In this document: positions 1 to 64,000 of the stretch, one piece after another
Layout of the letters: every line of letters begins with the position of its first letter
Position numbering within the stretch: the first letter of the stretch is position 1
Assembly: GCA_963718785.1 (NCBI GenBank)
Contig: CAVQZW010000007.1
Coordinates: forward strand, 3,303 to 67,302
DNA: 64,000 nt
DNA from: an uncultured Acidobacteriota bacterium
GTDB lineage: Bacteria > Acidobacteriota > Terriglobia > Acidiferrales > UBA7541
Direction of reading: 5' to 3'
The notes under the pieces: generated by a model
What the model was told of the DNA's origin: nothing
Database searches by the model: none
Seen by the model: only the letters and a program-made list of their open reading frames with translations
Position numbers and translations under genes: made by a program

Positions 1-261
1 CCGCCGCCGCTCCTCGCAATGAATAGTTGTCCGATTGCAACGACTGAATCAGCCCCGGAACGATGCGCGCGTCCTGAAACGCTGCGAGCGCCTATGCGAC
101 ATCCGGCTGAAGTCCAACTCCTTTGTCTGTAGCACGTCCAGCAACGGGCAAATGGGTCGCAGATCACCCAGCTTTGCAAGCCCCGCGCAAGGGTGCTTAC
201 AACACTTCTACGCTGGTTCAATATGTTACTGTATGATATACTATGAAAGAGATTTAATAAC

Positions 262-645
262 ATGAGATCATTTCTCTTGGCGATCCTTTCCCTCACACCG
301 ACCATTGTCCTAGCGCAATACCCTAAGCCGATAACCTTAACCGTCACAAAGATAACGAGAGAGCGAAAGCCCACGCCAGTCTGCGATAATTGCGGCTACG
401 TTACGACCATCGAGGCGCATAGTGCCACCGCGAGTTTCATCTTGGTGTGTGAATCCCGCATATTTCCAGAACATCCGCAAAACAATTCAGTCTGCGCACA
501 GTTTGAAACAGGCGTGCATGAAGCCAGGATGCTGGAAGCTGATCTAATTACCTTTTGGCCGCAGAATTCCGTTAGCGAACGGGGGGCGCATCACGAATAT
601 TACGCGGTTATTGTCGAAGAGGCGCGAGCAGGAGAACACAACTAG
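262..645 (+). CDS. Exported hypothetical protein (127 aa)
   Basis: N-terminal signal-like stretch MRSFLLAILSLTPTIVLAQ; CDNC and further Cys residues. Confidence 0.6.
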   Translation: MRSFLLAILSLTPTIVLAQYPKPITLTVTKITRERKPTPVCDNCGYVTTIEAHSATASFILVCESRIFPEHPQNNSVCAQFETGVHEARMLEADLITFWPQNSVSERGAHHEYYAVIVEEARAGEHN

Positions 646-822
646 ACAGAGTTGCAGTCGTACCGGGGCACAGAAACTAATACGACTCTTGCACCGGAAT
701 TGAGCATCAGAAAATATCGCCGTGAGTAGGGCGGCCACGATTACGCAAATCAGAGTTGCGATCAGCAATGAACCCTGGCTTGGACGAATCCCGTAGGCGA
801 CATGAGAGGTGGGTTGGCTCAT
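544..822 (-). CDS. Possible small membrane protein
   Basis: GGAG 5 nt before ATG 822 and hydrophobic LLIATLICVIVAALLTAIF, but it overlaps the convergent 262-645 ORF by about 100 nt. Confidence 0.3.
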   Translation of the reverse strand: MSQPTSHVAYGIRPSQGSLLIATLICVIVAALLTAIFSDAQFRCKSRISFCAPVRLQLCLVVFSCSRLFDNNRVIFVMRPPFANGILRPKGN

Positions 823-922
823 GTTTTCTCCTTGACGACCTATCCCTTCCATGTTTACTGTACTATTTATATCAGTATGAGATATCTGTCAAGCACAATC
901 ACTCGAAGTTAAGGTGGCAATC

Positions 923-1111
923 ATGGCGAGGAAAAACAAGCCAGCCGAACAACCGGATTCACTTCGGGCAACTATTCTCTACAACAAAGTGATGCTCGAT
1001 GCAGTCTTCGAGGTTCTCGAACAGAAGCGTATTTTGACTCGGGAAGAAGTAGAGAATCGTGCCAGCGACATCCTGCACAAGGCATGCCCTGTTTTCCCCT
1101 GGTTACAGTGA
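923..1111 (+). CDS. Small hypothetical protein (62 aa)
   Basis: AAGGTGG before ATG 923; helical-looking sequence LDAVFEVLEQKRILTREEV. Confidence 0.55.
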   Translation: MARKNKPAEQPDSLRATILYNKVMLDAVFEVLEQKRILTREEVENRASDILHKACPVFPWLQ

Positions 1112-1134
1112 TCTTAGCCTTGGTCCGGCGGTAT

Positions 1135-1338
1135 TCACGCTCCGCCACCCAAATATCGGCGAAGCGCCGCACGCTCAACCCCGAGCACCTTGGCAGCCCT
1201 AGCGCGACTCCCTCCGCACATCTCCAGCACTCGCTGAACGTGGAGATATTCGAGTCCTCTTAACGTAACGCTATAGCACTCGACAAACGGCTTGCGAACC
1301 TGCGTAGATTCTGGACCTGAACCTGCACTTTTGTGCAT
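1135..1338 (-). CDS. Fis-type (HTH_8) small DNA-binding protein
   Basis: HVQRVLEMCGGSRARAAKVLGVERAALRRYL matches the Fis/NtrC C-terminal HTH pattern; GGGAGG before ATG 1338. Confidence 0.7.
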   Translation of the reverse strand: MHKSAGSGPESTQVRKPFVECYSVTLRGLEYLHVQRVLEMCGGSRARAAKVLGVERAALRRYLGGGA

Positions 1339-1383
1339 TTCAATCCTCCCAAAGTGAAATTGAAACATTGAAACGTCGTTCTG

Positions 1384-1797
1384 CTATAGAGAGCGGTCAG
1401 GTCCGGCCAGCTCTGCAAACGGGATTCCAGGCAGCACCGGTTCCGTTTCCTCTGCAATGATCTCGTCAGCGTATTCCTCGAACTCTTCCGGCTCGTGCGA
1501 GCACTCATCGGAGTCCGAGTCCTGTATATCCTCCAAAACTTCTGCCATCAAATGAAGTTCGTATTTCAACTCCTGACGCGTCTCGTTGGCATCTTCGTAA
1601 CTGCCCAAAGTAATTTCCTCGCTGAGGCGTTCTCCAAGATTCACGATATTGGAACGGCAGAATTTAACCTTCTCAAAGAGAGTTTCGGGACCAATGAGCT
1701 GCGGCGTCTCACCCAAGGGCCTACCTGCCGCGCAGTTGCTGATCCACTCAGCCATACTAGGCGGCGCAAGAACCTCAACAGGTCTCGGCTCGGTCAT
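1384..1797 (-). CDS. Acidic hypothetical protein (137 aa)
   Basis: GGTGGAG before ATG; D/E-rich C-terminus containing PEEFEEYADEIIAEE. Confidence 0.65.
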   Translation of the reverse strand: MTEPRPVEVLAPPSMAEWISNCAAGRPLGETPQLIGPETLFEKVKFCRSNIVNLGERLSEEITLGSYEDANETRQELKYELHLMAEVLEDIQDSDSDECSHEPEEFEEYADEIIAEETEPVLPGIPFAELAGPDRSL

Positions 1798-1827
1798 GTC
1801 GCTCCACCCTTTCTGAAGCTTGAAACG

Positions 1828-2199
1828 TTACCTTGCTTCAGGCAAACAGTTAGTTTTGACCGACTCTGCGGACGGGACTGCGGGAAGTCCAATTACCTCG
1901 ACAGCTTCCTCCGCAATTATCTCGTTCGCGTATGCCGCGAACTCTTCAGGGGAGAGTCGAGGCAATCCAAATCGCTCGAATACAAATAGGTCGGATACCA
2001 TCGCGCCGAGCGCCTCACTAGGTATGTCGTAGTGGTCGGCCCACTGCTCCAATGCGCAGTGGAGATCAAGCAGCGCCCCTCGACAAGCCTGGGTCATGCA
2101 CAAGCCATCAATCGGCTCTCGCTGCCGAGCACTCGTCCGCCTCCGCCAAGAATGCCTTCGGCGCGTCTCACGGATCGTCCAGGAAGGGACAGACGTCAT
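1828..2199 (-). CDS. Hypothetical protein; C-terminus paralogous to 1384-1797
   Basis: GGAG before ATG 2199; C-terminal PEEFAAYANEIIAEE; N-terminal half uncertain. Confidence 0.5.
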   Translation of the reverse strand: MTSVPSWTIRETRRRHSWRRRTSARQREPIDGLCMTQACRGALLDLHCALEQWADHYDIPSEALGAMVSDLFVFERFGLPRLSPEEFAAYANEIIAEEAVEVIGLPAVPSAESVKTNCLPEAR

Positions 2200-2271
2200 A
2201 ATGAGTCTCCCGATAAATCGATGTCTTACATGGTGCGCTCCCTTCCTACGACAGAGATATTTCGGCGTCAA

Positions 2272-2335
2272 TTCCGTAGATTACTGAGCCCTAAGTACGG
2301 AACGTAAGTTTTACTACCGTATTTTACGGAGCGTA
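2272..2335. promoter_or_regulatory. Cluster of TACGG boxes, putative operator array
   Basis: TACGGAACGTA 2296-2306 and TACGGAGCGTA 2325-2335; inverted TTCCGTA 2272-2278 and CCGTA 2317-2321. Confidence 0.4.
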
Positions 2336-2364
2336 TTTCGGCGAAGAACAAAATTACCTGGCGG

Positions 2365-2961
2365 TCAGCGTGGGCGCGGTGAGACAGTCTGCTTTTGATG
2401 GCCCAGGAGATACATAGGGTGTGGTCTGCTTGGAACCTTGTGTGGTCCTGTGGGGTAATTAACAGGCGGCCTGAGATCATACCAGTGCAAACCACGCTTC
2501 GTGTACCTGCTAGCCGCGAGAGTCTTGCGAGTCCCTGTACGAGTCTCAACAAACACCAAAAACACCTCCAGAGCGTCGTCCTCCAGCCTACTAATTAGCC
2601 GCTCAATTGCAAATCTGTCGGCAAAATCGAATTGTAACCCCATGCTTTTATCCGACGTGAACATGGGTTTGTGAATTGCATCAAACCCGGAAAAATACTC
2701 AGCTTTCTCAATAGGGTTTAAGGCGAGCATTACCATCTTCCCCTCGCGCTTCTTTGGTCCACGTCCGGGCCACCAGGCAGGATAAAGCGGCATCTGCCGC
2801 AGCATCCAACCGATGTCCGATGTCGTCAACGCGAGTATTGTCCCGTTGAGCGCAGGAGCGAACCGAAACACAACAAGGGCTAGAAGGGACGCCGAAAGCA
2901 CGAGGATGACCGCGATCGCGGTCACGAACACCACGAGAGCCAAGACCACGAGCGAGTTCAT
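2365..2961 (-). CDS. Membrane-anchored hypothetical protein (198 aa)
   Basis: About 30 hydrophobic N-terminal residues followed by a soluble region. Confidence 0.55.
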   Translation of the reverse strand: MNSLVVLALVVFVTAIAVILVLSASLLALVVFRFAPALNGTILALTTSDIGWMLRQMPLYPAWWPGRGPKKREGKMVMLALNPIEKAEYFSGFDAIHKPMFTSDKSMGLQFDFADRFAIERLISRLEDDALEVFLVFVETRTGTRKTLAASRYTKRGLHWYDLRPPVNYPTGPHKVPSRPHPMYLLGHQKQTVSPRPR

Positions 2962-3213
2962 CGCTCATCTCCCGCAAAGTACCGGAGCCAAGGGAGAGAT
3001 TTATCTAGGTGTTCGTCACGGCAACTCGTGCAAACCATGGAAAAGGGCATGGGCACCCTCCAGAGGGAAGCTGAAGGATTTTTACCATAGTAATTAAGTT
3101 TTATCAATGGGTGAATACACGTACTAGATAAATAAAAATGCTTGCATTGTGTATATATCTGATCTATATAGTTAGTGGTCGTGACCCTCGGCGGTCCTTT
3201 GGGGAGGAATCCG

Positions 3214-4287
3214 TTGAAGCAAGAAGCGAATCAGGCCGTTTCCGATTCGATTCAATCAACAGCTCACACTATTCGAAGCGCCGTGCGTCAAGTCGCCCGC
3301 CGTCAGTGGTGGCTATGGTCAACGGGCGTGATGGTAGTCATCTTGCTCGTCCTTGGGATCGCTTCGTTCGCGTTTCCTGGTCTCCTGTCGCAACAGCCGG
3401 ATTCAGAATTCTACAGACTGAATCTCGCCCTTGCGGTCCGAGGACTGGTCGGTTTGGTCCTACTATTCGCCATCTACGTCATTTACCAACAACTCCAAAT
3501 CCGCCGAATTGATGTGGAAGTCTTCGATGCACTCGGACAAATTCAGGATAGGGCGGAGAGGGCAAATAAGTTAGCGGGTCGCGACAGTCTGACTGATCTC
3601 TACAATCGAGAATTCGGAGAACAGCGCTTGCACGCAGAGATGTCGCGTTCACGACGCAAAACCAGGCGTTTGTCAGTTCTCCGTTTGAACCTGGAAGGGA
3701 TAGACAAGATTGACGCCCAACTCGGCTCTGCTTCCGCGGACTGTGCAACTCGGTTATTCGCGGGGCACTTGCAGAAAGAACTCCGAGACTCCGACGTTCC
3801 GATTCGTCTTGACCGAACCGAGTTCCTGATCGTGTTACCAGAATGTGGCGCTGACGAAGCGGAGATAGTCGTGAATCGTCTGAACCGGATGGTGCTCGAA
3901 TTCGGGGAGCACCGTCTAGACATCCTTGCCGGATGGGCCGATTATGTTGATGGAGACGTGCTACAAACGTTGGTAATGAGGGCAGAAAGCACCCTCCATC
4001 AGAACAAACGGAGCGAGTATGGCACAACGCAGCCCGTCAAAATCTTGGTTTCATTCGGCGGTGACAAGAAGGCTAGCGAACGCCTCGCCAGACTCACGGA
4101 CCGGGAGCGTCAGGTTTTCGAACTCTTGGTTCAGGGCAAGAGCAACAAAGAAGTGGCCGATGTTTTGGACCTCGGCGTAAGAACTGTTGACACGCACCGA
4201 AAGAACCTAATGTCCCGTTTGCAGGTACACTCCGTAACTGAACTCATCTTGCTTGCCGTCTCGGAGAAAATCATCGATGTTAAATAG
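3214..4287 (+). CDS. Two-TM + degenerate GGDEF + LuxR-type HTH fusion
   Basis: GGAGG before TTG 3214; two TM segments; DSLTDLYNR; RDSD..IRLDRTEF in place of RxxD..GGDEF; C-terminal LTDRERQVFELLVQGKSNKEVADVLDLGVRTVDTHRKNLMSRL. Confidence 0.85.
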   Translation: MKQEANQAVSDSIQSTAHTIRSAVRQVARRQWWLWSTGVMVVILLVLGIASFAFPGLLSQQPDSEFYRLNLALAVRGLVGLVLLFAIYVIYQQLQIRRIDVEVFDALGQIQDRAERANKLAGRDSLTDLYNREFGEQRLHAEMSRSRRKTRRLSVLRLNLEGIDKIDAQLGSASADCATRLFAGHLQKELRDSDVPIRLDRTEFLIVLPECGADEAEIVVNRLNRMVLEFGEHRLDILAGWADYVDGDVLQTLVMRAESTLHQNKRSEYGTTQPVKILVSFGGDKKASERLARLTDRERQVFELLVQGKSNKEVADVLDLGVRTVDTHRKNLMSRLQVHSVTELILLAVSEKIIDVK

Positions 4288-4320
4288 CTGTTGAACGACA
4301 TTTTTCCCTAATGCCGCTGC

Positions 4321-4962
4321 CTAGTTCGCAGGGGTCTTTGGCTGGGCCAGTTTCACGAAATGAACGAAAACAACGGTCTTTTCTGGCCACTCTCTACTCA
4401 AAGCAGGATCGGATTTCGAGGCCTCGCCAACAAGCGTGGTCTCAGTCAGATATAGAGCGTCATAGCCCCTCATCCATCCGACGACTGCTCGTTTGGGATG
4501 AATGCCATCAAAATCTATTGTGCGGCCCAGCATGATGGGGCCGTATTCTCTCTCGTACTGCGATAGCAATTCGTGAATCGACGGGGCATCGATAACGTAT
4601 CGAATTCTATTTAGCTGCCCATGGTTGAAAACGGCCAGGACGCGGCAGCTTCCGAAGGATAGAATCCTGAGAGAGGAAAAGACTTTTAAATCCTCGGGGC
4701 TATTGACGCAGCAGCCGATTGCCTCCACGCCGTCTTCGTCTGGGAAGCTGTGTAGTATTTCTGGAATCTGCAGAGCCGATCCGCATACGGCGCGGGGAAA
4801 CTTCGCCTTGAAATCCTCAAAACTCTCGCCAAGCGCGTTACCTCCCAAAGTGATAGATTTGCTCGGGGGTTGCGATCGAACAGCCGACCCCAGGCCAGTG
4901 ACGACTGCAGCGGTAATGATGATCTTGGGTAGCCACTTCGCATTCGAACCTATCGATTTCAT
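4321..4962 (-). CDS. Exported hypothetical protein (213 aa)
   Basis: Signal-like KIIITAAVVTGLGSAVRS; long ORF convergent with the GGDEF-LuxR gene. Confidence 0.6.
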   Translation of the reverse strand: MKSIGSNAKWLPKIIITAAVVTGLGSAVRSQPPSKSITLGGNALGESFEDFKAKFPRAVCGSALQIPEILHSFPDEDGVEAIGCCVNSPEDLKVFSSLRILSFGSCRVLAVFNHGQLNRIRYVIDAPSIHELLSQYEREYGPIMLGRTIDFDGIHPKRAVVGWMRGYDALYLTETTLVGEASKSDPALSREWPEKTVVFVHFVKLAQPKTPAN

Positions 4963-5279
4963 GGTCAGCTCCTCTCCTACGTATCTTGGGACAGCGTCCC
5001 GCCGCGATCAGTGCACGTTCCTAACCATCATTTGTGTTTTCTAATGTCACTTCTGGGCTGTCGCAGATCGAAGAAACCAAAGATGTTAGATGCCCCGTTC
5101 TGAAACAGCGCCGGAATGCAGCGGTCCACAGGCAGGACACTCTTCCCGAATTGGAACTCCCAAAATGGGAATTCCGTAGTCAGAGTTTCATGCAACACTG
5201 TAAGTAGACTATAGTTATAAGTTAATTATTCTGGCTAAGAAATTGCAAACCTCTGTCCCGATGCATGGGCGGAGGCTTT

Positions 5280-6977
5280 GTGAAACTTCTATTCGCTCTG
5301 AGTATTGTGTTGCTGCAAATAGAACGCACGAATGCCCAAAGCTCGGTGAGACTGGCTGAAGAAAGCACGCACTACGTGTCCGCCACTTCCTCTGAAGAAC
5401 AAAGCCGAGACTTCAACAAGACCGTCGTCCCCATTACTAAGCTCCAGTTTTATGGTCCATTTCAAACAGTCCAGTTCGGAACTGGTTTTTGTATAGACCC
5501 GGACTGCCGATTTGTCGGAACCAACTATCACGTCGCCAAGGCGATGGGTAAACACTTCAAGGTTGAGGGCAGCCCAGTTGTCCATCGTTGGCTAGGGACG
5601 GGGCCGGATGACGAAGAAGCCTCGGAAAATACGCAGTCCTTCTTCCCAGGAATGAAGTTCAAAGAGAAGTACGCCCTCATTCGTGACATCGCTATCGTAG
5701 AGCTTCGCTGGCCGCTGTCAAAAAGGGGATATCACGGCGTTACGTTTTACAACGACGATCTCCAATACGGACAGGAGGCTTACATCTATGCCTTTCCGCT
5801 TAAATGGAACCCAAAGCGCCATTTGGAGAAGTTCAAAGCCGAGTTCCTTGGTTACAACGTAAAGTACTCTAAACTACCCTGGGAAGATTTGAGCGATAAG
5901 CCACTCGTGTTCGATTACGACCAAGAAGACGGAAAATTACGCGCCGGGGCAAGCGGCGGGCTTGTGGTAGACGGGCAAGGACGCATCATCGGAATCCTCA
6001 ACGCACTGGCCTCCGATATGGAGCACACCATTACAGCCGTTCCGGTTCATTCCTTCGCAGACTTCGTAAGCCGCGTGCAGCCCTACCTGAGCACGCAACT
6101 GTTCCCCAAGAGCGTCGTGATCGCCCCAGCCTCTGCCGATAGCTACCCTGAATGGGTTCCAGTTCGCAATCACACCACCTACGATTGCGGTCAAAGCGCC
6201 CCCTGTATTCTCCAAAAACGACCAATTGAGCCTCCTGAGGTTCAGGCATTGCGCCAGAAGGCCACCGTGTTGGCCGATAGTATGCGCAATTTCATGGCGG
6301 TTCAGTCGCTTGAGTGGGGCAAGGGGGACCGGAGCAACACTCCAGAAGCTATTGCGCAATTTGAGGTTCGTGTAATCGACGGATATCAGAGATTTCGCGA
6401 GTACCCGGATGGCACTAAAGAGTTTCAAGACGTACCGTTCCCCGCCCCGCTGAACACCGCCATTGCTACCGGAGGAGAATGGGCGGAGATGCCTGACCTG
6501 GTAGGAAATAACCTGAAACTGCGCCTCAACCACGCTCCTGATATCACGATGAGTGGGGAGACATTCCATGTCTTTCAATGGGTAGGACAGATCGAGGATG
6601 ATGTTTGTAAGTTTAAGACAGTAGTTGACCTAGGTTTAGCGTCCTTAAGTAAAGTCAACACTCTTGACTGTTACGGAGAAGTCTGGACTGACGACGACTT
6701 AAACCTCGTCCGCGCCTCAGAGAACTACAAATTGGTAGGTACTTGGAAGAATTATCACGGCGTGGTGACTTTTGGCGTGGTGACAGTTGGCGATCACCAG
6801 GTTCGAGTCCCCATAACCATCGCTACCCAGGCGGAGTTCCGCGGCAAGCTCTACTGGTGCCAGGGGATTTTCTCCGACTATCACGAGTTCGCCTCCACGT
6901 TCAAAATCGGAAATACGGCAACAGACTTGGTGATGGATAGGGCCAAGCTCGATCACCGAGTGGACAAACCGCAATGA
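5280..6977 (+). CDS. Exported trypsin-like (S1) serine protease with C-terminal domain of unknown function
   Basis: GGAGG before GTG 5280; signal peptide; triad motifs TNYHVA, RDIAIVEL, GASGG. Confidence 0.8.
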   Translation: MKLLFALSIVLLQIERTNAQSSVRLAEESTHYVSATSSEEQSRDFNKTVVPITKLQFYGPFQTVQFGTGFCIDPDCRFVGTNYHVAKAMGKHFKVEGSPVVHRWLGTGPDDEEASENTQSFFPGMKFKEKYALIRDIAIVELRWPLSKRGYHGVTFYNDDLQYGQEAYIYAFPLKWNPKRHLEKFKAEFLGYNVKYSKLPWEDLSDKPLVFDYDQEDGKLRAGASGGLVVDGQGRIIGILNALASDMEHTITAVPVHSFADFVSRVQPYLSTQLFPKSVVIAPASADSYPEWVPVRNHTTYDCGQSAPCILQKRPIEPPEVQALRQKATVLADSMRNFMAVQSLEWGKGDRSNTPEAIAQFEVRVIDGYQRFREYPDGTKEFQDVPFPAPLNTAIATGGEWAEMPDLVGNNLKLRLNHAPDITMSGETFHVFQWVGQIEDDVCKFKTVVDLGLASLSKVNTLDCYGEVWTDDDLNLVRASENYKLVGTWKNYHGVVTFGVVTVGDHQVRVPITIATQAEFRGKLYWCQGIFSDYHEFASTFKIGNTATDLVMDRAKLDHRVDKPQ

Positions 6978-7663
6978 TCCGCTGTTTGATCTTGAGTGGA
7001 ATTGCTTGCGTCTTACTTTCCCCCTTCTGCATGCAAGCACAAGCGCCCTCCGGTGACGACAGTGCGCCTCCGAAGGCGATGAATATCCTGACCAAATCGC
7101 AGAAGCCGATACCTGCGGCGCACAAGCCAGTGTTTGTGCCTACAGGACTGGACCTCAAGGCTAGCGTTGGCTATGTCTTCACCAATTCGGGCATGCCATC
7201 TGCGGAGCGCTTTAATCTAACAGGCGTAGACGCGGCGGTTATTGCCGATCTATCGCCTTACTTTGGAGTGACGGCAGATTCCAGCTATGTCCGAGCGGCG
7301 AACGTTTTCGGCTCAGCTCACGACGCCAACGTTTTAAGTTACCTCGGCGGCCCGATACTTTATCCCGTTTCACACGGAAGGATAAAAGCATACATTCACG
7401 GCCTCGCTGGGGGAGCACGAGTATCTGGCGCTGTTCCGTCAAGCGGTATTCCCCCAACAACTGGCTACGTCAACAAATTCTCTTGGGCTGTCGGAGGTGG
7501 GGTCGAATATCAGATCTCGCCGTTGTTTGCTTTCCGAACCGGCGGTGACTATCAACACACATATTTTTACGATCCGAATATACAAATTCGAGGACAAAGC
7601 GACTTTCGCGCTGTGTGCAGTATCGTCTTCTTTGTGTGGCAGCACCCAAGAAGAAGGTTCTGA
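6974..7663 (+). CDS. Outer-membrane beta-barrel protein (OmpA/Ail-like, about 8 strands)
   Basis: Signal peptide; alternating aromatic/Gly strands (FSWAVGGGVEYQISPLFAFRTGGDYQH); ends in Phe; ATGA overlap with the protease gene. Confidence 0.75.
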   Translation: MIRCLILSGIACVLLSPFCMQAQAPSGDDSAPPKAMNILTKSQKPIPAAHKPVFVPTGLDLKASVGYVFTNSGMPSAERFNLTGVDAAVIADLSPYFGVTADSSYVRAANVFGSAHDANVLSYLGGPILYPVSHGRIKAYIHGLAGGARVSGAVPSSGIPPTTGYVNKFSWAVGGGVEYQISPLFAFRTGGDYQHTYFYDPNIQIRGQSDFRAVCSIVFFVWQHPRRRF

Positions 7664-7764
7664 AGATTTTCCTCACCTATATCTTAGGGATTGAAGTGCG
7701 TTACGCATTCAGCGAGGCGCACTATGTTTGTCGAGATGAGCATTGAGGTCAAGGATCTGAGAGC

Positions 7765-7965
7765 ATGGAAACTGTAAGAGTGTCTCCTAAATTCCAGGTC
7801 GTCATTCCCAAGAATCTCAGAGAGGCGCTCGCATTGAAGCCAGGAGAAGAATTGCAGATTTTTATTCTCGACGGGTCCATACGCCTAGAACGTCTACGTC
7901 CGATTTGCGAACTTCGCGGAGTCGCAAAAGGGATGGAATGGAAAGATGACTACCGAGAGCACTAA
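7765..7965 (+). CDS. AbrB/MazE/SpoVT-family DNA-binding protein (antitoxin type)
   Basis: METVRVSPKFQVVIPKNLREALALKPGEEL swapped-hairpin pattern. Confidence 0.85.
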   Translation: METVRVSPKFQVVIPKNLREALALKPGEELQIFILDGSIRLERLRPICELRGVAKGMEWKDDYREH

Positions 7966-8411
7966 AAAAGATTCTAACCATTTGGCGATGAACTATAGAG
8001 AATAGCCATACACGCTAAAGCTCGACTATCCAACTGCTGAACATATAGTTTTCACACGATCATATTTCACCACATTTTGGTTACGACAGAATCGACACTC
8101 CGGCACACGTTCCCGCAGGCAATGCCATCAGGATAGTCCGGCGAATAACGGGCTAAAGTTGATTGGAAGATTGACCTCCTCGCCAAGCAATTCCAGTTTG
8201 AAACATGCACCGGGAATTCGTCCTGAAATGGCGTTTAGTGTTGTGGTTCGTTTGAGACATTTTTAAGAAGTCCTGAAGATTCAATAGCGAAATATAAATC
8301 GAGTCGTTAACACATTGGCACTGCAAATGCATCTCTCTGCCAGACGCAGCTTACGAATCAGTCTGACGCTGCCGCAACTCCATCTGCTCCAAGGCAGAGA
8401 AACAGAGAAAA

Positions 8412-10556
8412 ATGATGTACAAATTTCTGATTTTCGCCGTCGTGACTCACTTTTGCCTGACGGCGTCCACTGCGCAAACTACACGCACACAACTCTCTCC
8501 TCCCGATCCCAGCTCCACGAGACCCAGCAGTCAAGTCCCGCAATCAAACTCCTCGACCCAGTCGAATTCCAATTTCATTTTCAATCTACATAAGACTCCT
8601 ACTAACCCAGCGTGTAGCGGGCCAACACAAAACAATCCATGCGGAGCAATGAAGAAACGGCGTAAGAAACCAATGCAGCCCTTATTGGCTCAAAACTCTT
8701 CCCTCACTCCAGCAAACCTTGCAGCAAGTAGCACTCCGCTCGACAGGAGTGAGCTCGATCCGCTTGTGAAAACTCCGTTTTCATTCAGTCCTCAACACCA
8801 GGAAGTAACAGTTGTCAGCATTAGAGGGATTGAGACAGGAATCCGAATCCCAACTCCAAAACCATCACCAAGAGCAGCCATCTCTACCGCCCAGGCAGAG
8901 ACGACGACGATCACGAGTTACACACCGGATTTTGGAAACCCCGGTACCGTCGTAACCATCAATGGGACAGGATTCGGACCACCACAAGCGAACAGTTTTG
9001 TGCGAGTTTACTCCACTACGGCCCAAACATATTTCCAATGGCCTGCCACGACTTGGACGGATTCCCAAATAGTTGCCACCATTCCCGCTAACATGCCAAT
9101 CGGGCCGTCAAATCTTTATGTGGTCGTTAATGGCGTGACGTTCGGAGGAGGAACCAATCCCTTCGAAATCGGAATTCCACCTGCGATCACGAATTATTTC
9201 CCAACTTCAGGTCCCGTAGGGACTCACATCACGATCAACGGTTCAGGATTCGGACAACCAACAAGCACTAGCTTCGTCAGAGTGAGCCCGACCATCCCGA
9301 CCGCATCGACATTGACTGTCTGGCCTGCAACAAGTTGGACGGATACGAAAATTGATCTTGATGTGCCCCAAGGATTTCCCAACCAAAATGTCTACATCAC
9401 TGTCGCTGTTAATGGCCTGGATACAATAGGGACTTACCCATTCGAAGTCGGCATTCCGCCTGCCATCACGAGTTATTCCCCGGTTTCGGGTCCCATAGGG
9501 ACTCATATCACCATCAACGGTTCAGGATTCGGACAACCAACAAGCACTAGCTTCGTCAGAGTGAGCCCGACCATCCCGACCGCATCGACATTGACTGTCT
9601 GGCCTGCAACAAGTTGGACGGATACGAGAATTGACCTGAATGTGCCACAGGGATTTCCTAGCCAAAACGTCTACATCTCTGTCGCGGTTAACGGCCTGGA
9701 ATCAGTAGGGACATATCCGTTCGAAGTCGGAATCCCGCCAGTAATCGATTGCTATAACCCGACATTTGGCGTGCCGGGGTCAGTGCTCACGATTAATGGT
9801 TCCGGGTTCGGGGCGGTGCAGGGCACTAGCTATGTATCCGTTTTGTCCAGATTGACTAACGGGTGGACCACCTGGCCTGTACTAACTTGGAGTGAAACGC
9901 AGATCACGGTAGAGGTTCCCCCCGATATGCCGCGCAGCGATGTATACTTCAGCGTATTTGTGAACGGACTCGCCAGCATTGGCACATATCCGTTCAGCGT
10001 GGGACTGCCTCCGACAATTTCTGATTACTCTCCCTCATTCGGCAATCCAGGAACACAGATCACGATTCAAGGTGTAGGCTTCGGGCAAGTTCAAGGAAGC
10101 AATTACGTCCTGTCCTTGTCTTCTGTCACTAATGAATTCATCCCGCTCCCGGTGAACAGCTGGGGTGACACGCAAATTGTTGTGACCATACCGAGCACAA
10201 TGCCCCTGGGGAAAGTCTATCTAAGTGTTTATGTAGCTCCGCTTTGGGTTCTTGGAACGTATCCATTCACGGTCGGTATTCCTCCAACCATCACCAGCTA
10301 TTCTCCTGTTACGGGACCGTCGAATACTGTAATTACAATTAACGGAACGGGGTTTGGCAGTAGTCAGGGAACAAGCTCAGTGACACTGTTATCAGCTACG
10401 AACATTCATACCAATTTGCCCGTGATTAGCTGGTCAGACGAGCTAATTACCGTTTCTGTGCCTAAGCTAACTCCTATTTGTCTCAATTATCTATATCTCA
10501 CAGTAGACGGACTTGACAGCATAGGGACAAACCCCTTTCAAGTCACAAGCAACTAG
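8412..10556 (+). CDS. Secreted protein with six tandem IPT/TIG repeats
   Basis: Signal peptide; S/T/P/N-rich linker; six units of about 92-93 aa of the form PPxIxxYxPxxGxxGTxITINGxGFG...W(T/S)DTxI...YPFxVG. Confidence 0.9.
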   Translation: MMYKFLIFAVVTHFCLTASTAQTTRTQLSPPDPSSTRPSSQVPQSNSSTQSNSNFIFNLHKTPTNPACSGPTQNNPCGAMKKRRKKPMQPLLAQNSSLTPANLAASSTPLDRSELDPLVKTPFSFSPQHQEVTVVSIRGIETGIRIPTPKPSPRAAISTAQAETTTITSYTPDFGNPGTVVTINGTGFGPPQANSFVRVYSTTAQTYFQWPATTWTDSQIVATIPANMPIGPSNLYVVVNGVTFGGGTNPFEIGIPPAITNYFPTSGPVGTHITINGSGFGQPTSTSFVRVSPTIPTASTLTVWPATSWTDTKIDLDVPQGFPNQNVYITVAVNGLDTIGTYPFEVGIPPAITSYSPVSGPIGTHITINGSGFGQPTSTSFVRVSPTIPTASTLTVWPATSWTDTRIDLNVPQGFPSQNVYISVAVNGLESVGTYPFEVGIPPVIDCYNPTFGVPGSVLTINGSGFGAVQGTSYVSVLSRLTNGWTTWPVLTWSETQITVEVPPDMPRSDVYFSVFVNGLASIGTYPFSVGLPPTISDYSPSFGNPGTQITIQGVGFGQVQGSNYVLSLSSVTNEFIPLPVNSWGDTQIVVTIPSTMPLGKVYLSVYVAPLWVLGTYPFTVGIPPTITSYSPVTGPSNTVITINGTGFGSSQGTSSVTLLSATNIHTNLPVISWSDELITVSVPKLTPICLNYLYLTVDGLDSIGTNPFQVTSN
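9234..9627 (+). repeat. 115-bp perfect direct repeat (9234-9348 and 9513-9627) in IPT repeats 2 and 3
   Basis: atcaacggttcagg...ggacggatacga identical in both copies; period 279 nt. Confidence 0.9.
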
Positions 10557-10805
10557 TCACATAGCCCGGTCCAACTTCGGGCAGGGGCGCGAGCAATCGC
10601 TTGGAATACTGCGGTTTATTGACAACGATTCAATGAGACTCGCGGCATTTACACGAATCAGTTTGAATTGCTTCCCACTTACTGTAGAATTCGTTTCCCC
10701 GTTACTTTACGAATCCTCCTTTTCCCACCATGAGGATTCAATCAAACTTTTGACAGGAGTATTACGTTCCCGCATTCGTATCGGTAGCTCTGAGACATTT
10801 GCGAG

Positions 10806-13253
10806 TCAAACCCGCACGACCTCGGCAACTGTATAGCCGAGCGCAGAATACCCTGCAAGTCGCTTCTTGTACATGCGAACCAGCATAGGCACCATCACAT
10901 CCGCATAGTCGTAGACGTGGACTTCGCTCTTATTGTCGTGGAGACGATGCAAGCGGCCCACGTACTGCTGCAAAGTACCTTTCCACGAAATCGGCATCGC
11001 AAGAAGAAGCGTGTCGAGACGTGGGTCGTCAAATCCCTCGCCGAGGTAACTTCCGGTCGCAAGGATCACGCGCGGTTCATCGCAAGGAACGGCTGCTAGA
11101 GATTCAGCCAGTTTCTTCCTTTGCTTCATGCCAATCCCACCCTTCAAAATAATAATGTGCGGACAAACGGCACCCAGGCGCCCAGCCAAATAATCGAGAT
11201 GTCCCGTCCGACTTGTCAGAACAAGTGGCGAGCGCCCGCAGGCCAAAGCCTGCTGAAGGTCTCGAATGATTAGGTTGTTCCTCTCCTGGCTAACGATGAG
11301 AGCAGCATAAATATCCTGAATGGCCGTCTCATTGTCAGGCCGACTCCAAACGAAATCAGTAATCCTTGGGAAAACCTTATGTTGGAGTGGTGAAGACTCG
11401 GCAGCCTTCTTCGCGCTGAGATGAAAACGAATTGGGCCGCATTGCATGTAGATGATGGGTTGATGCCCATCTCTTCGAGTCGGTGTCGCCGTCAATCCCA
11501 GAACGTATTTTGCTTTGACTTCGCGAAGGACTCGTTCAAAGGTCACTGCTGACAGGTGATGACATTCATCCACAATCACGTGTCCGTAGTCCGCAACGAA
11601 ATCTTCGACTGCGCCTTTACACTGCAAGCTCTGGATTACAGCTACATCAATCGAACCGGTTCTCTTGGTTTTCCCTCCCCCGTGCTGTCCAAGGTGCCCA
11701 ATCGGCAAAGCTAGAAACGCAGCTAATCGCTCGCGCCATTGATCCATCAATTGACGCCGATGCACGAGGATCAGGGCGTTAACCGCTCGTTTGGCGATAA
11801 GGAAAGCCCCCACTACTGTTTTTCCGAACGCCGTTGGGGCACAGAGTATGCCTTGGTCATGAGCAAGCACTTGCTCGATAGCGCCCCGTTGTTCAGGCCG
11901 CAATTCACCTTGGAAAGCAACATCGATTTGCTGCCCTACAGTTCGTTCATCATGAACTTCCACATTAATGTGATGTGACTTGAAAACACGAACTACCTCT
12001 TCCATGCACCCCCTTGGAAGGCCAATGTGCTCGGGGAAGACTTCACCGCAGGATATGACCCGCGGCTTACCGTAGGTCGAGAGCCGCATCGATTGAGCTT
12101 TGTAAAATTCGGGGTTTTGAAAAGCAGCGATGCGAACCAGGCGATCTACCATCCCGGACGGCAAGCCCTCTTTCTCGATATAGATAAGATTGCTTGCTAC
12201 CACACGAACCTTCGGCGGCAGCGGACCAATGATTTGTCTTTCCTTGCGCTTCCGGGAAGGGCGCCAGAGCCATGGGGCTTCGCCCTCGTCTTCGTCGGGC
12301 AATTGGAGGTGCACTCCAATGGGATTTCCCTCTGGGACGATCGCTTGAGTTATTGTAGCCAGCTGATCGATTGGCATTCTCGGAAGGGACTCTAAAAACC
12401 TCCACTGATCAGGATGCGGCTGAAACAGTTCATCCAAGAACACACTATTGCCTTGTTCTCTGGGACGCTTTTGCAGTGGCAACGCAATCAAATTTCCAAA
12501 ACCGCCCTTGGGGGTGGTGTCCTGGCTAGGGAAAAGGCGGTCGTATGAATCAAGGCCAATTTCATGCCTATTTTCCATAGTGCGGGTCAACAAGGCACAT
12601 CCAAGCCTTCGAGCATCGACAGCGGACACCGGGCGGTCAAAGAATATCCATACATGCGCGCCATTTCCTGATCGCGAGCGCTCGACAGCTATAGGAACCT
12701 GAAATCGCCTACACGTTGCAACAAACGCGGCTGCATCAGCTAGCCAGGACTTCTTATCGAAATCCACTGCAAGAAACCAGCAAGTGTCGTCAGGCAGCAG
12801 TGGATAAACGCCGACCGTCTGCTTTCCAGTAAGATGATTGCGAATCGCATCATCCGTCAGTGACTGGAGCATCCGGGTTTTGCGGGCAACCTTCTTTCTG
12901 TCTTCTGGTCTCGATGCATGTATGGCGCGCCAGTCCATAAGGCTATCTGGCGAATAGCCAGTTTTGCCATTTTTCCCTTCCCATCGAATTGCGAAAACGT
13001 CTTCGCGCCCACGAAACAGATTTCGAAAGAACGCAATCTTTTCTTCAGGCGTGGAAACTCCAATTGTGCTGGTGGACAACGGCTTTGGGCCTAAGGCCAC
13101 TTGGGAAGCGGGGTCGTTGGTGGGCGAATGATCAATCCCGAGCATTGCTCGGAGACGCACATTCTCTTTACGAAGCCGTCCACATTCCTCTTGCGCTGTT
13201 TTCAAGTGCTCTTGAATCTTGTCCTGATCAGGTACGCCGCTGTTCATTACCAT
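10806..13253 (-). CDS. AEP primase-like (TOTE-type) domain fused to SF2 DExH helicase (about 815 aa)
   Basis: GGAG before ATG 13253; WFLAVDFD, ERSRSGNGAHVWIFF, GNLIALPLQ; helicase motifs APTAFGKT, DECHH, LTATP, QYVGRLHR. Confidence 0.9.
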   Translation of the reverse strand: MVMNSGVPDQDKIQEHLKTAQEECGRLRKENVRLRAMLGIDHSPTNDPASQVALGPKPLSTSTIGVSTPEEKIAFFRNLFRGREDVFAIRWEGKNGKTGYSPDSLMDWRAIHASRPEDRKKVARKTRMLQSLTDDAIRNHLTGKQTVGVYPLLPDDTCWFLAVDFDKKSWLADAAAFVATCRRFQVPIAVERSRSGNGAHVWIFFDRPVSAVDARRLGCALLTRTMENRHEIGLDSYDRLFPSQDTTPKGGFGNLIALPLQKRPREQGNSVFLDELFQPHPDQWRFLESLPRMPIDQLATITQAIVPEGNPIGVHLQLPDEDEGEAPWLWRPSRKRKERQIIGPLPPKVRVVASNLIYIEKEGLPSGMVDRLVRIAAFQNPEFYKAQSMRLSTYGKPRVISCGEVFPEHIGLPRGCMEEVVRVFKSHHINVEVHDERTVGQQIDVAFQGELRPEQRGAIEQVLAHDQGILCAPTAFGKTVVGAFLIAKRAVNALILVHRRQLMDQWRERLAAFLALPIGHLGQHGGGKTKRTGSIDVAVIQSLQCKGAVEDFVADYGHVIVDECHHLSAVTFERVLREVKAKYVLGLTATPTRRDGHQPIIYMQCGPIRFHLSAKKAAESSPLQHKVFPRITDFVWSRPDNETAIQDIYAALIVSQERNNLIIRDLQQALACGRSPLVLTSRTGHLDYLAGRLGAVCPHIIILKGGIGMKQRKKLAESLAAVPCDEPRVILATGSYLGEGFDDPRLDTLLLAMPISWKGTLQQYVGRLHRLHDNKSEVHVYDYADVMVPMLVRMYKKRLAGYSALGYTVAEVVRV

Positions 13254-13586
13254 AAGCTCCGCGGAAGATCTTATCCGAGAAACGAAAGGATCAAACAGCC
13301 AATCTTGCCTCAGAATGGAATGACCCCTTGAATTGGCACACCCACGATGGGCACACTCTCCGGGAGAGGAAACACGAGTGGAGAGAAGAAAGCGATATTC
13401 CCGGAAGTTCCAGCGCATGGCTGTAGAGCGCATGAGGACCTGCGAGAGCGTCGATGCGTTGGCCAAGGAGCTCGGGGTCACTCGACGATGCCTCTACAAG
13501 TGGCGCACTAAGCTTGAGGCAGTTGAACCTGGCGAAGAAGCGGCGCGCCCGAGTACACATGCCTTAGCACATCGAAAGGAAATCCT

Positions 13587-14549
13587 TCAGCTAAAGCGCT
13601 TGCTCGCCGAGAAGGCGATGGAGGTGGATTTTTTAAAGGGTGCCTGGCTCTGTTGACATCCTTGCGAACGGCTGCGGTGCCTCAAGCGATAGAGGTTGTA
13701 AGCGAGCCCGAGTAGCAAGGCTTGGCGAATTTGCGATGTTAACAAGCGCCCCGGGGCGCGCGAGGAGAGTTTCCGTTTGACCACCGAGAAGATGGTCTCG
13801 TTCTTCGCGCGTGGCCCATACTGTTTCCGTGGAAAAGCCCGGTGCATTTGGCTACGGATCGCTCCTCGGGGGAGACCGCGGCGAAGGTTCGCCGGGATAA
13901 TGCTACGCGCGCCCAGGCGCTGGCGAATGTGTTGATGGTTGGCTTCGGAATCGAACTCCGCATCGGCCAGCACCAAGCCGAGGGGCGCACGTGCTCCGGC
14001 CACATTCAGCAACCCGGGCAGCGCCGGGGCGTCGCAACGCGGTCCGGGATGGGCCCGCTGCGCCAGCAAAATCTGTTGCTGCAAATCCGCAACGACCAGC
14101 CACTTCAACCAGCGACGATGGGGCGCCCTCCCGTGTGCTTGTTGTTCGATGCGGCGGAGGAAGAACGTGCTGACGGCGTTCTGCGACAGCCCCGTGCCGT
14201 CCACGCCAGCCGTCACCCGTGCCGAGCGTCGGCCGCGGCGCAACTGGCGCACGGTTTCTTCCAGTCCGCGGTCGATGGTGTCGTCGTCCAGCCGCTTCAG
14301 AAAACGGTACAAGGTGGTGTAATCGGGCACGCTTTCCAACTGCAGCGTTGCGCGCAACTCGCCATGCTCGCGTAATCGCACTTCGGCTTCGCGAAAGGTC
14401 CAGTCTTCGTAGCGCATCAGACACAGCACCGCCAGCAGCTGCGGCTGAGTGAACTGATGTTTGCTGAAGCGACTGCGGTAGGGCGGCAAGACCCGGGTGG
14501 CCACCTGCAAGGCCACGCGAGCAAAAGGCAGGAGTCCCACTTCGGCCAT
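13587..14549 (-). CDS. IS5/IS4-type DDE transposase (320 aa)
   Basis: GGAGGG before ATG 14549; VPDYTTLYRF, GVDGTG, LADAEFDSE, RAKNETIFSVVKR. Confidence 0.85.
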   Translation of the reverse strand: MAEVGLLPFARVALQVATRVLPPYRSRFSKHQFTQPQLLAVLCLMRYEDWTFREAEVRLREHGELRATLQLESVPDYTTLYRFLKRLDDDTIDRGLEETVRQLRRGRRSARVTAGVDGTGLSQNAVSTFFLRRIEQQAHGRAPHRRWLKWLVVADLQQQILLAQRAHPGPRCDAPALPGLLNVAGARAPLGLVLADAEFDSEANHQHIRQRLGARSIIPANLRRGLPRGAIRSQMHRAFPRKQYGPRAKNETIFSVVKRKLSSRAPGRLLTSQIRQALLLGLAYNLYRLRHRSRSQGCQQSQAPFKKSTSIAFSASKRFS

Positions 14550-14637
14550 CGTCCCTCCTGCTCGATCAGAAAACACGCACGCCGCCCCCTTGTCGACCCC
14601 GCAAAACCGAGACTGTGCCGAGGATGTCAACAGAGCC
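13646..14637 (-). mobile_element. IS5-family element with IS903-like ends (992 bp)
   Basis: Perfect 17-bp inverted repeats GGCTCTGTTGACATCCT at 13646-62 and 14621-37; 9-bp target duplication AGGGTGCCT at 13637-45 and 14638-46. Confidence 0.9.
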
Positions 14638-15721
14638 AGGGTGCCTTGCAAAAAGTAGAGGCTCGACGCCGGCGCAGCAGCGACTCTGGCGAGAAGGCAT
14701 CTACGAACACATCCGAGAACTGATGCCATTGCGAGGCAGACTGAGCATCGAGAACATGTGTCAGTTGGTAGTGCTGAGTCGCAGAGGTTTCTACCGGTCG
14801 TTGCGACAGCAGGAACCGGCAGAGGAAGAGACGGAAGTGCGGTCATTGATTCAACAGATCGCTCTGGAACATCGTCGTCGTTACGGCTATCGACGGATCA
14901 CTGCAGAACTGCACCGCCGAGGCGTGCAAGTGAACCGCAAGAAGGTAGCACGGATGATGCAGGACGATAATCTACTGGCCATTCAACCGAAACGGTTCGT
15001 TGTCACTACCAATTCGAAACATAAGTGCGAAGTGTATTTGAACTTAGCAGGTCGCATGACGCTGACGGGTATCAACCAACTCTGGGTGGCAGACATCACC
15101 TATGTTCGCCTGAAAGGCGAGTTTGTCTACCTAGCGGTGATCCTCGATCGTTTCTCTCGCAAGGTTGTAGGGTGGGCTGTGGATCGAACGATAAGTAGCC
15201 GCCTCACGGTGGCTGCTCTAGAGCGTGCCGTCGCAGATCGACAGCCGCAAGCGGGTTTGGTGCACCATTCCGATCGAGGGCTGCAATATGCGAGCCCGGA
15301 ATATGTGGCGGCGTTGGAGAAATACGGCATGGTTGCGAGCATGAGCCGACCCGCGAACCCGTACGACAATGCGAGTTGTGAAAGTTTCATGAAGACGCTG
15401 AAGCGAGAGGAAATTTACGCCAACCGGTACAACAATCTAGAGCAGTTGCGCACGAATATCGAAGAGTTCATCGAGGAGTATTACAATCGGCAGCGATTGC
15501 ACTCCGCCTTGGGCTACCGATCTCCCGAGGAATTCGAACAACAAAGCGAGCGGGGACACGCGGCAGACTCTCGGGGTGCAACCGTGCAGTTTATTGTGAA
15601 CGATGGGAACAGTGAGAACGAGGAGTGGGCTTCTACAGGACTATCTGGGGAAGGGGACTCAAACGCCGTCCCCTTCCCCAGACCCCAACCCTTGCTAGGA
15701 GATGCAAAGACGTTGAAATGA
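14638..15721 (+). CDS. IS3 orfB (integrase-core DDE), cut off from orfA by the IS5 insertion
   Basis: YGYRRITAEL, WVADITY, HHSDRGLQY, DNASCESFMKTLKRE, YYNRQRLHSALGYRSP. Confidence 0.9.
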
Positions 15722-15877
15722 AGTCGGAGACTGTGCCCAAAGTTTTTGTGACACTTTAGGGGGTCACCTCAGAACTTGGGAACAACTTAGGAACAAACAT
15801 TGACGAATATCGTGCAAAACCGTCATGCATGACATAGGAAAATGCTAGACGAACCAACTACTTAGCGTTTCTGCTCT

Positions 15878-15925
15878 TGCCTTCTAAGCAGAGGGTCGCC
15901 AGTTCGAGTCTGGCCGGGCGCGCCA
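15878..15925 (+). tRNA. 3' half of tRNA-Arg(TCT), interpreted as an att-site duplication rather than a functional gene
   Basis: TGC CTTCTAA GCA anticodon arm; GCCAG TTCGAGT CTGGC T-arm; CGGGCGC GCCA end; no 5' acceptor strand or D-arm upstream. Confidence 0.85.
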
Positions 15926-15988
15926 TTTTTTTTCAGACACAAGGAATCAGGATTTCCGCGCCAGCTTCCAGATCTCTTTCGCGACGGC

Positions 15989-17203
15989 TCAGGCAATTTT
16001 CTGAACGCCCGTTTTCGATGGGGCGGTCTCCGTCATAAAAAGTGAAGCAAGCAAGACGAGGATCGCGCCGCCGCTGGCAATCCAGAGCGGCGCTGCGAGT
16101 CCGTAGCGATCGGAGACGGCGCCAGCTAAGGCTGGGGCGAGCGCGCCGCCGACAATCTCTCCCACAAGGGTCGCAAGCCCAATGGCCGTGGCGGCAAATT
16201 TTGCGGGGACGCTTTCCGTCGGGACCAGCACCAGAACAAGCGGGGCGAGTCCCTGCCCGCCATTGGCGAAAAATCCAGCAGCGGCCATGAGCCACGGGTG
16301 CGCAATCAAAAACGGCACTTGGTAAATCAGCGGAGCCGCCGAAGAAATCAGCGCCACAAAAAGCAGTGTAGGTTTTCGTCCGGCGCGATCGGAAATCCAC
16401 GGAAAGATCCAACCCCACATAAACGCGCCAAGCCCACCGGCGCCGATGATGAAGCCTGCGGTTGTCGCGGAGCGCTTGGACACCTCCGTGATGTACAGCG
16501 GCGCGAATGCGTGCATCACAAAGAGCCAGGTCATGAAGCCTGCGCCGGCAATGCAGCACAGCAGCATGTTGCGATACCGCAGAAGCGAAAAATAATCGCT
16601 GAGCGCGGGCTTGGCGTGGTGCAGCTCGCCGGATTCGGGCTCTTTGACGAAACTCCAAATCAGGAGGCCGAGAATGAGTCCAGGCATCCCTACCACGACA
16701 AAAGCAGAGCGCCATCCGAACCGCGCAGCGATTTGAGTGGTCAGGATTGGTGCAAGCGCCAGCCCTGCGAGCGCACTCGCGCTAACAACAATGCCAATGT
16801 TACGTCCGCGGTTCTTTGGCTCGGAAGACGCTTCGATCATCGAAGTCATTGCGGGCCAGGCTGGACCCTGAGCTGCGCCCATTAGAGTGCGCACAAAAAG
16901 CAGCGAAGTGAAAGTGTGAGCGACGCCAGACAACCAGGAAAACACAGAAAACAAAAAGACGCTTGGAATCAAAACCGGGCGGCGCCCAACGCGATCCGAA
17001 ACAACGCCAAAAATCAGGCCGGAGGCAGCCCAGGCAATCGCCAAGGCCGATGCAAGCAATCCGACCTGCGCATGGCTGAGATGAAGATCCGGCGCGATGA
17101 ACGGCGCCAAATATACGACGCTCATGCGCGCCAGAAACACGCTGCCCCATGTAAAGAAAAAAAGAACAACCAGGCCGGTTTGATAGCGCTTTGTAGTTGG
17201 CAA
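15989..17203 (-). CDS. MFS transporter (aromatic acid/anion symporter-like)
   Basis: About 12 TM segments; motif A GVVSDRVGRR; downstream of pobA in the same orientation. Confidence 0.9.
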   Translation of the reverse strand: MPTTKRYQTGLVVLFFFTWGSVFLARMSVVYLAPFIAPDLHLSHAQVGLLASALAIAWAASGLIFGVVSDRVGRRPVLIPSVFLFSVFSWLSGVAHTFTSLLFVRTLMGAAQGPAWPAMTSMIEASSEPKNRGRNIGIVVSASALAGLALAPILTTQIAARFGWRSAFVVVGMPGLILGLLIWSFVKEPESGELHHAKPALSDYFSLLRYRNMLLCCIAGAGFMTWLFVMHAFAPLYITEVSKRSATTAGFIIGAGGLGAFMWGWIFPWISDRAGRKPTLLFVALISSAAPLIYQVPFLIAHPWLMAAAGFFANGGQGLAPLVLVLVPTESVPAKFAATAIGLATLVGEIVGGALAPALAGAVSDRYGLAAPLWIASGGAILVLLASLFMTETAPSKTGVQKIA

Positions 17204-17237
17204 GCCTTTTTCCCCTCCCGTGTTGCGGCCGAACGAC

Positions 17238-18422
<1,185 letters not shown>

Positions 18423-18451
18423 TCAATGCGCTAAGACGCCACTGAAGTGGT

Positions 18452-18832
18452 TCACGGCTGGTGCTGAGAAAAAACTTCCATCGCAATATGGAACGCCGAA
18501 TTTGCCGCAGGCAGGCCACAGTAGATCGCAGTTTGCAGAAGAACCTCTTTTATCTGTTCCCGCGTGACTCCGACGTTTAATGCCGCGCGCAAATGCATAC
18601 GGAGTTCGTCCGGCCGATTCAGCGCAACCATCATGCCTAGCGTAAGCATGCTCCGCGTCTCTTTTGCCAGGCCCGGCCTGCTCCAGATCTCTCCCCAGGC
18701 ATAACGCGTGATGAAATCCTGAAATGCTTCCGTGAATTCATTGCGATTCGTCAGCGTAGCGTCCACGTGCGCGTCTCCCAGGACGGCGCGCCGCGTCTTC
18801 ATTCCCTGCTCGTAGCGCTGGCTTTCATCCAT
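18452..18832 (-). CDS. pcaC: 4-carboxymuconolactone decarboxylase
   Basis: YEQGMKTRRAVLGDAHVD, FQDFITRYAWGEIWSRPGL, AIYCGLPAAN; GGAGG before ATG 18832. Confidence 0.93.
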   Translation of the reverse strand: MDESQRYEQGMKTRRAVLGDAHVDATLTNRNEFTEAFQDFITRYAWGEIWSRPGLAKETRSMLTLGMMVALNRPDELRMHLRAALNVGVTREQIKEVLLQTAIYCGLPAANSAFHIAMEVFSQHQP

Positions 18833-19138
18833 TTGAATACCTCCCGGAACTTCGCGAGATCCATTGGCTTCTACCATGAAGCCATCGCAATCCCAAATCG
18901 AATCGAAAAAGACCGCGGCCAGAAATCGTGCGTATTATCGCGGTCCCGCGTAGCCTCAACAATACACAAAAACGGGAAGACAAAATTGGCCACGCGCGAT
19001 AATCGGAGCTTTTGTAAAAATTCGACGCACGGGCCGCTGAAGAAATCGATGTCCGCGAGAATTCGGGCTGCAAACCCGGCCGCGATGGTATAACTTCGGT
19101 CTTTGTGACGCGAAGTGGCACGAGCAGGGAGAGACACG

Positions 19139-20755
19139 TTGAGCACGGTCCGGGAAGTCACCTATCAGGTTTTGCGCGACTTGGGGATGCATCTGATCTT
19201 CGGCAACCCCGGTTCGACCGAATTGCCTTTTCTGCGCGACATGCCGCCCGACTTTCAGTACGTTCTCGCCTTGCACGAACGCACGGCAATCGGCATGGCT
19301 CTGGGATATGCGATGGGCAGAGGCAAGGCTGCGTTCGTCAACGTGCATTCCGTTGCAAGTGTTGGCAACGGTCTCTCGGGACTGATCGACGCGTTTCATT
19401 GCCATGCGCCCCTGGTTGTAACGACAGGCCAGCAGGATCGCCGCCAGGTTCTTGCCGAACCATTTCTTGTGAGCCGCGCAGTGGAAACCGTCAAGCCCTA
19501 CGTGAAGTGGGCTTATGAGCCCTTGCGCGCGGAAGATGTGCCAGCCGTGATCGCCCGCGGATACTACCTCGCCATGCAGCCTCCCATGGGACCGGTGTTT
19601 ATCTCGATTCCGATGGATGACTGGACGCGCGAATGCCAAAGTTTGACCGTGCGCGAAGTATCGCAAGTCGTTGAACCCGATTCCTCGGCTCTCGATGAAG
19701 TGGTTCGCGCGCTCAATGCCAGCCGCAAAGTCGCGCTAGTGGTCGGAGCGCAAGTGGAAGAAGACCACGGTTGGCACGAAACGGTCGCGCTTGCCGAGCA
19801 CCTCAACGCCGACGTGTATCAGCAGCCTATTCCTTCACGCTGGACTTTTCCGCGAACGCATCGCCTGTTTTGCGGCGGCCTGCTCCCCGCGCAGCAACCG
19901 CTCGCCGATCAGTTGGCGGATTATGACACCGTCGTTGTCCTGGGCGCCCCTGTTTTTCTCTACTACGCTTATGTTCCCGGCCATACGATCAAGCCTGGCA
20001 CCAAACTTTTTCAAATCACGAATTCACCGCAAGATGCGGCGGCGGCATTGGCCGGAACCAGCATCGTCGGCAATCTTGCCGCGGCAGCGCGTTATCTTCG
20101 TCTACATGCCGAGCCGCGAGAGCAAGTTCATGGGCGGGATCGGAAAGATCCTGCGCCGCCTGGACCCGGCTACCCCATCACTGCAGCTTTTCTATTTAGC
20201 GTGCTTAACAAAGTCATGCCGCGAAATGCGGTGATTGCCGAAGAGTGTCCATCTTCCAAAGGCGATCTCGATCGTCAGCTGTTGCTGGACGAGCCTGGCT
20301 CATTCTATTCCGTTCCAAATGGCATCTTGGGATTTGGCCTTCCGACCGCCGTCGGCCTGCAACTCGCCCATCCAGACAGGAGAGTGGTCTGTCCAGTGGG
20401 TGACGGCTCCATCCAATATTCCATCCAGGCGCTGTGGAGCGCCGTTCAATACAAAGCCCCTGTCATTTTTATTGTTCTGCGCAACGGTGACTATACGGCG
20501 CTGAAATCCTTCTGCGATTTCACCCAGGTGGGCCGCAATGTTCCCGGTATGGAGTTACCCGGCATCGACATGGTGAAAATTGCGCAGGGATACGGAATGG
20601 CGGCGAAGGAGGTCGATCAGCCTGGCGAACTCGAAGCAGCGTTGCGTGAAGCTTTTGCTTCGCATGAGCCGCGCCTTATCAGCGTCAATATCGCGAAAGG
20701 CGGGCAGACGTGTATGGGCATGGATCAGTCCGTACATCCGCCGAACTACGGATGA
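19139..20755 (+). CDS. mdlC: ThDP-dependent benzoylformate decarboxylase
   Basis: IFGNPGSTELPFL, LALHE, NVHSVASVGN, TTGQQ, GDGSIQYSIQALW...NGDYTALK. Confidence 0.9.
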   Translation: MSTVREVTYQVLRDLGMHLIFGNPGSTELPFLRDMPPDFQYVLALHERTAIGMALGYAMGRGKAAFVNVHSVASVGNGLSGLIDAFHCHAPLVVTTGQQDRRQVLAEPFLVSRAVETVKPYVKWAYEPLRAEDVPAVIARGYYLAMQPPMGPVFISIPMDDWTRECQSLTVREVSQVVEPDSSALDEVVRALNASRKVALVVGAQVEEDHGWHETVALAEHLNADVYQQPIPSRWTFPRTHRLFCGGLLPAQQPLADQLADYDTVVVLGAPVFLYYAYVPGHTIKPGTKLFQITNSPQDAAAALAGTSIVGNLAAAARYLRLHAEPREQVHGRDRKDPAPPGPGYPITAAFLFSVLNKVMPRNAVIAEECPSSKGDLDRQLLLDEPGSFYSVPNGILGFGLPTAVGLQLAHPDRRVVCPVGDGSIQYSIQALWSAVQYKAPVIFIVLRNGDYTALKSFCDFTQVGRNVPGMELPGIDMVKIAQGYGMAAKEVDQPGELEAALREAFASHEPRLISVNIAKGGQTCMGMDQSVHPPNYG

Positions 20756-20853
20756 GAACAGCAGCCCTTTGCCTGCATTTCCTGTGACAAAGCTGAGTCC
20801 GGCAAGGAGGGAACGAGAGATATCCCCCGCTCCACCCTGTCGTCTTTGAGTTT

Positions 20854-23800
20854 CTAGAAAGAGTACTTCAAAGAAATCTGCAATTGCCGCGGGTTAAACA
20901 TCGTTCTCGGCGCCCCGAAGCTTGGATTCGGGAACGGTGGGCCGGCCGCTGGACAGCTTCCGATGAAAGAATCCGGGTTCGTTTGGATACTGAGAGAAGC
21001 GGCATCCTTATAATGTGTCGGCACCTTTCCGCCACAGAAATTGTAGGTGCCGTACACGGAAGTTACCTCGTTCACGTTGGGCCGGTTGAAAACGTCAAAA
21101 GCGTCCACGGCTACGTCTATCCTGTGCCTCTCGCGGAAAATGAAGTGCTGCGTGATCCGCAAGTCCACTGTCTGCAGGCTATCGCCCCAGTAGGTATTGC
21201 GGGCCGCTAACCCCGTTCGATCCGTTACCGGATTGGTATCGCCGTTCGCGTCAAATCCCACAAAGTCGGTAAATGGGCGCCCGCCTTGTACAGTGACAAT
21301 GCCGCTCAAGTCGGTGTTCCGCAGGAAGGTCTTCTTAGGTCCGGTCGCCGTGAAGTTTGCCACGAAGCGATTGCGAACATCTTGATTGGAATTGGCCCGC
21401 TCCGCCGCACGGTCGTAAAGATTCTGCGGAGTGCTCACAAATGTCGTAAACGTTCCGTCATCCAATGTCTTCGAAAACGTGTAGTTAGCGTTGAGCCGGA
21501 AATACTCTCCGACCTTCTGAGTGAGGGATACAGTTGCTCCATGATAGACACTGTTTCCGCTGTTATCTGTGTAATAGATCAAGCCGACTGGGGCGAGAAC
21601 GCCGCTGAAGTTGGCCTTTCCGGCGGGATAACCAGGTAGCGGCGCAGGCGACGGCGTGCATGTGTACAATCCTGTCGTTGCACCTGTTGTAGGGCAGACG
21701 TTCAGGTTTTCCGCCCGTACCTGATGGTGAGCCGAAACAAACAGATAGCCAATATTCACGACCAGTCCCTTTCCAATTTCCCGATCGATTTCAAGGCTGG
21801 CCTGCTCGGAATAGGGAATCTTACTTTGAGTCTCCACGGTGCCATTGCCTACCGGAGAAACCTCGCCAGCCGCTAGATTGGTAATCATTTGGACCGGCTG
21901 ATAGGTACCAAACCGCACCAGGTTCGCGGCAGCATCAGCTGGTTCGATTCCAAAGGGGGTTGGCCCCGGAACAAAAGGAAGCTGACTCAAAGAGTAAGTC
22001 CCGTTGTACCCCCCCTGGCGGACGCCCGGAAAGGGGTACGTCGACGTGCAAGCCGGATCCAGGCAATACGTCACCGCGCGCTGCGGGAAAGTCACGAAGA
22101 GGAAGGAAAGATTATAGCGATCATCGAAGATGCCGAATCCGGCGCGAATGACCGTGTGCTTGTCTGGAGAATACGCCAGTCCAACGCGCGGCTGAACGCC
22201 CTTATAGTTGGGCTGGATTTGCCTGTATAGCCCCCTCTCAAAGTCGTACCGCAACCCATAATTGAGAGTCAGCTTTGGAGTAAGGCGCCACTGATCTTGC
22301 GCGTAAAATCCGTAGTAGCTATGGATGATATTGGAAAAATAATTGGGTGTCGCGGAAGCGGGGTACGCGCTAAGCCAATTGGTGTCCACCGGCGGAGGAA
22401 GAGTTCCATTGATTGCGGAATTGTCTGCCGTTCCGAGCGGGGATGGCCAGAAGACAACCGGAACACCGTTCTGCGCGTCTGCCGGGTTAGGCCCCGGAGT
22501 AACCGGAAAAGGAGGAAGCGTGGCATTTTGTGGCCCAAGAGCAAGCGGACACGGCCCCTCCGCAAAATTTGAAGCCAGGTACGGCTGCGGCTGCCCCTTG
22601 AGCTGATCCACATAATTGGCAAAATCCACGAGACAGTTGATACCGGGCAACACGATGCGCATCGGAGAAAATCCCGGCCAAATGATGTGATCGTTGACGT
22701 GGTTGTAGTCCACGCCGAACTTGATCAAATGCGAGCCTTTCACCCAATAAACAGAATCCGCGAACTGCCCCCGGCTCTCATAAGTGGCATCGAAAACGCC
22801 AAAATTGTGTCCAATCAAAAGCGAATTTGGCAGATCCAGATTGGGCTGTCCGGTTACACCGGGGAAGTTCGAATGCCGCCGCGCGTATTGACCCAGGAAT
22901 GTATTAACAAGGTCAGGCTTAATTTGAGAGGATAACGTCCCTACCAGGGACTGGTCGCGCAAAAAATTGTTGTGGCCGCTACTAGGCGCTCCAATTCCTC
23001 CGCCGTCGAGTGTGTCGCCAACCAGTACGTTTAAGTTTCGGGCATCCTCTATGTTGTAACGCACGGAAAGGCGATTGTTGTTGTTTATCTGGTGATCGAC
23101 TTTAATGAGCCCTTTGTCGGTGTCTTGCGTTTTAAGGGCGCCAATATTTTCATTAAATTGGCCTGGCGCACCCCCCAAAAGAATTGCTTTCGCCGAGTTT
23201 ATCAACGCCAGGTTGTTGAGCAGTTCGGGCGATTGGATTGGAGCCTCCGCGCGGCGCTGCCCTTCGTAGTTCATGAAGAAGAAGGTCTTGTCTTTTTTGA
23301 TTGGGCCGCCGAGCGTGCCCCCGAACTGATTTTGCCGAAGTGTTTTGGGTGCGCCAGGAGTCGTCGCCGTTGCCGCGGGCTGCAGCAGCGCGCGTGCATT
23401 CATCGCGTCGTTCTCGAGGTAGTCATAAACCGAACCATGCAGATCGTTTCCGCCAGACTTCGTGATGATGTTGACGATGCCGCCCATGGCTCGCCCTTGC
23501 TCCGCACCGAACCCGTTGTTAACAACGCGAAACTCGCTGACTGCTTCCTGAGAAGGAGTACTGCGCTGCGATCCGGTCGCCGTGTTAACTGTGTCCGCGC
23601 CATCGACCGTTACCAGGTTGCTGAGATCGCGCATCCCTCCAAACGAGATTCTTGTGACCTCGGCTTCCGTGATTGTGGACTGAAGGCTAGTGCGGCCCGT
23701 GGTCACTCCGGGTGTCAGAAGCGCGAAGTCCGTGAAAAGTCGGCCGCTGATCGGAAGTGACTGAATCTGGTTGGTGCTAATTACCTGGCTGATCTCGGTC

Positions 23801-24204
23801 CTGGTGGGCTCCACCGGCGGCGTCTCGGTCGTAACTATCACCTTCTCCGCGCTTTGCGCGACACTTACACTTACGTCAATCGTTGCGACTTGGCCGACTG
23901 TCAGCACGATTCCCGTTTGGGTGGACTTGGCAAACCCCGTGGCTTCCGTCGTCAATTCGTACCGGCCCGGCGGCAGGTTGGGGATAACGTAAAGTCCGTT
24001 GTCATTCGAAACCGCGGTATAGGTGCGGTTTGTTGCGAGTTCTTTCAGGGTGATCGTAGCTCTGGCGACCGACCCGCCGCTCGCGTCGCGAACAGTTCCA
24101 TTTAACTGGGCCGAACTGCTGCCGACTTGCGACACCGCCGGTTTTGCCCAGCCACAAAAAATCAGGATCCCAAGGACGGCCCAAACCGCAAAACTTCGCC
24201 TCAT
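20854..24204 (-). CDS. TonB-dependent receptor-like outer-membrane protein with N-terminal carboxypeptidase-regulatory-like domain
   Basis: Signal peptide; GTVRDASGG, EAVSEFRV, NIITKSGGNDLHGS, C-terminal PRQLQISLKYSF. Confidence 0.9.
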   Translation of the reverse strand: MRRSFAVWAVLGILIFCGWAKPAVSQVGSSSAQLNGTVRDASGGSVARATITLKELATNRTYTAVSNDNGLYVIPNLPPGRYELTTEATGFAKSTQTGIVLTVGQVATIDVSVSVAQSAEKVIVTTETPPVEPTRTEISQVISTNQIQSLPISGRLFTDFALLTPGVTTGRTSLQSTITEAEVTRISFGGMRDLSNLVTVDGADTVNTATGSQRSTPSQEAVSEFRVVNNGFGAEQGRAMGGIVNIITKSGGNDLHGSVYDYLENDAMNARALLQPAATATTPGAPKTLRQNQFGGTLGGPIKKDKTFFFMNYEGQRRAEAPIQSPELLNNLALINSAKAILLGGAPGQFNENIGALKTQDTDKGLIKVDHQINNNNRLSVRYNIEDARNLNVLVGDTLDGGGIGAPSSGHNNFLRDQSLVGTLSSQIKPDLVNTFLGQYARRHSNFPGVTGQPNLDLPNSLLIGHNFGVFDATYESRGQFADSVYWVKGSHLIKFGVDYNHVNDHIIWPGFSPMRIVLPGINCLVDFANYVDQLKGQPQPYLASNFAEGPCPLALGPQNATLPPFPVTPGPNPADAQNGVPVVFWPSPLGTADNSAINGTLPPPVDTNWLSAYPASATPNYFSNIIHSYYGFYAQDQWRLTPKLTLNYGLRYDFERGLYRQIQPNYKGVQPRVGLAYSPDKHTVIRAGFGIFDDRYNLSFLFVTFPQRAVTYCLDPACTSTYPFPGVRQGGYNGTYSLSQLPFVPGPTPFGIEPADAAANLVRFGTYQPVQMITNLAAGEVSPVGNGTVETQSKIPYSEQASLEIDREIGKGLVVNIGYLFVSAHHQVRAENLNVCPTTGATTGLYTCTPSPAPLPGYPAGKANFSGVLAPVGLIYYTDNSGNSVYHGATVSLTQKVGEYFRLNANYTFSKTLDDGTFTTFVSTPQNLYDRAAERANSNQDVRNRFVANFTATGPKKTFLRNTDLSGIVTVQGGRPFTDFVGFDANGDTNPVTDRTGLAARNTYWGDSLQTVDLRITQHFIFRERHRIDVAVDAFDVFNRPNVNEVTSVYGTYNFCGGKVPTHYKDAASLSIQTNPDSFIGSCPAAGPPFPNPSFGAPRTMFNPRQLQISLKYSF

Positions 24205-24446
24205 GACTCACCCCTCCCGGAACGATTCGAACGAGCGATAATTACCATTCAAATTCCGAACAACCCCATGTTGCAAAAAGGTCTAATGCTTCGAATCGCG
24301 GCTGTCAAGTCTTTAATCGGTGCGTCCGTGCGGCTATCGCGCAAATTTTCCGCGCAGGGACGGATATTTCGAATCCCGTCTCGCACTCGTAACGCCGCGC
24401 GATCCTTTTTTCGCGCAGTTTTTCTGCCGCCAGAAACAAATTCAAC

Positions 24447-25436
24447 TCATTTTACAAACAGACTCAGCTCTTGTGCCGCGGCTCTTAGCTGCGGAAGAAA
24501 CCGCACCTGCAAGTCCTGGATGGAAACACGTTGCGCGTGCGCGCCAACATTGAGCGCCGCGATCACCCGCCCGGCAGAATCGTGGATCGGCACTGCCATG
24601 GACCGCAAACCGGATTCGAGCTCCTGGTCCACTACGGAGTAGCCGTTTCGTTGAGCCAGCCGAAGAATCTGGCGAAGTCTTTCAGCGTTCGCGACGGTGC
24701 GCTCCGTGTACCGTTTGAACTCGACCCGGGACAGGAATTCGTCGAGCTTGTCCGCCGGCAAGTCGGCCATCAGAACTCGGCCCATGGACGTGCAAAATGC
24801 AGGGAGGCGGCTGCCGACAACGAGATCGATCGACATAATCCGCGTTACGTTCGCGCGGGCGATATACACGATGTCTGTGCGATCCAGCGTGGCGATGGAA
24901 CAGGACTCATGCAGAACGCGGCTGACGTTTTCCAGTATCGGCTGCGCCATCGCGGCCAACGGCATGGAAGAAATGTAAGAGTGGCCGAGCGCGAGAACCC
25001 TGGGGCGAAGATGAAAATGTCTGCTGTCGACAGTGGCAGCGAATCCAAGTCTCGACAGTGTATAGAGGCAGCGCCGCACTGCGGCCCGCGAGAAGCCGGT
25101 CTTGGTGCTGATTTGAGAGACTGTGAGTTCGCGCTGGCGCTGAGTGAAAACCTGAATGACCGCGAGTCCGCGAGCGAGTGACGTCATGAAGTTGGGGTCG
25201 CCGCTGTACTGGTCAATCTGTTGCGAGACAGTCAGTGGTGCGGCGGCCTGGGGAGTCGAAACAGGATTGCTCTGCACATCGAATCGCGACGCAGGCTTGG
25301 CGACGGCTTGATTTTTAGGAGCAGGCGAGACCAGGACTTGTTGCTTGGGAGCGGGCTTGCTTGCAACTTGTTGCTTTGAGGCGGGCCTGGCGGAGAGTTG
25401 TTGCCGGGAGCCCGGATCGGAAAAGGCGGAAGCCAT
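24447..25436 (-). CDS. pcaR: IclR-family regulator, PcaR/PobR type (start uncertain)
   Basis: FMTSLARGLAVI, SRAAVRRCLYTL, RLPAFCTSMGRVL, DQELESGLRSMAVP; divergent from pcaHG. Confidence 0.88.
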   Translation of the reverse strand: MASAFSDPGSRQQLSARPASKQQVASKPAPKQQVLVSPAPKNQAVAKPASRFDVQSNPVSTPQAAAPLTVSQQIDQYSGDPNFMTSLARGLAVIQVFTQRQRELTVSQISTKTGFSRAAVRRCLYTLSRLGFAATVDSRHFHLRPRVLALGHSYISSMPLAAMAQPILENVSRVLHESCSIATLDRTDIVYIARANVTRIMSIDLVVGSRLPAFCTSMGRVLMADLPADKLDEFLSRVEFKRYTERTVANAERLRQILRLAQRNGYSVVDQELESGLRSMAVPIHDSAGRVIAALNVGAHAQRVSIQDLQVRFLPQLRAAAQELSLFVK

Positions 25437-25517
25437 GCGAATCCCCCTGGAAACGAGCATCGAAAAAGCCGATGCAGGCGAAGAGAATACACTTTTTTGA
25501 CCGATATGCGCCCAATA

Positions 25518-25532
25518 TTTCGATAATCGGTA
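25518..25532. promoter_or_regulatory. PcaR-type operator candidate TTTCGATAATCGGTA
   Basis: CGATAATCG core between divergent pcaR and pcaH; the same core recurs at 18997-19005. Confidence 0.6.
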
Positions 25533-25643
25533 TTGCGGGAATTTGGCAGGAGCCATAGAATGCCCGGCGCGGCCGAAATTCGGACAGGTCTCATAATGAA
25601 CCGCACGATAACGCCATTAATGGGTTCAAGGGGGGCAGAACGT

Positions 25644-26369
25644 ATGAAGAACATTCCGGGTTACCGGCGGAACTATCCAGGCACTCAGCCGCGGCATTTG
25701 CATCCACCTTATGTGTCTTCCCTTAAGAGGGCTCCCCTACAGCCCTTTGTGACGCTTCCGCAAACGCTTTCTGAGATTACTGGGCCGCTGTTCGAACCAG
25801 AGATTGTCGATGTGAAAGCTTCCGATTTGACGCGGCAGCATTCCGGAGAACCGCTCGGCGAACGCTTAATCGTGAGCGGGCGAGTGCTTGATGAAAACTC
25901 AAGGCCAATACCGCGAACGCTGGTGGAGATTTGGCAAGCCAACGCCGCGGGGCGATACCTGCATAGCAGAGATCAGCATAACGCTCCGCTGGATCCTAAT
26001 TTCACGGGATGCGGGCAAGCCGTAACGGATTCCGAAGGCCGCTATCGATTCGTAACCATTCGACCAGGCGAATATCCGTGGGGAAATCATTTCAATGCGT
26101 GGCGCCCAGCGCATATTCATTTCTCGCTCTTCGGGCCGGCATTTGCCACGCGCCTGGTGACGCAAATGTATTTTCAGGGCGATCCCTTGATTCCCTACGA
26201 TCCAATTTTCAATTGCACGGATGATGAGAAGGCGCGCAACCGGCTGATCTCGCAATTCGATTGGGAGACGACCATTCCCCTAGAGGCGCTGGGCTACCGA
26301 TTCGATATCGTGCTAAGCGGGCGAGAGAGTACTCCGATGGAGACTCATCCTCACGGAGAAAAGTCATGA
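25644..26369 (+). CDS. pcaH: Protocatechuate 3,4-dioxygenase beta subunit
   Basis: SEITGP, EIWQANAAGRY, PGEYPWGNHFNAWRPAHIHFS, RLVTQMYF. Confidence 0.96.
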   Translation: MKNIPGYRRNYPGTQPRHLHPPYVSSLKRAPLQPFVTLPQTLSEITGPLFEPEIVDVKASDLTRQHSGEPLGERLIVSGRVLDENSRPIPRTLVEIWQANAAGRYLHSRDQHNAPLDPNFTGCGQAVTDSEGRYRFVTIRPGEYPWGNHFNAWRPAHIHFSLFGPAFATRLVTQMYFQGDPLIPYDPIFNCTDDEKARNRLISQFDWETTIPLEALGYRFDIVLSGRESTPMETHPHGEKS

Positions 26370-26935
26370 GCCTGCATGCGACCTCTTCGCAAACGGTAGG
26401 GCCATTTTTCAAAATTGGTTTCTCCTGGCTCTATCGCGACAACCTAGCGGGCCCCGGCATTCCGGGTGAGCGCGTGGAAATTTCGGGCCGCATTCTCGAC
26501 GGCGATGGGAAACCGGTGCCCGACGGAATCGTGGAAATCTGGCAGGCTAATGCGCAAGGTAAGTACGCCCATCCGGATGATCCCCAGGAGAAACGGACCG
26601 AATCGGGTTTTAGCGGATATGGCCGCGTGCCTACGGATGATGAGGGGCGATTTCGTTTTACAACGATTAAGCCGGGGCGAGTTCCTGGGCCGGATGGAAA
26701 ATTGCAGGCGCCACATCTGGCGGTTTCGGTTTTTACGCGCGGGTTGCTGCGGCGACTTGTGACTCGGATTTATTTTCCCGATGAGCCTAGCAACGCGGAG
26801 GATTTCGCGCTTAGACTTGTCGATCCGGCGAGGCGCGGGACGCTTATTGCGAAAAAGATGACAGGCACGGCTGGCTCTCTGGAATGGGATGTTGTGCTTC
26901 AGGGGCAAGGCGAAACGGTTTTTTTTGATATCTGA
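26366..26935 (+). CDS. pcaG: Protocatechuate 3,4-dioxygenase alpha subunit
   Basis: TSSQTVGPFF, EIWQANAQG, TIKPG, APHL, GLLRRLVTRIYF, GETVFFDI; ATGA overlap with pcaH. Confidence 0.96.
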   Translation: MSLHATSSQTVGPFFKIGFSWLYRDNLAGPGIPGERVEISGRILDGDGKPVPDGIVEIWQANAQGKYAHPDDPQEKRTESGFSGYGRVPTDDEGRFRFTTIKPGRVPGPDGKLQAPHLAVSVFTRGLLRRLVTRIYFPDEPSNAEDFALRLVDPARRGTLIAKKMTGTAGSLEWDVVLQGQGETVFFDI

Positions 26936-26941
26936 TGGCTC

Positions 26942-26976
26942 GGGCGGGGCAAGCCCTGGGCAAGCCCCGCCCCTAC
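26942..26976 (-). repeat. GTAG-type REP-like palindrome between convergent genes
   Basis: Minus strand reads GTAGGGGCGGGGCTTGCCCAGGGCTTGCCCCGCCC; GGGCGGGGC/GCCCCGCCC arms. Confidence 0.5.
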
Positions 26977-27007
26977 AGATTCATTCAGACATTATTTCGG
27001 CGTCTGA

Positions 27008-28448
27008 TCAAAAAGGATAGTGGCGGCGGCCGGTTTGGATGGTGACCCATTTTACTTCGGTCATTTCGTCGGTGGACCAGCGACCACCCTCGCGGCCCAT
27101 TCCGGAATCCTTCACTCCGCCAAAGGGAACAGTGCCTTCATCGTGGATCGTCGGGCCGTTCAAGTGAACCATTCCTGCTTCGAGTTCGAGAGCGAAGCGC
27201 ATCGCCAGTTGCAGATCATTGGTCAGGACGGCCGACGAGAGGCCGTATGTGGAACTATTCGCAAGCGCCAGGGCGTGATCGGCATCCGTGGCTTTCGTCA
27301 CGGCAGCAACGGGGCCAAAGAGTTCGTCGCGGAACGCAGCCATTTCCGGCGTAACGTCCGCGACAACCGTGGGATGATAAAAATTCCCTTCGTACTTTCC
27401 GCCAGTCAGTATACGCGCTCCAGCGGCAACGGCTTCTTTGATTTTCTTGTCGATCATGGGGCACTGCGAGGACCGTATCAGCGGGCCGATGACAGTGTGA
27501 GGATCGCGCGGGTCGCCCACTTTCATCATTTGGGCCTTGGCCGCGAAGCGTTTCAGAAATTCTTCATAAATCGGTTGCTCTACGATAATACGCGAGCCCG
27601 CCATGCAGATTTGCCCTTGATGGATGAAAATGCCGAAACAAGCTGTGTCCACCGCGTAGTCCAAATCCGCGTCTTTCAGGATGATGAGCGGACTCTTTCC
27701 ACCCATTTCGAGGACGCAGCGTTTGCCGCGCTTGGCGCATTCGACGGCGATGATTCGTCCTACGGCTGACGATCCCGTAAAGGAAACAAGCTTCACGCGC
27801 GTATCGTCGAAGAGCACACGCGCGAGGGTGGGGCCATCGCCGGGGACAACGTTAAAAACTCCAGCGGGAACACCGGCGCGCTCAAAGACTTCTGCAAGCT
27901 TCAAACCGACAAGAGAAGTTTCTTCCGAAGGTTTCAACACAAATGTGTTTCCACAAGCCAATGCAAACGCGACTTTTTTTAAGGAAAGAACGACGGGAAA
28001 GTTGAAAGGAGAAATCCCAGCGACGACTCCCAATGGCCGGCGGATGGCCATGGAGATCATTCCGGGCACGTCCGAAGGAAATACATCACCGCGAATTCGC
28101 CGAGCTTCGCCAGCAATGGAGCGGACGAGGTTTGCGGCGAACGGTACTTCAAAATGGGCTTTGCCAAAAGTTGAGCCCGCCTCATCAATCAGAAGTTCGA
28201 TCATTTCCTCAGAAGCTTTTTCGAGTTCATCGGCGGCGCGCATCAAGATGCGTTCGCGTTCGGCGGCAAGCGTTGCGCCCCAAGCGTTCTTCGCCGCATC
28301 GGCGGCGTCGATGGCGGCGCGCATGTGACTGCTCCTGCGCCATGAAGATGCGGGCGAAAGGACGCTGATTCGCGGGATTGATGACGTCGGAGAGCGCAGA
28401 AGGAGGAACTTCAATCGCCTTACCGCCAATGTATGGAGTCGAGAACAT
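27008..28448 (-). pseudogene. Aromatic aldehyde (vanillin/benzaldehyde-type) dehydrogenase with an apparent frameshift near 28328
   Basis: ISPFNFP, LKPSEET, FTGS, LEMGGKSP, GQICMAG, DELFGP, SGMGREGG; the N-terminus MFSTPYIGGK...VINPAN (ATG 28448) is in a different frame. Confidence 0.8.
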
Positions 28449-28627
28449 GCGGCCTCTTTTCTAGCTTCGCAAAGAAATTCAAAGCGCAGAGCGGTGCATT
28501 CGGATCAAACAGAAAAAATCAGGCGCTTATCGCACCAGCGCAAAATTGCCAGGAACGTCACGATTTTTCTCCGCGCTTCCGCGAAAGTCAAGCGACGGCT
28601 CGGGGAAAGTCAGCACAGAGATTTCGC

Positions 28628-29899
28628 TCAGGAGAGGTCCATTGCAGAGGAGTTTGCATATTGTGGGAGCAAGAGATTCATAGCGGCGGCCAGCGCCAAC
28701 GCCCCTGCGAGAATAGCCAGCAAGGAGGTATAGGAGCCCGTCAGGTCGAATGTGCGGCCCAGTATCACGGGACCAATGGCTCCCGCGGCGGCGTAAAACG
28801 TCCAGGTAAGCCCGTAGAGCGTGGAAAAGGCGCGCAGCCCAAAATAACGAGTCAGCAAGTAAGGCGTGATGGCGGCTTCGCCGCCGGCACCAATACCAAT
28901 GAGCGCAGCGGCGAAGCAACCAGCAGGAAAGCTACTCGCTCGTGCAAGCAGAAAAATGCCCGCCGCGGTAATCAGGTTCACCACAAAGGCTACCCGCGCG
29001 CCGAAAAATCGGTCGAGCAGCCAGCCTACACCGATCCTTCCGAGAACGCTTGAACCGCCCAGTAGAGATGCGCATAGCGCCGCATCCCCAGGAGTGATGC
29101 CTCGATCAGTGAGCAAAGCAGAGAGATGCGTGATCGCGCCATTCATACTGATCGAGCTTACGAAAAGGATGGCGACGATAATCCAGAAGGCAAAAGAGCG
29201 GAGGCCTTGCTGCCAAGTCAACCCGGAATGCGCGATGGGGGCGGGCTCCTGCGTGACTGCGCCACGTTCGACGATGTAACGCCAACTGAGCGGCAGCCCG
29301 AGAAGTAAGGCTAGAACGCCGAGCGAAAGGTAAGCTGCCCTCCAACCGGATCGGCTGATGATGGCTTGTCCTACGACCGGCAGAATCATGGCGCCCAAGC
29401 CCGCTCCGACCATGACAAAAGCCAGCGCCGTCCCTAATCGCTGCCGAAACCAAGTAGAAATGGAACGCGAATAAGCCAAATGAGCCGCGCCGTTTCCGAC
29501 CAGTCCCAGCAAGATGCAGGTCACGTAGAACTGCCACAAATGCGAGTGGAGTAATGACAACGAAATAATCGCGCAACCGTAAACTGTCATGCAGGGAAGA
29601 ATGATGCGGCGAGGGCCAAAGCGGTCGATCCAACGGCCCAGAAAAGGGGAGATCAAGCCCAGGGTAATGGCGGCGAGACCGAAGCCGAGCGAGATGCCTT
29701 CGCGGTTCCAACCGAACGCCGCGCTGAGCGGTTTGACAAAGACGTTAAAGGTGTAGACGAACAGCGAGCCAAATCCCGCCATTACACCGAAGCACGCCGC
29801 GAGGACTACGCGCCAGCCGTAGTAACGGAGATCGAATTCTGTAAGTGTGGCGGCCGTTTCAGAGCCCTGTGGGGGATTCCTGCCAACGAGTTGCGTCAA
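28628..29899 (-). CDS. MFS transporter (OFA/MCT-like)
   Basis: YYGWRVVLA, GRWIDRFGPR, GWLLDRF; about 12 TM segments; TTG start 3 nt after the MetE-like stop. Confidence 0.9.
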   Translation of the reverse strand: MTQLVGRNPPQGSETAATLTEFDLRYYGWRVVLAACFGVMAGFGSLFVYTFNVFVKPLSAAFGWNREGISLGFGLAAITLGLISPFLGRWIDRFGPRRIILPCMTVYGCAIISLSLLHSHLWQFYVTCILLGLVGNGAAHLAYSRSISTWFRQRLGTALAFVMVGAGLGAMILPVVGQAIISRSGWRAAYLSLGVLALLLGLPLSWRYIVERGAVTQEPAPIAHSGLTWQQGLRSFAFWIIVAILFVSSISMNGAITHLSALLTDRGITPGDAALCASLLGGSSVLGRIGVGWLLDRFFGARVAFVVNLITAAGIFLLARASSFPAGCFAAALIGIGAGGEAAITPYLLTRYFGLRAFSTLYGLTWTFYAAAGAIGPVILGRTFDLTGSYTSLLAILAGALALAAAMNLLLPQYANSSAMDLS

Positions 29900-29902
29900 G
29901 GC

Positions 29903-31000
29903 TTAGGCCCAGACACGACGAGCCGTATCCGCAACAAGTTTCAGCTTGGCCCACTGGCGGTCTTCCGTGATGAGATTCCCTTCCGCCGTCGAAGCGAAAC
30001 CGCACTGGGGACTGAGAGCCAAGTTCTCGAGCGGAACGATGCGCGAGGCTTCTTCGATACGCTTGGTAAGCTCGCGGGGGTCTTCCATTTGCGGGAGCTT
30101 CGAACTGATGAGACCGAGAACAACCGTCTTGCTTTTCGGAACGAAACGCAGCGGTTCGAATGTACCCGAACGGGCATCGTCGTATTCCAGAAGGAACCGA
30201 TCTACCTCGAGAGTGCCGAAGAGTTTTTCGGCGATGGCATCGTAGCCACCTTCGGCATACCAATGGCTGCGATTGTTTCCGCGGCAGAGATGAATGGCGA
30301 GGGTTACGCCGGGGCGGCGAGCAGCGCGGAAACAAGCGTTGTCCGCCTTGATGGCTTCGTCGAGCGCTGCGTCGGGGTCCATTCCGATCTCTTTGCGGAT
30401 CCATTCGCGCCACTTGGGATCCATGTAGTAGCTGTAGCGAGGAGCGTCGATCTGAATGTATTTCACTCCATTGCCGGAGAGCGTCGCGAGATCGCTCTTC
30501 ATGATTTCCACGACAGCCCACAAAAGCTCGGAGTGGTTTTTGTAGATGGCATCCGTTACGCCGCGCTTGAAAGAGATGGCCGGAAATTGAGTTGCACTGG
30601 GAAGGGTCATTTTAATGTCGCCCGGACTGTGAGCTTTCAAGAAGGGCAATTCGTGTCCAGTCAGCGGCCTTACCTGGCGCAATTTTTTGGTAACGATGCC
30701 GGCGACGCTGCTCACGGGCGCCGCGCCTTTATCGCCGGCTTTCCAGTTTCGTGCGACGGCGTCGCCGAAGTCGAAGCCCTCGACGGCATCAGTGAAATCG
30801 CTCATGAAGTTCCTGCGCCGCAATTCTCCGTCAGTGAAGATCGCGAACCCAAGCTCCTTTTGTTTCGCGAGCACGCGAAGGATGTGCTGATCTTCAAGTG
30901 CACGCAGCTTCTCCGCATTTGTGCCGTTGCTCCTGGCTGCGAGCAAATCCGGTGGTCTCAGAAGACTGCCTATCTGGTCAGCGCGAAGGGTGTTCGCCAT
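29903..31000 (-). CDS. Cobalamin-independent methionine synthase II-like (single-barrel MetE family) Zn enzyme
   Basis: RADQIGSLLRP, TDGELRR, YIQIDAP, IHLCRGN, LEYDD, SPQCGFAS. Confidence 0.88.
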   Translation of the reverse strand: MANTLRADQIGSLLRPPDLLAARSNGTNAEKLRALEDQHILRVLAKQKELGFAIFTDGELRRRNFMSDFTDAVEGFDFGDAVARNWKAGDKGAAPVSSVAGIVTKKLRQVRPLTGHELPFLKAHSPGDIKMTLPSATQFPAISFKRGVTDAIYKNHSELLWAVVEIMKSDLATLSGNGVKYIQIDAPRYSYYMDPKWREWIRKEIGMDPDAALDEAIKADNACFRAARRPGVTLAIHLCRGNNRSHWYAEGGYDAIAEKLFGTLEVDRFLLEYDDARSGTFEPLRFVPKSKTVVLGLISSKLPQMEDPRELTKRIEEASRIVPLENLALSPQCGFASTAEGNLITEDRQWAKLKLVADTARRVWA

Positions 31001-31878
31001 GATGGTTTGGACCTTCCTCCCAAGCTGGATCCGGCGAGCGGCTCCATGACGGTGCCGAAATTGGCCGGGCCGCGGCTGAGCGCTTTGGAAAGCCTCGCCG
31101 CGAAATCTAAAAGCAAAGGGATTTTCTTGTCGAAATCCGGACCGACAAATCGTAGCGTGGGCCCGGCCATACCGAGGGCCGCAATGACGCGACCACCTTT
31201 GTAAAGAATGGGAGCGGCAATGCCGCTCAATCCCTTTTCCAATTCTTCGTGGTCGGTAGCATAACCGCGAAGGCGAATAAGGTCGAGAACGGGCTTGAGA
31301 TTCCGAGTACCCTGAATGGTGAGAGGGGTGTACATCCTGGCGCCATTTCGGAAGATGATGTTGTAGGCCTCGCGCTCGGGGAGCCACGCGAGGATAACTT
31401 TACCAACCGCAGTGCAGTGCGCTGGGAATCGTTCGCCGATGAGCGTGCGGACGGTGATGATGGACGTCGGGGAATCGATGCGGTCGAGACAAATGACTCC
31501 GCCTGCGCCGGGAACGGCGAGGCTGACGCTTTCGTTAGAACGCCGGGCGAGCTCTTCGAGAAAGGGACGCGCTTCGGACTGGAGAGAGCGTGCGTGGAGA
31601 GAGCGCGCGCCGAGTTCGTAAAACTTGAGGCCAAGCCGATATTTTTCGTTGAGAGGGTTTTGTTCGATGAGATGGAATTTCTGCATGGCGGCGAGGAGCC
31701 GATACACAGTGGATTTGTTGAGAGCGAGGTCGAAAGAAATCTGAGAGATGGCCATTTCAGGGCCATTCTCGCCCAGGTGGATGAGAATGCGCATGGCCTT
31801 CTGCAAAGATTTGCTGGCACCGGCTTCGCCGCGATCGGGGGAGAGTGGCCTTCGACTACGCTTCGAGGCGGCGGGCAA
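30970..31878 (-). CDS. IclR-family transcriptional regulator
   Basis: SLQKAMRIL, NKSTVYRLL, PAHCTAVGKVIL, GYATDHEELEKGLSGIAAPI. Confidence 0.92.
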   Translation of the reverse strand: MPAASKRSRRPLSPDRGEAGASKSLQKAMRILIHLGENGPEMAISQISFDLALNKSTVYRLLAAMQKFHLIEQNPLNEKYRLGLKFYELGARSLHARSLQSEARPFLEELARRSNESVSLAVPGAGGVICLDRIDSPTSIITVRTLIGERFPAHCTAVGKVILAWLPEREAYNIIFRNGARMYTPLTIQGTRNLKPVLDLIRLRGYATDHEELEKGLSGIAAPILYKGGRVIAALGMAGPTLRFVGPDFDKKIPLLLDFAARLSKALSRGPANFGTVMEPLAGSSLGGRSKPSWRTPFALTR

Positions 31879-31958
31879 TGGGGAACCTCCGAATCAGCGC
31901 AGGGCAGGTAGAAAAAATCCTTTCTAACGCAGAAGGCGGGAGAGTTAGAATCGCGCCA

Positions 31959-31991
31959 TTCATATTGTGAAACATAGTTTCACAATATGAA
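31959..31991. promoter_or_regulatory. Perfect 15-bp-arm inverted repeat, probable IclR operator
   Basis: TTCATATTGTGAAAC-ATA-GTTTCACAATATGAA between the divergent IclR and vanA genes. Confidence 0.7.
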
Positions 31992-32017
31992 ACACCAGAA
32001 CCGGGAGGAAAACAAGT

Positions 32018-33052
32018 ATGTTTTTGCGCGACTACTGGTACGCGGCCGCCTGGGACCACGAGATCAAGCACGCGCCCCTCGCTCGAACGATCTGCGGCGA
32101 GCCGATTGTTTTCTATCGTCAAACGAACGGCGCCCTCAGCGCGTTTGAAGATTGCTGTCCGCATCGCCTGTTGCCGCTCTCGAAGGGATATCTGCAAGGG
32201 GACCATTTGATTTGCAAGTATCACGGGTTGGAATTTGACGAGTGCGGCCAATGCGTGTGGATGCCAGGACAGCAAGGCGTGCACAAAGACACGAAGATTG
32301 GAGTTTACCCAGTGGCGGAGCGGCATCGATTTGTGTGGGTGTGGATGGGAAGCCCGGAGCTAGCCGACGTGAGCAAGATTCCGAATTTTGGTTGGTGCTC
32401 GGACCCGAAATGGATTTTCGAAGGAAGCACTTACCACGTCAAATGCAGCGCGCAGCTCCTGGTAGACAATCTAATGGACTTGTCGCACGAAACCTACGTG
32501 CATCCTTCGAGTATCGGGCAACACGAAATCGTTGAAGCACCGATCAAGACGACATCGGATGAGAAATCCGTGACGGCCACGCGGTGGATGTACAACATCG
32601 ATCCGCCTCCGTTTTGGGCGGCAAATCTGAGGTCACATGAAAAATGCGACCGCTGGCAGATTTGTCATTTTTCGCTGCCGGCGAACGTGATGATTGACGT
32701 GGGCGTGGCGCTCGCGGGAACGGGGGCCCCGCAGGGTGACCGCTCCAAAGGGGTGACGGGTATTGTGGTGAATGTAATGACTCCGGAGACGGAAACGACG
32801 ACTTGGTATCACTGGGGGATGGCGCGGAACTTCCAGTTGGAGGACCGCGGTTTGACGTTTCGCATTCGAGACGCGCAGGCTTCTGTGTTTGCAGAGGATA
32901 TGGACATTTTGGAAGCGCAGCAGCAGAGCATTCTCCAGCGGGAAAATCGAAAGCTGCTGGATTTGAAGATTGATTCCGGCGGGGTTTATGCGCGACGGAT
33001 TGTGGATCGTGAATTGGCGCGGCAAGCGAGCGCAGTTGCTACGTCGCGTTGA
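32018..33052 (+). CDS. vanA: Vanillate O-demethylase-type Rieske oxygenase subunit
   Basis: CPHR...CKYHG Rieske motif; DNLMDLSHETYVH; EDMDILEAQQ. Confidence 0.88.
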   Translation: MFLRDYWYAAAWDHEIKHAPLARTICGEPIVFYRQTNGALSAFEDCCPHRLLPLSKGYLQGDHLICKYHGLEFDECGQCVWMPGQQGVHKDTKIGVYPVAERHRFVWVWMGSPELADVSKIPNFGWCSDPKWIFEGSTYHVKCSAQLLVDNLMDLSHETYVHPSSIGQHEIVEAPIKTTSDEKSVTATRWMYNIDPPPFWAANLRSHEKCDRWQICHFSLPANVMIDVGVALAGTGAPQGDRSKGVTGIVVNVMTPETETTTWYHWGMARNFQLEDRGLTFRIRDAQASVFAEDMDILEAQQQSILQRENRKLLDLKIDSGGVYARRIVDRELARQASAVATSR

Positions 33053-33200
33053 GAGTCATTTAAATTGCCACCTTCGCTCACTAGAAGTAGACAGGAATCA
33101 TGCTGTGGCCAGCCAGACCTGATATCCTCACAAATCGCGGTAGCGCCGTTCGCGCGTTCCAGAGCCCGGCTGCAAAAATACTTAAGAGATTGAGAGAAGC

Positions 33201-34481
33201 ATGCCGAACAAACAGGCGTTCTATGGCTGGAAGCTGGTAGGAGCGCTGTGGTTCCTGGACTTTCTCAACATGGGGTTTCCGCTTTATGGCGGAGCGGTGA
33301 TCAACACCTACATGTTGAAGGAAATTGCGATGAGCCGAAGCACGTTCGGCTTGGGGTTCACCCTTTTAAATTTACTTGTTGGCTTGCCTTCGATCATCGT
33401 GGCGATGTCGATTTTGAAGTGGGGCATCCGAAGAACTTTTGGAATTGGCTCGGCGGTGATTCTTTCTGGCGCGCTGTGGCTGGCGTTGTTTGCCTCGCGA
33501 CCCTGGCACTATGTTGTCGGATTCGGAGTTTTGATCGGAACGGGGATTAGTTTTGGGACGATCGTTCCGGTGTCCACGGCGGTGACGCGATGGTTCAGGC
33601 GGTACCGAGGAAGGGCGATGGCAGTCGCGCTGAGCGCATCGGGGTTCGCGGGATTTGTTGGAGCGCCACTGACGAACAAGATTTTGGCAGCGAATGGGGG
33701 AAACTGGCGGCAGGCGTGGGAGGTGGTCGCGGGTGTCGCGATTTTCTCCGCGCTATTCGCGTTTTTTTTCGTGAAGGAACGCCCTGAAGATCTGGGGCAA
33801 GTAGTCGATGGACAGAAAGAGCAAGTCGGTTCGGCGCAGGCCGCCATCACAAATCATCTCGTAACGAAGTTCGCGTGGACGCCGGAGCAGGCGTACGCAA
33901 CGCGCTCGTATTGGATGATTGTGATCGGCGGAGTTGCATGCCAATTTCCATTTTTCTTTTTTACGGCGCATTGGATTCTGCATCTCAAGGGAGCGGGCAT
34001 TGCCGCGAGCGATGCGGCATGGGCGATGGGACTCTTTAGCATTGGAGCGGTGGAGGGGCGGCTCGTGGGCGGTTGGTTGATGGACCGGCTGACAGCGCGG
34101 CTGGCCTTCATGCTGGGTTTGTGTTGCTACTTTGTCGGCTCTGTACTGGCAATCAGCGTGAATCCCCATGCGCTGTGGATTGCCTATGCCGCGGCGATTT
34201 TGTATGGAACGGGATTTGGATGGACGTTTGTCTGCTTGAACACGGCGACGGCGCATTTCTATGGGCCGGCTGCATTTCCCAAACTAAACGGGATGGCGCT
34301 ACTCCTTACGGGAGCTGTCTGTTCGCCTGCGGGATTTATTGGCGGAAAGTTGTTCGATATCCTGGGAAACTACAGACTGGCGTTTGAGATCAACATGCTT
34401 GTCGCGGCGCTCGGAGTTGCTGCGCTGTTTTTTGCGACGATGCCAGGCCCGCCGCCCCACGAAGAGCGCCAGGTGAGTTGA
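33201..34481 (+). CDS. MFS transporter
   Basis: FYGWKLV, WFRRYRGRA, GWLMDRL; about 12 TM segments. Confidence 0.9.
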   Translation: MPNKQAFYGWKLVGALWFLDFLNMGFPLYGGAVINTYMLKEIAMSRSTFGLGFTLLNLLVGLPSIIVAMSILKWGIRRTFGIGSAVILSGALWLALFASRPWHYVVGFGVLIGTGISFGTIVPVSTAVTRWFRRYRGRAMAVALSASGFAGFVGAPLTNKILAANGGNWRQAWEVVAGVAIFSALFAFFFVKERPEDLGQVVDGQKEQVGSAQAAITNHLVTKFAWTPEQAYATRSYWMIVIGGVACQFPFFFFTAHWILHLKGAGIAASDAAWAMGLFSIGAVEGRLVGGWLMDRLTARLAFMLGLCCYFVGSVLAISVNPHALWIAYAAAILYGTGFGWTFVCLNTATAHFYGPAAFPKLNGMALLLTGAVCSPAGFIGGKLFDILGNYRLAFEINMLVAALGVAALFFATMPGPPPHEERQVS

Positions 34482-34504
34482 TTTTTCATGGGCCGATCGG
34501 CCAA

Positions 34505-36649
34505 TTATTTACTTGGCGGTTTAGATTCAGCTAGAGTTTGGTTCGCGCGGAAGATCACGTAGGCGCGGATGGCTTCGGCATTTTCTTTCGAGAGCTCTTT
34601 TGAAAACGAGACCATGCCGAAGGGCTTTAGCGAGCCGCCGAGAACAACGTCGGACCAAGCGGAATTCTCCAGCGTGCCGGAATAGCGCAGGTCCGGCAGA
34701 ACCCCGCCACTTACAGCAACATCTCCATGGCATGTGGAGCAGTAGCTTTGAAAAAGCGCTTCGCCCTTATGCACAGTTGCCGCGGTGGCTGTTGATGGCA
34801 GCGGCTTCAGCTGTGGTTGCGAGAGAGGCGGCAATGGCGGCAAGCTCGACTTGCCACCCAATCGGAAGGCGAGCACGCGGCTAATGTTTTGCGGCCTGCC
34901 CACTTTCAGCGCGATTTCTCCCGTGGCCAGAGGGAATGCTCCTCCCCAGCCAACTACCACGGCGACGTACTGCTCTTTGCCGACAGTGTAAGTAACAGGC
35001 GCGGCGACAACCCCGCTTTGCGCCTCGGCAGACCACAATTTTTCACCTTTATCGGCACGATAGGCTTCCATATTGCCTTGTGCGGTGCCTTCAAAGAGCA
35101 GATTCCCGGCAGTCGTTAGAATTCCGCCGTTTACAGGGCTGGTGCGATCGACGCGCCAGATTTCTTTTTGTTGGATGGGATCCCACGCCGACAGATGCCC
35201 CTTGATGCTATCGAGAATCGATTTCTTCACATCGGGTTTCTGTGGCAAGCCCGCAGCCACAAAGTCGATCGCCGTGTTGTAGGCGAGATTTCTTGCCGCA
35301 AAGTGTTCCTCCGATTTGTAGTAGAAGCCGGCCTCTTCCACGGGAATATAGACCAGCCCTGTTAGCGGGCTGTAGGACATGGAATGCCAAGTGTGACCGC
35401 CCAGCGGCCCTGGAGTAAGCGGCGTGCCTTTGCCGCCCTCTTCGTATCGCGCGCTGCTGCTTTCGATTGGGCGGCCTGTAGCCGAGTCAATTCCCGTGGC
35501 CCAAGTGACGTTGGTATAGGGCTTGGCGGAAATGAGTTGTCCCGTGGCGCGATCGAGCACGTAAAAGAATCCGTCTTTCGGAGCCTGGAGAAGCACTTTT
35601 CTCGCAGCGCCTCCAATAGTGAGGTCGGCTAGGATCATTGGGGCAGCCGCATCGTAGTCCCACGCATCGCCGGGAACTTCCTGGTAGTGCCAGACGTATT
35701 CTCCGGTGTCCGGCTTGATCGCCACAATTGAACTTGTGAACAGATTGTCTTTTCCCTGCGGACTACGCGCGCGGCGGTTCCACGGTGTGCCGTTGCCAGT
35801 TCCGATGAAAAGCAGATCGAGTTCGGAATCGTAGACGATGGAGTCCCAGACGGTACCGCCGCCGCCGAGTTTCCACCACTCGCCGCTCCAGGTTTTCGCG
35901 GCCTTCTCCATCGCAGGGTTCTCGAAGGGCTTCGCCGGGTCACCGGGAACGGTGTAGAAACGCCAGGCGAGCTTGCCGGACTCGGCGTCGTAAGCGGAGA
36001 CGTAACCACGCACGTCCATTTCCGCGCCGCCGTTCCCGATAAGCACTTTGCCCTTCACAACGCGCGGCGCGCCGGTGATGGTGTAACGGGTCTTGGGATC
36101 AGTGGTGTTTGTTTCCCAAACGGGCTTTCCCGTCGCAGCGTCGAGAGCAACGAGTCGCCCGTCCAGCGTGCCGACAAAGACTTTTCCGCGCCAAGCCGCG
36201 ACGCCCCGATTGACCACGTCACAGCACGCGTTGACGGCTGACTCGGGCGGCACTTTCGGATCGTAGGACCATAATTTCTCTCCTGTCGCCGCATTCACGG
36301 CGAAGACTTTGCTCCAAGCGGTGGAGAAATACATCACACCGTCGACAACGATGGGAGTGGCTTCCTGTCCGCGGCGAACGTTCAGGTCCACAGACCATGC
36401 GAGCCCGAGTTGGCCGACGTTCTGGTCGTTGATTTGTTTCAACGGGCTAAAGCGCTGTTCATCATAGGACCGTCCATAACTCATCCAGTTTCCTGGTTCC
36501 TGATCCGCGTGCAGCAGCCGTGATTCATCCACGTTGGCTGGCGAGACTGTTGCTGTAGATTTTTCCGTGGCTCCGTTTTTCGAGCTGCATGCCGCCCCGC
36601 AGAAGAGCACGATTCCGATGGCGAGAGGCTGCAAGAATTTTCGCTTCAT
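34505..36649 (-). CDS. Type II quinohemoprotein (PQQ + heme c) alcohol dehydrogenase
   Basis: AAGGAG before ATG 36649; signal/lipoprotein-like N-terminus; [28 protein letters not shown]; C-terminal CSTCH. Confidence 0.92.
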
Positions 36650-36885
36650 GGATACTCCTTGAGGCGCTGATTCGAAGATGCGCCACTCGATTCCACCCAG
36701 CTCTAAATTGCGGTTCGACAAGAACGCTGTTTTGCGCGGGCTATCTTTATATACTTCGCCGCGCTTCTTTCCAAGCAAAACGAATATCGCGCAGTCCTCA
36801 ATTCTCTAATTCGCTTGTTCCTCCAAAGAGTCTGTAATAGCTTTGTGCCCGCTTCGTTAGCTTCGCTGCCAAACGGAATAAGCAA

Positions 36886-37440
36886 ATGGACGAACTCATC
36901 AGCCTGGATCGCCGGGAAATTCTAAGAGCTACTACCGGCATTTTAGCGGGCCTGGTGGTGGCCGGAAGCCCTCTGGCGGCGATCGCGCGTGGGCGTGCGT
37001 GGGCAATTGATCTAACGGCATTCACGACTCCCGAGGGTGCCGCTCTCCTGGCTGCGGCGCGCACGATGATGCCACACGACAAACTCGATGACGCGGCTTA
37101 CGCTCTGGTCGTCCGTGCCATCGATGGTGATGCGAGCAAAGATGAACTGACCCGCAAGTTGTTTAAGGAAGGGGTCGAAAGTCTCGGAGGAGGATTTGCT
37201 ACGAGCACGGAGAATGAAAGAGTTGCTGAACTGAAAAAACTGGAGTTCTCTGAGTTTTTCAAGGCGATGCGGCTGAGGACAGTGCAAGTTCTTTATTCCA
37301 CGCCGCTCGCCTACGCTTATTTCGGCTATGAGGGCGAAGCATTCTCCAAAGGCGGATACCTTCTCCGCGGATTCAACGATCTGAAGTGGTTGCCAGAAGT
37401 GCCGTTTGGGGACAGCGGAACGATACCCGTCAGCAAGTAA
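36886..37440 (+). CDS. Tat-exported gluconate-2-dehydrogenase subunit-3-like partner of the GMC enzyme
   Basis: DRREIL twin-arginine signal; AYFGYEG...GGYL...DLKWLP C-terminus. Confidence 0.8.
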   Translation: MDELISLDRREILRATTGILAGLVVAGSPLAAIARGRAWAIDLTAFTTPEGAALLAAARTMMPHDKLDDAAYALVVRAIDGDASKDELTRKLFKEGVESLGGGFATSTENERVAELKKLEFSEFFKAMRLRTVQVLYSTPLAYAYFGYEGEAFSKGGYLLRGFNDLKWLPEVPFGDSGTIPVSK

Positions 37441-37458
37441 TTCACGGAAACTGCAAAT

Positions 37459-39027
37459 ATGCCTCGCATAGAATTCAACGACAGCAGCCCGGTAGTGATC
37501 ATTGGTTCCGGTGCGGGCGGCGGCACGCTTGCGCACGAACTGACACGGCGTGGCATCAAGGTTGTGCTGCTCGAAGCGGGCAAGCGCCAATCGCTTGAGA
37601 CATTTTCACAAGTGCCAGGAGAAGCTTTCGGCCAACTGACATGGCTTGATCCGCGAACGCAGAGCGGGAATTGGGGTGTTGCGCGCGACTTCCCTACTCT
37701 GCCCGCATGGCATTGCAAAACCGTTGGCGGGACAACGGTACATTGGACGGCTTCCACGCCGCGCCTGCAACCCTGGGAGATGCGGGCCAAAAGCACTTAC
37801 GGCAGCGTGCCGGGCGCTTCGTTGATTGACTGGCCAATTTCGTTCGAGGAACTCGAGAAATATTACGAAATCGCGGAACGCCGCATGGTTGTGACGCGGC
37901 GAAATGGTGTGCCAGGCCTGCCGGCTTCGAACAATTTCAAAGTCATGTACGCGGGAGCGAAGAAGCTCGGTTACAAGCAAGTGCACACAGGACACATGGC
38001 GATCAATTCGCGGGCCGCCGACGGGCGAGGCTTTTGTATCCAGCAAGGTTTCTGCGTGCAAGGCTGCAAAATGGGAGCTAAGTGGAGCACGCTGTACACG
38101 GAGATTCCACGAGCGGAAGCAACGGGCAATCTTGATCTGCGTGTAGAAGCGACGGCGACCCGGATTGAGCATGGAGCGGACGGCCGCGTGAACGCAGTCG
38201 TCTATCGAGACAAGCAGGGCCAGGAACAGCGGCAATCTGCTCGCTTGGTCTGTGTCGCGGGCAACGCCATTGAAACGGCCCGGTTGCTGCTGCTCTCGAC
38301 ATCTTCGAAATTTCCGCAGGGCCTCGCAAATTCCGCGGGCCAGGTCGGCCGAAACTATTGCCACCAGATCACCGGCTTCGTTTGGGGGATATTCGAAAAG
38401 CCTGTGCATTCGTGGCGAGGAGCGACGCTGGCAGGCGTTGTGGAAGACGAAGCAATCAACGATCCACGCCGCGGATTTGTCGGCGGCTACCGGATCGAAC
38501 TGCTTGCTTTGGACCTCCCTACTCTTCCACTGGTTGGTTTGCCCTACGGATGGGGCCGGGACTTCGCATCCATCATGGAAAATTATCGAAACATGGCCGG
38601 CATGTTCATTAACGGCGAGGACTTGCCTCGCGCGGAGAATCGCATCACGTTGAATTCAGGAGTGAAGGACGGCTTCGGCCTGCCCGTAGCCAATGTCCAC
38701 GTGGACGAGCATTCGAATGATCAATCCATGCGCAAACATGCGCAAGGACAAATGTCCAAAATGTATGATGCGATCGGCGCAAGACGGATCGTTCTCGGAC
38801 CGACACCACCGGCAACGCACAACCTTGGTACAGCACGCATGAGCGCCGATCCGCGGGATGGGGTGACGAACGCCTGGGGACAAACTCACGACATCAAGAA
38901 TCTGTTTATTTCCGATGGAAGCGCGTTGACCACTCCAGGTTCGGCAAATCCTACTCTGACCATTGTCGCGTTGGCGCTGCGGCAGGCGGAATACATCGCG
39001 CAACAAATGAAGGCGGCGAACATCTAA
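37459..39027 (+). CDS. GMC-family FAD oxidoreductase
   Basis: IIGSGAGGG, KTVGGTTVHW, ATHNLGTARM, NPTLTIVALALR. Confidence 0.92.
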   Translation: MPRIEFNDSSPVVIIGSGAGGGTLAHELTRRGIKVVLLEAGKRQSLETFSQVPGEAFGQLTWLDPRTQSGNWGVARDFPTLPAWHCKTVGGTTVHWTASTPRLQPWEMRAKSTYGSVPGASLIDWPISFEELEKYYEIAERRMVVTRRNGVPGLPASNNFKVMYAGAKKLGYKQVHTGHMAINSRAADGRGFCIQQGFCVQGCKMGAKWSTLYTEIPRAEATGNLDLRVEATATRIEHGADGRVNAVVYRDKQGQEQRQSARLVCVAGNAIETARLLLLSTSSKFPQGLANSAGQVGRNYCHQITGFVWGIFEKPVHSWRGATLAGVVEDEAINDPRRGFVGGYRIELLALDLPTLPLVGLPYGWGRDFASIMENYRNMAGMFINGEDLPRAENRITLNSGVKDGFGLPVANVHVDEHSNDQSMRKHAQGQMSKMYDAIGARRIVLGPTPPATHNLGTARMSADPRDGVTNAWGQTHDIKNLFISDGSALTTPGSANPTLTIVALALRQAEYIAQQMKAANI

Positions 39028-39101
39028 CTGGCAAGCGCTGCGGTTGCGGCCCTTTTTGAGAGAGCCAGAAGCAAGACGAGATTCAAGGGAGAAGACTGGA
39101 A

Positions 39102-40103
39102 ATGATAACCAAGGCAGTTCGATTCCACGAATTTGGCGGCCCAGAGGTCCTTCGCTTTGAGTCACTGGAGGTCGGCGAGCCTGGGGCGGGCGAAGTGCGC
39201 GTGCGCGTAGAGGCGATCGGGCTGAACCGCGCCGAGGCTGCATTTCGGTCCGGCCGGTACATCGAGAGGGCGGTGTTGCCTGCGCGGCTGGGCTATGAAG
39301 CCGCGGGAATTATCGAGGCGCTTGGCGACGGAGTGAAAGGCTATTCGGTCGGCGAGCAGATTTGCGTGATGCCATCCTTTTCGATGAACAAATACGGTGT
39401 GTACGCGGAGTGCGCCATCCTTCCAGCTTCCGCCATACTAAAACGCCCTGCGGGATTAGGCACGCAAGCGTGCGCATCCATCTGGATGCAGTATTTGACC
39501 GCTTACGGCGCGCTCATCGACATATCCCAAATCGGCGCGGGCGACGCGGTAATCATTACCGCAGCTTCAAGCAGCGTTGGGATCGCCGCGATTCAAATCG
39601 CAAACCACGTCGGCGCAACATCGATTGCCGTGACGCGAACGGCTGCCAAGGAAGCGGAACTGCGAAAATTGGGCGCGGCTCATGTCATCGTTACGGAAAG
39701 GCAGACGCTGGAGAAGGAAGTTCTCCGCATTACCGCCGACAAGGGAGCGAAGGTGGCTTTCGATCCGATTGCGGGACCAATCGTTGTTTCGCTCGCTGCA
39801 GCAATGGCTCGGGGAGGCCGGCTGATTTTGTACGGAAATCTTAGCGGAGAGGCGCAGAACACGATTTTCCCGTTTGGACTCTCCATGTCTCGAGGCTTCA
39901 GCATGCGCGCGTATGTTGTGTTCGAAATCATTGGCGACGCGCAGCGGTTTGAGAAGGCGCGGCTCTTTGTCGAAGAAGGATTACGTGCAGGCTGGCTGAA
40001 ACCTGTCATTGCGAAGACGTTTCCCTTCGACCAGATGGTCGAGGCGCACCGCTATTTGGAAGGCAACGCGCAAATCGGAAAGGTGATTGTCACCGTTCCC
40101 TGA
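39102..40103 (+). CDS. MDR-family NADPH:quinone oxidoreductase-like protein
   Basis: FGGPEVL, IGLNRAE, LGYEAAG, AASSSVG, IGKVIV. Confidence 0.9.
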   Translation: MITKAVRFHEFGGPEVLRFESLEVGEPGAGEVRVRVEAIGLNRAEAAFRSGRYIERAVLPARLGYEAAGIIEALGDGVKGYSVGEQICVMPSFSMNKYGVYAECAILPASAILKRPAGLGTQACASIWMQYLTAYGALIDISQIGAGDAVIITAASSSVGIAAIQIANHVGATSIAVTRTAAKEAELRKLGAAHVIVTERQTLEKEVLRITADKGAKVAFDPIAGPIVVSLAAAMARGGRLILYGNLSGEAQNTIFPFGLSMSRGFSMRAYVVFEIIGDAQRFEKARLFVEEGLRAGWLKPVIAKTFPFDQMVEAHRYLEGNAQIGKVIVTVP

Positions 40104-40156
40104 TCGGGCTTGCCGAGGGGAAGACGCAAGAATTCGTTTTGGGCCGGCGAGCCTCT

Positions 40157-41038
40157 CTAAAGGGAAGCCGCGGAACCACCGAGTCCGAGCAACCGGCAAG
40201 CGTTCTTTTTGAGAATAAGCGAATGGACTTCCGGCCGGAAGCCAGCTTGCTTGAAATCCTCCATCCAGCGGTCAGGAGTGATCAACGGAAAATCCGTGCC
40301 GAAAAGTATTTTGTGCTTGAGCAAAGTGTTGGCGTGCTGCACCAGCGAAGGGGAAAAATATTTGGGCGACCAGCCAGAAAGGTCGATGTAAACGTTTGGT
40401 TTGTGGAGGCAAACGGAAAGAGCTTCGTCCTGCCACGGCCACGAAGGATGGGCGATTACAATTTTCATTTGCGGGAAATCCGCGGCAACATCATCCAGAT
40501 GCATGGGGTTTGAGTATTTCAGCCGCAGCCCTCCCCCGCCGGGCATTCCAGTACCCATGCCGGAATGTCCGCTATGGAAAATCGCCGGGAGTCCGTGTTC
40601 GGCGATGACTTCGTACATCGGATAGGCCATACGATCGTTCGGAAAAAAACCCTGGCAAGTTGGATGGAATTTGAATCCCTTCACACCATGATCGGCGAAC
40701 AGGCGACGCATTTCGCGCACGCCGAGCTTGCCTTTGTGGGGATCAACGCTGGCGAAAGCGATCATGATGTCGGGATTCGCCGCTGCGGCTTCCGCCACTT
40801 CTTCGTTGGGAATTCGCCGACGGCCCATTTCGAACTCGCTATCCACCGAGAACATGACCAGCCCAATTTTGCGGCTGCGATAGTATTCGATGGTCTCTGC
40901 GATGGTCGGAAGTTTTCCAGACTTGAAGTATTTCACCTTCGCGTCATCGAATTCCTTGCCGAATTCGTCGAACGGCTGATGACAAGAGACTTCTGCGTGG
41001 GTGTGAACATCGATGGCAACGAGTTCCGCTACGTTCAT
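40157..41038 (-). CDS. couO: Amidohydrolase_2, CouO-like 4-hydroxyphenyl-beta-ketoacyl-CoA hydrolase (HpeF-equivalent)
   Basis: AIDVHTHAE, FKFHP, FHSGHSGMG, AHPSWPWQDEA, DLSGWSPKYF, FGTDFP. Confidence 0.8.
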   Translation of the reverse strand: MNVAELVAIDVHTHAEVSCHQPFDEFGKEFDDAKVKYFKSGKLPTIAETIEYYRSRKIGLVMFSVDSEFEMGRRRIPNEEVAEAAAANPDIMIAFASVDPHKGKLGVREMRRLFADHGVKGFKFHPTCQGFFPNDRMAYPMYEVIAEHGLPAIFHSGHSGMGTGMPGGGGLRLKYSNPMHLDDVAADFPQMKIVIAHPSWPWQDEALSVCLHKPNVYIDLSGWSPKYFSPSLVQHANTLLKHKILFGTDFPLITPDRWMEDFKQAGFRPEVHSLILKKNACRLLGLGGSAASL

Positions 41039-41913
41039 GATTGGCCTTTGTAGAGCGAGAGAAGTTCGCCCACGTCGTGGACGGATAGATGTGGACGCTG
41101 TTTCTTTGGCAAGTGCGCGTAGGAATCGGCCGCGCCAACGCCAGTGCTAACCGCCACAGCCAGCGCACCGCCGCGGAGCGCCATGGGGATTTCCAGCGAA
41201 GGATCATCGCCGACTACGGCGAGTTCTTTAGTGCGCAGGCCGAGTTGCCGGGCCGCGCACCACAACGCCTCGAGCGATGGCTTGCCGATGACATGTATGC
41301 GAGCGCCGGTGAGATCCTTGATCATCGCGGAGATCGCACGCGAAGTGCCAAGTGCTTTACCGTTGGCCGTGGCGAAAAAAAGGGACTGCGAGCAGCTATA
41401 GACCTTCGCGCCGCTCCATGCCGCGTAGCAAGCGGCTTCCAGCGCGCTCATTGTGAATTCACGGAACCAGCCGACCAGCACGGTGTCGACTTCGGGTTTG
41501 CCCTCCGGCTCCACAATTTCCATGCCCGCATCGCGGAGAGGTTTCTGGAGGCCGTCGCCGCCCAGCGCAAGCACGCGTTTGTAACCGCAGCGGCGAAAAT
41601 AATCGGCCGCGCTGCTTGCCGGCGTCATCACGCCATTGTCCGGGAGGGGAAAACCAACGTCGCGGAGCATTCCGACATATTCCCGCGGTGTTCGCGCCGT
41701 TCCATTGGTAAACAGAACGAATGGCACCCCGCGTCCTTCGAGAAACCGCGTGATTTCCAGCGCTCCAGGCAGCGGTTTTAGGCCGTGATTGCTCTTGTCG
41801 CCCAGAACCAGAGTACCGTCCATATCGAACAGAAAACCACGCGAATGACGCAATCGTTTGATTGCGGCAAGGGGATGCGCGGGAACACCGGGCTTTGCGA
41901 CTTTCTTAGGCAC
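41035..41913 (-). CDS. HAD-IIA (NagD-like) phosphatase (HpeD/AcvF-equivalent)
   Basis: FDMDGTL, FTNGT, GKPS, VVGDD; GTG 41913 overlaps the upstream stop. Confidence 0.88.
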   Translation of the reverse strand: MPKKVAKPGVPAHPLAAIKRLRHSRGFLFDMDGTLVLGDKSNHGLKPLPGALEITRFLEGRGVPFVLFTNGTARTPREYVGMLRDVGFPLPDNGVMTPASSAADYFRRCGYKRVLALGGDGLQKPLRDAGMEIVEPEGKPEVDTVLVGWFREFTMSALEAACYAAWSGAKVYSCSQSLFFATANGKALGTSRAISAMIKDLTGARIHVIGKPSLEALWCAARQLGLRTKELAVVGDDPSLEIPMALRGGALAVAVSTGVGAADSYAHLPKKQRPHLSVHDVGELLSLYKGQS

Positions 41914-43393
41914 TAGCTGCCTCGCGCTCTGGCGAACTGCGCAGCTCCAAACGGAAATCGCGTTTTTCAATGACGATATGGGAAGCCTTGGGGCGGATCT
42001 GCAGTCCGCGCAGTAGTTTGAAAACGGGCTGCATGTCCGGATTGTAATGCCGACGCGCGGGGCCGGCGACCAGCATCGCGTCCACTTCTTGCGCAGGCAT
42101 CGCCGCGCGCAGTAAGAACTCATCGTCAGAAATTCCGGGCGCGAACTGCTTGCGCAATTCTTCTGGCGGTAACGGCAGCGGTTCGGCCGCCAACTCTTTG
42201 GCACGCGGGCGATTGAGAATGAGGTCCTTCACGTTCTCATCCACTGGGACGGTGGGGCGGCCGAATCTTCCGAGCACGTAGCGGATCACTTGGTCGGAAA
42301 CGTTGCCATAGCGCTCGGAACCGATGATGTTATAAAGCGCCTGCGTGCAAACGATCTGCGGGAACGGCGTGACCATGATCGGGTAACCAAGCTCGGCGCG
42401 AACCTGGACGACTTCGCGCATGACATCGGCAAATCTGTTTTCAAAGCCCAGTTCGGCAAGCTGGCGACGCGTCGTGGTCAAAACGCCGCCGGCGACCTGG
42501 TGGCGCAGGAACGAGGCATCGTATTCTTGCGGCGTACCCGCCGGGAGATTCTCCGCTTCTGTCAGCCGCGCGAAGTAGTCGGCGACCTTCGCGAGTGCGC
42601 GATCGTCGACGTTGACTGTGTGGCCCAGCTCACGCAGATTTGCCACCACTCTCTGTGCATTGGGGAGCGAAGATCCGTTCGCCAGCGGGCCACAGGCGAC
42701 TTGCAAGACTTCCACACCGAGCTCCGCCGCAACCATATAGCTAATGGGCGAAAGGCCAATCGTACAATGCGAATGAAGTTCCAGGGGCTTTGCGCCCAGT
42801 TGCGCACGAACTGCGGGAATCAGAGTGCGCGCGCGCTCGGGCCTCAGCAGCCCTGACGGGTCCTTTATATAAGCACGATCGACGTGCGGTGATTTCGCCA
42901 CTCGCGCGGCAAGCTTAGCGTAGAACCCGTCGTCGTGCACGTCGCTGATGGTATATGTCAGGGCCGCGATAATCTCCGTGGCGCCAGCTTTTCGAATCAT
43001 CCGCGCGGACTCGAGCAAAGCTTCGACATCATGCATTGGATCAAGAACGACAAATCGCGAGATCCCATTGGCGACCAGCCGGTCATAGACGATCTGCATG
43101 AAATCGGGATGCTGGCCTTCCCAAGAGATGAAGCGGAGTCCAGTGCCAATGAACTGCAGCGGCGTATTGGGCATCGCAGAGCGCGCCAGGCGAATGCGTT
43201 CCCAAGGATTTTCCTTGTGCGTTCGCACGGCAACGCCCATGTGCGTGCTCGATGTAAAGTCCAGCGCGCGGAATCCCACACGATCCATCACGGGAGCAAT
43301 CGCCAGGATTTGCGAGGTTGTAAATCCAATCGCCCCCCACAAACTCTGGTTGCCGTCCCGTATTGAAACATCGAGAAGTTGAATGTCCGCCAT
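41906..43393 (-). CDS. Carboxyltransferase subunit, PycB/OadA-like, without a biotinyl domain (HpeA/AcvE-equivalent)
   Basis: DVSIRDGNQSL, YIKDPSG, HSHCT, YPIMVTPFPQIV. Confidence 0.88.
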   Translation of the reverse strand: MADIQLLDVSIRDGNQSLWGAIGFTTSQILAIAPVMDRVGFRALDFTSSTHMGVAVRTHKENPWERIRLARSAMPNTPLQFIGTGLRFISWEGQHPDFMQIVYDRLVANGISRFVVLDPMHDVEALLESARMIRKAGATEIIAALTYTISDVHDDGFYAKLAARVAKSPHVDRAYIKDPSGLLRPERARTLIPAVRAQLGAKPLELHSHCTIGLSPISYMVAAELGVEVLQVACGPLANGSSLPNAQRVVANLRELGHTVNVDDRALAKVADYFARLTEAENLPAGTPQEYDASFLRHQVAGGVLTTTRRQLAELGFENRFADVMREVVQVRAELGYPIMVTPFPQIVCTQALYNIIGSERYGNVSDQVIRYVLGRFGRPTVPVDENVKDLILNRPRAKELAAEPLPLPPEELRKQFAPGISDDEFLLRAAMPAQEVDAMLVAGPARRHYNPDMQPVFKLLRGLQIRPKASHIVIEKRDFRLELRSSPEREAASA

Positions 43394-43429
43394 TTCAGTC
43401 CGTGGCACCAAGCGCTTTATTCCGTGTTC

Positions 43430-44788
43430 TCACGCTGCCCCCATATTTCTATTCTGGAGGAATTGCCCCAGGAAAGCAGTGTTCATACCGCCGCGAGCAA
43501 ATTCGCTTTCCCGCATCAACTCGGCATGCATCAGCAGATTTGTGGAGACACCTATGATCTCCATGTTTGCAAGAGCTTGACGCATTTTGCGAAGCGATTC
43601 TTTCCGGTCCGCGCCATGAATGATCAGCTTGCCCAGGAGCGAGTCGTAAAAAGGAGGCACTTTCGAACCCGCTTGGATGTGCGTGTCCATGCGAATTCCC
43701 TGTCCTGCTGGAAAAACGGCATGCGTCACCGTACCGGGGCTCGGACAAAAATCATGTTCCCAGTCTTCCGCGTTGATGCGGCACTCGATGGCGTGGCCGG
43801 AGAACTTCAGTTCATCCTGCTTCCAGCGCAGCTTGCGGCCCTCGGCGACGGCGATCTGCTCCTCCACGAGATCCAGACCACAAATCGCCTCCGTAACAGG
43901 GTGCTCGACTTGGATTCGTGCGTTCATTTCCAAAAAATAAAATGCGTCGCGATCGCAATCCACGAGAAATTCCACAGTGCCCATTCCCCGGTATTTCAGG
44001 TGTCTCGCGAAGGCAACAGCCGCGAGATGCATCTCCTCGCGAAGAGTTTCGCTGATATTCGGGGCCGGCGCTTCTTCCACAAGTTTTTGGTAGCGCCGCT
44101 GAACTGAGCAGTCGCGCGTGCCGAGGTGAATCACATTTTCGCCGTCGCCAAGCACTTGCACTTCGATGTGGCGGCCATGCGAGATAAAGCGCTCGACGTA
44201 TAGACGCGGATCGCCGAAGCTTGCCAGTGCTTCCGCTGTCGCCAATTCCATCGCCTCAGCTAGCTTGCCGGCGTCAGTTACTTGTTTCATGCCGCGGCCG
44301 CCGCCACCGCCAACGGCCTTAATCAGGATTGGCCAGCCAATCTTGTCGGCAAGCTGCCGCGCTTCAACGAGGCTCCGCACTTCGCCGCCGGGAACGCCAT
44401 GTAGTCCCGCGGCAGTGGCGTGCGCACGGGCTTTAAGTTTGTCGCCAACGGCATCGAGCTGCTCGACCGTAGGACCGATGAAGAAGATCCCAGCATGGTT
44501 GCATGCGGAGGCGAATCTTTGATTCTCGGAAAGAAAACCGTACCCGGGATGAATCGCATCGGCCTTGCTCGCCACAGCGGCGGCGACGATTGCTTCCACG
44601 TTTAAGTAGCTGGCAGCGGAATTTGCCGGACCTATGCAAATCGTGCTGTCAGCCAGTCTCGCCCCCATGGAATCCAGATCCGCTTCGGATGCAGCCAGTA
44701 CAGTTTCAATGCCGAGGGTCTGGCAAGTTCGAATCACGCGCACGGCGATTTCGCCGCGATTGGCGATCAGGATGCGCCGCAGCGTCAT
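43430..44788 (-). CDS. accC: Biotin carboxylase subunit (HpeB/AcvD-equivalent)
   Basis: LIANRGEIAVR, HPGYGFLSEN, GGGGRGM, EMNARIQVEHPVTE, YDSLLGKLI. Confidence 0.95.
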   Translation of the reverse strand: MTLRRILIANRGEIAVRVIRTCQTLGIETVLAASEADLDSMGARLADSTICIGPANSAASYLNVEAIVAAAVASKADAIHPGYGFLSENQRFASACNHAGIFFIGPTVEQLDAVGDKLKARAHATAAGLHGVPGGEVRSLVEARQLADKIGWPILIKAVGGGGGRGMKQVTDAGKLAEAMELATAEALASFGDPRLYVERFISHGRHIEVQVLGDGENVIHLGTRDCSVQRRYQKLVEEAPAPNISETLREEMHLAAVAFARHLKYRGMGTVEFLVDCDRDAFYFLEMNARIQVEHPVTEAICGLDLVEEQIAVAEGRKLRWKQDELKFSGHAIECRINAEDWEHDFCPSPGTVTHAVFPAGQGIRMDTHIQAGSKVPPFYDSLLGKLIIHGADRKESLRKMRQALANMEIIGVSTNLLMHAELMRESEFARGGMNTAFLGQFLQNRNMGAA

Positions 44789-45282
44789 GCGACTCCCGGC
44801 TTGATGCGCATCAATACTGCATCCTTCTCGGCAAACTGCGCGTTGTCGCAGCAAATCTCGACGACTTCGCCGCACGTTTCTGCGTGAACCGCGTTCATCA
44901 GTTTCATCGTCTCGATGATGCCTACGACTGTGTCCGCTTCCACCTGACTCCCGATTTCAACGAACGGAAGAGCCCCCGGCTTTGGTGCGCGATAAAACGT
45001 GCCCGGAAGGTGTGCGCGAACGTCCGTCCACACAACGTCGCGTGGGTCTCGTGGAGCTTTCGCAGCCGATGGAGCGGCGCTGTTCAGAACGGCGGACAAA
45101 TCAGGCGAGCCCTGCACTACATTCGGCGCCGAGAGCACTTGAGTTTCCTGAGTCCAGTCTCCGCTGGCGAGGTTGCGGCGTAGCGTCAGCTTGAAGCGCT
45201 CGGTTTCCAGATGCAGCTCATCATATTTCGCAGCGTCGAGCAGTTGCAGAATCTGCTGCACATCCTCGTTGGTTAACTTCAT
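44785..45282 (-). CDS. accB: Biotin carboxyl carrier protein (HpeC/AcvC-equivalent)
   Basis: GTFYRAPKPGA; IIETMKLM biotinylation motif. Confidence 0.93.
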   Translation of the reverse strand: MKLTNEDVQQILQLLDAAKYDELHLETERFKLTLRRNLASGDWTQETQVLSAPNVVQGSPDLSAVLNSAAPSAAKAPRDPRDVVWTDVRAHLPGTFYRAPKPGALPFVEIGSQVEADTVVGIIETMKLMNAVHAETCGEVVEICCDNAQFAEKDAVLMRIKPGVA

Positions 45283-46364
45283 TTTTTTCCGGCTCCTCCG
45301 CTGAGGAGCGAAAACACATGATCGAATGGTTTGCCTTTAGGCGCGGCCACCGGCGCCGCATCCTTTGCTGCCCAAACCGTTTCCGGCCGGCTCTGCAACA
45401 GAAACACATTTTCGCTTGGCGGACAATTCCGCGCGATGGCCCACTCGATATCTTGTGGGCAGCCATAATGACGCTCGACCCGCTTCGCAATGTCAACGAG
45501 GCTGTGGAGCTCGTCGTCGCTAAGGCATGGAGCGTTTTGCTTCTCAACCGGGACTTCTTCGTCGATCACTCCTGCGCCCGCCGCGTTGGGCCGGTGCTGG
45601 CGCAACTTGCATGACACCGTGCGGCTCATAATCTCGCCAGTAATCTTCCCGACGACATATTTGTCAGGCGTGACTTCCCCACTGACAACAGCCGAGCCCA
45701 ACCCCCAGCTTGCCTCCACCACCACGACGGAACGATCACCCGTGTTCGGGCTTCGCGTGAATATCACTCCAGAGCAGCGCGAGTCGATCATGCGCTGAAT
45801 CACCACTCCCATCGCCAAACCCTGTTCGGGCAACTTCAATCTCCGTCGGTACATCACCGACTCCACCGCGTACAAACTTGCCCAGCATTTGCGCACGTGT
45901 TCGATGACAGAATCAGCGCCGCGCACCCAGAGGTACGTGTCTTGCAGTCCAGCGAAACTCGCATCGGCGCTGTCCTCGCTCGTTGCGCTCGAGCGAATAG
46001 CAACCGGCTCACCCGGCCCGTCGTTGCCGGCACGTGTTTGAAGTTCTTCATAGTGCGCGCTTATATTCGTTTGCAAATCCTCGGGCAATGCCGCGCTTTC
46101 GAGTCGTACCCTCACTTCAACTCCGACGCGCGAGCAAGCAGCGTGATCATCTGGCGCCAATTGTTCGATTTCGCGCCGTATCGAGCCAGCGGGATCAATG
46201 GCCGTCAAGAACCGCTCAAAGGCCGCCGTCGTCACTACACACCCAGGCGGCACGCGAATGCCCGCGCGGGCCAATTCTCCGAGACTGGCGCCTTTGCCGC
46301 CGACGGTCGGCCGGTCAGCAATGCCGATTTCCTCGAAGCGGCTTATGAGATTATGACTCGTCAA
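45279..46364 (-). CDS. Stand-alone PEP/pyruvate-binding ATP-grasp subunit, phenylphosphate synthase beta-like (HpeI/AcvB-equivalent)
   Basis: VGGKGASLGEL, AIRSSATSEDSADASFAG, PQDIEWAI, LLQSRPET; no swivel or pyruvate domain. Confidence 0.88.
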   Translation of the reverse strand: MTSHNLISRFEEIGIADRPTVGGKGASLGELARAGIRVPPGCVVTTAAFERFLTAIDPAGSIRREIEQLAPDDHAACSRVGVEVRVRLESAALPEDLQTNISAHYEELQTRAGNDGPGEPVAIRSSATSEDSADASFAGLQDTYLWVRGADSVIEHVRKCWASLYAVESVMYRRRLKLPEQGLAMGVVIQRMIDSRCSGVIFTRSPNTGDRSVVVVEASWGLGSAVVSGEVTPDKYVVGKITGEIMSRTVSCKLRQHRPNAAGAGVIDEEVPVEKQNAPCLSDDELHSLVDIAKRVERHYGCPQDIEWAIARNCPPSENVFLLQSRPETVWAAKDAAPVAAPKGKPFDHVFSLLSGGAGKK

Positions 46365-46376
46365 ATCGATCCTCTC

Positions 46377-48200
46377 TTAATCCAGAATCCACACGATCCC
46401 GCGGTTTCCATCCACTCGAAGCCGTTGCCCCGTCTTAATGCGCTGCGTGGCTTGGCCAGTACCGACCACGGCAGGCAATCCATATTCGCGCGCGACGATC
46501 GCAGCGTGAGACATTGTCCCGCCAATGTCGGAGACTGCCGCCTTTATTTTGCCGAAGACCGGCCCCCAACTCGGCGCGGTCACGGGACAAACCAAAATTT
46601 CGCCTTCGCGAATCTGCCCGATCTCGTTCACGTTTTTAAGCACGCGCGCAATGCCTTCCACGACGCCGGGTGACGCTGCAAATCCGACAATTTCATTTTC
46701 ATGTCCGGCTTCTACCGTCGCCGACCAGGATTCCAAGGTCTCCGAAGTGATTCCCCAAAGCATCTGTAAAGCAGGGTCGTTGATCTGCGGAGGAATCGGC
46801 CCCAGAGCTGGCGGCGGGTTCCATTCCTTCAACCTCTCGACGATACATTTGCGCGCTTCCACAATCGGACGCCAGTGAGCAGCGCCAAGTGGTTTGCCGC
46901 CGCCCGCCCACGCAAGACTCACGTCGGCCAGCGCGCGCTCGACCTCGACGTACTGCAAATGAAACACGTCGCTCGCATCGGCCAGCACTCCATAAGTAAC
47001 CAGCAACGCGCCGAATTCCTTCACTTTCTTGAAGAAAAGGCTCGTGAACCAATGCTCGCAATAAAATTTGTGGTTCTCCACGAACGGAAAGACGAGGTGA
47101 GATAGGCCGAGCATCTGATCGAACGCCTGCCGCTCCTCTTCGCTCATCAGCAACTCACGATACTCGGCGATGATGCGCCCGCGTTCTTCTTTCAGCCGTT
47201 CCGTGGGGCGTTCCAGGGATTCGCCGCGCCGCAACTGTTCCACATAGCGTGGCAAAGCCGCGAACGGAACAGACAGATCGTCATTCCAGCTCAAGTGATG
47301 GTGATAGAAACCATCTCCCGTGGACATGTTGAACCACGGCTCGCGCGACTTATCGAGTTCAGTCAGCCACCGCTTGCCGGCATCCCCACGGCCACCCAGC
47401 TCATGCAGCACCTTTTTCGCATCGCAATCGGCAGTAAACAAATCGTCCACACCAAACTCAATGGCTAATTTCGCCAGGCGCTTAAGCTCGTCGTCCGGCC
47501 GGAACATCAGCACGTCGATGCCGGCCACCATTCGCGCCACCGTCTGATCTGCCGTCTCCGGGAAAGCTTTCTTGCAAAAATCGAAAAACACCATGTAGGC
47601 GCCATAACCCAGCATCAACATTTCGAAATGGTGGTGCCACATTTTGGAGAACAACTCGATCGTGCGGTGAAAATTCTCGCGGATGTAATGGTTTTGGCCC
47701 AGCCCCTTCGCCTTCGTCACCACTTCCGCTTCATCGAACTCCGGCAACATCGGCACCTTGATCGCTTCGAGTTCGTGGATCAGATTCTCCATGCGAACTT
47801 TCCACTCGCCGAATATCCGGTTCCAATTCTCGTAGTAGTAGCCGGCCCGCTCCTGGAAAATCGCAAGCCGCCGCTGAATCTCCGCCGGATCGGTAACCGG
47901 GTTCGCCGTAATGTAAATGCGGCCGTTGACGATACGGTGCTCAATGCCCATCGTCGTCGGGAACACAAAAATGCGCGTCGTAAACGCGCCGAGTGCCTCG
48001 TAAGGAATCTCCGCTGTCAGCGCATCGAACGCTGGCATCGGCTCGGGAAAGTGCATCGCGTTATAAAACCAGAAGCGCTGATCATCTTCGGGCTGAAACC
48101 GCGTGTAATACGGATACATCGACTGCCAGCCCTCCGTGCCCGGTACATCGGCTATTTGGGAAGGCAACGTAAAGCTGCGGCTCTTGCTATCAACGCCCAT
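46377..48200 (-). CDS. Substrate-binding + phosphohistidine swivel subunit, phenylphosphate synthase alpha-like (HpeH/AcvA-equivalent)
   Basis: C-terminal GFAASPGVVEG...DIGGTMSHAAIVAREYGLPAVVG; N-terminal WFYNAMHFPEP. Confidence 0.88.
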   Translation of the reverse strand: MGVDSKSRSFTLPSQIADVPGTEGWQSMYPYYTRFQPEDDQRFWFYNAMHFPEPMPAFDALTAEIPYEALGAFTTRIFVFPTTMGIEHRIVNGRIYITANPVTDPAEIQRRLAIFQERAGYYYENWNRIFGEWKVRMENLIHELEAIKVPMLPEFDEAEVVTKAKGLGQNHYIRENFHRTIELFSKMWHHHFEMLMLGYGAYMVFFDFCKKAFPETADQTVARMVAGIDVLMFRPDDELKRLAKLAIEFGVDDLFTADCDAKKVLHELGGRGDAGKRWLTELDKSREPWFNMSTGDGFYHHHLSWNDDLSVPFAALPRYVEQLRRGESLERPTERLKEERGRIIAEYRELLMSEEERQAFDQMLGLSHLVFPFVENHKFYCEHWFTSLFFKKVKEFGALLVTYGVLADASDVFHLQYVEVERALADVSLAWAGGGKPLGAAHWRPIVEARKCIVERLKEWNPPPALGPIPPQINDPALQMLWGITSETLESWSATVEAGHENEIVGFAASPGVVEGIARVLKNVNEIGQIREGEILVCPVTAPSWGPVFGKIKAAVSDIGGTMSHAAIVAREYGLPAVVGTGQATQRIKTGQRLRVDGNRGIVWILD

Positions 48201-50286
48201 CGTTTCTCTCCAAAACCGACACCTCGCCGCCAACACTGGCCAACGATGGATTTGCGGCAAGCGAATAGTCCTTTTGCGCCTTCGCGTAATTCACAAAAAA
48301 TTCGAGCGAGTCCGGATTGGCCATGGCATTGCGGTTGGCGGCTCGTTCTAGCGGCACGCCCATCAAAATCTTGCGCACCGGTACTTCCATTTTCTTGCGC
48401 GTGAGCGTCATGGGAATTCCCGGCGCTTGGATGATCCGGTCCGGCACATGCCGCGCCGTATATTCGTGCCTGAGCCGCTCGCAGATTTTCTGCTCAAGCT
48501 CCGCACTTAACTGGATCCCGTCCATTAGCTTTACAAATAGCGGCATAAAGAACTTGCCGCCCGGCAAATCGAGATTCACAACCAATGCGTCTTCGACTTC
48601 ATGGACGTGCGCAATGGCCCGGTAAATTTCCGCGGTGCCGATACGCACTCCCAGACGGTTCAGCGTCGCATCCGATCTTCCCAGCACGAAGCAACCGCCG
48701 CGCTCGTTGACGCGGAAGAAATCGCCATGCCTCCACACCCCGGGATAGACATCGAAATAAGATTCGCGATAACGCGATCCATCCTTGTCTCCCCAAAAGT
48801 AGATGGGCATCGAAGGCAAAGGCTCGGTTAGCACGAGTTCCCCCACCTCGTCTACCACGCTCTCGCCCTTCTCGTTGAACGCATACGCCGCCACACCCAG
48901 CGAGCGCCCCTGTATCTCCCCTGCATACACGGGCTGCGTCGGCACGCCGCCAACAAACCCGGTGCAGCAATCCGTACCGCCACTGCCCGTTGCAACCAGC
49001 AAATCCTGTTTTACGTTCCGATAGAACCACGCCGTGCACTCTGGCGACACCGGCGAACCCGCGGGCATGACCGCTCGAAGATGCGACAAATCGAACCTCT
49101 CACGCGGAACGATGCCAGCCTTGGCCATTACTTCGACGTACGCTGGACTCGCGCCGAAGAAACTCGCCTTCGAATCCTGAGCGACCTTCCAGAGCACATC
49201 CGGCGCCGGATAAGCGGGGTTCCCGTCGTACAGAACCGGGCACACACCGCTCAGCGGCATGCTCGCCAGAAAATTCCACATCATCCATCCCGAAGTCGTG
49301 AAGAAAAACGCGCGCTCCCCCGCGCGGTAGTCCATATGAAAATGCTGCAGCTTGAGTTGTTCCAACAAAATGCCGCCGTGACTCTGCACAATCGCCTTCG
49401 GCAAACCGGTCGTGCCCGAAGAAAACAGCACCCACAGCGGGTGGCCAAACGGGACCTGGTCGAAGTGGAATTCCTCGCGCGAAACGCCGGCATGTTCCAT
49501 CAAATCGTTCCAACGCAGCGCCCCCTCGCGCGGAAACGTGTGATCCTCGGCATTCAAATAGGGCACGTGGACGACATGTTCGAGACCATCCAGCGCCGCA
49601 ATGATTTCTCCGAGCTCCTCTTTTCGGTCGAATGCCTTTCCGCCGTATCTGTAGCCGTCGACGCAGAAAAGTACTTTCGGCGAAAGCTGTTGTATCCGGT
49701 CGATCACACCGCTCGAACCAAAGTCCGGCGAGCAACACGCCCAGATTGCGCCAATCGCAGTCGTGGCCAGCATCGCGATCATTGTCTGAGGAATATTCGG
49801 CATGAACGCCACGACCCGGTCGCCGGGCCGCACACCCAATTCGCGCAGCCGCGTCGCCAAAATACGTACATGTCCGCCAAACGCTTCCCACGGCAAGCCG
49901 GTCAGCGGCGCAGTCTCACTCATGAACAAAAGCGCGTCGGTGCCCGCCCGCTCGTTTCGTAGAACGTGTTGCGCATAGTTGAGCCGCGCGCCAGGAAACC
50001 ATTCCGCCCCCGGCATCTCGCGCTTGCCCAGCACACGAGTGTGCGGCGCGGACGACTCAATGCCGAAGTAGTCCCAAATCGCCTGCCAAAATTCTTCCAA
50101 TTCGGTGACGGACCAACGCCACAGCGAGTCGTAATTTGCGAAATACAATCCCCTCTCGCGCACCAGCCACTTCGCAAACCGCGTTAAGTTTGCATCTTCA
50201 ATCTGGGCGGCACTCGGCGTCCAGAGTAGTTCGCCTTCGCGAACGCCACGAGTCCCCGCCAGTATCTCGGCTGCGCTCTTCGTCAT
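48190..50286 (-). CDS. Acetoacetate-CoA ligase-family acyl-CoA synthetase (HpeE-equivalent by position)
   Basis: FPGARLNYA, LFSSGTTGLPK, TTSGWMMWNF, SGGTD, WRHGD, GRSDATLN, KKMEVPV. Confidence 0.92.
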   Translation of the reverse strand: MTKSAAEILAGTRGVREGELLWTPSAAQIEDANLTRFAKWLVRERGLYFANYDSLWRWSVTELEEFWQAIWDYFGIESSAPHTRVLGKREMPGAEWFPGARLNYAQHVLRNERAGTDALLFMSETAPLTGLPWEAFGGHVRILATRLRELGVRPGDRVVAFMPNIPQTMIAMLATTAIGAIWACCSPDFGSSGVIDRIQQLSPKVLFCVDGYRYGGKAFDRKEELGEIIAALDGLEHVVHVPYLNAEDHTFPREGALRWNDLMEHAGVSREEFHFDQVPFGHPLWVLFSSGTTGLPKAIVQSHGGILLEQLKLQHFHMDYRAGERAFFFTTSGWMMWNFLASMPLSGVCPVLYDGNPAYPAPDVLWKVAQDSKASFFGASPAYVEVMAKAGIVPRERFDLSHLRAVMPAGSPVSPECTAWFYRNVKQDLLVATGSGGTDCCTGFVGGVPTQPVYAGEIQGRSLGVAAYAFNEKGESVVDEVGELVLTEPLPSMPIYFWGDKDGSRYRESYFDVYPGVWRHGDFFRVNERGGCFVLGRSDATLNRLGVRIGTAEIYRAIAHVHEVEDALVVNLDLPGGKFFMPLFVKLMDGIQLSAELEQKICERLRHEYTARHVPDRIIQAPGIPMTLTRKKMEVPVRKILMGVPLERAANRNAMANPDSLEFFVNYAKAQKDYSLAANPSLASVGGEVSVLERNDGR

Positions 50287-50626
50287 CCGTTCAGTTCCCT
50301 GCGTTTCGGAATGTCGTCCGATATTGACGCCACAATTCTGCTCCGATGCAATTTCGCATGTGGGCGTTTATCGATTGCTTCCCGCCATCCGCGTCTGCTA
50401 TGTCAAGCGAACGCATTGTGTGTTCGCCGAAGCGGGTTGTCAATCCAGTCGCCGCGTTGACAAGCCCCTGCCGCTAGTCTTAAATGTCCACCGTGAACGT
50501 TCACGATAAGCGATACCGCACCTTTTTTGCCGCGGTTCTGGAAGCAGTTCTCGCCTGACCAGGTCGCGTTCGAGAATCGTGTTTCGGTGAAGTCACACGC
50601 AATTCTTAGTCTAGAAGGGGGGCTTT

Positions 50627-52144
50627 ATTCCTATCCTCGGCATCGACGTCGGCACCAGCGGAACCCGCGCGGTTATCCTCGACGGAAGCGGCACGGTCCT
50701 CGCCTCGGGCACCGAAGAACACGCACAGTTCGCCAGCCCGCAGCCAGGCTGGGCAGAGCAAGATCCCCGCGACTGGTGGCGTGCGGCGGCCCTCGCGGTT
50801 CGCAAAGCGCTTCATGCCTCCGGCCTCGCCGCCGATGCCATCGCCGCCGTCGGTTTCTCCGGCCAGATGCATGGCGCTGTCCTGCTCGATGAGAAAGACG
50901 AGGTCATCCGCCCTGCCCTCATCTGGTGTGATCAACGCACCGAAGCGCAATCCAAAGAACTCGAGCGCACTATCGGCCTCGACCGCCTTATCCAACTGAC
51001 CTGCAATCCCCCACTCACAAACTTCACGCTCACTAAACTTCTTTGGGTCCGCGAACACGAGCCGCAAAATTGGCAGTGCGTCCGCAAAATTATGCTGCCT
51101 AAGGACTACGTCCGTCTGCGCCTCACGGGCGAATCCGCCATCGATGTCGCCGACGCTTCCGGCACGCTGCTCCTCGATGTAACGCACCGCATCTGGTCAA
51201 GCGAAGTCCTCAACAAAACCGGCATCGACGTGAACCTTCTCCCCAAGCTTTACGAATCCCAGGAAATTTGCGGCAACCTTTCTGCAGCAGGAGCGGAAGC
51301 AACCGGATTGCGAGCAGGAACTCCAGTCGTAGCCGGCGCAGGCGATCAAGCTGCCGGTGCTGTCGGTATGGGCATCACGCGCGCGGGAGTCGTCAGCGCC
51401 ACGATCGGAACTTCCGGCGTGGTTTTTGCGGCCACCGATCGCCCTTCGCTTGATCCCAAAGGCCGCCTCCACACTTTCTGTCACGCCATTCCCGGCCGCT
51501 GGCACGTCATGGGTGTAACGCAATCCGCCGGCTTGTCTCTTCGCTGGTTCCGCGATCGCTTTGGCGCTGGCCCTGACGACGGCCGCGATCCGTATGAACG
51601 AATGTCCGCCGAAGCCGCAACCGTTCCGGCTGGATCCGAAGGCGCGTTCTGGGCGCCCTACTTGATGGGGGAACGAACGCCACATCTCGATCCGTTCGCA
51701 CGCGCCGCCTTCGTCGGCCTCTCCGCTTCGCACACTCGCGCGCATCTGATCCGCGCGGTTCTCGAAGGCGTGGCCTACAGCCTGAAAGACACTTTTAGCA
51801 TTTTTAACGAAATCTACGTCCCCGTGGAACGCATCCGCCTCGGCGGAGGAGGCGCCCGCTCGCCACTCTGGCAACAGATTCAAGCGGATGTCTATGCACA
51901 CGAAGTGGAAATTCTGAAAGCGGAAGAAGGCGCAGCCTACGGCGCGGCAATCCTTGCGGGCGTGGGTTCAGGTGTTTGGAAGAGTGTCGATGAAGCTTGC
52001 GACGCCACGGTCAACGTTGCGAAACGCGTTAGCGCCAGCAAAGAAAACAGTGCTGCTATGCAGCGCAGCTACAAAACCTACCGCCGGATCTATCCGGCGT
52101 TACATTGTATTTTTGCTGAGAATCAATCTTCGTCTGCTCACTAA
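50627..52144 (+). CDS. xylB: Xylulokinase (apparent ATT start)
   Basis: ILGIDVGTSG, EQDPRDWW, GFSGQMHG, GAGDQAAGA, GTSGV, PYLMGERTPH, LGGGGARS. Confidence 0.9.
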   Translation: MPILGIDVGTSGTRAVILDGSGTVLASGTEEHAQFASPQPGWAEQDPRDWWRAAALAVRKALHASGLAADAIAAVGFSGQMHGAVLLDEKDEVIRPALIWCDQRTEAQSKELERTIGLDRLIQLTCNPPLTNFTLTKLLWVREHEPQNWQCVRKIMLPKDYVRLRLTGESAIDVADASGTLLLDVTHRIWSSEVLNKTGIDVNLLPKLYESQEICGNLSAAGAEATGLRAGTPVVAGAGDQAAGAVGMGITRAGVVSATIGTSGVVFAATDRPSLDPKGRLHTFCHAIPGRWHVMGVTQSAGLSLRWFRDRFGAGPDDGRDPYERMSAEAATVPAGSEGAFWAPYLMGERTPHLDPFARAAFVGLSASHTRAHLIRAVLEGVAYSLKDTFSIFNEIYVPVERIRLGGGGARSPLWQQIQADVYAHEVEILKAEEGAAYGAAILAGVGSGVWKSVDEACDATVNVAKRVSASKENSAAMQRSYKTYRRIYPALHCIFAENQSSSAH

Positions 52145-52190
52145 GCGGCAAAATTCATCTGGGTAAGCCCGTTCCACGGAGGCAACCGCC

Positions 52191-52403
52191 CTAGGCTTTT
52201 TTCTGCCCCGGCTTAAAGAAGTAGCAGTACGCCGCTCCGATCAGGGTCATCAGCGCGCCCCACCAAATGCCAGCGTGCAAATCGAACAATTGCACGCGCC
52301 CTTCAAGGGCTGGTGGATGCCAATATTCGTACAGGCCAGCGCCAAAAATCAGCAATCCATTCACGAGCAACGATATCCCGATAAAAAACCAAATGGAAAC
52401 CAT
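52191..52403 (-). CDS. Small two-TM protein downstream of the SSS transporter
   Basis: MVSIWFFIG...LHAGIWWG; starts 24 nt after the SSS stop. Confidence 0.75.
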   Translation of the reverse strand: MVSIWFFIGISLLVNGLLIFGAGLYEYWHPPALEGRVQLFDLHAGIWWGALMTLIGAAYCYFFKPGQKKA

Positions 52404-52427
52404 GCCTCAGACCTCCAGCTGCAGGAA

Positions 52428-54131
52428 CTACCAGAAAATGATATTCAGAACAAAAAACACGGCTCCAACCACACCCGCCCAAAAAATCGGCTTCTGATAA
52501 ACAGGAATATTTCCGACAGATGGCACCGGCGTCAATCCGTAAACCAAGCCAGTGAGTTCCTCCGAAGTCTTGGGCTTCGTCGCCAGACTCACCACTACCG
52601 TCACAATGACGCAAACAATAAACGACCACAGCGCCTGAAACATATCCTGCGCCAGGGCTTTGGCATTCGGCGAGAGCGCCACATATCGCAAAGCCGACGG
52701 ATCAACTTTCACCCAAGCCCACATCCCGATGGAAGACAAAGTTCCGCAGAGCAATCCCAGGAAACCGCCCGCTCCCGTCGCCCGCTTCCAAAGCATGCCG
52801 AGAATCACCGTTCCGAAAAGCGGTGCGATGAAAAAGCTGAACAAGGCTTGGACATAATCCATGATGCTGGCAAACTGCATCACCAAATACGCGGTACCGA
52901 CACTGATCAACACGCCGATTACCGTCGTCCAGCGGCCCATGTTTACATAGTGATGGTCCGTGCCTTTGCTGTTGATCAGTGGCCGGTAGATGTCATACGT
53001 CCACACCGTCGTAAAGGCGCTCACATTTCCCGCCATTCCCGACATGAAGCCCGCGATCAGCGCGGTAATACCAAGGCCAAGTAAACCGGGCCCGCAATAG
53101 CGCGCCAGCATTAATGGAAGCACGTCGTTGTAGCTGTGCGCCCCCGTAACCGCCGCCACAGATTCAGGCTCGAGTTTCATCGGCAGCACTGCCAATCCCA
53201 GCAGTCCCGGCAAAATCACGATGAGCGGAACAAACATCTTGAATCCCGCTCCGATGATGGGGGCCAACTCCGCGCTGCGAATATCCTTCGCCGCCAGGAT
53301 GCGCTGCACGACCAGAAAATCCGTCGTCCAGTATCCCATCGAGATGACCGCCGCTAACCCGAACACAATGCCAGCCCAATTGATCCCCATCGGGTTGTTT
53401 GTAAAGGAGCCCAAGCCGGACCACATGTGAACGTATTGCTCCGATGCCCGGTGTGCAATCTGCAGTTTGAGATTAGCCCAGCCACCCGCTTCGTACAGGC
53501 CAAGAATGGGAATTAACAGCGCCCCAGCCCAAATCAAGAAGAACTGCAGCACTTCATTGAAAATGGCGGACCGCAATCCGCCAAGCGTCACGTAGACCGC
53601 CACCGTCAGCGACGAAACCCAGATGCTGAAATTGATGTCCCAGCCAAGAACAATCTGCATGACCTTGGCCATCGCGAACATGTTCACGCCGCTCATCAGC
53701 ACAGTCATGAACGCAAACGATACCGCCGAGACCGCCCGCGCAGGTTCTCCGAAACGCAATTTCAAATATCCCGGCACGGAGTGCGTTTTTGAAATGTAGT
53801 AGAACGGCATCATCACCAGCGCGAGAAACAGCATCGCCGGAATCGCGCCAATCCAATACCAGTGCGTCGCCAGAATTCCGTACTGATACGCCGAACCCGC
53901 CCAGCCCATCAATTCCAGCGCGCCGAGATTCGCCGAAAGAAAGCTCAGCCCTGCCACCCAAGCCGTCATTTCGCGCCCGGCCATGAAAAAATCTTCGCCT
54001 GTATTCGCGCGCCCGCGCAGGTAGAATCCAATCGCCAGCACCAGCGCGAAGTAAAAGACAACGATGACGACGTCTACTGAAGAGAGATGAACGAGCCGAG
54101 TAGGCACTGCAAACGCGTAGGGAATCGTCAT
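52428..54131 (-). CDS. Sodium:solute symporter (sugar-type)
   Basis: EDFFMAGR, LSANLGALE, TLGGLRS, VVQRILAA, GMLWKR. Confidence 0.93.
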   Translation of the reverse strand: MTIPYAFAVPTRLVHLSSVDVVIVVFYFALVLAIGFYLRGRANTGEDFFMAGREMTAWVAGLSFLSANLGALELMGWAGSAYQYGILATHWYWIGAIPAMLFLALVMMPFYYISKTHSVPGYLKLRFGEPARAVSAVSFAFMTVLMSGVNMFAMAKVMQIVLGWDINFSIWVSSLTVAVYVTLGGLRSAIFNEVLQFFLIWAGALLIPILGLYEAGGWANLKLQIAHRASEQYVHMWSGLGSFTNNPMGINWAGIVFGLAAVISMGYWTTDFLVVQRILAAKDIRSAELAPIIGAGFKMFVPLIVILPGLLGLAVLPMKLEPESVAAVTGAHSYNDVLPLMLARYCGPGLLGLGITALIAGFMSGMAGNVSAFTTVWTYDIYRPLINSKGTDHHYVNMGRWTTVIGVLISVGTAYLVMQFASIMDYVQALFSFFIAPLFGTVILGMLWKRATGAGGFLGLLCGTLSSIGMWAWVKVDPSALRYVALSPNAKALAQDMFQALWSFIVCVIVTVVVSLATKPKTSEELTGLVYGLTPVPSVGNIPVYQKPIFWAGVVGAVFFVLNIIFW

Positions 54132-54217
54132 AAAATCCCGAAGGTCTTCTCCTCTGCGTGCATCTTACGAGTCCAGCAATCCACAAGGTCCCAAGCGAAA
54201 AAAATCCCAGATCCGCG

Positions 54218-55366
54218 TCACTTCGCCGAAAATTTGTAAATCGTCTCCGTGTGATACTTCATTCCTGGCTTCAGGAGGGTTGACGGAAAATTCGGCTGGT
54301 TCGGCGAATCCGGAAAGTGCTGTGTCTCCAGGCACAGCGCCCCATACTTCGGATAGGCAATGCCGCCTTTCCCCACGATGCTCCCGTTCAACCCAATGGC
54401 CGAGTAGAACTGTACTCCTGGCTCCGTCGTCCATACTTCCATCTGCCTGCCTGTCGTGGGCTCCGTTACCCGCGCGGCGATCCGCATCTTCCCCGCCGCT
54501 CCATTCAAAACAAAATTGTGGTCGTAGCCGCCGATATCCTTGATCTCCGCGATCCGCGCGCCGATTTCCATAGGCTTGCGGAAATCCAGCGGCGTGCCTT
54601 CGACACTTGCAATCTCCCCCGTCGGAATCAGCGTGGAATCCACCGGCGTGTACTTGTCCGCATTCAAATAAAGCACATGCTTAAGCACATCCCCCGACCC
54701 CGCCAGATTGAAGTAGCTGTGATTCGTCAAATTCACGACCGTATCTTTGTCCGTGGTAGCCGTATATTCGAGCTTGAACTCATTTGTATTCGTCAGCGTG
54801 TACGTAACCGTCGCTGTCAGATTCCCGGGAAAGTTCTCCTCCATATCCTTACTCAAGTACGTAAACCGCACCGCCGCCCCGTCCTTCACTTCCACCGTCT
54901 CACCTTTCCATACTCTCCGGTCAAATCCCGTAGGCCCGCCATGCAAATTGTTTGGCGCATTGTTGATCGCCAGTTGGTATTCCTTCCCATCCACTACCAG
55001 CTTCCCTTTCGCGATGCGGTTGCCGTACCGTCCAATCGCTCCGCCAAAGTGTGGATGATTCCCCAAATACCCCGCGAGGTTGTCGAATCCCAGCACCACG
55101 TCGCCCATCTTCCCGTTCTTGTCGGGCACATGTAACTCAGCCACTGTAGCCCCATACGTAATCAGCTTCGCCGAAGCCCCCTGCGAGTTGTACAGGGTAT
55201 ACGCTTCAATCTCCACTCCTTCCGGGGTCTTTCCGAACGACGCCTTCTCCACATGCGCACCCTTTTTGGGAGCCGATTGCCCGCCTCCCGCCGTTGATGA
55301 CGACGCGAACTCCGGTCCCAAAGCCATCAAGAACGCCAGCATGCAGATTCCCCCTCGGAGTACCAT
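54218..55366 (-). CDS. galM: Aldose 1-epimerase with a signal-like N-terminal extension
   Basis: IGRYGNRI, NNLHGG, NLTNHSYFNL, GYDHNF, CLETQHFPDSPN. Confidence 0.93.
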   Translation of the reverse strand: MVLRGGICMLAFLMALGPEFASSSTAGGGQSAPKKGAHVEKASFGKTPEGVEIEAYTLYNSQGASAKLITYGATVAELHVPDKNGKMGDVVLGFDNLAGYLGNHPHFGGAIGRYGNRIAKGKLVVDGKEYQLAINNAPNNLHGGPTGFDRRVWKGETVEVKDGAAVRFTYLSKDMEENFPGNLTATVTYTLTNTNEFKLEYTATTDKDTVVNLTNHSYFNLAGSGDVLKHVLYLNADKYTPVDSTLIPTGEIASVEGTPLDFRKPMEIGARIAEIKDIGGYDHNFVLNGAAGKMRIAARVTEPTTGRQMEVWTTEPGVQFYSAIGLNGSIVGKGGIAYPKYGALCLETQHFPDSPNQPNFPSTLLKPGMKYHTETIYKFSAK

Positions 55367-55602
55367 TCCAGCCCTCCTCCGCACTCAACCCAGCTTGGAT
55401 GCATTCATTCTGCCCCACGCCTTGTATCACAAAAACTCATCCTTCGCGAATCTTCCCCTTATTTTTCTTAGACTTGCCGATTCCGCGCGCCCGCGCTCTC
55501 CGCCCGCCCGACCTCATAAAGGTCATTGACAACCCTCAACTCACGGTGACAATGTGCCTGCGAGCTTTCGCCTTAAAATATCGTTATCGTACACGGAGTT
55601 CG

Positions 55603-57975
55603 ATGATTTTCATGCGAATTATTTCGTTTTTGCATCCTCGCAAGCACCTCGCGCCCCTTCTGCTCTTAATCTCCCTCCTTGCCACTCCTTCCCTGATGGC
55701 CCAATGGGTGCCTCTCAACCCCGTCCAAGCCGTTGGCACGGAACCCGACGGCGCCGTCTTCGTCCTCAAAACCGGTTTCCTCCGCTTTCAAGTCCGGTCG
55801 GACTCCATCATTCATGTCATCTACTCCCTCGAACGCGAAGTCCCTCAGCATCCCGACAATCTCGTCGTCAAGAAGACTTGGCCCAAAACCAACTTCTCAC
55901 TTCATACCGACGACCCCAAACTCATCACGCTGACCACCTCCAAGTTGAAGATCGAAATCACTCGCGCCGACAGCTCCGTTATTTTCTACGACTCCGCCGG
56001 CCACAAACTCACCCAGGAAAACACGCGCACCCTGACTCCGACCGAAGTCAACGGCGAAAAAACTTACCACTCCGAGCGCTTCGTCAATATGTGGGACACC
56101 CAGGAAGCCTTCTACGGCTTGGGCCAACATCAAGCAGGTGTCTGGAACTATCGTGGGGAATCCGTCGACCTCTCGCAGGACAACACCAACATCTCCATCC
56201 CTCTGCTCCTCTCCAGCAACGGCTACGCCATCTTCTGGAACAACGGCTCCCGCAGCCGCTTCAACAACCGCTTCGTCCATGCCTTTTACCTAAGCTCCGA
56301 AGTCTCCGACTCGATGGACTACTACTTTTTCTATGGCCCCGACTTCGACCGCCTCATCGCCGACTATCGTGAACTTACCGGCACTGCGCCGCTCTTCGGC
56401 AAGTGGGCCTACGGCTACTGGCAATGCAAGAATCGCTACGACTCGCAGCAGGAGCTACTCGCCATCGCGCAAAAATATCGCGATCTGCATATCCCGCTCG
56501 ACAACATCGTCCAGGACTGGTTTTGGTGGAACACCATGGGCGAGCCTGTCTTCAACAAAAATTATCCCGATCCCAAAGGCATGGTCGACGGCCTCCACAA
56601 GAACAACGTCCACCTCATGATTTCCGTCTGGCCCTATTTCCGCCCCGGTTCTCCCGTCTACGACGACATGGATAAGCGCGGCTTCTTCATCGACAAAACC
56701 ATCGCTCCCAGCTTTCATCCTGTCGCTCAGGCGCTCTACGATCCCTTTAATCCAGAAGCCCGCAAATACTATTGGAACCTCATGAATAACGCGCTCTTCA
56801 GAATTGGCGCCGACGCCTGGTGGCTCGACACTACGGAAGCCGAAACCGAAGGCCGCGAAACCAACATTCTCGTCACCAACAAAGTAAACGGCGGCGAAAA
56901 TGGCGCGCGTTACGCCAATGAGTTCCCCCTGATGACAACCACAGCCGTCTATCAAGGCCAGCGCGAAGCCTCTGACAAAAAGCGCGTCTTCATTCTCTCG
57001 CGCTCCACATTCGCCGGCGCCCAGCGCAATGCCGCCGCCACCTGGTCAGGCGACGTTGATCCCAATTGGGAAACCTTCCGCCGCCAAATTCCCGCAGGCC
57101 TCAACTATTCCGTCTCCGGCCTTCCTTACTGGACCACCGACATCGGCGGCTTTGTCTCCGCAAATCCCGACGACCCTGCCTATCGCGAACTCTACATTCG
57201 CTGGTTCCAGTTCGGCACCTTCTGCCCCATCTTCCGCGCTCACGGCACGCGTACCACAAATCAAAACGAAATCTGGTCTTACGGCCCCGACGCGCAAAAG
57301 ATCCTCACTTCTTACGACCAACTTCGCTATCGCCTCATGCCTTACATCTATTCCTTAGCATGGAAAACAACCAGCGAGGGCTACACCATCATGCGTCCCC
57401 TCGTCATGGACTTCCGCGAAGACATTCGTGCGCAAAATATCGGCGACCAGTTTCTCTTTGGGCCCGCAATTCTTGTAAACCCCGTCACCGAACCCGGCGC
57501 CAGAGTCCGCCATCTCTATCTACCCGCCGCCATTTGGTACGACTTCTGGAGCGGCGAACAATTCTTAGGCGGTCAAGCTATCAATGCACAAGCATCCATC
57601 GACCGCCTGCCCCTTTTCGTCCGCGCGGGCTCCATTCTTCCCCTCGGCCCCGACGTCGAATTCGCTGCCCAAAAATCCGCCGACCCTATCGAACTCCGCG
57701 TCTATCCCGGTTCCAACGGCGCCTTCACTCTCTACGAAGACGAAAACGATACTTACAATTACGAAAAGGGCGTCCACGCCACGATTCCTTTCTCGTGGGA
57801 TGATGCTTCCCACACCCTCACCATTGGAGATCGCACCGGCTCCTTCCCCGGCATGCTCGAAAAACGCACATTCCGCATTGTCTTCGTAAAGGAAAATCAC
57901 GGCACCGGCGGCGCTCTCACCGCCGCCGACAAAACTGTTGAGTATTCTGGAAAGAAGCTCACGATAACGCCCTGA
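55603..57975 (+). CDS. GH31 glycoside hydrolase, alpha-xylosidase-like
   Basis: Signal-like N-terminus; QDWFWW, WWLDTTE nucleophile, WSGD, YWTTDIGGF, FRAHG, DQFLFG. Confidence 0.9.
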   Translation: MIFMRIISFLHPRKHLAPLLLLISLLATPSLMAQWVPLNPVQAVGTEPDGAVFVLKTGFLRFQVRSDSIIHVIYSLEREVPQHPDNLVVKKTWPKTNFSLHTDDPKLITLTTSKLKIEITRADSSVIFYDSAGHKLTQENTRTLTPTEVNGEKTYHSERFVNMWDTQEAFYGLGQHQAGVWNYRGESVDLSQDNTNISIPLLLSSNGYAIFWNNGSRSRFNNRFVHAFYLSSEVSDSMDYYFFYGPDFDRLIADYRELTGTAPLFGKWAYGYWQCKNRYDSQQELLAIAQKYRDLHIPLDNIVQDWFWWNTMGEPVFNKNYPDPKGMVDGLHKNNVHLMISVWPYFRPGSPVYDDMDKRGFFIDKTIAPSFHPVAQALYDPFNPEARKYYWNLMNNALFRIGADAWWLDTTEAETEGRETNILVTNKVNGGENGARYANEFPLMTTTAVYQGQREASDKKRVFILSRSTFAGAQRNAAATWSGDVDPNWETFRRQIPAGLNYSVSGLPYWTTDIGGFVSANPDDPAYRELYIRWFQFGTFCPIFRAHGTRTTNQNEIWSYGPDAQKILTSYDQLRYRLMPYIYSLAWKTTSEGYTIMRPLVMDFREDIRAQNIGDQFLFGPAILVNPVTEPGARVRHLYLPAAIWYDFWSGEQFLGGQAINAQASIDRLPLFVRAGSILPLGPDVEFAAQKSADPIELRVYPGSNGAFTLYEDENDTYNYEKGVHATIPFSWDDASHTLTIGDRTGSFPGMLEKRTFRIVFVKENHGTGGALTAADKTVEYSGKKLTITP

Positions 57976-58021
57976 TACGGCGGGCCTTGCTTGCCTCCCA
58001 TAAATATGGGAGCATTGCTTT

Positions 58022-58288
58022 ATGAAGACGACCCTCGAAATTCCGGACGCCATCTTCCGCCGCGCCAAGTCGAAAGCCGCGGAAAGAGGCATTCCCCTGC
58101 GCCAGTTCGTCACCGAGGCAGTCGAAGACAAGCTGAAAAATTCCTCCTCGTCCGCCGAGCGGCCCTGGATGAAGCACGTCGGCAAGCTCAAACACCTGCA
58201 CAAAGAGATCGAACAGATTGACCGAGACATTGAAGAAGCCTTTGAAAAAATAGAGCCGGAAATGTGGACCCCGGAGCCTAAGGATTGA
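58022..58288 (+). CDS. Ribbon-helix-helix antitoxin (VapB/CopG-like)
   Basis: MKTTLEIPDAIFRRAKSKAAERG; overlaps the PIN gene by 4 nt. Confidence 0.85.
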   Translation: MKTTLEIPDAIFRRAKSKAAERGIPLRQFVTEAVEDKLKNSSSSAERPWMKHVGKLKHLHKEIEQIDRDIEEAFEKIEPEMWTPEPKD

Positions 58289-58662
58289 TTCTAGATACGA
58301 ACGCGGTCTCTTCCCTGGCCAAGGAGGATCCCGGCGTTAGCGCGGCGGCAGGAGCCGCAGGTCACCTGGCTCTACCTGTACCGGTCATTGGTGAATATCG
58401 TTATGGGATTGCGCTGTCTCAGGTCAGTGTGCGCTTGGCTAAATGGTTTGAAAGCTTAATAGCAGATTGCTTGGTACTTGAGGTCACCAACGAAACGACC
58501 CATCATTACGCTGCGATCAGAGTTGAGCTGCGGCGAATTGGCAAGCCCATTCCCGTTAATGACATCTGGATCGCCGCCCTCTGCCGTCAACACAATCTCC
58601 CTCTCTTGAGTCGAGACCGCCATTTCGACATCGTGCGCGGATTGAAGCGCGTCGGCTGGTAA
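58285..58662 (+). CDS. vapC: PIN-domain toxin
   Basis: ILDTN, VIGE, NDIWIAA, LSRDRHF acidic tetrad pattern. Confidence 0.9.
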   Translation: MILDTNAVSSLAKEDPGVSAAAGAAGHLALPVPVIGEYRYGIALSQVSVRLAKWFESLIADCLVLEVTNETTHHYAAIRVELRRIGKPIPVNDIWIAALCRQHNLPLLSRDRHFDIVRGLKRVGW

Positions 58663-58804
58663 TTCCTTTCCATGAATTCTGCGCCACGTACGTTTCGCTC
58701 GCCTCTCGGGCCAGGAAGGCCAAGGCTTAGCCGTCGCTTTTCCTGGTGCTGCAAGGAAGCTGCTGTCACGACTCAAGGATTCCTGAAGGAGACTTGCATC
58801 CTCG

Positions 58805-59371
58805 CTACTTGTAGACACTCATACGCAGCGGATCCGCCGGCCGATCCACAACCAGCTCCGCATGCTCGCGCCGAAACGTTTCCGCAATATGGCAGTTCCA
58901 GCAAACGGGCCAATGCGTCTTCATCGTTTCTTGCAGCTTTTCGGCAGGGATTTCGCTCCACTGCACCGTCTTCCGCTGCTCGTTCACAAGCGCTGGCGGG
59001 TGATCGTGCCAATGCAGCTCGCCAAAGGGTTTGTGGCAGTACACGCATTGCTGCCCGTGATACCACTGATTAACGATCGTCGAAACGAGACACGCCTTCG
59101 GCGCCTCTTCGATCTGCTGTAAGCACTCCTGCCCGCAGACTTCTCTCTCCGGCCAGCGCGAGCATGCGCTCAGCTTCAAATGCTCCTGCCCAAGCGCGGC
59201 TTCCACCGCCGCGCTGCCGGCTGCCACGCGCACTGCGGCAGCGTGATGCGTCTCCGGACACGATACAATTCTCTTTCCACGAAATTTCAGATAAGTGCGC
59301 AGCGCCCGGCTCAATCCAAACGCCAGAACACCCGCTGCCAGTATCACCAGGGCATAAAGGATATACGTCAT
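58805..59371 (-). CDS. Membrane-anchored Cys-rich protein with two CxxCH motifs
   Basis: AAGGGAG before ATG; N-terminal TM; CVYCH and CWNCH plus five other Cys. Confidence 0.75.
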   Translation of the reverse strand: MTYILYALVILAAGVLAFGLSRALRTYLKFRGKRIVSCPETHHAAAVRVAAGSAAVEAALGQEHLKLSACSRWPEREVCGQECLQQIEEAPKACLVSTIVNQWYHGQQCVYCHKPFGELHWHDHPPALVNEQRKTVQWSEIPAEKLQETMKTHWPVCWNCHIAETFRREHAELVVDRPADPLRMSVYK

Positions 59372-59553
59372 CGCTCGCTCCCTTCCGCCACTGGGCCAAC
59401 AAAACCCAGTGTGCCAACCCGCGTCGACAATCTTTCAGCGGCTCAGGAGCAACCGAATTCTAACGGCACGATTGCTCCCCCAGCTCGGCACTGGAGTCCT
59501 ATCCCGAGCCGCCACTAGGCCTTTACAGTTACACGCTCTACCCCCATTCGGCT

Positions 59554-60774
59554 GTGCCGTCGAGCACCCCGCGGAGTGACCTGCGTCACCAACCCGCTAG
59601 GAAGTGGCAAAACGTTCTGCTTGACCTGCGCAATGAGCGGGTCTACGCTCGCCGCAATCGGTCGGGGGCTTTCATGCGTTTCTTCTGCGAAGGGGCCCGG
59701 AATTTGGTGCCTGTGCGTGCTCGATTACGAGCGAGCGAGAGCTCGTGCCTGCGCATCCTGCGATCCGCAGCTCCCCTCGCCCGATTCTTCCTGCTCATAC
59801 TTCTTTTCTTGCTTTGTGCTCGTCCTGCTTGCTCCCAGGACAACGGAAGTGAGGTCAACGAGTTCCACGGCAGAGGCTCCGAGATTACGGTTACCGTCCA
59901 CGATAGTTCGGGAGAGCCCATCTCCTCAGCAGCAGTGGTGAAACTCTATCGCGATGGGACGATTCTAAGTCGGCAGGGAGAAACGTCTCGCGGAAGCGCG
60001 CTGCTGGTCGTGAACATTCTTGGTGAGTTCACCGTCATTGTCGAAGCGCCGGGATACCAAAGCGCGCAAAAAGAAGTCTCTGTTCAAATAACCGGACGGC
60101 TGCAAGTCGACGTTTATCTGCGGCGCCTTCCATCCGCCAAAAATCCGGAAGGTGTTCCGGGAAGACCGCTGCTAGCGCCGAAAGCAAAAGAAGCAATGGA
60201 AAAAAGTTTGCAAGCGCTTGGCGCAGACAAGTTGAGTGAAGCAGAGAAGTATGTCGGCCAGGCGATGCGCCTGGCCCCCGGTCATCCCGACGTCTTGTAC
60301 GTACAAGGTGTGGTGTGGTTGAAAGAGCGCAAGTGGACGCAAGCGCAAGGCGCTCTGGAAAAAGCCACCCAGATCGATCCCAGTCATGCGCGCGCTTTTG
60401 CGGCTTTAGGAATGGCGCTGTGCGATCAAGGGAAATGCGATGCGGCCATCGAACCGCTGCAAAAGTCGCTCCAACTGAATCCAGCTGGCACTTGGGAAAC
60501 GCGATGGACTCTCGCGAAAGCCTACTACCAGCATGCCCAATATGAAGACGCGCTGAAAATGTCGCAGGAGGCTCTGGCCGCGTCGAGCGGAAGGGCGCCC
60601 GAGATCGCGCTCCTGGTAGCCCAATCTCTTACAGCCGTTGGACACTACGAAGAAGCGGGGCAACTGCTCCGCGAATTTCTCCGCGATCACTCCGACCGCC
60701 GCGAAGCCGCCACCGCGCAACGTTGGCTGGAGCGCCTCTCCGCCAGCGCCAAAATTCAGCCTTACCCAAACTGA
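59554..60774 (+). CDS. Exported carboxypeptidase-regulatory-like + TPR protein (true start probably downstream)
   Basis: Hydrophobic FFLLILLFLLCARPACS, VTVHDSSGEP, and several TPR-like helices. Confidence 0.8.
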   Translation: MPSSTPRSDLRHQPARKWQNVLLDLRNERVYARRNRSGAFMRFFCEGARNLVPVRARLRASESSCLRILRSAAPLARFFLLILLFLLCARPACSQDNGSEVNEFHGRGSEITVTVHDSSGEPISSAAVVKLYRDGTILSRQGETSRGSALLVVNILGEFTVIVEAPGYQSAQKEVSVQITGRLQVDVYLRRLPSAKNPEGVPGRPLLAPKAKEAMEKSLQALGADKLSEAEKYVGQAMRLAPGHPDVLYVQGVVWLKERKWTQAQGALEKATQIDPSHARAFAALGMALCDQGKCDAAIEPLQKSLQLNPAGTWETRWTLAKAYYQHAQYEDALKMSQEALAASSGRAPEIALLVAQSLTAVGHYEEAGQLLREFLRDHSDRREAATAQRWLERLSASAKIQPYPN

Positions 60775-60906
60775 GGCAACACCAGAACTCACAGAGTGCG
60801 CCGTCCGATTCAAATGCTCCCCATCAGCCTTATCTGCATGGTGGAGCTGTAGACGTTGACCTGTAGAATGGCTGAACTCATACCGGGCACAAGTAAAGGA
60901 GCTTCG

Positions 60907-61761
60907 ATGATTCGTGTGCTCGTTGTTGGAGGTACTGGCACCGTTGGGCGCCAGGTGGTTTCTCAGTTGACGGCTAGGGGCGCGCAAGTCCGAGCGCTCG
61001 TGCGCAACCCAAGCGCGGCTAATCTCCCGCCACAGGTCGAAGTGGTACGCGGAGATCTCAACCTTCCCGAGACGCTCGATGTGTGCTTGGATGGTATCGA
61101 TGCCGTGTTCCTGGTGTGGACCGCCCCCGCGGCCGCTGTTGCTCCGGCTTTGGAACGAATTGTTAAACACTCGCGGCGCATCGTTTTCCTTTCGGCCCCG
61201 ATCAAAACGGCGCACCCGCTTTTCCAACAGCCCAACCCGCTCAAATCAATGGTCGAGCAGATTGAGCGGTTGATCGAAACATCAGGACGTGAATGGACCT
61301 TTCTGCGGCCCGGAATGTTCGCCGCAAATGCTTTGAGCTGGTGGGCGCCACAGATCCGCGCCGGCAATATCGTGCGCTGGCCATATCTATCCGCTCCGAC
61401 AGCGCCGATCGACGAGCGTGACATCGCCGCAGTCGCGGTTCGCTCGTTGTGTGAGGAGGGTCATGCCAGAGCGGAATATGTTCTGACCGGACCGCAATCG
61501 TTGACCCAATTCGAGCAAGTATCGACCATCGGCCGCGGGCTCGGCCGTCCTCTGCAAATCCAAGAAATCTCGCCAGACGAAGCACGACATGAGTTGCTCA
61601 GGATTGGGCCACTGGTTGCAGTGAATATGCTGCTCGACGCCTGGGCGGCTGCCATCGGTCAACCCGCGTTCATGACATCAACAGTTGCCGACATCACCGG
61701 AGCGCCCGCGCGAGCCTTCGCCGATTGGGTGACCGATCACTCCGCCGAGTTTCAAACGTGA
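60907..61761 (+). CDS. NmrA-like NAD(P)H-binding protein
   Basis: VLVVGGTGTVG, WTFLRPGMF, PIDERDIAAVA, LTGPQSLT. Confidence 0.9.
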   Translation: MIRVLVVGGTGTVGRQVVSQLTARGAQVRALVRNPSAANLPPQVEVVRGDLNLPETLDVCLDGIDAVFLVWTAPAAAVAPALERIVKHSRRIVFLSAPIKTAHPLFQQPNPLKSMVEQIERLIETSGREWTFLRPGMFAANALSWWAPQIRAGNIVRWPYLSAPTAPIDERDIAAVAVRSLCEEGHARAEYVLTGPQSLTQFEQVSTIGRGLGRPLQIQEISPDEARHELLRIGPLVAVNMLLDAWAAAIGQPAFMTSTVADITGAPARAFADWVTDHSAEFQT

Positions 61762-61810
61762 TCGCGAACTTCACCCAATCGCCCGCGGCGGAATTGACAT
61801 CGACGGTGTG

Positions 61811-63640
61811 CTAGTGATTTGCGGCTGGCGGTACGCCCGCTCCCTGAGGCGGGAGAGGTTTTGTGTCGCGGATGCCGGAGCCTTCGACAATCGTACAAAT
61901 CGAATCGGCTGGCACATTTTCTAGGATTTCGAGTTTGCCGCTGGGCCAACGGATTTCTACTGTTTCCATTTTTGTGGATTTGACGAGGCCGAAGTGGAGG
62001 CGAAGATCGTTTTGCGAGAGGTAGCTGTTGCCGCCACGGACTTCGGCGATTTGGCGAACGCCACCGGACTGAATAGTGACGCGCGCGCCGATGGCGGCGC
62101 GATTGCTCTTCGTGCCGATGAGTTTGAAGAGCACGCGGTGATTGCCATCATTGTTTTGGTTGAGCAGCAGAGTTGGCGCTTCGCCAACGTTTACCAGCAC
62201 AACGTCGATATTGCCGGTGTTGAAGATGTCGCCGAAGGCAGCGCCGCGGCGCGATTTTAACGGTAGTTCAGCTAGACCAGCTTCTTTCGAGACTTCGTCG
62301 AAAGTGCCGTCGCGATTGTTGCGCTCAAGAAAAAGCGGCTGGCGGTAGTGCGGGTTGTTGTCGAGCGTATCGATCTGCGGGTAGACGTGGCCACACGCAA
62401 TCAGGAGATCGAGCCAGCCGGTATTGGCCATGTCGAAAAAACTGGTGCCCCAGCAGACGTCCTGATAACTTGGCCGCCCAACACCCGATGGCCAGCTCAC
62501 ATCCTCGAACCCGTTTGCGCCAGTGTTACGCCAGAGCGCTTTGGGCTGCTCCTGAAATGTCGTGATGAATAAACTGAAGCGGCCGCTGTGGTCGTAATCG
62601 GCGAAGTCGATGCCCATGTTGCCAAGCTGTGTGCCGTCGCCGCTGAGAGAAATTCCGGAGAGCATGCCGACTTCGGAAAAAGTTCCGTTGTGATTGTTGT
62701 GATAGAGATAGTTGGGCACGGAATCGTTGGCGACGACGAGATCGGGCCAGCCATCGTTGTCGTAATCGGACCACATCGCGCCGAGGCCGTAGTAGCCGAT
62801 TTGATTGTGCACTCCGGCTTTCACGGAGACTTCTTCAAATGTGCCGTCGCCGCGATTGTGGTACAGCAAATCACTCTCGCCTTCGAGGCCCCAGGGGCCG
62901 CACTGCACTTGTAGTCCTTTGTACAAACAAAATTTGTTGCTCCCTGGCTCCGGCATGTGCGCAAGGTCCACGTGCACGTATCGAGAGACAAAGAGGTCGA
63001 CGTTGCCGTCGCGATCGTAATCGCCCCACGCGGCGCCGGTGCTGAAGCCGCCGCCACGGACACCGGCTTTTTCGGTGACGTCTTCAAACTTGCAATTCCC
63101 GAGATTGTGGTACAGGACGTTGCCGCCGTAGCCGGTTACGAAGAGGTCGAGTTTACCGTCGTTGTCGTAGTCGGCGACGGCGACGCCCATTCCCCAGCCG
63201 AGGCGCGTGAGTCCAGCTTGCTTGGTGATGTCCTTGAAGGTGCCGTCGGGCTCCTGATGATAAAGAGTGACCATGGGGTCTCCGCCTTTTTGGTAGCGGT
63301 CGACGGTGGAGCCGTTGACGGTGACGATATCGAGGCGGCCATCATCATCACAATCGAAGAGGCCTGCGCCGCCGCTCATCGATTCGATGATGTAGCGCTT
63401 TTCGCCAGTCGAGATGTGGGAGACCGTGAGGCCAACGGACTGGGCGATGTCTTTGAATTTGGGGACTGGAGAAAAACCGGGGCGGTCGACTTTGGGTTTT
63501 GGGAGTTTTGCGGAAGGCGGAAGAGGGACAGAGGTGCTTTGGGCGCGAAGGGGTTTCGGTGTCGTGGAACTTAGAAGCAGTAGAAGCGAAAGGATAAGAA
63601 GAGCGAAGAAGCGAGAGCGATGGCCGAGCATCGGAGGCAT
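61811..63640 (-). CDS. CRTAC1-family FG-GAP/ASPIC-UnbV protein
   Basis: Repeated DxDxDGxxD motifs; AIGARV, GNSYLSQN, LHFGL. Confidence 0.9.
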   Translation of the reverse strand: MPPMLGHRSRFFALLILSLLLLLSSTTPKPLRAQSTSVPLPPSAKLPKPKVDRPGFSPVPKFKDIAQSVGLTVSHISTGEKRYIIESMSGGAGLFDCDDDGRLDIVTVNGSTVDRYQKGGDPMVTLYHQEPDGTFKDITKQAGLTRLGWGMGVAVADYDNDGKLDLFVTGYGGNVLYHNLGNCKFEDVTEKAGVRGGGFSTGAAWGDYDRDGNVDLFVSRYVHVDLAHMPEPGSNKFCLYKGLQVQCGPWGLEGESDLLYHNRGDGTFEEVSVKAGVHNQIGYYGLGAMWSDYDNDGWPDLVVANDSVPNYLYHNNHNGTFSEVGMLSGISLSGDGTQLGNMGIDFADYDHSGRFSLFITTFQEQPKALWRNTGANGFEDVSWPSGVGRPSYQDVCWGTSFFDMANTGWLDLLIACGHVYPQIDTLDNNPHYRQPLFLERNNRDGTFDEVSKEAGLAELPLKSRRGAAFGDIFNTGNIDVVLVNVGEAPTLLLNQNNDGNHRVLFKLIGTKSNRAAIGARVTIQSGGVRQIAEVRGGNSYLSQNDLRLHFGLVKSTKMETVEIRWPSGKLEILENVPADSICTIVEGSGIRDTKPLPPQGAGVPPAANH

Positions 63641-64000
63641 TCTAACGCAAAGGAATAGCGAGCCCAAAACGGCGTGGTCGAGGAACGGAATTTGGTTAAC
63701 GACAATTTGCCTCCTCCCCGGGGGTTTTGTGTAAGTGTTCATTCTACAGGGAGATTAAGTCATTTGTTTTGATACACTTATATAAGTATTCATTCTAAAA
63801 GACTTGCGTGGACCGAAAGCAGCCAAGGCGATCTGCGATTTCTAAGCGTTGCGAGGAAACGAGAGTTGGCACGTCCAACTGAGGGAACCGCTCCGGGTTG
63901 AGCGGGAAGAGCGGAAGGGGTGGGTCCCTGCTATACTCGCGGCAAGAAAAAGGGCTGGTGAGCGGAGCAGGACGCGAACCAGATAGTGCGGCAATGAAGC

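Follow-up and report, generated by a model that had tools for sequence, protein, structure and literature searches.

In the p-ethylphenol and 4-hydroxyacetophenone cluster of Aromatoleum aromaticum EbN1, the ligase AcsA resembles acetoacetyl-CoA synthetase and a thiolase yields 4-hydroxybenzoyl-CoA by thiolysis. The carboxylase of this cluster, XccABC, is cited in the description of the hydroxyphenylethanone (Hpe) pathway of Rhodococcus rhodochrous GD02, which is encoded by hpeHICBADEF and includes the NagD-like HpeD and the AcsA2-type synthetase HpeE (PMC9618137). HpeHI has been described separately (PMC12167813) and a structure of HpeI is available (9GOJ). Sphingobium sp. SYK-6 carries acvABCDEF and vceAB for acetovanillone and acetosyringone, with vanilloyl acetic acid as the product, which also arises from beta-hydroxypropiovanillone via the GMC oxidase HpvZ and aldehyde dehydrogenases (ALDHs; bioRxiv 10.1101/2022.04.28.489975). 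The protocatechuate branch of the beta-ketoadipate pathway comprises pcaHGBCDIJF and pobA with regulators of the PcaR/PcaU/PobR type.

The window, i.e., the whole 64,000-nt stretch of DNA analyzed here, belongs to the metagenome-assembled genome (MAG) of an uncultured soil acidobacterium, Candidatus Acidoferrum (91% complete, contamination 0.25%). Its block at 15989-50286 (~34 kb) holds 26 genes of known families, as judged from the open reading frame (ORF) list, Pfam and NCBIfam. Identities were assigned by Pfam and NCBIfam profile searches with the curated NCBIfam cut-offs, by PDB relatives and by synteny with the congeneric genomes G003 and G008, which carry the block in the same order, more than chance would produce, though without some of its genes. 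Nearly all gene calls of a first-pass annotation stand at family or equivalog level and the components it listed lie where it had placed them; the block is thus confirmed as a real, conserved set of known gene families. It probably represents a chromosomal catabolic supercluster of a Ca. Acidoferrum subclade (Acidobacteriota, Terriglobia) that would lead 4-hydroxyphenyl-type aromatics to protocatechuate and intradiol ring opening, the most likely substrates being ketones, aldehydes and acids of the 4-hydroxyphenyl type that come from plants or lignin. Its novelty is that of a new host for known pathways and not of a new kind of pathway. The core that congeners share comprises an Hpe-like operon and the pobA, pcaHG and pcaC genes given further below. 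The operon is listed here together with an adjoining oxidoreductase gene (scores in bits, followed by the cut-off):

48190-50286, minus strand: HpeE-type AMP-forming beta-ketoacid-CoA ligase, first operon gene (TIGR01217, 806 vs. 521)
46377-48200, minus strand: HpeH-type substrate-binding and swivel dikinase component, 607 aa (NF006153, 821 vs. 578; PEP-utilizers domain)
45279-46364, minus strand: aryl dikinase, HpeI-type ATP-grasp component (Pfam PPDK_N, 1.1e-103)
44785-45282, minus strand: biotin carboxyl carrier protein (BCCP), HpeC/XccB type (Pfam Biotin_lipoyl; TMKL biotinylation motif)
43430-44788, minus strand: biotin carboxylase subunit, HpeA/XccA type (NF006367, 614 vs. 597)
41906-43411, minus strand: carboxyltransferase subunit, HpeB/XccC type (Pfam PYC_OADA, HMGL-like)
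41035-42204, minus strand: HpeD-type HAD-IIA phosphatase (Pfam Hydrolase_6, Hydrolase_like; DMDGT motif)
40157-41038, minus strand: HpeF/CouO-type amidohydrolase-superfamily protein, last operon gene (Pfam Amidohydro_2, 1.4e-50)
39102-40103, plus strand: MDR-family quinone oxidoreductase or alcohol dehydrogenase-like protein (Pfam ADH_N, ADH_zinc_N)

The operon, which had been named Hpe-like in the first-pass annotation, is complete: it encodes a ligase, a two-part dikinase, a three-part biotin carboxylase, a HAD phosphatase and a CouO-type amidohydrolase, and its eight genes are close-packed, with overlaps or gaps of 20 nt or less. The ligase belongs to the acetoacetate-CoA ligase family and retains an intact AMP-binding motif (SGTTGLPK), and the HpeH-type swivel motif SDIGGTMSH matches T/SxxGGxxxH. 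Some reading frames extend beyond the likely starts: the longest ORF of the HpeH-type gene reaches 48260 (homologs have 607 aa), the HpeA-type subunit (Pfam CPSase_L_D2, Biotin_carb_N, Biotin_carb_C) likely starts at M30 and the phosphatase probably at ~41913. The carboxyltransferase (NF006761, 297 bits) and the MDR-family protein (TIGR02824, 185 bits) score below their cut-offs. The HpeF-type protein is 86-96% identical across acidobacterial loci and is proposed to be an aryl-beta-ketoacyl-CoA hydrolase, its match to HpeF and to the 95%-identical HpeF homolog CouO, an amidohydrolase-superfamily enzyme, being at superfamily level.

The same eight functions are united in one operon in GD02, including the dikinase with its swivel histidine, BCCP, biotin carboxylase and carboxyltransferase, the NagD-like phosphatase, the acetoacetyl-CoA-synthetase-type ligase and an amidohydrolase-superfamily last enzyme, and pobA and protocatechuate genes occur in the same genome. 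However, the gene order is E-H-I-C-A-B-D-F in Acidoferrum and H-I-C-B-A-D-E-F in GD02, the Acidoferrum operon is linked to pobA, pcaHG, pcaC, a PQQ alcohol dehydrogenase and transporters, the host belongs to the Acidobacteriota, and there is no vanAB pair. The best PDB match of the HpeI-type protein is GD02 HpeI (9GOJ, 5.3e-80, 44% identity), which falls outside the clade formed by the Acidoferrum protein and 72 other carboxylase-linked homologs in the HpeI tree; therefore, the substrate assignment of the kinase rests on gene context. Among related loci, the 80 best ones span three phyla, and wherever their DNA extends far enough, the kinase occurs with BCCP, biotin carboxylase, carboxyltransferase and HAD phosphatase, and often with the ligase. 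No carboxylase was found near two acidobacterial kinase homologs of 46-48% identity. The MDR-family gene always adjoins the hpe operon in the clade (75-93% identity in Acidoferrum loci, 58-62% in four Burkholderiales hpe loci).

EbN1 shares the XccABC-type biotin-dependent carboxylase, the acetoacetyl-CoA-synthetase-like ligase and an alcohol dehydrogenase step before the ketone, but degrades the substrate anaerobically, with 4-hydroxybenzoyl-CoA as the end point, whereas Acidoferrum encodes a hydrolase-type last enzyme, PobA and oxygenolytic ring cleavage. By description, SYK-6 Acv is comparable in its kinase, biotin carboxylase and phosphatase chemistry, and the HpvZ/ALDH route in the presence of a GMC enzyme and an ALDH in the Acidoferrum block. 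SYK-6 differs in its non-homologous VceA/VceB, which catalyze the final steps, and in 4,5-cleavage of protocatechuate, in place of the HpeE/HpeF-type pair and 3,4-cleavage in Acidoferrum. The genes for ring preparation, cleavage and their regulation are as follows:

17238-18413, minus strand: PobA, 4-hydroxybenzoate 3-monooxygenase (TIGR02360 equivalog, 573.6 vs. 538.7)
18452-18877, minus strand: PcaC, 4-carboxymuconolactone decarboxylase (TIGR02425, 183 vs. 155.7; Pfam CMD)
25533-26369, plus strand: PcaH, protocatechuate 3,4-dioxygenase beta subunit, likely start ~25644 (TIGR02422, 336.1 vs. 296.4)
26261-26935, plus strand: PcaG, protocatechuate 3,4-dioxygenase alpha subunit, likely start ~26363 (TIGR02423, 216.9 vs. 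126.25)
24447-25556, minus strand: IclR1, PcaR/PcaU/PobR-family regulator, divergent from pcaHG (TIGR02431, 322.9 vs. 284.75)
30970-31878, minus strand: IclR2 regulator (Pfam IclR_C, HTH_IclR)
31959-31991, unstranded: perfect 15-3-15 palindrome TTCATATTGTGAAAC-ATA-GTTTCACAATATGAA, a 100% complementary inverted repeat between iclR2 and the VanA-like gene

The starts of PcaH and PcaG were judged from the N-terminal sequence. PobA, PcaH/G/C/B/D/F and IclR1 pass equivalog or subfamily cut-offs, as in the known beta-ketoadipate pathway, but in Acidoferrum the genes are spread over at least three loci. Ring preparation and intradiol cleavage had been placed in the block, which holds for PobA, PcaHG and PcaC, whereas pcaB (437 vs. 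356 bits), pcaD (323 vs. 256) and pcaF (662 vs. 597; frameshifted near its 3' end in the assembly) are located on another contig, C9. Elsewhere, the genome has two loci of the PcaI/ScoA family, both with the B subunit encoded next door, for which PcaIJ cannot be distinguished from ScoAB. The p-hydroxyphenyl (H-type) route is thus supported as fully encoded, from the predicted formation of 4-hydroxybenzoate by the Hpe module via PobA and PcaHG/PcaC to PcaB/D/F. An 82% identical pobA copy is present in G008 and missing in G003.

Both IclR regulators that had been listed are present. The IclR1 helix-turn-helix starts at ORF residue 126, the true start being probably downstream of that of the longest ORF. 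IclR2 scored above the cut-off of no NCBIfam model and is 77-80% identical in G003 and G008, where a related TTCATAATATGAA palindrome lies ~100 bp upstream of its gene. The palindrome in the window is a candidate IclR2 operator. The remaining genes of the block have putative roles in side-chain conversion, demethylation or transport, or are of another family:

15989-17203, minus strand: MFS transporter 1, adjoining pobA (Pfam MFS_1, 1.7e-50)
19115-20755, plus strand: MdlC-type benzoylformate decarboxylase (ThDP enzyme), accessory (NF005485, 615.8 vs. 493)
20854-24204, minus strand: outer-membrane TonB-type receptor (Pfam OMP_b-brl_4, 2.6e-99; CarboxypepD_reg, TonB_dep_Rec_b-barrel)
27008-28429, minus strand: aromatic ALDH (Pfam Aldedh, 1.7e-160)
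28628-29899, minus strand: MFS transporter 2, monocarboxylate or oxalate-formate type, accessory (Pfam MFS_1)
29903-31003, minus strand: MetE-like protein of the cobalamin-independent methionine synthase II family, 365 aa (Pfam Meth_synt_2)
32018-33052, plus strand: VanA-family Rieske oxygenase, O-demethylase type (Pfam VanA_C, 2.4e-50; Rieske)
33201-34481, plus strand: MFS transporter 3, 3' of the VanA-like gene (Pfam MFS_1, 1.1e-36)
34505-36649, minus strand: type II quinohaemoprotein (PQQ and haem c) alcohol dehydrogenase (TIGR03075, 658 vs. 480)
36886-37440, plus strand: GMC dehydrogenase small subunit (twin-arginine (Tat) signal; LDRREILR followed by a hydrophobic stretch)
37459-39027, plus strand: GMC flavoprotein dehydrogenase large subunit, accessory (Pfam GMC_oxred_N, GMC_oxred_C)

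The families of the alcohol dehydrogenase, MdlC and the ALDH were borne out. Identification went no further than domain or family level for the ALDH, the alcohol dehydrogenase, the GMC pair, the Rieske oxygenase, IclR2 and the genes for the kinase, carboxylase, phosphatase and amidohydrolase. The quinohaemoprotein matches PDB 1kv9 over its full length (1.2e-242) and carries a cytochrome c domain; its longest ORF reaches 36778, and a lipoprotein-like signal after the likely start M44 suggests that it is exported. Loci of Steroidobacteraceae and Gammaproteobacteria likewise have it next to their hpe genes. The MdlC-type protein is closest to benzoylformate decarboxylase 4q9d (5e-130), and the ALDH to salicylaldehyde, vanillin, 4-hydroxybenzaldehyde and benzaldehyde dehydrogenases (1e-110 to 1e-115). 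For the GMC pair, a role in side-chain oxidation had been suggested; the pair is present, but it is most like sugar dehydrogenase complexes, the best PDB relatives of the large subunit being those of fructose dehydrogenase and FAD-glucose dehydrogenase (~3e-52). The small subunit has no match in Pfam or NCBIfam and is 76% identical in G003.

The uptake genes, a TonB-type receptor and three MFS transporters, are likewise present at domain or family level. The receptor has an N-terminal signal peptide and is 94% identical in G003 and 67% in G008. MFS1, weakly similar to aromatic acid/H+ symporters (TIGR00895, 106 bits, below cut-off), is kept in G008 and in part in G003, while no counterpart of MFS2 (NF049980, 170 bits, below cut-off) was found in either.

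In the proposed pathway, substrates would enter via the receptor and the MFS carriers. HpeHI would phosphorylate the phenolic hydroxyl of a methyl ketone with a 4-hydroxyphenyl group, namely 4-hydroxyacetophenone and perhaps acetovanillone, the biotin carboxylase would then add a carboxyl to the methyl group of the ketone and the HAD phosphatase would remove the phosphate. The resulting aryl-beta-ketopropionate would be thioesterified by the acetoacetate-CoA-ligase-type enzyme and split by the CouO-type amidohydrolase into acetyl-CoA and 4-hydroxybenzoate. PobA would yield protocatechuate for cleavage by PcaHG, with PcaC downstream, and PcaB, PcaD, PcaF and the PcaIJ/ScoAB-type CoA transferase would lead to succinyl-CoA and acetyl-CoA. 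As feeding steps, the exported alcohol dehydrogenase and the MDR oxidoreductase may oxidize 1-aryl-ethanols to ketones, and the benzoylformate decarboxylase and ALDH may convert aryl-glyoxylates and aryl aldehydes to acids. Control might be exerted by the PcaR/PobR-type IclR and by the second IclR via the conserved palindrome.

A guaiacyl (G-type) route requires vanillate O-demethylation. The VanA call holds for the oxygenase family, including the Rieske CxH...CxxH motif, but not for vanillate specificity, as the best solved relative is dicamba O-demethylase DdmC (1.8e-56). The gene has no counterpart in G003 or G008, and searches of the MAG (91% complete) revealed no VanB-type reductase; therefore, the guaiacyl branch is unproven and use of acetovanillone or vanillate by the host is doubtful. 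The first-pass reading as a locus for H- and G-type compounds thus holds in part: the acidobacterial host, the non-chimeric contig and the H-type route stand, whereas the G-type route and the role of the GMC pair are doubtful.

These findings could also indicate an Hpe-like module for other phenolics, such as piceol-like plant or fungal acetophenones or alkylphenol-derived ketones, within a general phenolic locus with an H-type branch only, in place of a funnel for lignin monomers. This is rather unlikely, although the 44% identity to GD02 HpeI roughly corresponds to the mutual distance of the known paralogous specificities HpeH, CreH and PpsA, GD02 HpeHI also takes 4-hydroxybenzaldehyde, vanillin and phenol (PMC12167813), and the core conserved in G008 contains PobA without the VanA-like gene, in line with the missing VanB. 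Against it, the gene content is identical to that of the Hpe pathway, ligase and CouO-type hydrolase included, its substrate 4-hydroxyacetophenone can derive from H-lignin, and the ALDH and benzoylformate decarboxylase suit lignin-type side chains. Less likely still is a mosaic in a variable region, in which the Hpe-PobA-Pca core works and the receptor, GMC pair, MetE-like gene, MFS2/3, VanA-like gene and MdlC serve unrelated, partly carbohydrate metabolism with no co-ordinated funnel. Indeed, MdlC, MFS2, the VanA-like gene, MFS3 and the GMC pair are missing in G008 and several of them in G003, the GMC pair is nearest to sugar dehydrogenases, the MetE-like gene occurs widely and with high conservation also outside the carriers of hpe genes, and the site is bordered by a TOTE island, IS elements and sugar genes; in G012, the FGGY flank is accompanied by a TOTE gene but not by the cluster. 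However, MdlC, the ALDH and the VanA-like protein are aromatic-type enzymes, Ca. Sulfotelmatobacter also has the GMC pair beside hpe genes, and each of the three genomes has the receptor and IclR1 at the corresponding place, with pcaC on one side and pcaHG on the other.

A chimeric assembly or a misbinned contaminant contig is highly improbable and was rejected. It might be suspected in a MAG whose 64-kb stretch opens with a low-GC segment (0.50-0.53 vs. 0.55-0.60; GC step at ~12-14 kb) near two transposase genes at the left boundary:

13587-15721, both strands: a pair of overlapping ORFs for transposases (Pfam; minus strand, DDE_Tnp_1; plus strand, IS3-type rve)

Synteny with congeners extends over the cluster and the flanks on either side, which shows that the contig is no chimera. 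The cluster and its right flank (FGGY, SSF, epimerase, GH31, TPR, FG-GAP) recur in many Acidobacteriota/Ca. Acidoferrum MAGs on contigs of up to 6.6 Mb, the left flank in G003 matches the end of another contig of the host genome (C3), contig and genome agree in GC, and contamination is low. The acidobacterial origin that had been presumed is supported by the closest loci, which come from MAGs labelled Acidobacteriota, Ca. Acidoferrum/Acidiferrum or Ca. Sulfotelmatobacter.

The linkage of HpeH and PcaH is also seen beyond these genomes: in a survey of acidobacterial MAGs, as had been suggested, 11 of 13 additional MAGs have the two genes 10-22 kb apart on one contig. Few members of the phylum have the trait, the Hpe kinase type occurring in <1% of sampled Acidobacteriota genomes. 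The view of Acidobacteriota as polysaccharide specialists is fair but not absolute, as PcaH exceeds its cut-off in 15 of 401 sampled genomes (~4%).

The MetE-like gene lies within the block and was missed in the first-pass list. Its product scores below the NF005085 cut-off (256 vs. 313 bits), its position is kept in G003 and G008, and copies of 80-96% identity are abundant in Acidoferrum-type metagenome contigs.

ORF calling together with Pfam and NCBIfam searches places 26 genes in the aromatic catabolism block at window positions 15989–50286. The components named in the first-pass annotation were all recovered there, so that its gene inventory proved correct.

Genes of the block, with strand and basis of assignment
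MFS1, minus strand: carrier, assigned by NCBIfam at superfamily level only
PobA, minus strand: equivalog model, above cut-off
PcaC, minus strand: above cut-off
MdlC, plus strand: benzoylformate decarboxylase; NF005485, 616 (cut-off 493); PDB 4q9d, 5e-130
Receptor, minus strand: TonB-type outer-membrane receptor with signal peptide
IclR1, minus strand: regulator of the PcaR/PcaU/PobR family, above cut-off
PcaH, plus strand: TIGR02422, 336 (cut-off 296)
PcaG, plus strand: TIGR02423, 217 (cut-off 126)
ALDH, minus strand: nearest solved relatives are salicylaldehyde, vanillin and 4-hydroxybenzaldehyde dehydrogenases
MFS2, minus strand: carrier, superfamily level only
29903–31003, minus strand: MetE-like protein, 365 aa
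IclR2, minus strand: regulator
VanA-like protein, plus strand: VanA_C/Rieske oxygenase with both domains and the Rieske motif
MFS3, plus strand: carrier, superfamily level only
PQQ-ADH, minus strand: PQQ alcohol dehydrogenase with cytochrome c domain; type II quinohaemoprotein ADH 1kv9, 1e-242
GMC small subunit (Tat signal) and GMC large subunit, plus strand: adjoining genes
MDR, plus strand: MDR-type oxidoreductase
Hpe-like operon, minus strand, eight genes:
gene 1: acetoacetate-CoA-ligase-family enzyme (HpeE-type); TIGR01217, 806 (cut-off 521)
gene 2: HpeH-type swivel/substrate component, 607 aa; NF006153, 821 bits; motif SDIGGTMSH
gene 3: HpeI-type ATP-grasp component; PPDK_N, 1.1e-103; best PDB match HpeI 9GOJ, 5e-80
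gene 4: BCCP (Pfam/NCBIfam)
gene 5: biotin carboxylase (Pfam/NCBIfam)
gene 6: carboxyltransferase (Pfam/NCBIfam)
gene 7: HAD-IIA (NagD-like) phosphatase; Hydrolase_6 and Hydrolase_like, DMDGT motif
gene 8: Amidohydro_2 protein (HpeF/CouO-type; Pfam)

Neither mdlA nor mdlB was seen within the window beside the benzoylformate decarboxylase gene.

Judged by its predicted products, the operon is a complete Hpe-like gene set at the family level. It comprises a two-component dikinase, a three-part carboxylase, a HAD phosphatase, and a ligase with an amidohydrolase; neighboring genes overlap or lie at most 20 nt apart, and the carboxylase genes share the strand of the kinase. The swivel sequence SDIGGTMSH of HpeH fits the motif T/SxxGGxxxH defined for the dikinase (PMC12167813). 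The phosphatase scores 87.7 with the HAD-IIA model TIGR01460, below the cut-off of 100. CouO, a relative of HpeF, falls within the amidohydrolase superfamily, and the operon amidohydrolase matches CouO/HpeF at this superfamily level only. In gene content the operon is the same as hpeHICBADEF of Rhodococcus rhodochrous GD02, in which 4-hydroxyacetophenone and acetovanillone are phosphorylated by HpeHI, the phospho-ketone alone is accepted by the carboxylase HpeCBA, and HpeD strips the phosphate from the product; for HpeE (AcsA2-like) and HpeF (CouO-like), a role in the removal of acetyl-CoA has been proposed, with 4-hydroxybenzoate or vanillate as the outcome (PMC9618137).

The HpeI proteins of the window and of GD02 are only 44% identical, which is close to the mutual distance of HpeH, CreH and PpsA (~45% identical among themselves; PMC12167813). 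In an HpeI tree, GD02 HpeI occupies a long branch outside a tight clade of the window protein and 72 other carboxylase-linked homologs. At such a distance, the predicted Hpe function of the operon rests mainly on gene context, and this context is strong: in the best 80 related loci, found in Acidobacteriota, Actinomycetota and Proteobacteria, the kinase lies beside genes for BCCP, biotin carboxylase, carboxyltransferase and HAD phosphatase wherever the fetched DNA reaches far enough, and the ligase is often present, usually as the first gene. Two acidobacterial kinase homologs (46–48% identity) were rejected as Hpe-type, as no carboxylase is encoded nearby.

The genes for the lower part of the protocatechuate pathway lie outside the window in the same genome. 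On contig C9, pcaF, pcaB and pcaD are found together at 147.9–151.4 kb (operon C9:147703–151423), with PcaF scoring 662 (NCBIfam cut-off 597) and PcaB and PcaD, at 149.3–151.4 kb, scoring 437 (cut-off 356) and 323 (cut-off 256). Two A+B pairs of the PcaI/ScoA family exceed the pcaI_scoA model, which does not separate PcaIJ from ScoAB, at C3:1715.2–1716.7 kb and C4:762.1–763.5 kb; neither adjoins pca genes. Together with PobA, PcaHG and PcaC in the window, these genes would fully encode, at the family level, the route for 4-hydroxyphenyl (H-type) compounds from 4-hydroxyacetophenone to central metabolism. The region C4:757–774 kb, which gave weak PcaI-, PcaD- and PcaB-like matches, was discarded since it does not look aromatic, its ORFs resembling by eye fumarase, amidases and hydrolases. 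At C9, a one-base frameshift close to the 3' end of pcaF runs pcaF and pcaB together into a single 977-aa frame and leaves the conserved C-terminus ...GRYALCTMCIGVGQGIAIILERV in a different frame; it reflects an indel of the assembly or else a genuine defect.

The first-pass annotation took it as established that vanillate and 4-hydroxybenzoate converge on protocatechuate. For 4-hydroxybenzoate, PobA and PcaHG score above their cut-offs. The vanillate branch is doubtful: no equivalog model recognizes the VanA-like protein, whose nearest solved relative is the dicamba demethylase DdmC, and no VanB was found. A motif scan of all ORFs of the genome detected no VanB-type reductase (flavin and NAD domains followed by a C-terminal plant-type 2Fe-2S domain, ~320 aa), and the Fer2 model (PF00111) gave no match with the VanB build; the search covered a 91%-complete MAG and hence does not prove absence. 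Clear Fer2 matches are located at the start of frames of 164–186 aa, as in CoxS-type small subunits, and the remaining ones fall in frames of 195 aa, 254 aa and 748 aa.

The assembly comprises 6.04 Mb in 11 contigs at 56–57% GC (the window being C7:3303–67302), with a completeness of 91.4% and a contamination of 0.25%. In two congeneric genomes, G003 and G008, the cluster is syntenic including its right flank (FGGY kinase, SSF symporter, aldose epimerase, GH31, TPR, FG-GAP), the FGGY/SSF flank recurs in at least 10 further loci, and the left flank in G003 matches the final 30 kb of contig C3 of the window's own genome. On the strength of synteny on both flanks, GC content and MAG statistics, chimerism, contamination and mis-binning were rejected. 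The host had been taken to be a probable acidobacterium, and this is supported by the native flanks, by the HpeH tree, in which 16 acidobacterial sequences form a single clade (SH-aLRT support 100), and by the titles of the nearest syntenic genomes: the loci closest in HpeH (79–96% identity) belong to MAGs titled uncultured Acidobacteriota (Microflora Danica bins), Candidatus Acidoferrum/Acidiferrum and Ca. Sulfotelmatobacter.

The complete Hpe-PobA-PcaHG supercluster is conserved in at least 14 acidobacterial species-level genomes. G008 retains MFS1, PobA, PcaC, the receptor, IclR1, PcaHG, ALDH, the MetE-like protein, IclR2, PQQ-ADH, MDR and the operon, and is without MdlC, MFS2, the VanA-like protein, MFS3 and the GMC pair; G003 is without PobA, the VanA-like protein and MFS2, and several of its genes are fragmented. 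A survey of Acidobacteriota MAGs for the cluster, as suggested at first pass, showed that it recurs: of 13 further acidobacterial MAGs, 11 have HpeH and PcaH on one contig at a distance of 10–22 kb. Of 401 evenly sampled Acidobacteriota genomes, one, the window's own, has the HpeH type of the window. PcaH exceeds its cut-off in 15 genomes of that sample. Among 24 sampled congeners, two carry the window HpeH type, one more a divergent second type (57%) and one a fragment only. In the HpeH tree, 52 Actinomycetota sequences form a separate clade and Proteobacteria are basal. This pattern of frequency and phylogeny fits a single acquisition followed by vertical descent and loss.

The divergent type is found in the congener G015, where locus L015 (C206:1–8931, a short contig) carries an hpe-like operon in the order H-I-C-A-B-D, with HpeH 57% and HpeI 53% identical to the window proteins; this HpeH branches outside the main acidobacterial clade. 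In the G003 copy (L006–L009), MFS1, MdlC, ALDH, the MetE-like gene and MFS3 give partial tblastn matches only, pcaD is in two pieces and the PcaI frame contains an internal TGA, which suggests an indel-rich assembly or pathway decay in that species.

Export signals are predicted for the ADH (lipoprotein-like), the GMC small subunit (Tat motif) and the receptor (signal peptide), suggesting a periplasmic oxidation stage ahead of MFS uptake. The GMC large subunit most resembles the catalytic subunits of fructose and FAD-glucose dehydrogenases. In SYK-6, vanilloyl acetic acid is made by the GMC oxidase HpvZ and ALDHs, and the same compound is also the product of Hpe/Acv carboxylation; by this analogy, the GMC and ALDH proteins could conceivably provide a second entry route into HpeE/HpeF. 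The whole locus might be read as an acidobacterial, two-compartment “aromatic utilisation locus,” a reading that we regard as rather unlikely. The TonB-type receptor would let in lignin-derived phenolics, and the exported quinohaemoprotein ADH and the Tat-exported GMC dehydrogenase would oxidize side-chain alcohols in the periplasm. HpeE/HpeF would be the shared exit for aryl-beta-keto acids arising by carboxylation of hydroxyphenylethanones or by GMC/ALDH oxidation of beta-hydroxypropiophenone (C6-C3) units. If this holds, lignin-derived aryl ketones in acidic soils would have a real sink in the abundant, uncultured Ca. Acidoferrum, whose VanA-family demethylase would use an unrecognized electron donor.

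The MetE-like gene (cobalamin-independent methionine synthase II family) sits between iclR2 and MFS2, overlapping the iclR2 stop by ~34 nt, and keeps this place in G003 and G008; copies 80–96% identical are very abundant in soil metagenomes. It has no evident aromatic role, and a function as O-demethylase or thiol transferase is unsupported, the gene being strongly conserved and widespread in the genus.

Acidobacteriota rank with the most abundant bacteria of soil, and to our knowledge Ca. Acidoferrum has no cultured member. Discussion of the genus has centered on iron cycling (PMC7980381). Description of the Hpe pathway dates from 2022 (PMC9618137), growth on Hpe substrates is documented for four strains (PMC13101465), and none of the papers retrieved in literature searches reports Hpe or this cluster from Acidobacteriota. 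The chemistry is not new. All the enzymes fall into families already known, and the Hpe/Acv pathway forms the central module. What is new is the complete eight-gene set including the CouO-type hydrolase (a superfamily-level match), and the fixed linkage that the operon keeps, throughout a clade of this abundant and uncultured soil genus, to pobA, pcaHGC and an exported quinohaemoprotein ADH. The cluster could give a concrete, testable route for acidobacterial use of lignin- or plant-derived phenolic ketones, and lignin valorisation could draw on its divergent versions of the enzymes.

A perfect 15-3-15 palindrome, a candidate operator of IclR2, is located at 31959–31991, between iclR2 and the VanA-like gene; in G003 and G008, a related TTCATAATATGAA palindrome precedes iclR2 by ~100 bp. 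The proposed operator TTCACCnGGTGAA of ligase-first hpe clusters, which many actinobacterial loci have upstream of hpeE, is absent from the window, where its sole match, with two mismatches and at chance level, falls inside pobA. The perfect palindrome GTGAACGTTCAC at 50493 was dismissed as an operator of hpe, since its place in congeners is next to the FGGY gene, at 2.7 kb from hpeE, which assigns it to the sugar-kinase side. In G008 (L023:4964–7663) and several congeners, two extra genes, coding in L023 for a Gfo/Idh/MocA oxidoreductase and a xylose-isomerase-like TIM-barrel protein, lie between the FGGY kinase gene and hpeE; both are missing in the window and in locus L016, and GTGAACGTTCAC remains on the FGGY side.

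To the left of the cluster, window positions 1–15721 are low in GC (0.50–0.53) and encode a GGDEF-LuxR protein, a trypsin-like protease, a 714-aa TIG-repeat protein, a TOTE conflict-system AEP primase-helicase (10806–13481) and two overlapping transposase ORFs (13587–15721). In comparison with G003, this stretch separates the cluster from the C3 contig end; since the G003 left flank matches the C3 end, the first 15.7 kb of the window are an inserted island. The site is variable, as the congener G012, which is without the aromatic cluster, has the same FGGY flank followed ~10 kb on by a 90.7%-identical TOTE gene.

The FGGY (xylulokinase-like) gene itself, at 50612–52144 on the plus strand, looks like a case of a conserved non-canonical start codon. 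Between the in-frame stop TAG at 50612–50614 and the conserved N-terminus IPILGIDVGTSG there is no ATG, GTG or TTG; instead, a strong Shine-Dalgarno sequence, GAAGGGGGG, precedes an ATT at 50627. Nine congeneric loci have ATT or ATC at this codon, with AGGAGG ahead of it (start loci considered: L016–L023, L028, L030 and L115), and an in-frame stop lies just upstream of the codon where the frame was read (window and L019).

Follow-up and report, generated by a model that had tools for sequence, protein, structure and literature searches.

Eight genes on the minus strand of the window (50286-40157; the window is the whole stretch of 64,000 nucleotides analysed) most probably encode a pathway of the Hpe/Acv type for para-hydroxyphenyl methyl ketones, that is, 4-hydroxyacetophenone, acetovanillone and possibly acetosyringone. 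Hpe-type pathways degrade lignin- and moss-derived phenolic methyl ketones. The operon is real and well conserved, yet it belongs to a pathway already described in 2022. The host, Candidatus Acidiferrum, is an acidobacterium of soil or peat. The genome shares its genus with MAGs labelled Candidatus Acidiferrum/Acidoferrum, in line with the probable acidobacterial origin proposed in the initial annotation. The genes are listed in operon order.

48190-50286, minus strand: HpeE-like beta-ketoacid CoA ligase of the acetoacetyl-CoA-synthetase family, first gene (NF002937 926 bits, TIGR01217 806 bits)
46377-48200, minus strand: HpeH/AcvA-like kinase alpha subunit, substrate-binding and His-swivel domain (PEP-utilizers swivel domain, PRK08296 / NF006153 821 bits)
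45279-46364, minus strand: HpeI/AcvB-like kinase beta subunit, ATP-grasp, TTG start (PPDK_N 347 bits)
44785-45282, minus strand: biotin carboxyl carrier protein, HpeC/AcvC-like BCCP (Biotin_lipoyl; TIGR00531 107 bits, under cut-off)
43430-44788, minus strand: biotin carboxylase subunit (Biotin_carb_N / CPSase_L_D2 / Biotin_carb_C)
41906-43393, minus strand: PycB-like carboxyltransferase of the Hpe/Acv clade (PYC_OADA and HMGL-like)
41035-41913, minus strand: HAD-IIA phosphatase, HpeD/AcvF-like, GTG start (Hydrolase_6 / Hydrolase_like)
40157-41038, minus strand: HpeF/CouO-like beta-ketoacyl-CoA hydrolase (Amidohydro_2, PF04909 173 bits)

The co-orientation of the eight genes follows from the ORF listing and start-codon analysis. 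In gene order, neighbouring genes overlap by 11 nt, are 12 nt apart, meet twice at ATGA, are 36 nt apart, overlap by 8 nt and meet once more at ATGA. Pfam and NCBIfam confirm the domain family of each protein; the order, junctions and families given in the initial annotation all match. The genes presumably form a single co-transcribed and regulated operon. The same eight genes occur in the same order in nine other Acidobacteriota species representatives. The dN/dS ratios relative to four relatives are 0.02-0.16 across all eight genes, and the operon is under purifying selection; the most conserved gene is that of the hydrolase (0.02-0.03). Given the conserved order and these ratios, the arrangement is not due to chance.

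One upstream region may contain regulatory signals.

50287-50505, minus strand: putative promoter/operator upstream of the ligase gene, a prediction

A sigma-70-like site, TTGACA-17-CACAAT, is located at 50443-50415, although such sites are no more frequent than expected by chance. Inverted repeats overlap this site (50426-50474 and 50407-50427), and the 14-bp palindrome CGTGAACGTTCACG lies at 50492-50505. The region is conserved solely with the closest relative (L011). No regulator gene adjoins the operon.

By homology, 4-hydroxyacetophenone or acetovanillone would be converted to 4-hydroxybenzoate or vanillate plus acetyl-CoA, with the substrates and the order of steps predicted as follows. 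A two-component dikinase would use ATP: the ATP-grasp beta subunit would phosphorylate the alpha subunit on its swivel histidine, and the alpha subunit would transfer the phosphate to the phenolic oxygen. BCCP, biotin carboxylase and the PycB-like carboxyltransferase would then carboxylate the methyl group of the aryl-phosphate ketone, yielding a phospho-aroylacetate. The phosphate may be removed by the HAD-IIA phosphatase. The acetoacetyl-CoA-synthetase-like ligase would form a beta-ketoacyl-CoA, and the CouO-like amidohydrolase would split the latter into 4-hydroxybenzoate or vanillate and acetyl-CoA. Finally, PobA, the VanA-like oxygenase and PcaHG could channel the aromatic acids to protocatechuate and ring opening.

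The Hpe pathway is encoded by hpeHICBADEF of Rhodococcus rhodochrous GD02 (Dexter et al. 2022, PMC9618137) and has also been tested from Actinomadura macra NBRC 14102 (PMC13101465). The GD02 genes (CP083974.1, a 5,587,176-bp chromosome, located via UZF45673.1) and the A. macra locus served as references. All eight window proteins are reciprocal best matches of GD02 HpeHICBADEF, with 34-53% identity, and the top match of each GD02 Hpe protein in the host genome falls within this cluster. The ligase, the sole acetoacetyl-CoA-synthetase-family gene in the genome, is 43% identical to HpeE over 655 aa. The biotin carboxylase and carboxyltransferase are 47% and 44% identical to their GD02 counterparts (the latter UZF45673.1), the phosphatase 34-37% to HpeD of GD02 and A. 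macra (GD02 34%), and the hydrolase 52% to GD02 HpeF and 61% to the A. macra protein. The kinase beta subunit is 44% identical to HpeI. Its top PDB match, 9GOJ (E 5e-80), is HpeI itself, as the GD02 locus (L091) has the 9GOJ sequence fragment in its HpeI gene.

The catalytic motifs, described as apparently intact in the initial annotation, are indeed retained: the swivel phospho-His motif is kept, and the other motifs checked by pattern are present. The alpha-subunit motif SDIGGTMSH fits T/SxxGGxxxH, which carries the catalytic His (PMC12167813). BCCP has the biotinyl-lysine motif IIETMKLMN (IIEVMKLMN in GD02). Motifs of the other proteins are SSGTTGLPK in the ligase, GGGGRGM and EMNARIQVEH in the biotin carboxylase, FDMDGT, GKP and VVGDD in the phosphatase, and the metal motif DVHTH in the hydrolase. 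The carboxyltransferases of the window, GD02, A. macra, Rhizobium, P. putida and S. bisphenolicum all carry the active-site motif RDGNQSLWG, which the outgroups lack.

All 87 Hpe/Acv-like proteins of the carboxyltransferase tree make up a single clade with 100% SH-aLRT support, separate from the PycB-like outgroups. The window protein lies inside this clade, and together with the eight reciprocal best matches this gives good support to the Hpe/Acv-type function initially proposed. AcvE of Sphingobium sp. SYK-6 and the GD02 carboxyltransferase share only 42% identity (bioRxiv 10.1101/2022.04.28.489975), and thus the window proteins are within the spread of validated systems.

The same domain families might suggest ordinary central metabolism, with PEP synthase, acetyl-CoA or pyruvate carboxylase, oxaloacetate decarboxylase, NagD and acetoacetate-CoA ligase. 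This is hardly credible. Such names do appear in the source annotation ("oxaloacetate decarboxylase alpha subunit", "biotin carboxyl carrier protein", "acetoacetate--CoA ligase"), and source and family names differ gene by gene, as anticipated for automated annotation. However, the PEP-synthase-like protein is encoded in two pieces with no PEP/pyruvate-binding domain, and the carboxyltransferase is under all PycB/OadA equivalog cut-offs and only 27% identical to the pyruvate-carboxylase-type carboxyltransferase of the same genome. Separate copies of biotin carboxylase and BCCP are encoded elsewhere in the genome. The gene set is patchy in the host genus (24 of 260 species) and thus unlike core metabolism. 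Domain architecture, phylogeny and distribution effectively refute this assignment.

In the kinase tree the alpha subunit belongs to a 99% clade of 44 kinases and is 49% identical to HpeH, 46% to a PpsA-like protein of Azoarcus KH32C and 41% to a CreH-like protein. The basal branching does not separate closeness of this clade to GD02 HpeH from closeness to PpsA or CreH-like proteins (AU test p = 0.05), and thus the assignment of the kinase substrate rests on genomic context. One could imagine a phenylphosphate synthase or an alkylphenol (Cre-type) kinase combined with a biotin carboxylase acting on something other than an aryl ketone, that is, a different pathway resembling Hpe; the close identity values and the basal branching would allow it. 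However, it is very improbable, as no UbiD-type phenylphosphate carboxylase (ppcABCD) or Cre P450/dehydrogenase genes are found nearby, unlike loci L094 and L095. Moreover, the kinase genes overlap or abut genes for the Hpe-clade carboxylase, phosphatase, ligase and hydrolase, and 44/44 members of the kinase clade are carboxylase-linked.

The genes around the operon bear on the substrate and on the lower pathway.

39102-40103, plus strand: quinone-oxidoreductase-type MDR dehydrogenase, convergent with the operon (ADH_zinc_N / ADH_N; TIGR02824 under cut-off)
34505-36778, minus strand: PQQ-dependent alcohol dehydrogenase, C-terminal cytochrome c domain (TIGR03075 658 bits, over cut-off; Cytochrome_CBB3)
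32018-33052, plus strand: VanA-like Rieske oxygenase, candidate vanillate O-demethylase oxygenase (Rieske and VanA_C 172 bits)
25533-26935, plus strand: PcaH and PcaG, protocatechuate 3,4-dioxygenase (TIGR02422 336 bits, TIGR02423 217 bits, both over cut-off)
17238-18413, minus strand: PobA, 4-hydroxybenzoate 3-monooxygenase (TIGR02360 574 bits, over cut-off)

In all nine Acidobacteriota loci the MDR dehydrogenase gene adjoins the hydrolase gene, and the PQQ alcohol dehydrogenase gene is a conserved neighbour; pqqC is found in the host genome. A Tat-type GMC oxidoreductase is a variable neighbour of the operon. The VanA-like protein is below the cut-offs of the NCBIfam equivalogs, and an IclR regulator gene (30970-31878) is divergent from its gene.

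These neighbours could also suit a different physiological substrate of the same enzymes: acetosyringone, 4-hydroxypropiophenone, a moss-derived ketone or mainly a beta-keto acid of the vanilloyl acetic acid type, derived from beta-O-4 or side-chain oxidation. With such a keto acid, the ligase and hydrolase would be fed from two sources. The two dehydrogenases and the GMC oxidoreductase could yield ketones or beta-keto acids, and in SYK-6 vanilloyl acetic acid is common to beta-aryl-ether and acetovanillone catabolism (bioRxiv 10.1101/2022.04.28.489975). Identity to characterised enzymes is just 34-53%, the kinase clade is distinct from GD02 HpeH, and characterised kinases are broad: HpeHI also takes aldehydes, acetosyringone and phenol (PMC12167813). 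However, such a substrate is unlikely, as the clade-specific carboxyltransferase motif is common to the window, GD02 and A. macra, the linked PobA and VanA-like genes suit 4-hydroxybenzoate and vanillate as products, and no syringate-specific gene was identified. 4-Hydroxyacetophenone and acetovanillone are the more probable substrates.

Linkage to a full lower funnel, claimed in the initial annotation, holds in part. PobA, the VanA-like oxygenase and PcaHG are encoded 7-22 kb from the operon, whereas pcaB and pcaD, the rest of the beta-ketoadipate pathway, are located on another contig. The ligase-first order is not new: more of the 80 nearest species representatives have this layout than any other, with examples in Streptomyces, Geodermatophilaceae, Streptosporangiaceae and on a Pseudomonas putida plasmid. 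As to the acidobacterial occurrence, the literature search found no paper naming Acidobacteria for an Hpe-type pathway; however, 20 other species representatives of the host genus also carry the operon (21 of 260 counting the host genome), and it occurs in many contigs from soil metagenomes. A 2025 survey already describes the pathway as spread across the bacterial phylogeny (PMC12624787). Thus, with a common layout, 20 further species, a partly linked funnel and this survey, the novelty had been overstated.

Compared with known systems, the operon resembles the GD02 Hpe cluster in having all eight functions as single genes in one co-oriented cluster, and it shares the swivel-His, biotinyl-Lys, RDGNQSLWG, HAD and amidohydrolase motifs with GD02 and A. 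macra. The order is E-H-I-C-B-A-D-F rather than H-I-C-B-A-D-E-F, the host is an acidobacterium rather than Rhodococcus, and the flanking IclR pair and transposases of GD02 are absent. In both the kinase and carboxyltransferase trees, the proteins of GD02 and A. macra stand apart on long branches of their own. The catalytic His is preceded by Ser in the window and by Cys in GD02 HpeH; the C580S variant of HpeH is active, as found in the study of HpeHI enzymology and HpeI structure (PMC12167813).

The acvABCDEF genes of SYK-6 (Higuchi et al. 2022, bioRxiv 10.1101/2022.04.28.489975), by their published description, have the same relative order from the kinase pair through BCCP, biotin carboxylase and carboxyltransferase to the HAD phosphatase. 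The window and SYK-6 Acv proteins have diverged from GD02 to a similar extent (42% for AcvE). However, SYK-6 has no HpeE or HpeF homologues and uses the unlinked VceA/VceB, whereas both genes are linked in the window. SYK-6 also has the AraC-type regulator AcvR, unlike the window operon with no adjoining regulator.

Clusters of the marK-acvCDEF type are known as well (Hall et al. 2025, PMC12624787). Examples are found on the P. putida YC-AE1 plasmid NZ_CP047312.1 and on pBAR1 of Sphingomonas bisphenolicum AO1. Both strains degrade bisphenol A via 4-hydroxyacetophenone. The YC-AE1 plasmid has the same ligase-first layout and the same tail of BCCP, biotin carboxylase, carboxyltransferase, HAD and amidohydrolase genes; its carboxyltransferase is 72% identical to that of the window, its biotin carboxylase 71%, its hydrolase 80% and its ligase 69%. 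Carboxyltransferase homologues (59-72%) lie in the same carboxylase-phosphatase modules on both plasmids, and in the tree the acidobacterial clade adjoins MarK-linked proteins. The kinases differ, as marK clusters have a single Tm-1-like/UPF0261 protein whereas the window has the two-component HpeHI type; no MarK homologue was found in the host genome.

Finally, ligase-first clusters of the HpeHI type occur in Actinomycetota and Burkholderiales (Streptomyces spp., Blastococcus, Geodermatophilus, Prauserella muralis, Streptosporangiaceae MAGs); the literature searched contains no experimental study of them. In most of these clusters no hydrolase gene was detected 3' of the phosphatase gene, and in two it is upstream on the other strand, whereas in the window it follows the phosphatase gene. 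From the ligase gene through those of the two kinase subunits (alpha, then beta), BCCP, biotin carboxylase and carboxyltransferase to the HAD gene, the order is the same as in the window, with 55-75% identity, and the kinase alpha subunits belong to the same 99% clade.

A hydroxyacetophenone pathway of the Hpe/Acv type is well supported as the predicted function of the eight-gene operon by orthology, motifs, carboxylase phylogeny, conservation and genomic context. This reading stands, except for its claims of a novel operon order, since the same order occurs in relatives, and of a fully linked lower funnel. The bounds of the genes were set by listing open reading frames and inspecting start codons and ribosome sites, and the families were assigned with Pfam and NCBIfam. 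In order, the genes are:

50286-48190, minus strand: ligase, acetoacetate-CoA ligase model NF002937, 926 bits
48200-46377, minus strand: kinase alpha, 607 aa, C-terminal PEP-utilizers swivel domain only; PRK08296 models, name "hypothetical protein"
46364-45279, minus strand: kinase beta, TTG start, 361 aa, stand-alone PPDK_N ATP-grasp
45282-44785, minus strand: BCCP, biotin carboxyl carrier protein
44788-43430, minus strand: biotin carboxylase, complete by Pfam and NCBIfam
43393-41906, minus strand: carboxyltransferase, PYC_OADA/HMGL-like, under every PycB and OadA equivalog cut-off
41913-41035, minus strand: HAD phosphatase, GTG start, HAD-IIA (NagD-like), Hydrolase_6/Hydrolase_like
41038-40157, minus strand: amidohydrolase, Amidohydro_2, CouO-like (HpeF type)

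The number of genes, their junctions and their families agree exactly with the initial annotation. The first two genes overlap by 11 nt, and 12 nt separate the second from the third; then come two ATGA overlaps, a 36-nt gap, an 8-nt overlap, by which the HAD phosphatase gene directly follows the carboxyltransferase gene, and a final ATGA. The genes of BCCP, biotin carboxylase and carboxyltransferase lie side by side and make up a three-subunit biotin-dependent carboxylase. The HpeE-like ligase and the HpeF-like hydrolase, which are predicted to bring about the beta-elimination of acetyl-CoA, are encoded by the first and last genes. The expectation that automated names would scatter these genes was borne out: they are currently called oxaloacetate decarboxylase, PEP synthase, NagD etc.

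The reference hpeHICBADEF locus of Rhodococcus rhodochrous GD02 (L091) was reached by a protein search from a Rhodococcus plasmid homologue, through a 90% cluster containing UZF45673.1. The identity to the GD02 proteins is 43% for the ligase, 49% for HpeH, 44% for HpeI, 47% for the biotin carboxylase, 44% for the carboxyltransferase, 34% for HpeD and 52% for HpeF. Similar values were obtained with Actinomadura macra NBRC 14102, whose cluster has been tested experimentally (PMC13101465); here the hydrolase reaches 61%, and HpeD spans 34-37% across both references. The operon is single-copy in the 6.0-Mb genome. The reciprocal search upheld the proposed assignment, as the best match of each GD02 Hpe protein in this genome falls inside the operon. 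AcvE of Sphingobium SYK-6 and the GD02 carboxyltransferase are just 42% identical (bioRxiv 10.1101/2022.04.28.489975), and thus the divergence of the window proteins is within the range of two validated systems. The acvABCDEF genes of SYK-6 and xccABC of Aromatoleum EbN1 were not among the best 80 of at least 568 matches, nor was SYK-6 among the top 120 proteins matching the carboxyltransferase of S. bisphenolicum; they were compared through identities from the literature. The top PDB match of kinase beta is 9GOJ (E 5e-80), and a 9GOJ fragment is present in the HpeI gene of the GD02 locus. PDB searches with kinase alpha, the carboxyltransferase and the hydrolase retrieved distant generic relatives only.

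The swivel motif of kinase alpha is SDIGGTMSH, compared with SDIGGIMCH in GD02. It fits the pattern T/SxxGGxxxH, whose histidine (His581) is essential in HpeH (PMC12167813), and has a methionine two residues before the histidine. BCCP has the biotinyl-lysine motif ETMKLMN. GGGGRGM and EMNARIQVEH are present in the biotin carboxylase, and RDGNQSLWG, IKDPSG and HSHCT in the carboxyltransferase. The phosphatase contains FDMDGT (DxDGT), GKP and GDD, the ligase SSGTTGLPK, and the hydrolase DVHTH. The carboxyltransferase motif RDGNQSLWG is common to the window, GD02, A. macra, a Rhizobium plasmid, P. putida YC-AE1 and S. bisphenolicum AO1; the PycB-like outgroups have RDGPQS, RDGQQS or RDAHQS at this position. 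All eight genes have dN/dS ratios of 0.02-0.16 when compared with four relatives.

In the GD02 locus, the genes encode, in order, BCCP, a biotin carboxylase (463 aa) and a PYC_OADA/HMGL-like carboxyltransferase (527 aa, UZF45673.1). Under the hpeC-B-A naming, HpeB is thus the biotin carboxylase and HpeA the carboxyltransferase. These roles agree with Higuchi et al. on apkB and apkA. The labels of HpeA and HpeB in Table 1 of PMC9618137 are reversed relative to this gene order.

The carboxylase is clearly of the Hpe/Acv kind. In a tree of 91 carboxyltransferases all 87 Hpe/Acv-like sequences, including those of GD02 and A. macra, form a clade with 100% support, and the four PycB-like outgroups are set apart. 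The window protein belongs to an Acidobacteriota clade (99%), which adjoins MarK-linked carboxyltransferases of Pseudomonas, Aromatoleum, Rubrivivax and Geobacter. In the kinase-alpha tree, the window protein again falls into an Acidobacteriota clade (100%), nested in a 99% clade in which 44 of 44 kinases are carboxylase-linked. Outside the latter are the HpeH clade of GD02, PpsA of Azoarcus KH32C, which adjoins ppcBDAG, and a CreH-like protein of Rhodococcus, which adjoins a P450; with the latter as outgroup, the order in which the 99% clade, the HpeH clade and PpsA branch is not supported. An AU test of a single clade of all carboxylase-linked kinases, with one Pps and one Cre representative, gave p = 0.05. 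Thus the assignment of the kinase rests more on context than on phylogeny.

By the kinase, the acidobacterial clade is closest to Burkholderiales and Actinomycetota of the HpeHI type; by the carboxyltransferase, to MarK-linked Proteobacteria and Geobacter. MarK-linked and HpeHI-linked carboxyltransferases are interleaved in the tree. The differing tree partners of the acidobacterial genes suggest that kinase modules have been exchanged repeatedly between carboxylase clusters.

At least 568 of the 185,579 species genomes scanned encode a relative of the carboxyltransferase. Among the best 80 of these, nine Acidobacteriota MAGs have the identical gene order (carboxyltransferase identity 85-94%); in one of the nine loci the contig stops before the ligase gene. 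The ligase-first order had been put forward as a novelty. However, together with the two-component kinase it is the rule in Streptomyces, Blastococcus, Geodermatophilus, Prauserella and Streptosporangiaceae among the same best 80, and ligase-first order also occurs on the P. putida plasmid; the claim of novelty was therefore dropped. Usually no hydrolase gene was detected beside the ligase-first clusters of Actinomycetota among the best 80 of at least 568 matches. The GD02 gene order recurs on the Rhizobium plasmid and in Rhodococcus sp. JS3073.

Within the phylum the operon is rare, being found in one of 401 evenly sampled genomes, namely the window's own. Among the 260 species representatives of the genus, matches were obtained in 24: 20 at 79-94% identity and three of a 53-54% type. 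Genomes of this genus include MAGs labelled Candidatus Acidoferrum/Acidiferrum, which places the host in Acidobacteriota, Terriglobia, Ca. Acidiferrales. The 53-54% type is an acv-like six-gene cluster without a ligase, present in a sister genus too. Two loci from Acidobacteriota of the window's family, L100 (G583:C4) and L101 (G606:C325), have such clusters of kinase alpha, kinase beta, BCCP, biotin carboxylase, carboxyltransferase and HAD genes at 53-63% identity; they contain no ligase gene, and in one of them a hydrolase gene lies about 3 kb off.

A different kinase-carboxylase architecture was observed on plasmid pRB98 of Rhodococcus oxybenzonivorans (L097, NZ_CP021355.1 553327-568760). 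It contains genes for an AMP-binding ligase, a fused PPDK_N and swivel dikinase (579 aa), BCCP, biotin carboxylase, carboxyltransferase, an OB-fold protein, a thiolase and a tyrosine-phosphatase-family protein. The carboxyltransferase is 36% identical to that of the window and has the motif RDGPQS. Possibly, these genes serve to phosphorylate, carboxylate and thiolyse a different substrate in an analogous way.

The main features around the operon are:

10806-13481, minus strand: TOTE conflict-system archaeo-eukaryotic primase with ResIII/DEAD helicase, 891 aa
13587-15721: two transposase genes, DDE_Tnp_1 and IS3-type rve integrase
19115-20755, plus strand: benzoylformate decarboxylase, NF005485, 616 bits, meets the equivalog cut-off
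29903-31387, minus strand: MetE-like protein (Meth_synt_2), beside the IclR and VanA-like genes; co-occurs with the operon in several relatives
34505-36778, downstream of the operon: PQQ alcohol dehydrogenase with cytochrome c domain, kept in 9 of 9 acidobacterial loci
36886-39027, plus strand: Tat-signal small subunit and GMC oxidoreductase pair, in 4 of 10 acidobacterial loci
39102-40103, downstream of and convergent with the operon: MDR quinone-oxidoreductase-type dehydrogenase, kept in 9 of 9 acidobacterial loci
about 50620-52144, plus strand: FGGY sugar kinase, intact

The ligase gene and the divergent FGGY sugar kinase gene upstream of it are separated by a 340-bp spacer, which contains one candidate sigma-70-like site under inverted repeats. 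Only the closest relative shares the spacer; a different upstream sequence is conserved among the remaining acidobacterial loci. The IclR operator TTCACCnGGTGAA is absent upstream of the operon, no regulator gene was found adjacent to the operon in the window or in a further locus, L005, and a terminator scan gave nothing above chance. The frame orf193 (50606-51187, minus strand) upstream of the ligase gene was rejected as a gene, being antisense to the sugar kinase gene. The sugar kinase itself probably has a non-canonical start codon, since the first ATG, GTG or TTG comes only after the codons for the conserved N-terminus (ILGIDVGTSG).

Farther to the left are genes for an MFS transporter, a VanA-like Rieske oxygenase (VanA_C) with a divergent IclR, the MetE-like protein, an aldehyde dehydrogenase, PcaHG with a second IclR, a TonB-dependent receptor, the benzoylformate decarboxylase equivalog and PobA. 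In the window, PobA, PcaH and PcaG score above the equivalog cut-offs; pcaB and pcaD do so on another contig (C9). As judged from these genes, the host would be able to catabolise vanillate and 4-hydroxybenzoate via protocatechuate, with the VanA-like protein as the candidate oxygenase. Of the initially proposed fusion of the operon to a full lower funnel, the part encoded by PobA, the VanA-like oxygenase and PcaHG holds in the window, but with pcaB and pcaD elsewhere the funnel is only partly linked. An aromatic island reaching the hpe-like operon is bounded on the left by the two transposase genes (13587-15721) and an increase in G+C. The primase-helicase gene, a candidate defence gene, lies just left of the two transposases and of the G+C step (0.50 to 0.55-0.58).

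The quinohaemoprotein PQQ alcohol dehydrogenase is likely periplasmic, judging by its enzyme class, and pqqC is present in the genome. In the 36886-39027 pair, the N-terminus of the small protein is of the twin-arginine type (DRREILR...), and this protein faintly matches Gluconate_2-dh3; the pair looks like a Tat-exported two-subunit dehydrogenase. We consider it rather unlikely that the operon, the PQQ alcohol dehydrogenase and the MDR dehydrogenase form a larger conserved module through which free 4-hydroxyacetophenone and also secondary alcohols of the benzylic type (1-(4-hydroxyphenyl)ethanol, apocynol) become substrates for ring cleavage. If true, the oxidation of alcohols at its entry would extend the Hpe pathway in a way not described so far, and a subset of Acidiferrum, which are abundant uncultured acidobacteria of peat and soil, would be specialised in consuming phenolic ketones from moss and lignin. 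Sphagnum acid, which is bound in the cell walls of Sphagnum, yields 4-hydroxyacetophenone on oxidation (PMC7010833). Possibly, uncultured soil and peat Acidiferrum use the ketone from this source.

The pathway was first described in 2022 (PMC9618137; bioRxiv 10.1101/2022.04.28.489975), and its kinase was characterised in 2025 (PMC12167813). A paper of 2025 introduced MarK as an alternative kinase and surveyed 17,510 genomes; it found colocalised two-component-kinase clusters in 25 of them and concluded that the pathway is present across bacterial phylogeny, naming Alphaproteobacteria, Actinomycetota and Bacillota (PMC12624787). The published surveys drew on RefSeq representatives. No literature was found naming Acidobacteria with an acetovanillone or hydroxyacetophenone carboxylase. 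With the predicted operon, a lignin-ketone pathway discovered only recently would reach into the Acidobacteriota, a phylum that is dominant in soil and peat but poorly cultured, and the compact ligase-first eight-gene version emerges as widespread in nature. The finding adds mainly to taxonomy and ecology, and also to annotation, and the understanding of the pathway mechanism is unchanged. In practice, the results allow for better annotation and provide divergent self-contained operons for lignin-valorisation strains.

Three known systems may be compared with the operon. In Azoarcus KH32C, a control locus for the PpsAB-PpcABCD system, a UbiD-type gene stands beside the kinase, whereas no gene of a UbiD-family phenylphosphate carboxylase was found in the operon or in its annotated flanks. 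MarK-type clusters have one Tm-1-like/UPF0261 kinase, as on the P. putida YC-AE1 plasmid, where the order is ligase, MarK-like kinase, BCCP, biotin carboxylase, carboxyltransferase, HAD, amidohydrolase. In contrast, the window encodes a two-component kinase, and tblastn with the MarK-like protein of YC-AE1 gave no match in the genome. The Hpe/Acv systems use ATP to phosphorylate acetovanillone or 4-hydroxyacetophenone and carboxylate the ketone only in its phosphorylated form, steps that would be predicted for the window too. They have a two-component dikinase, a substrate-binding alpha subunit that carries the swivel histidine with a separate ATP-grasp beta subunit, and the same arrangement is present in the window.
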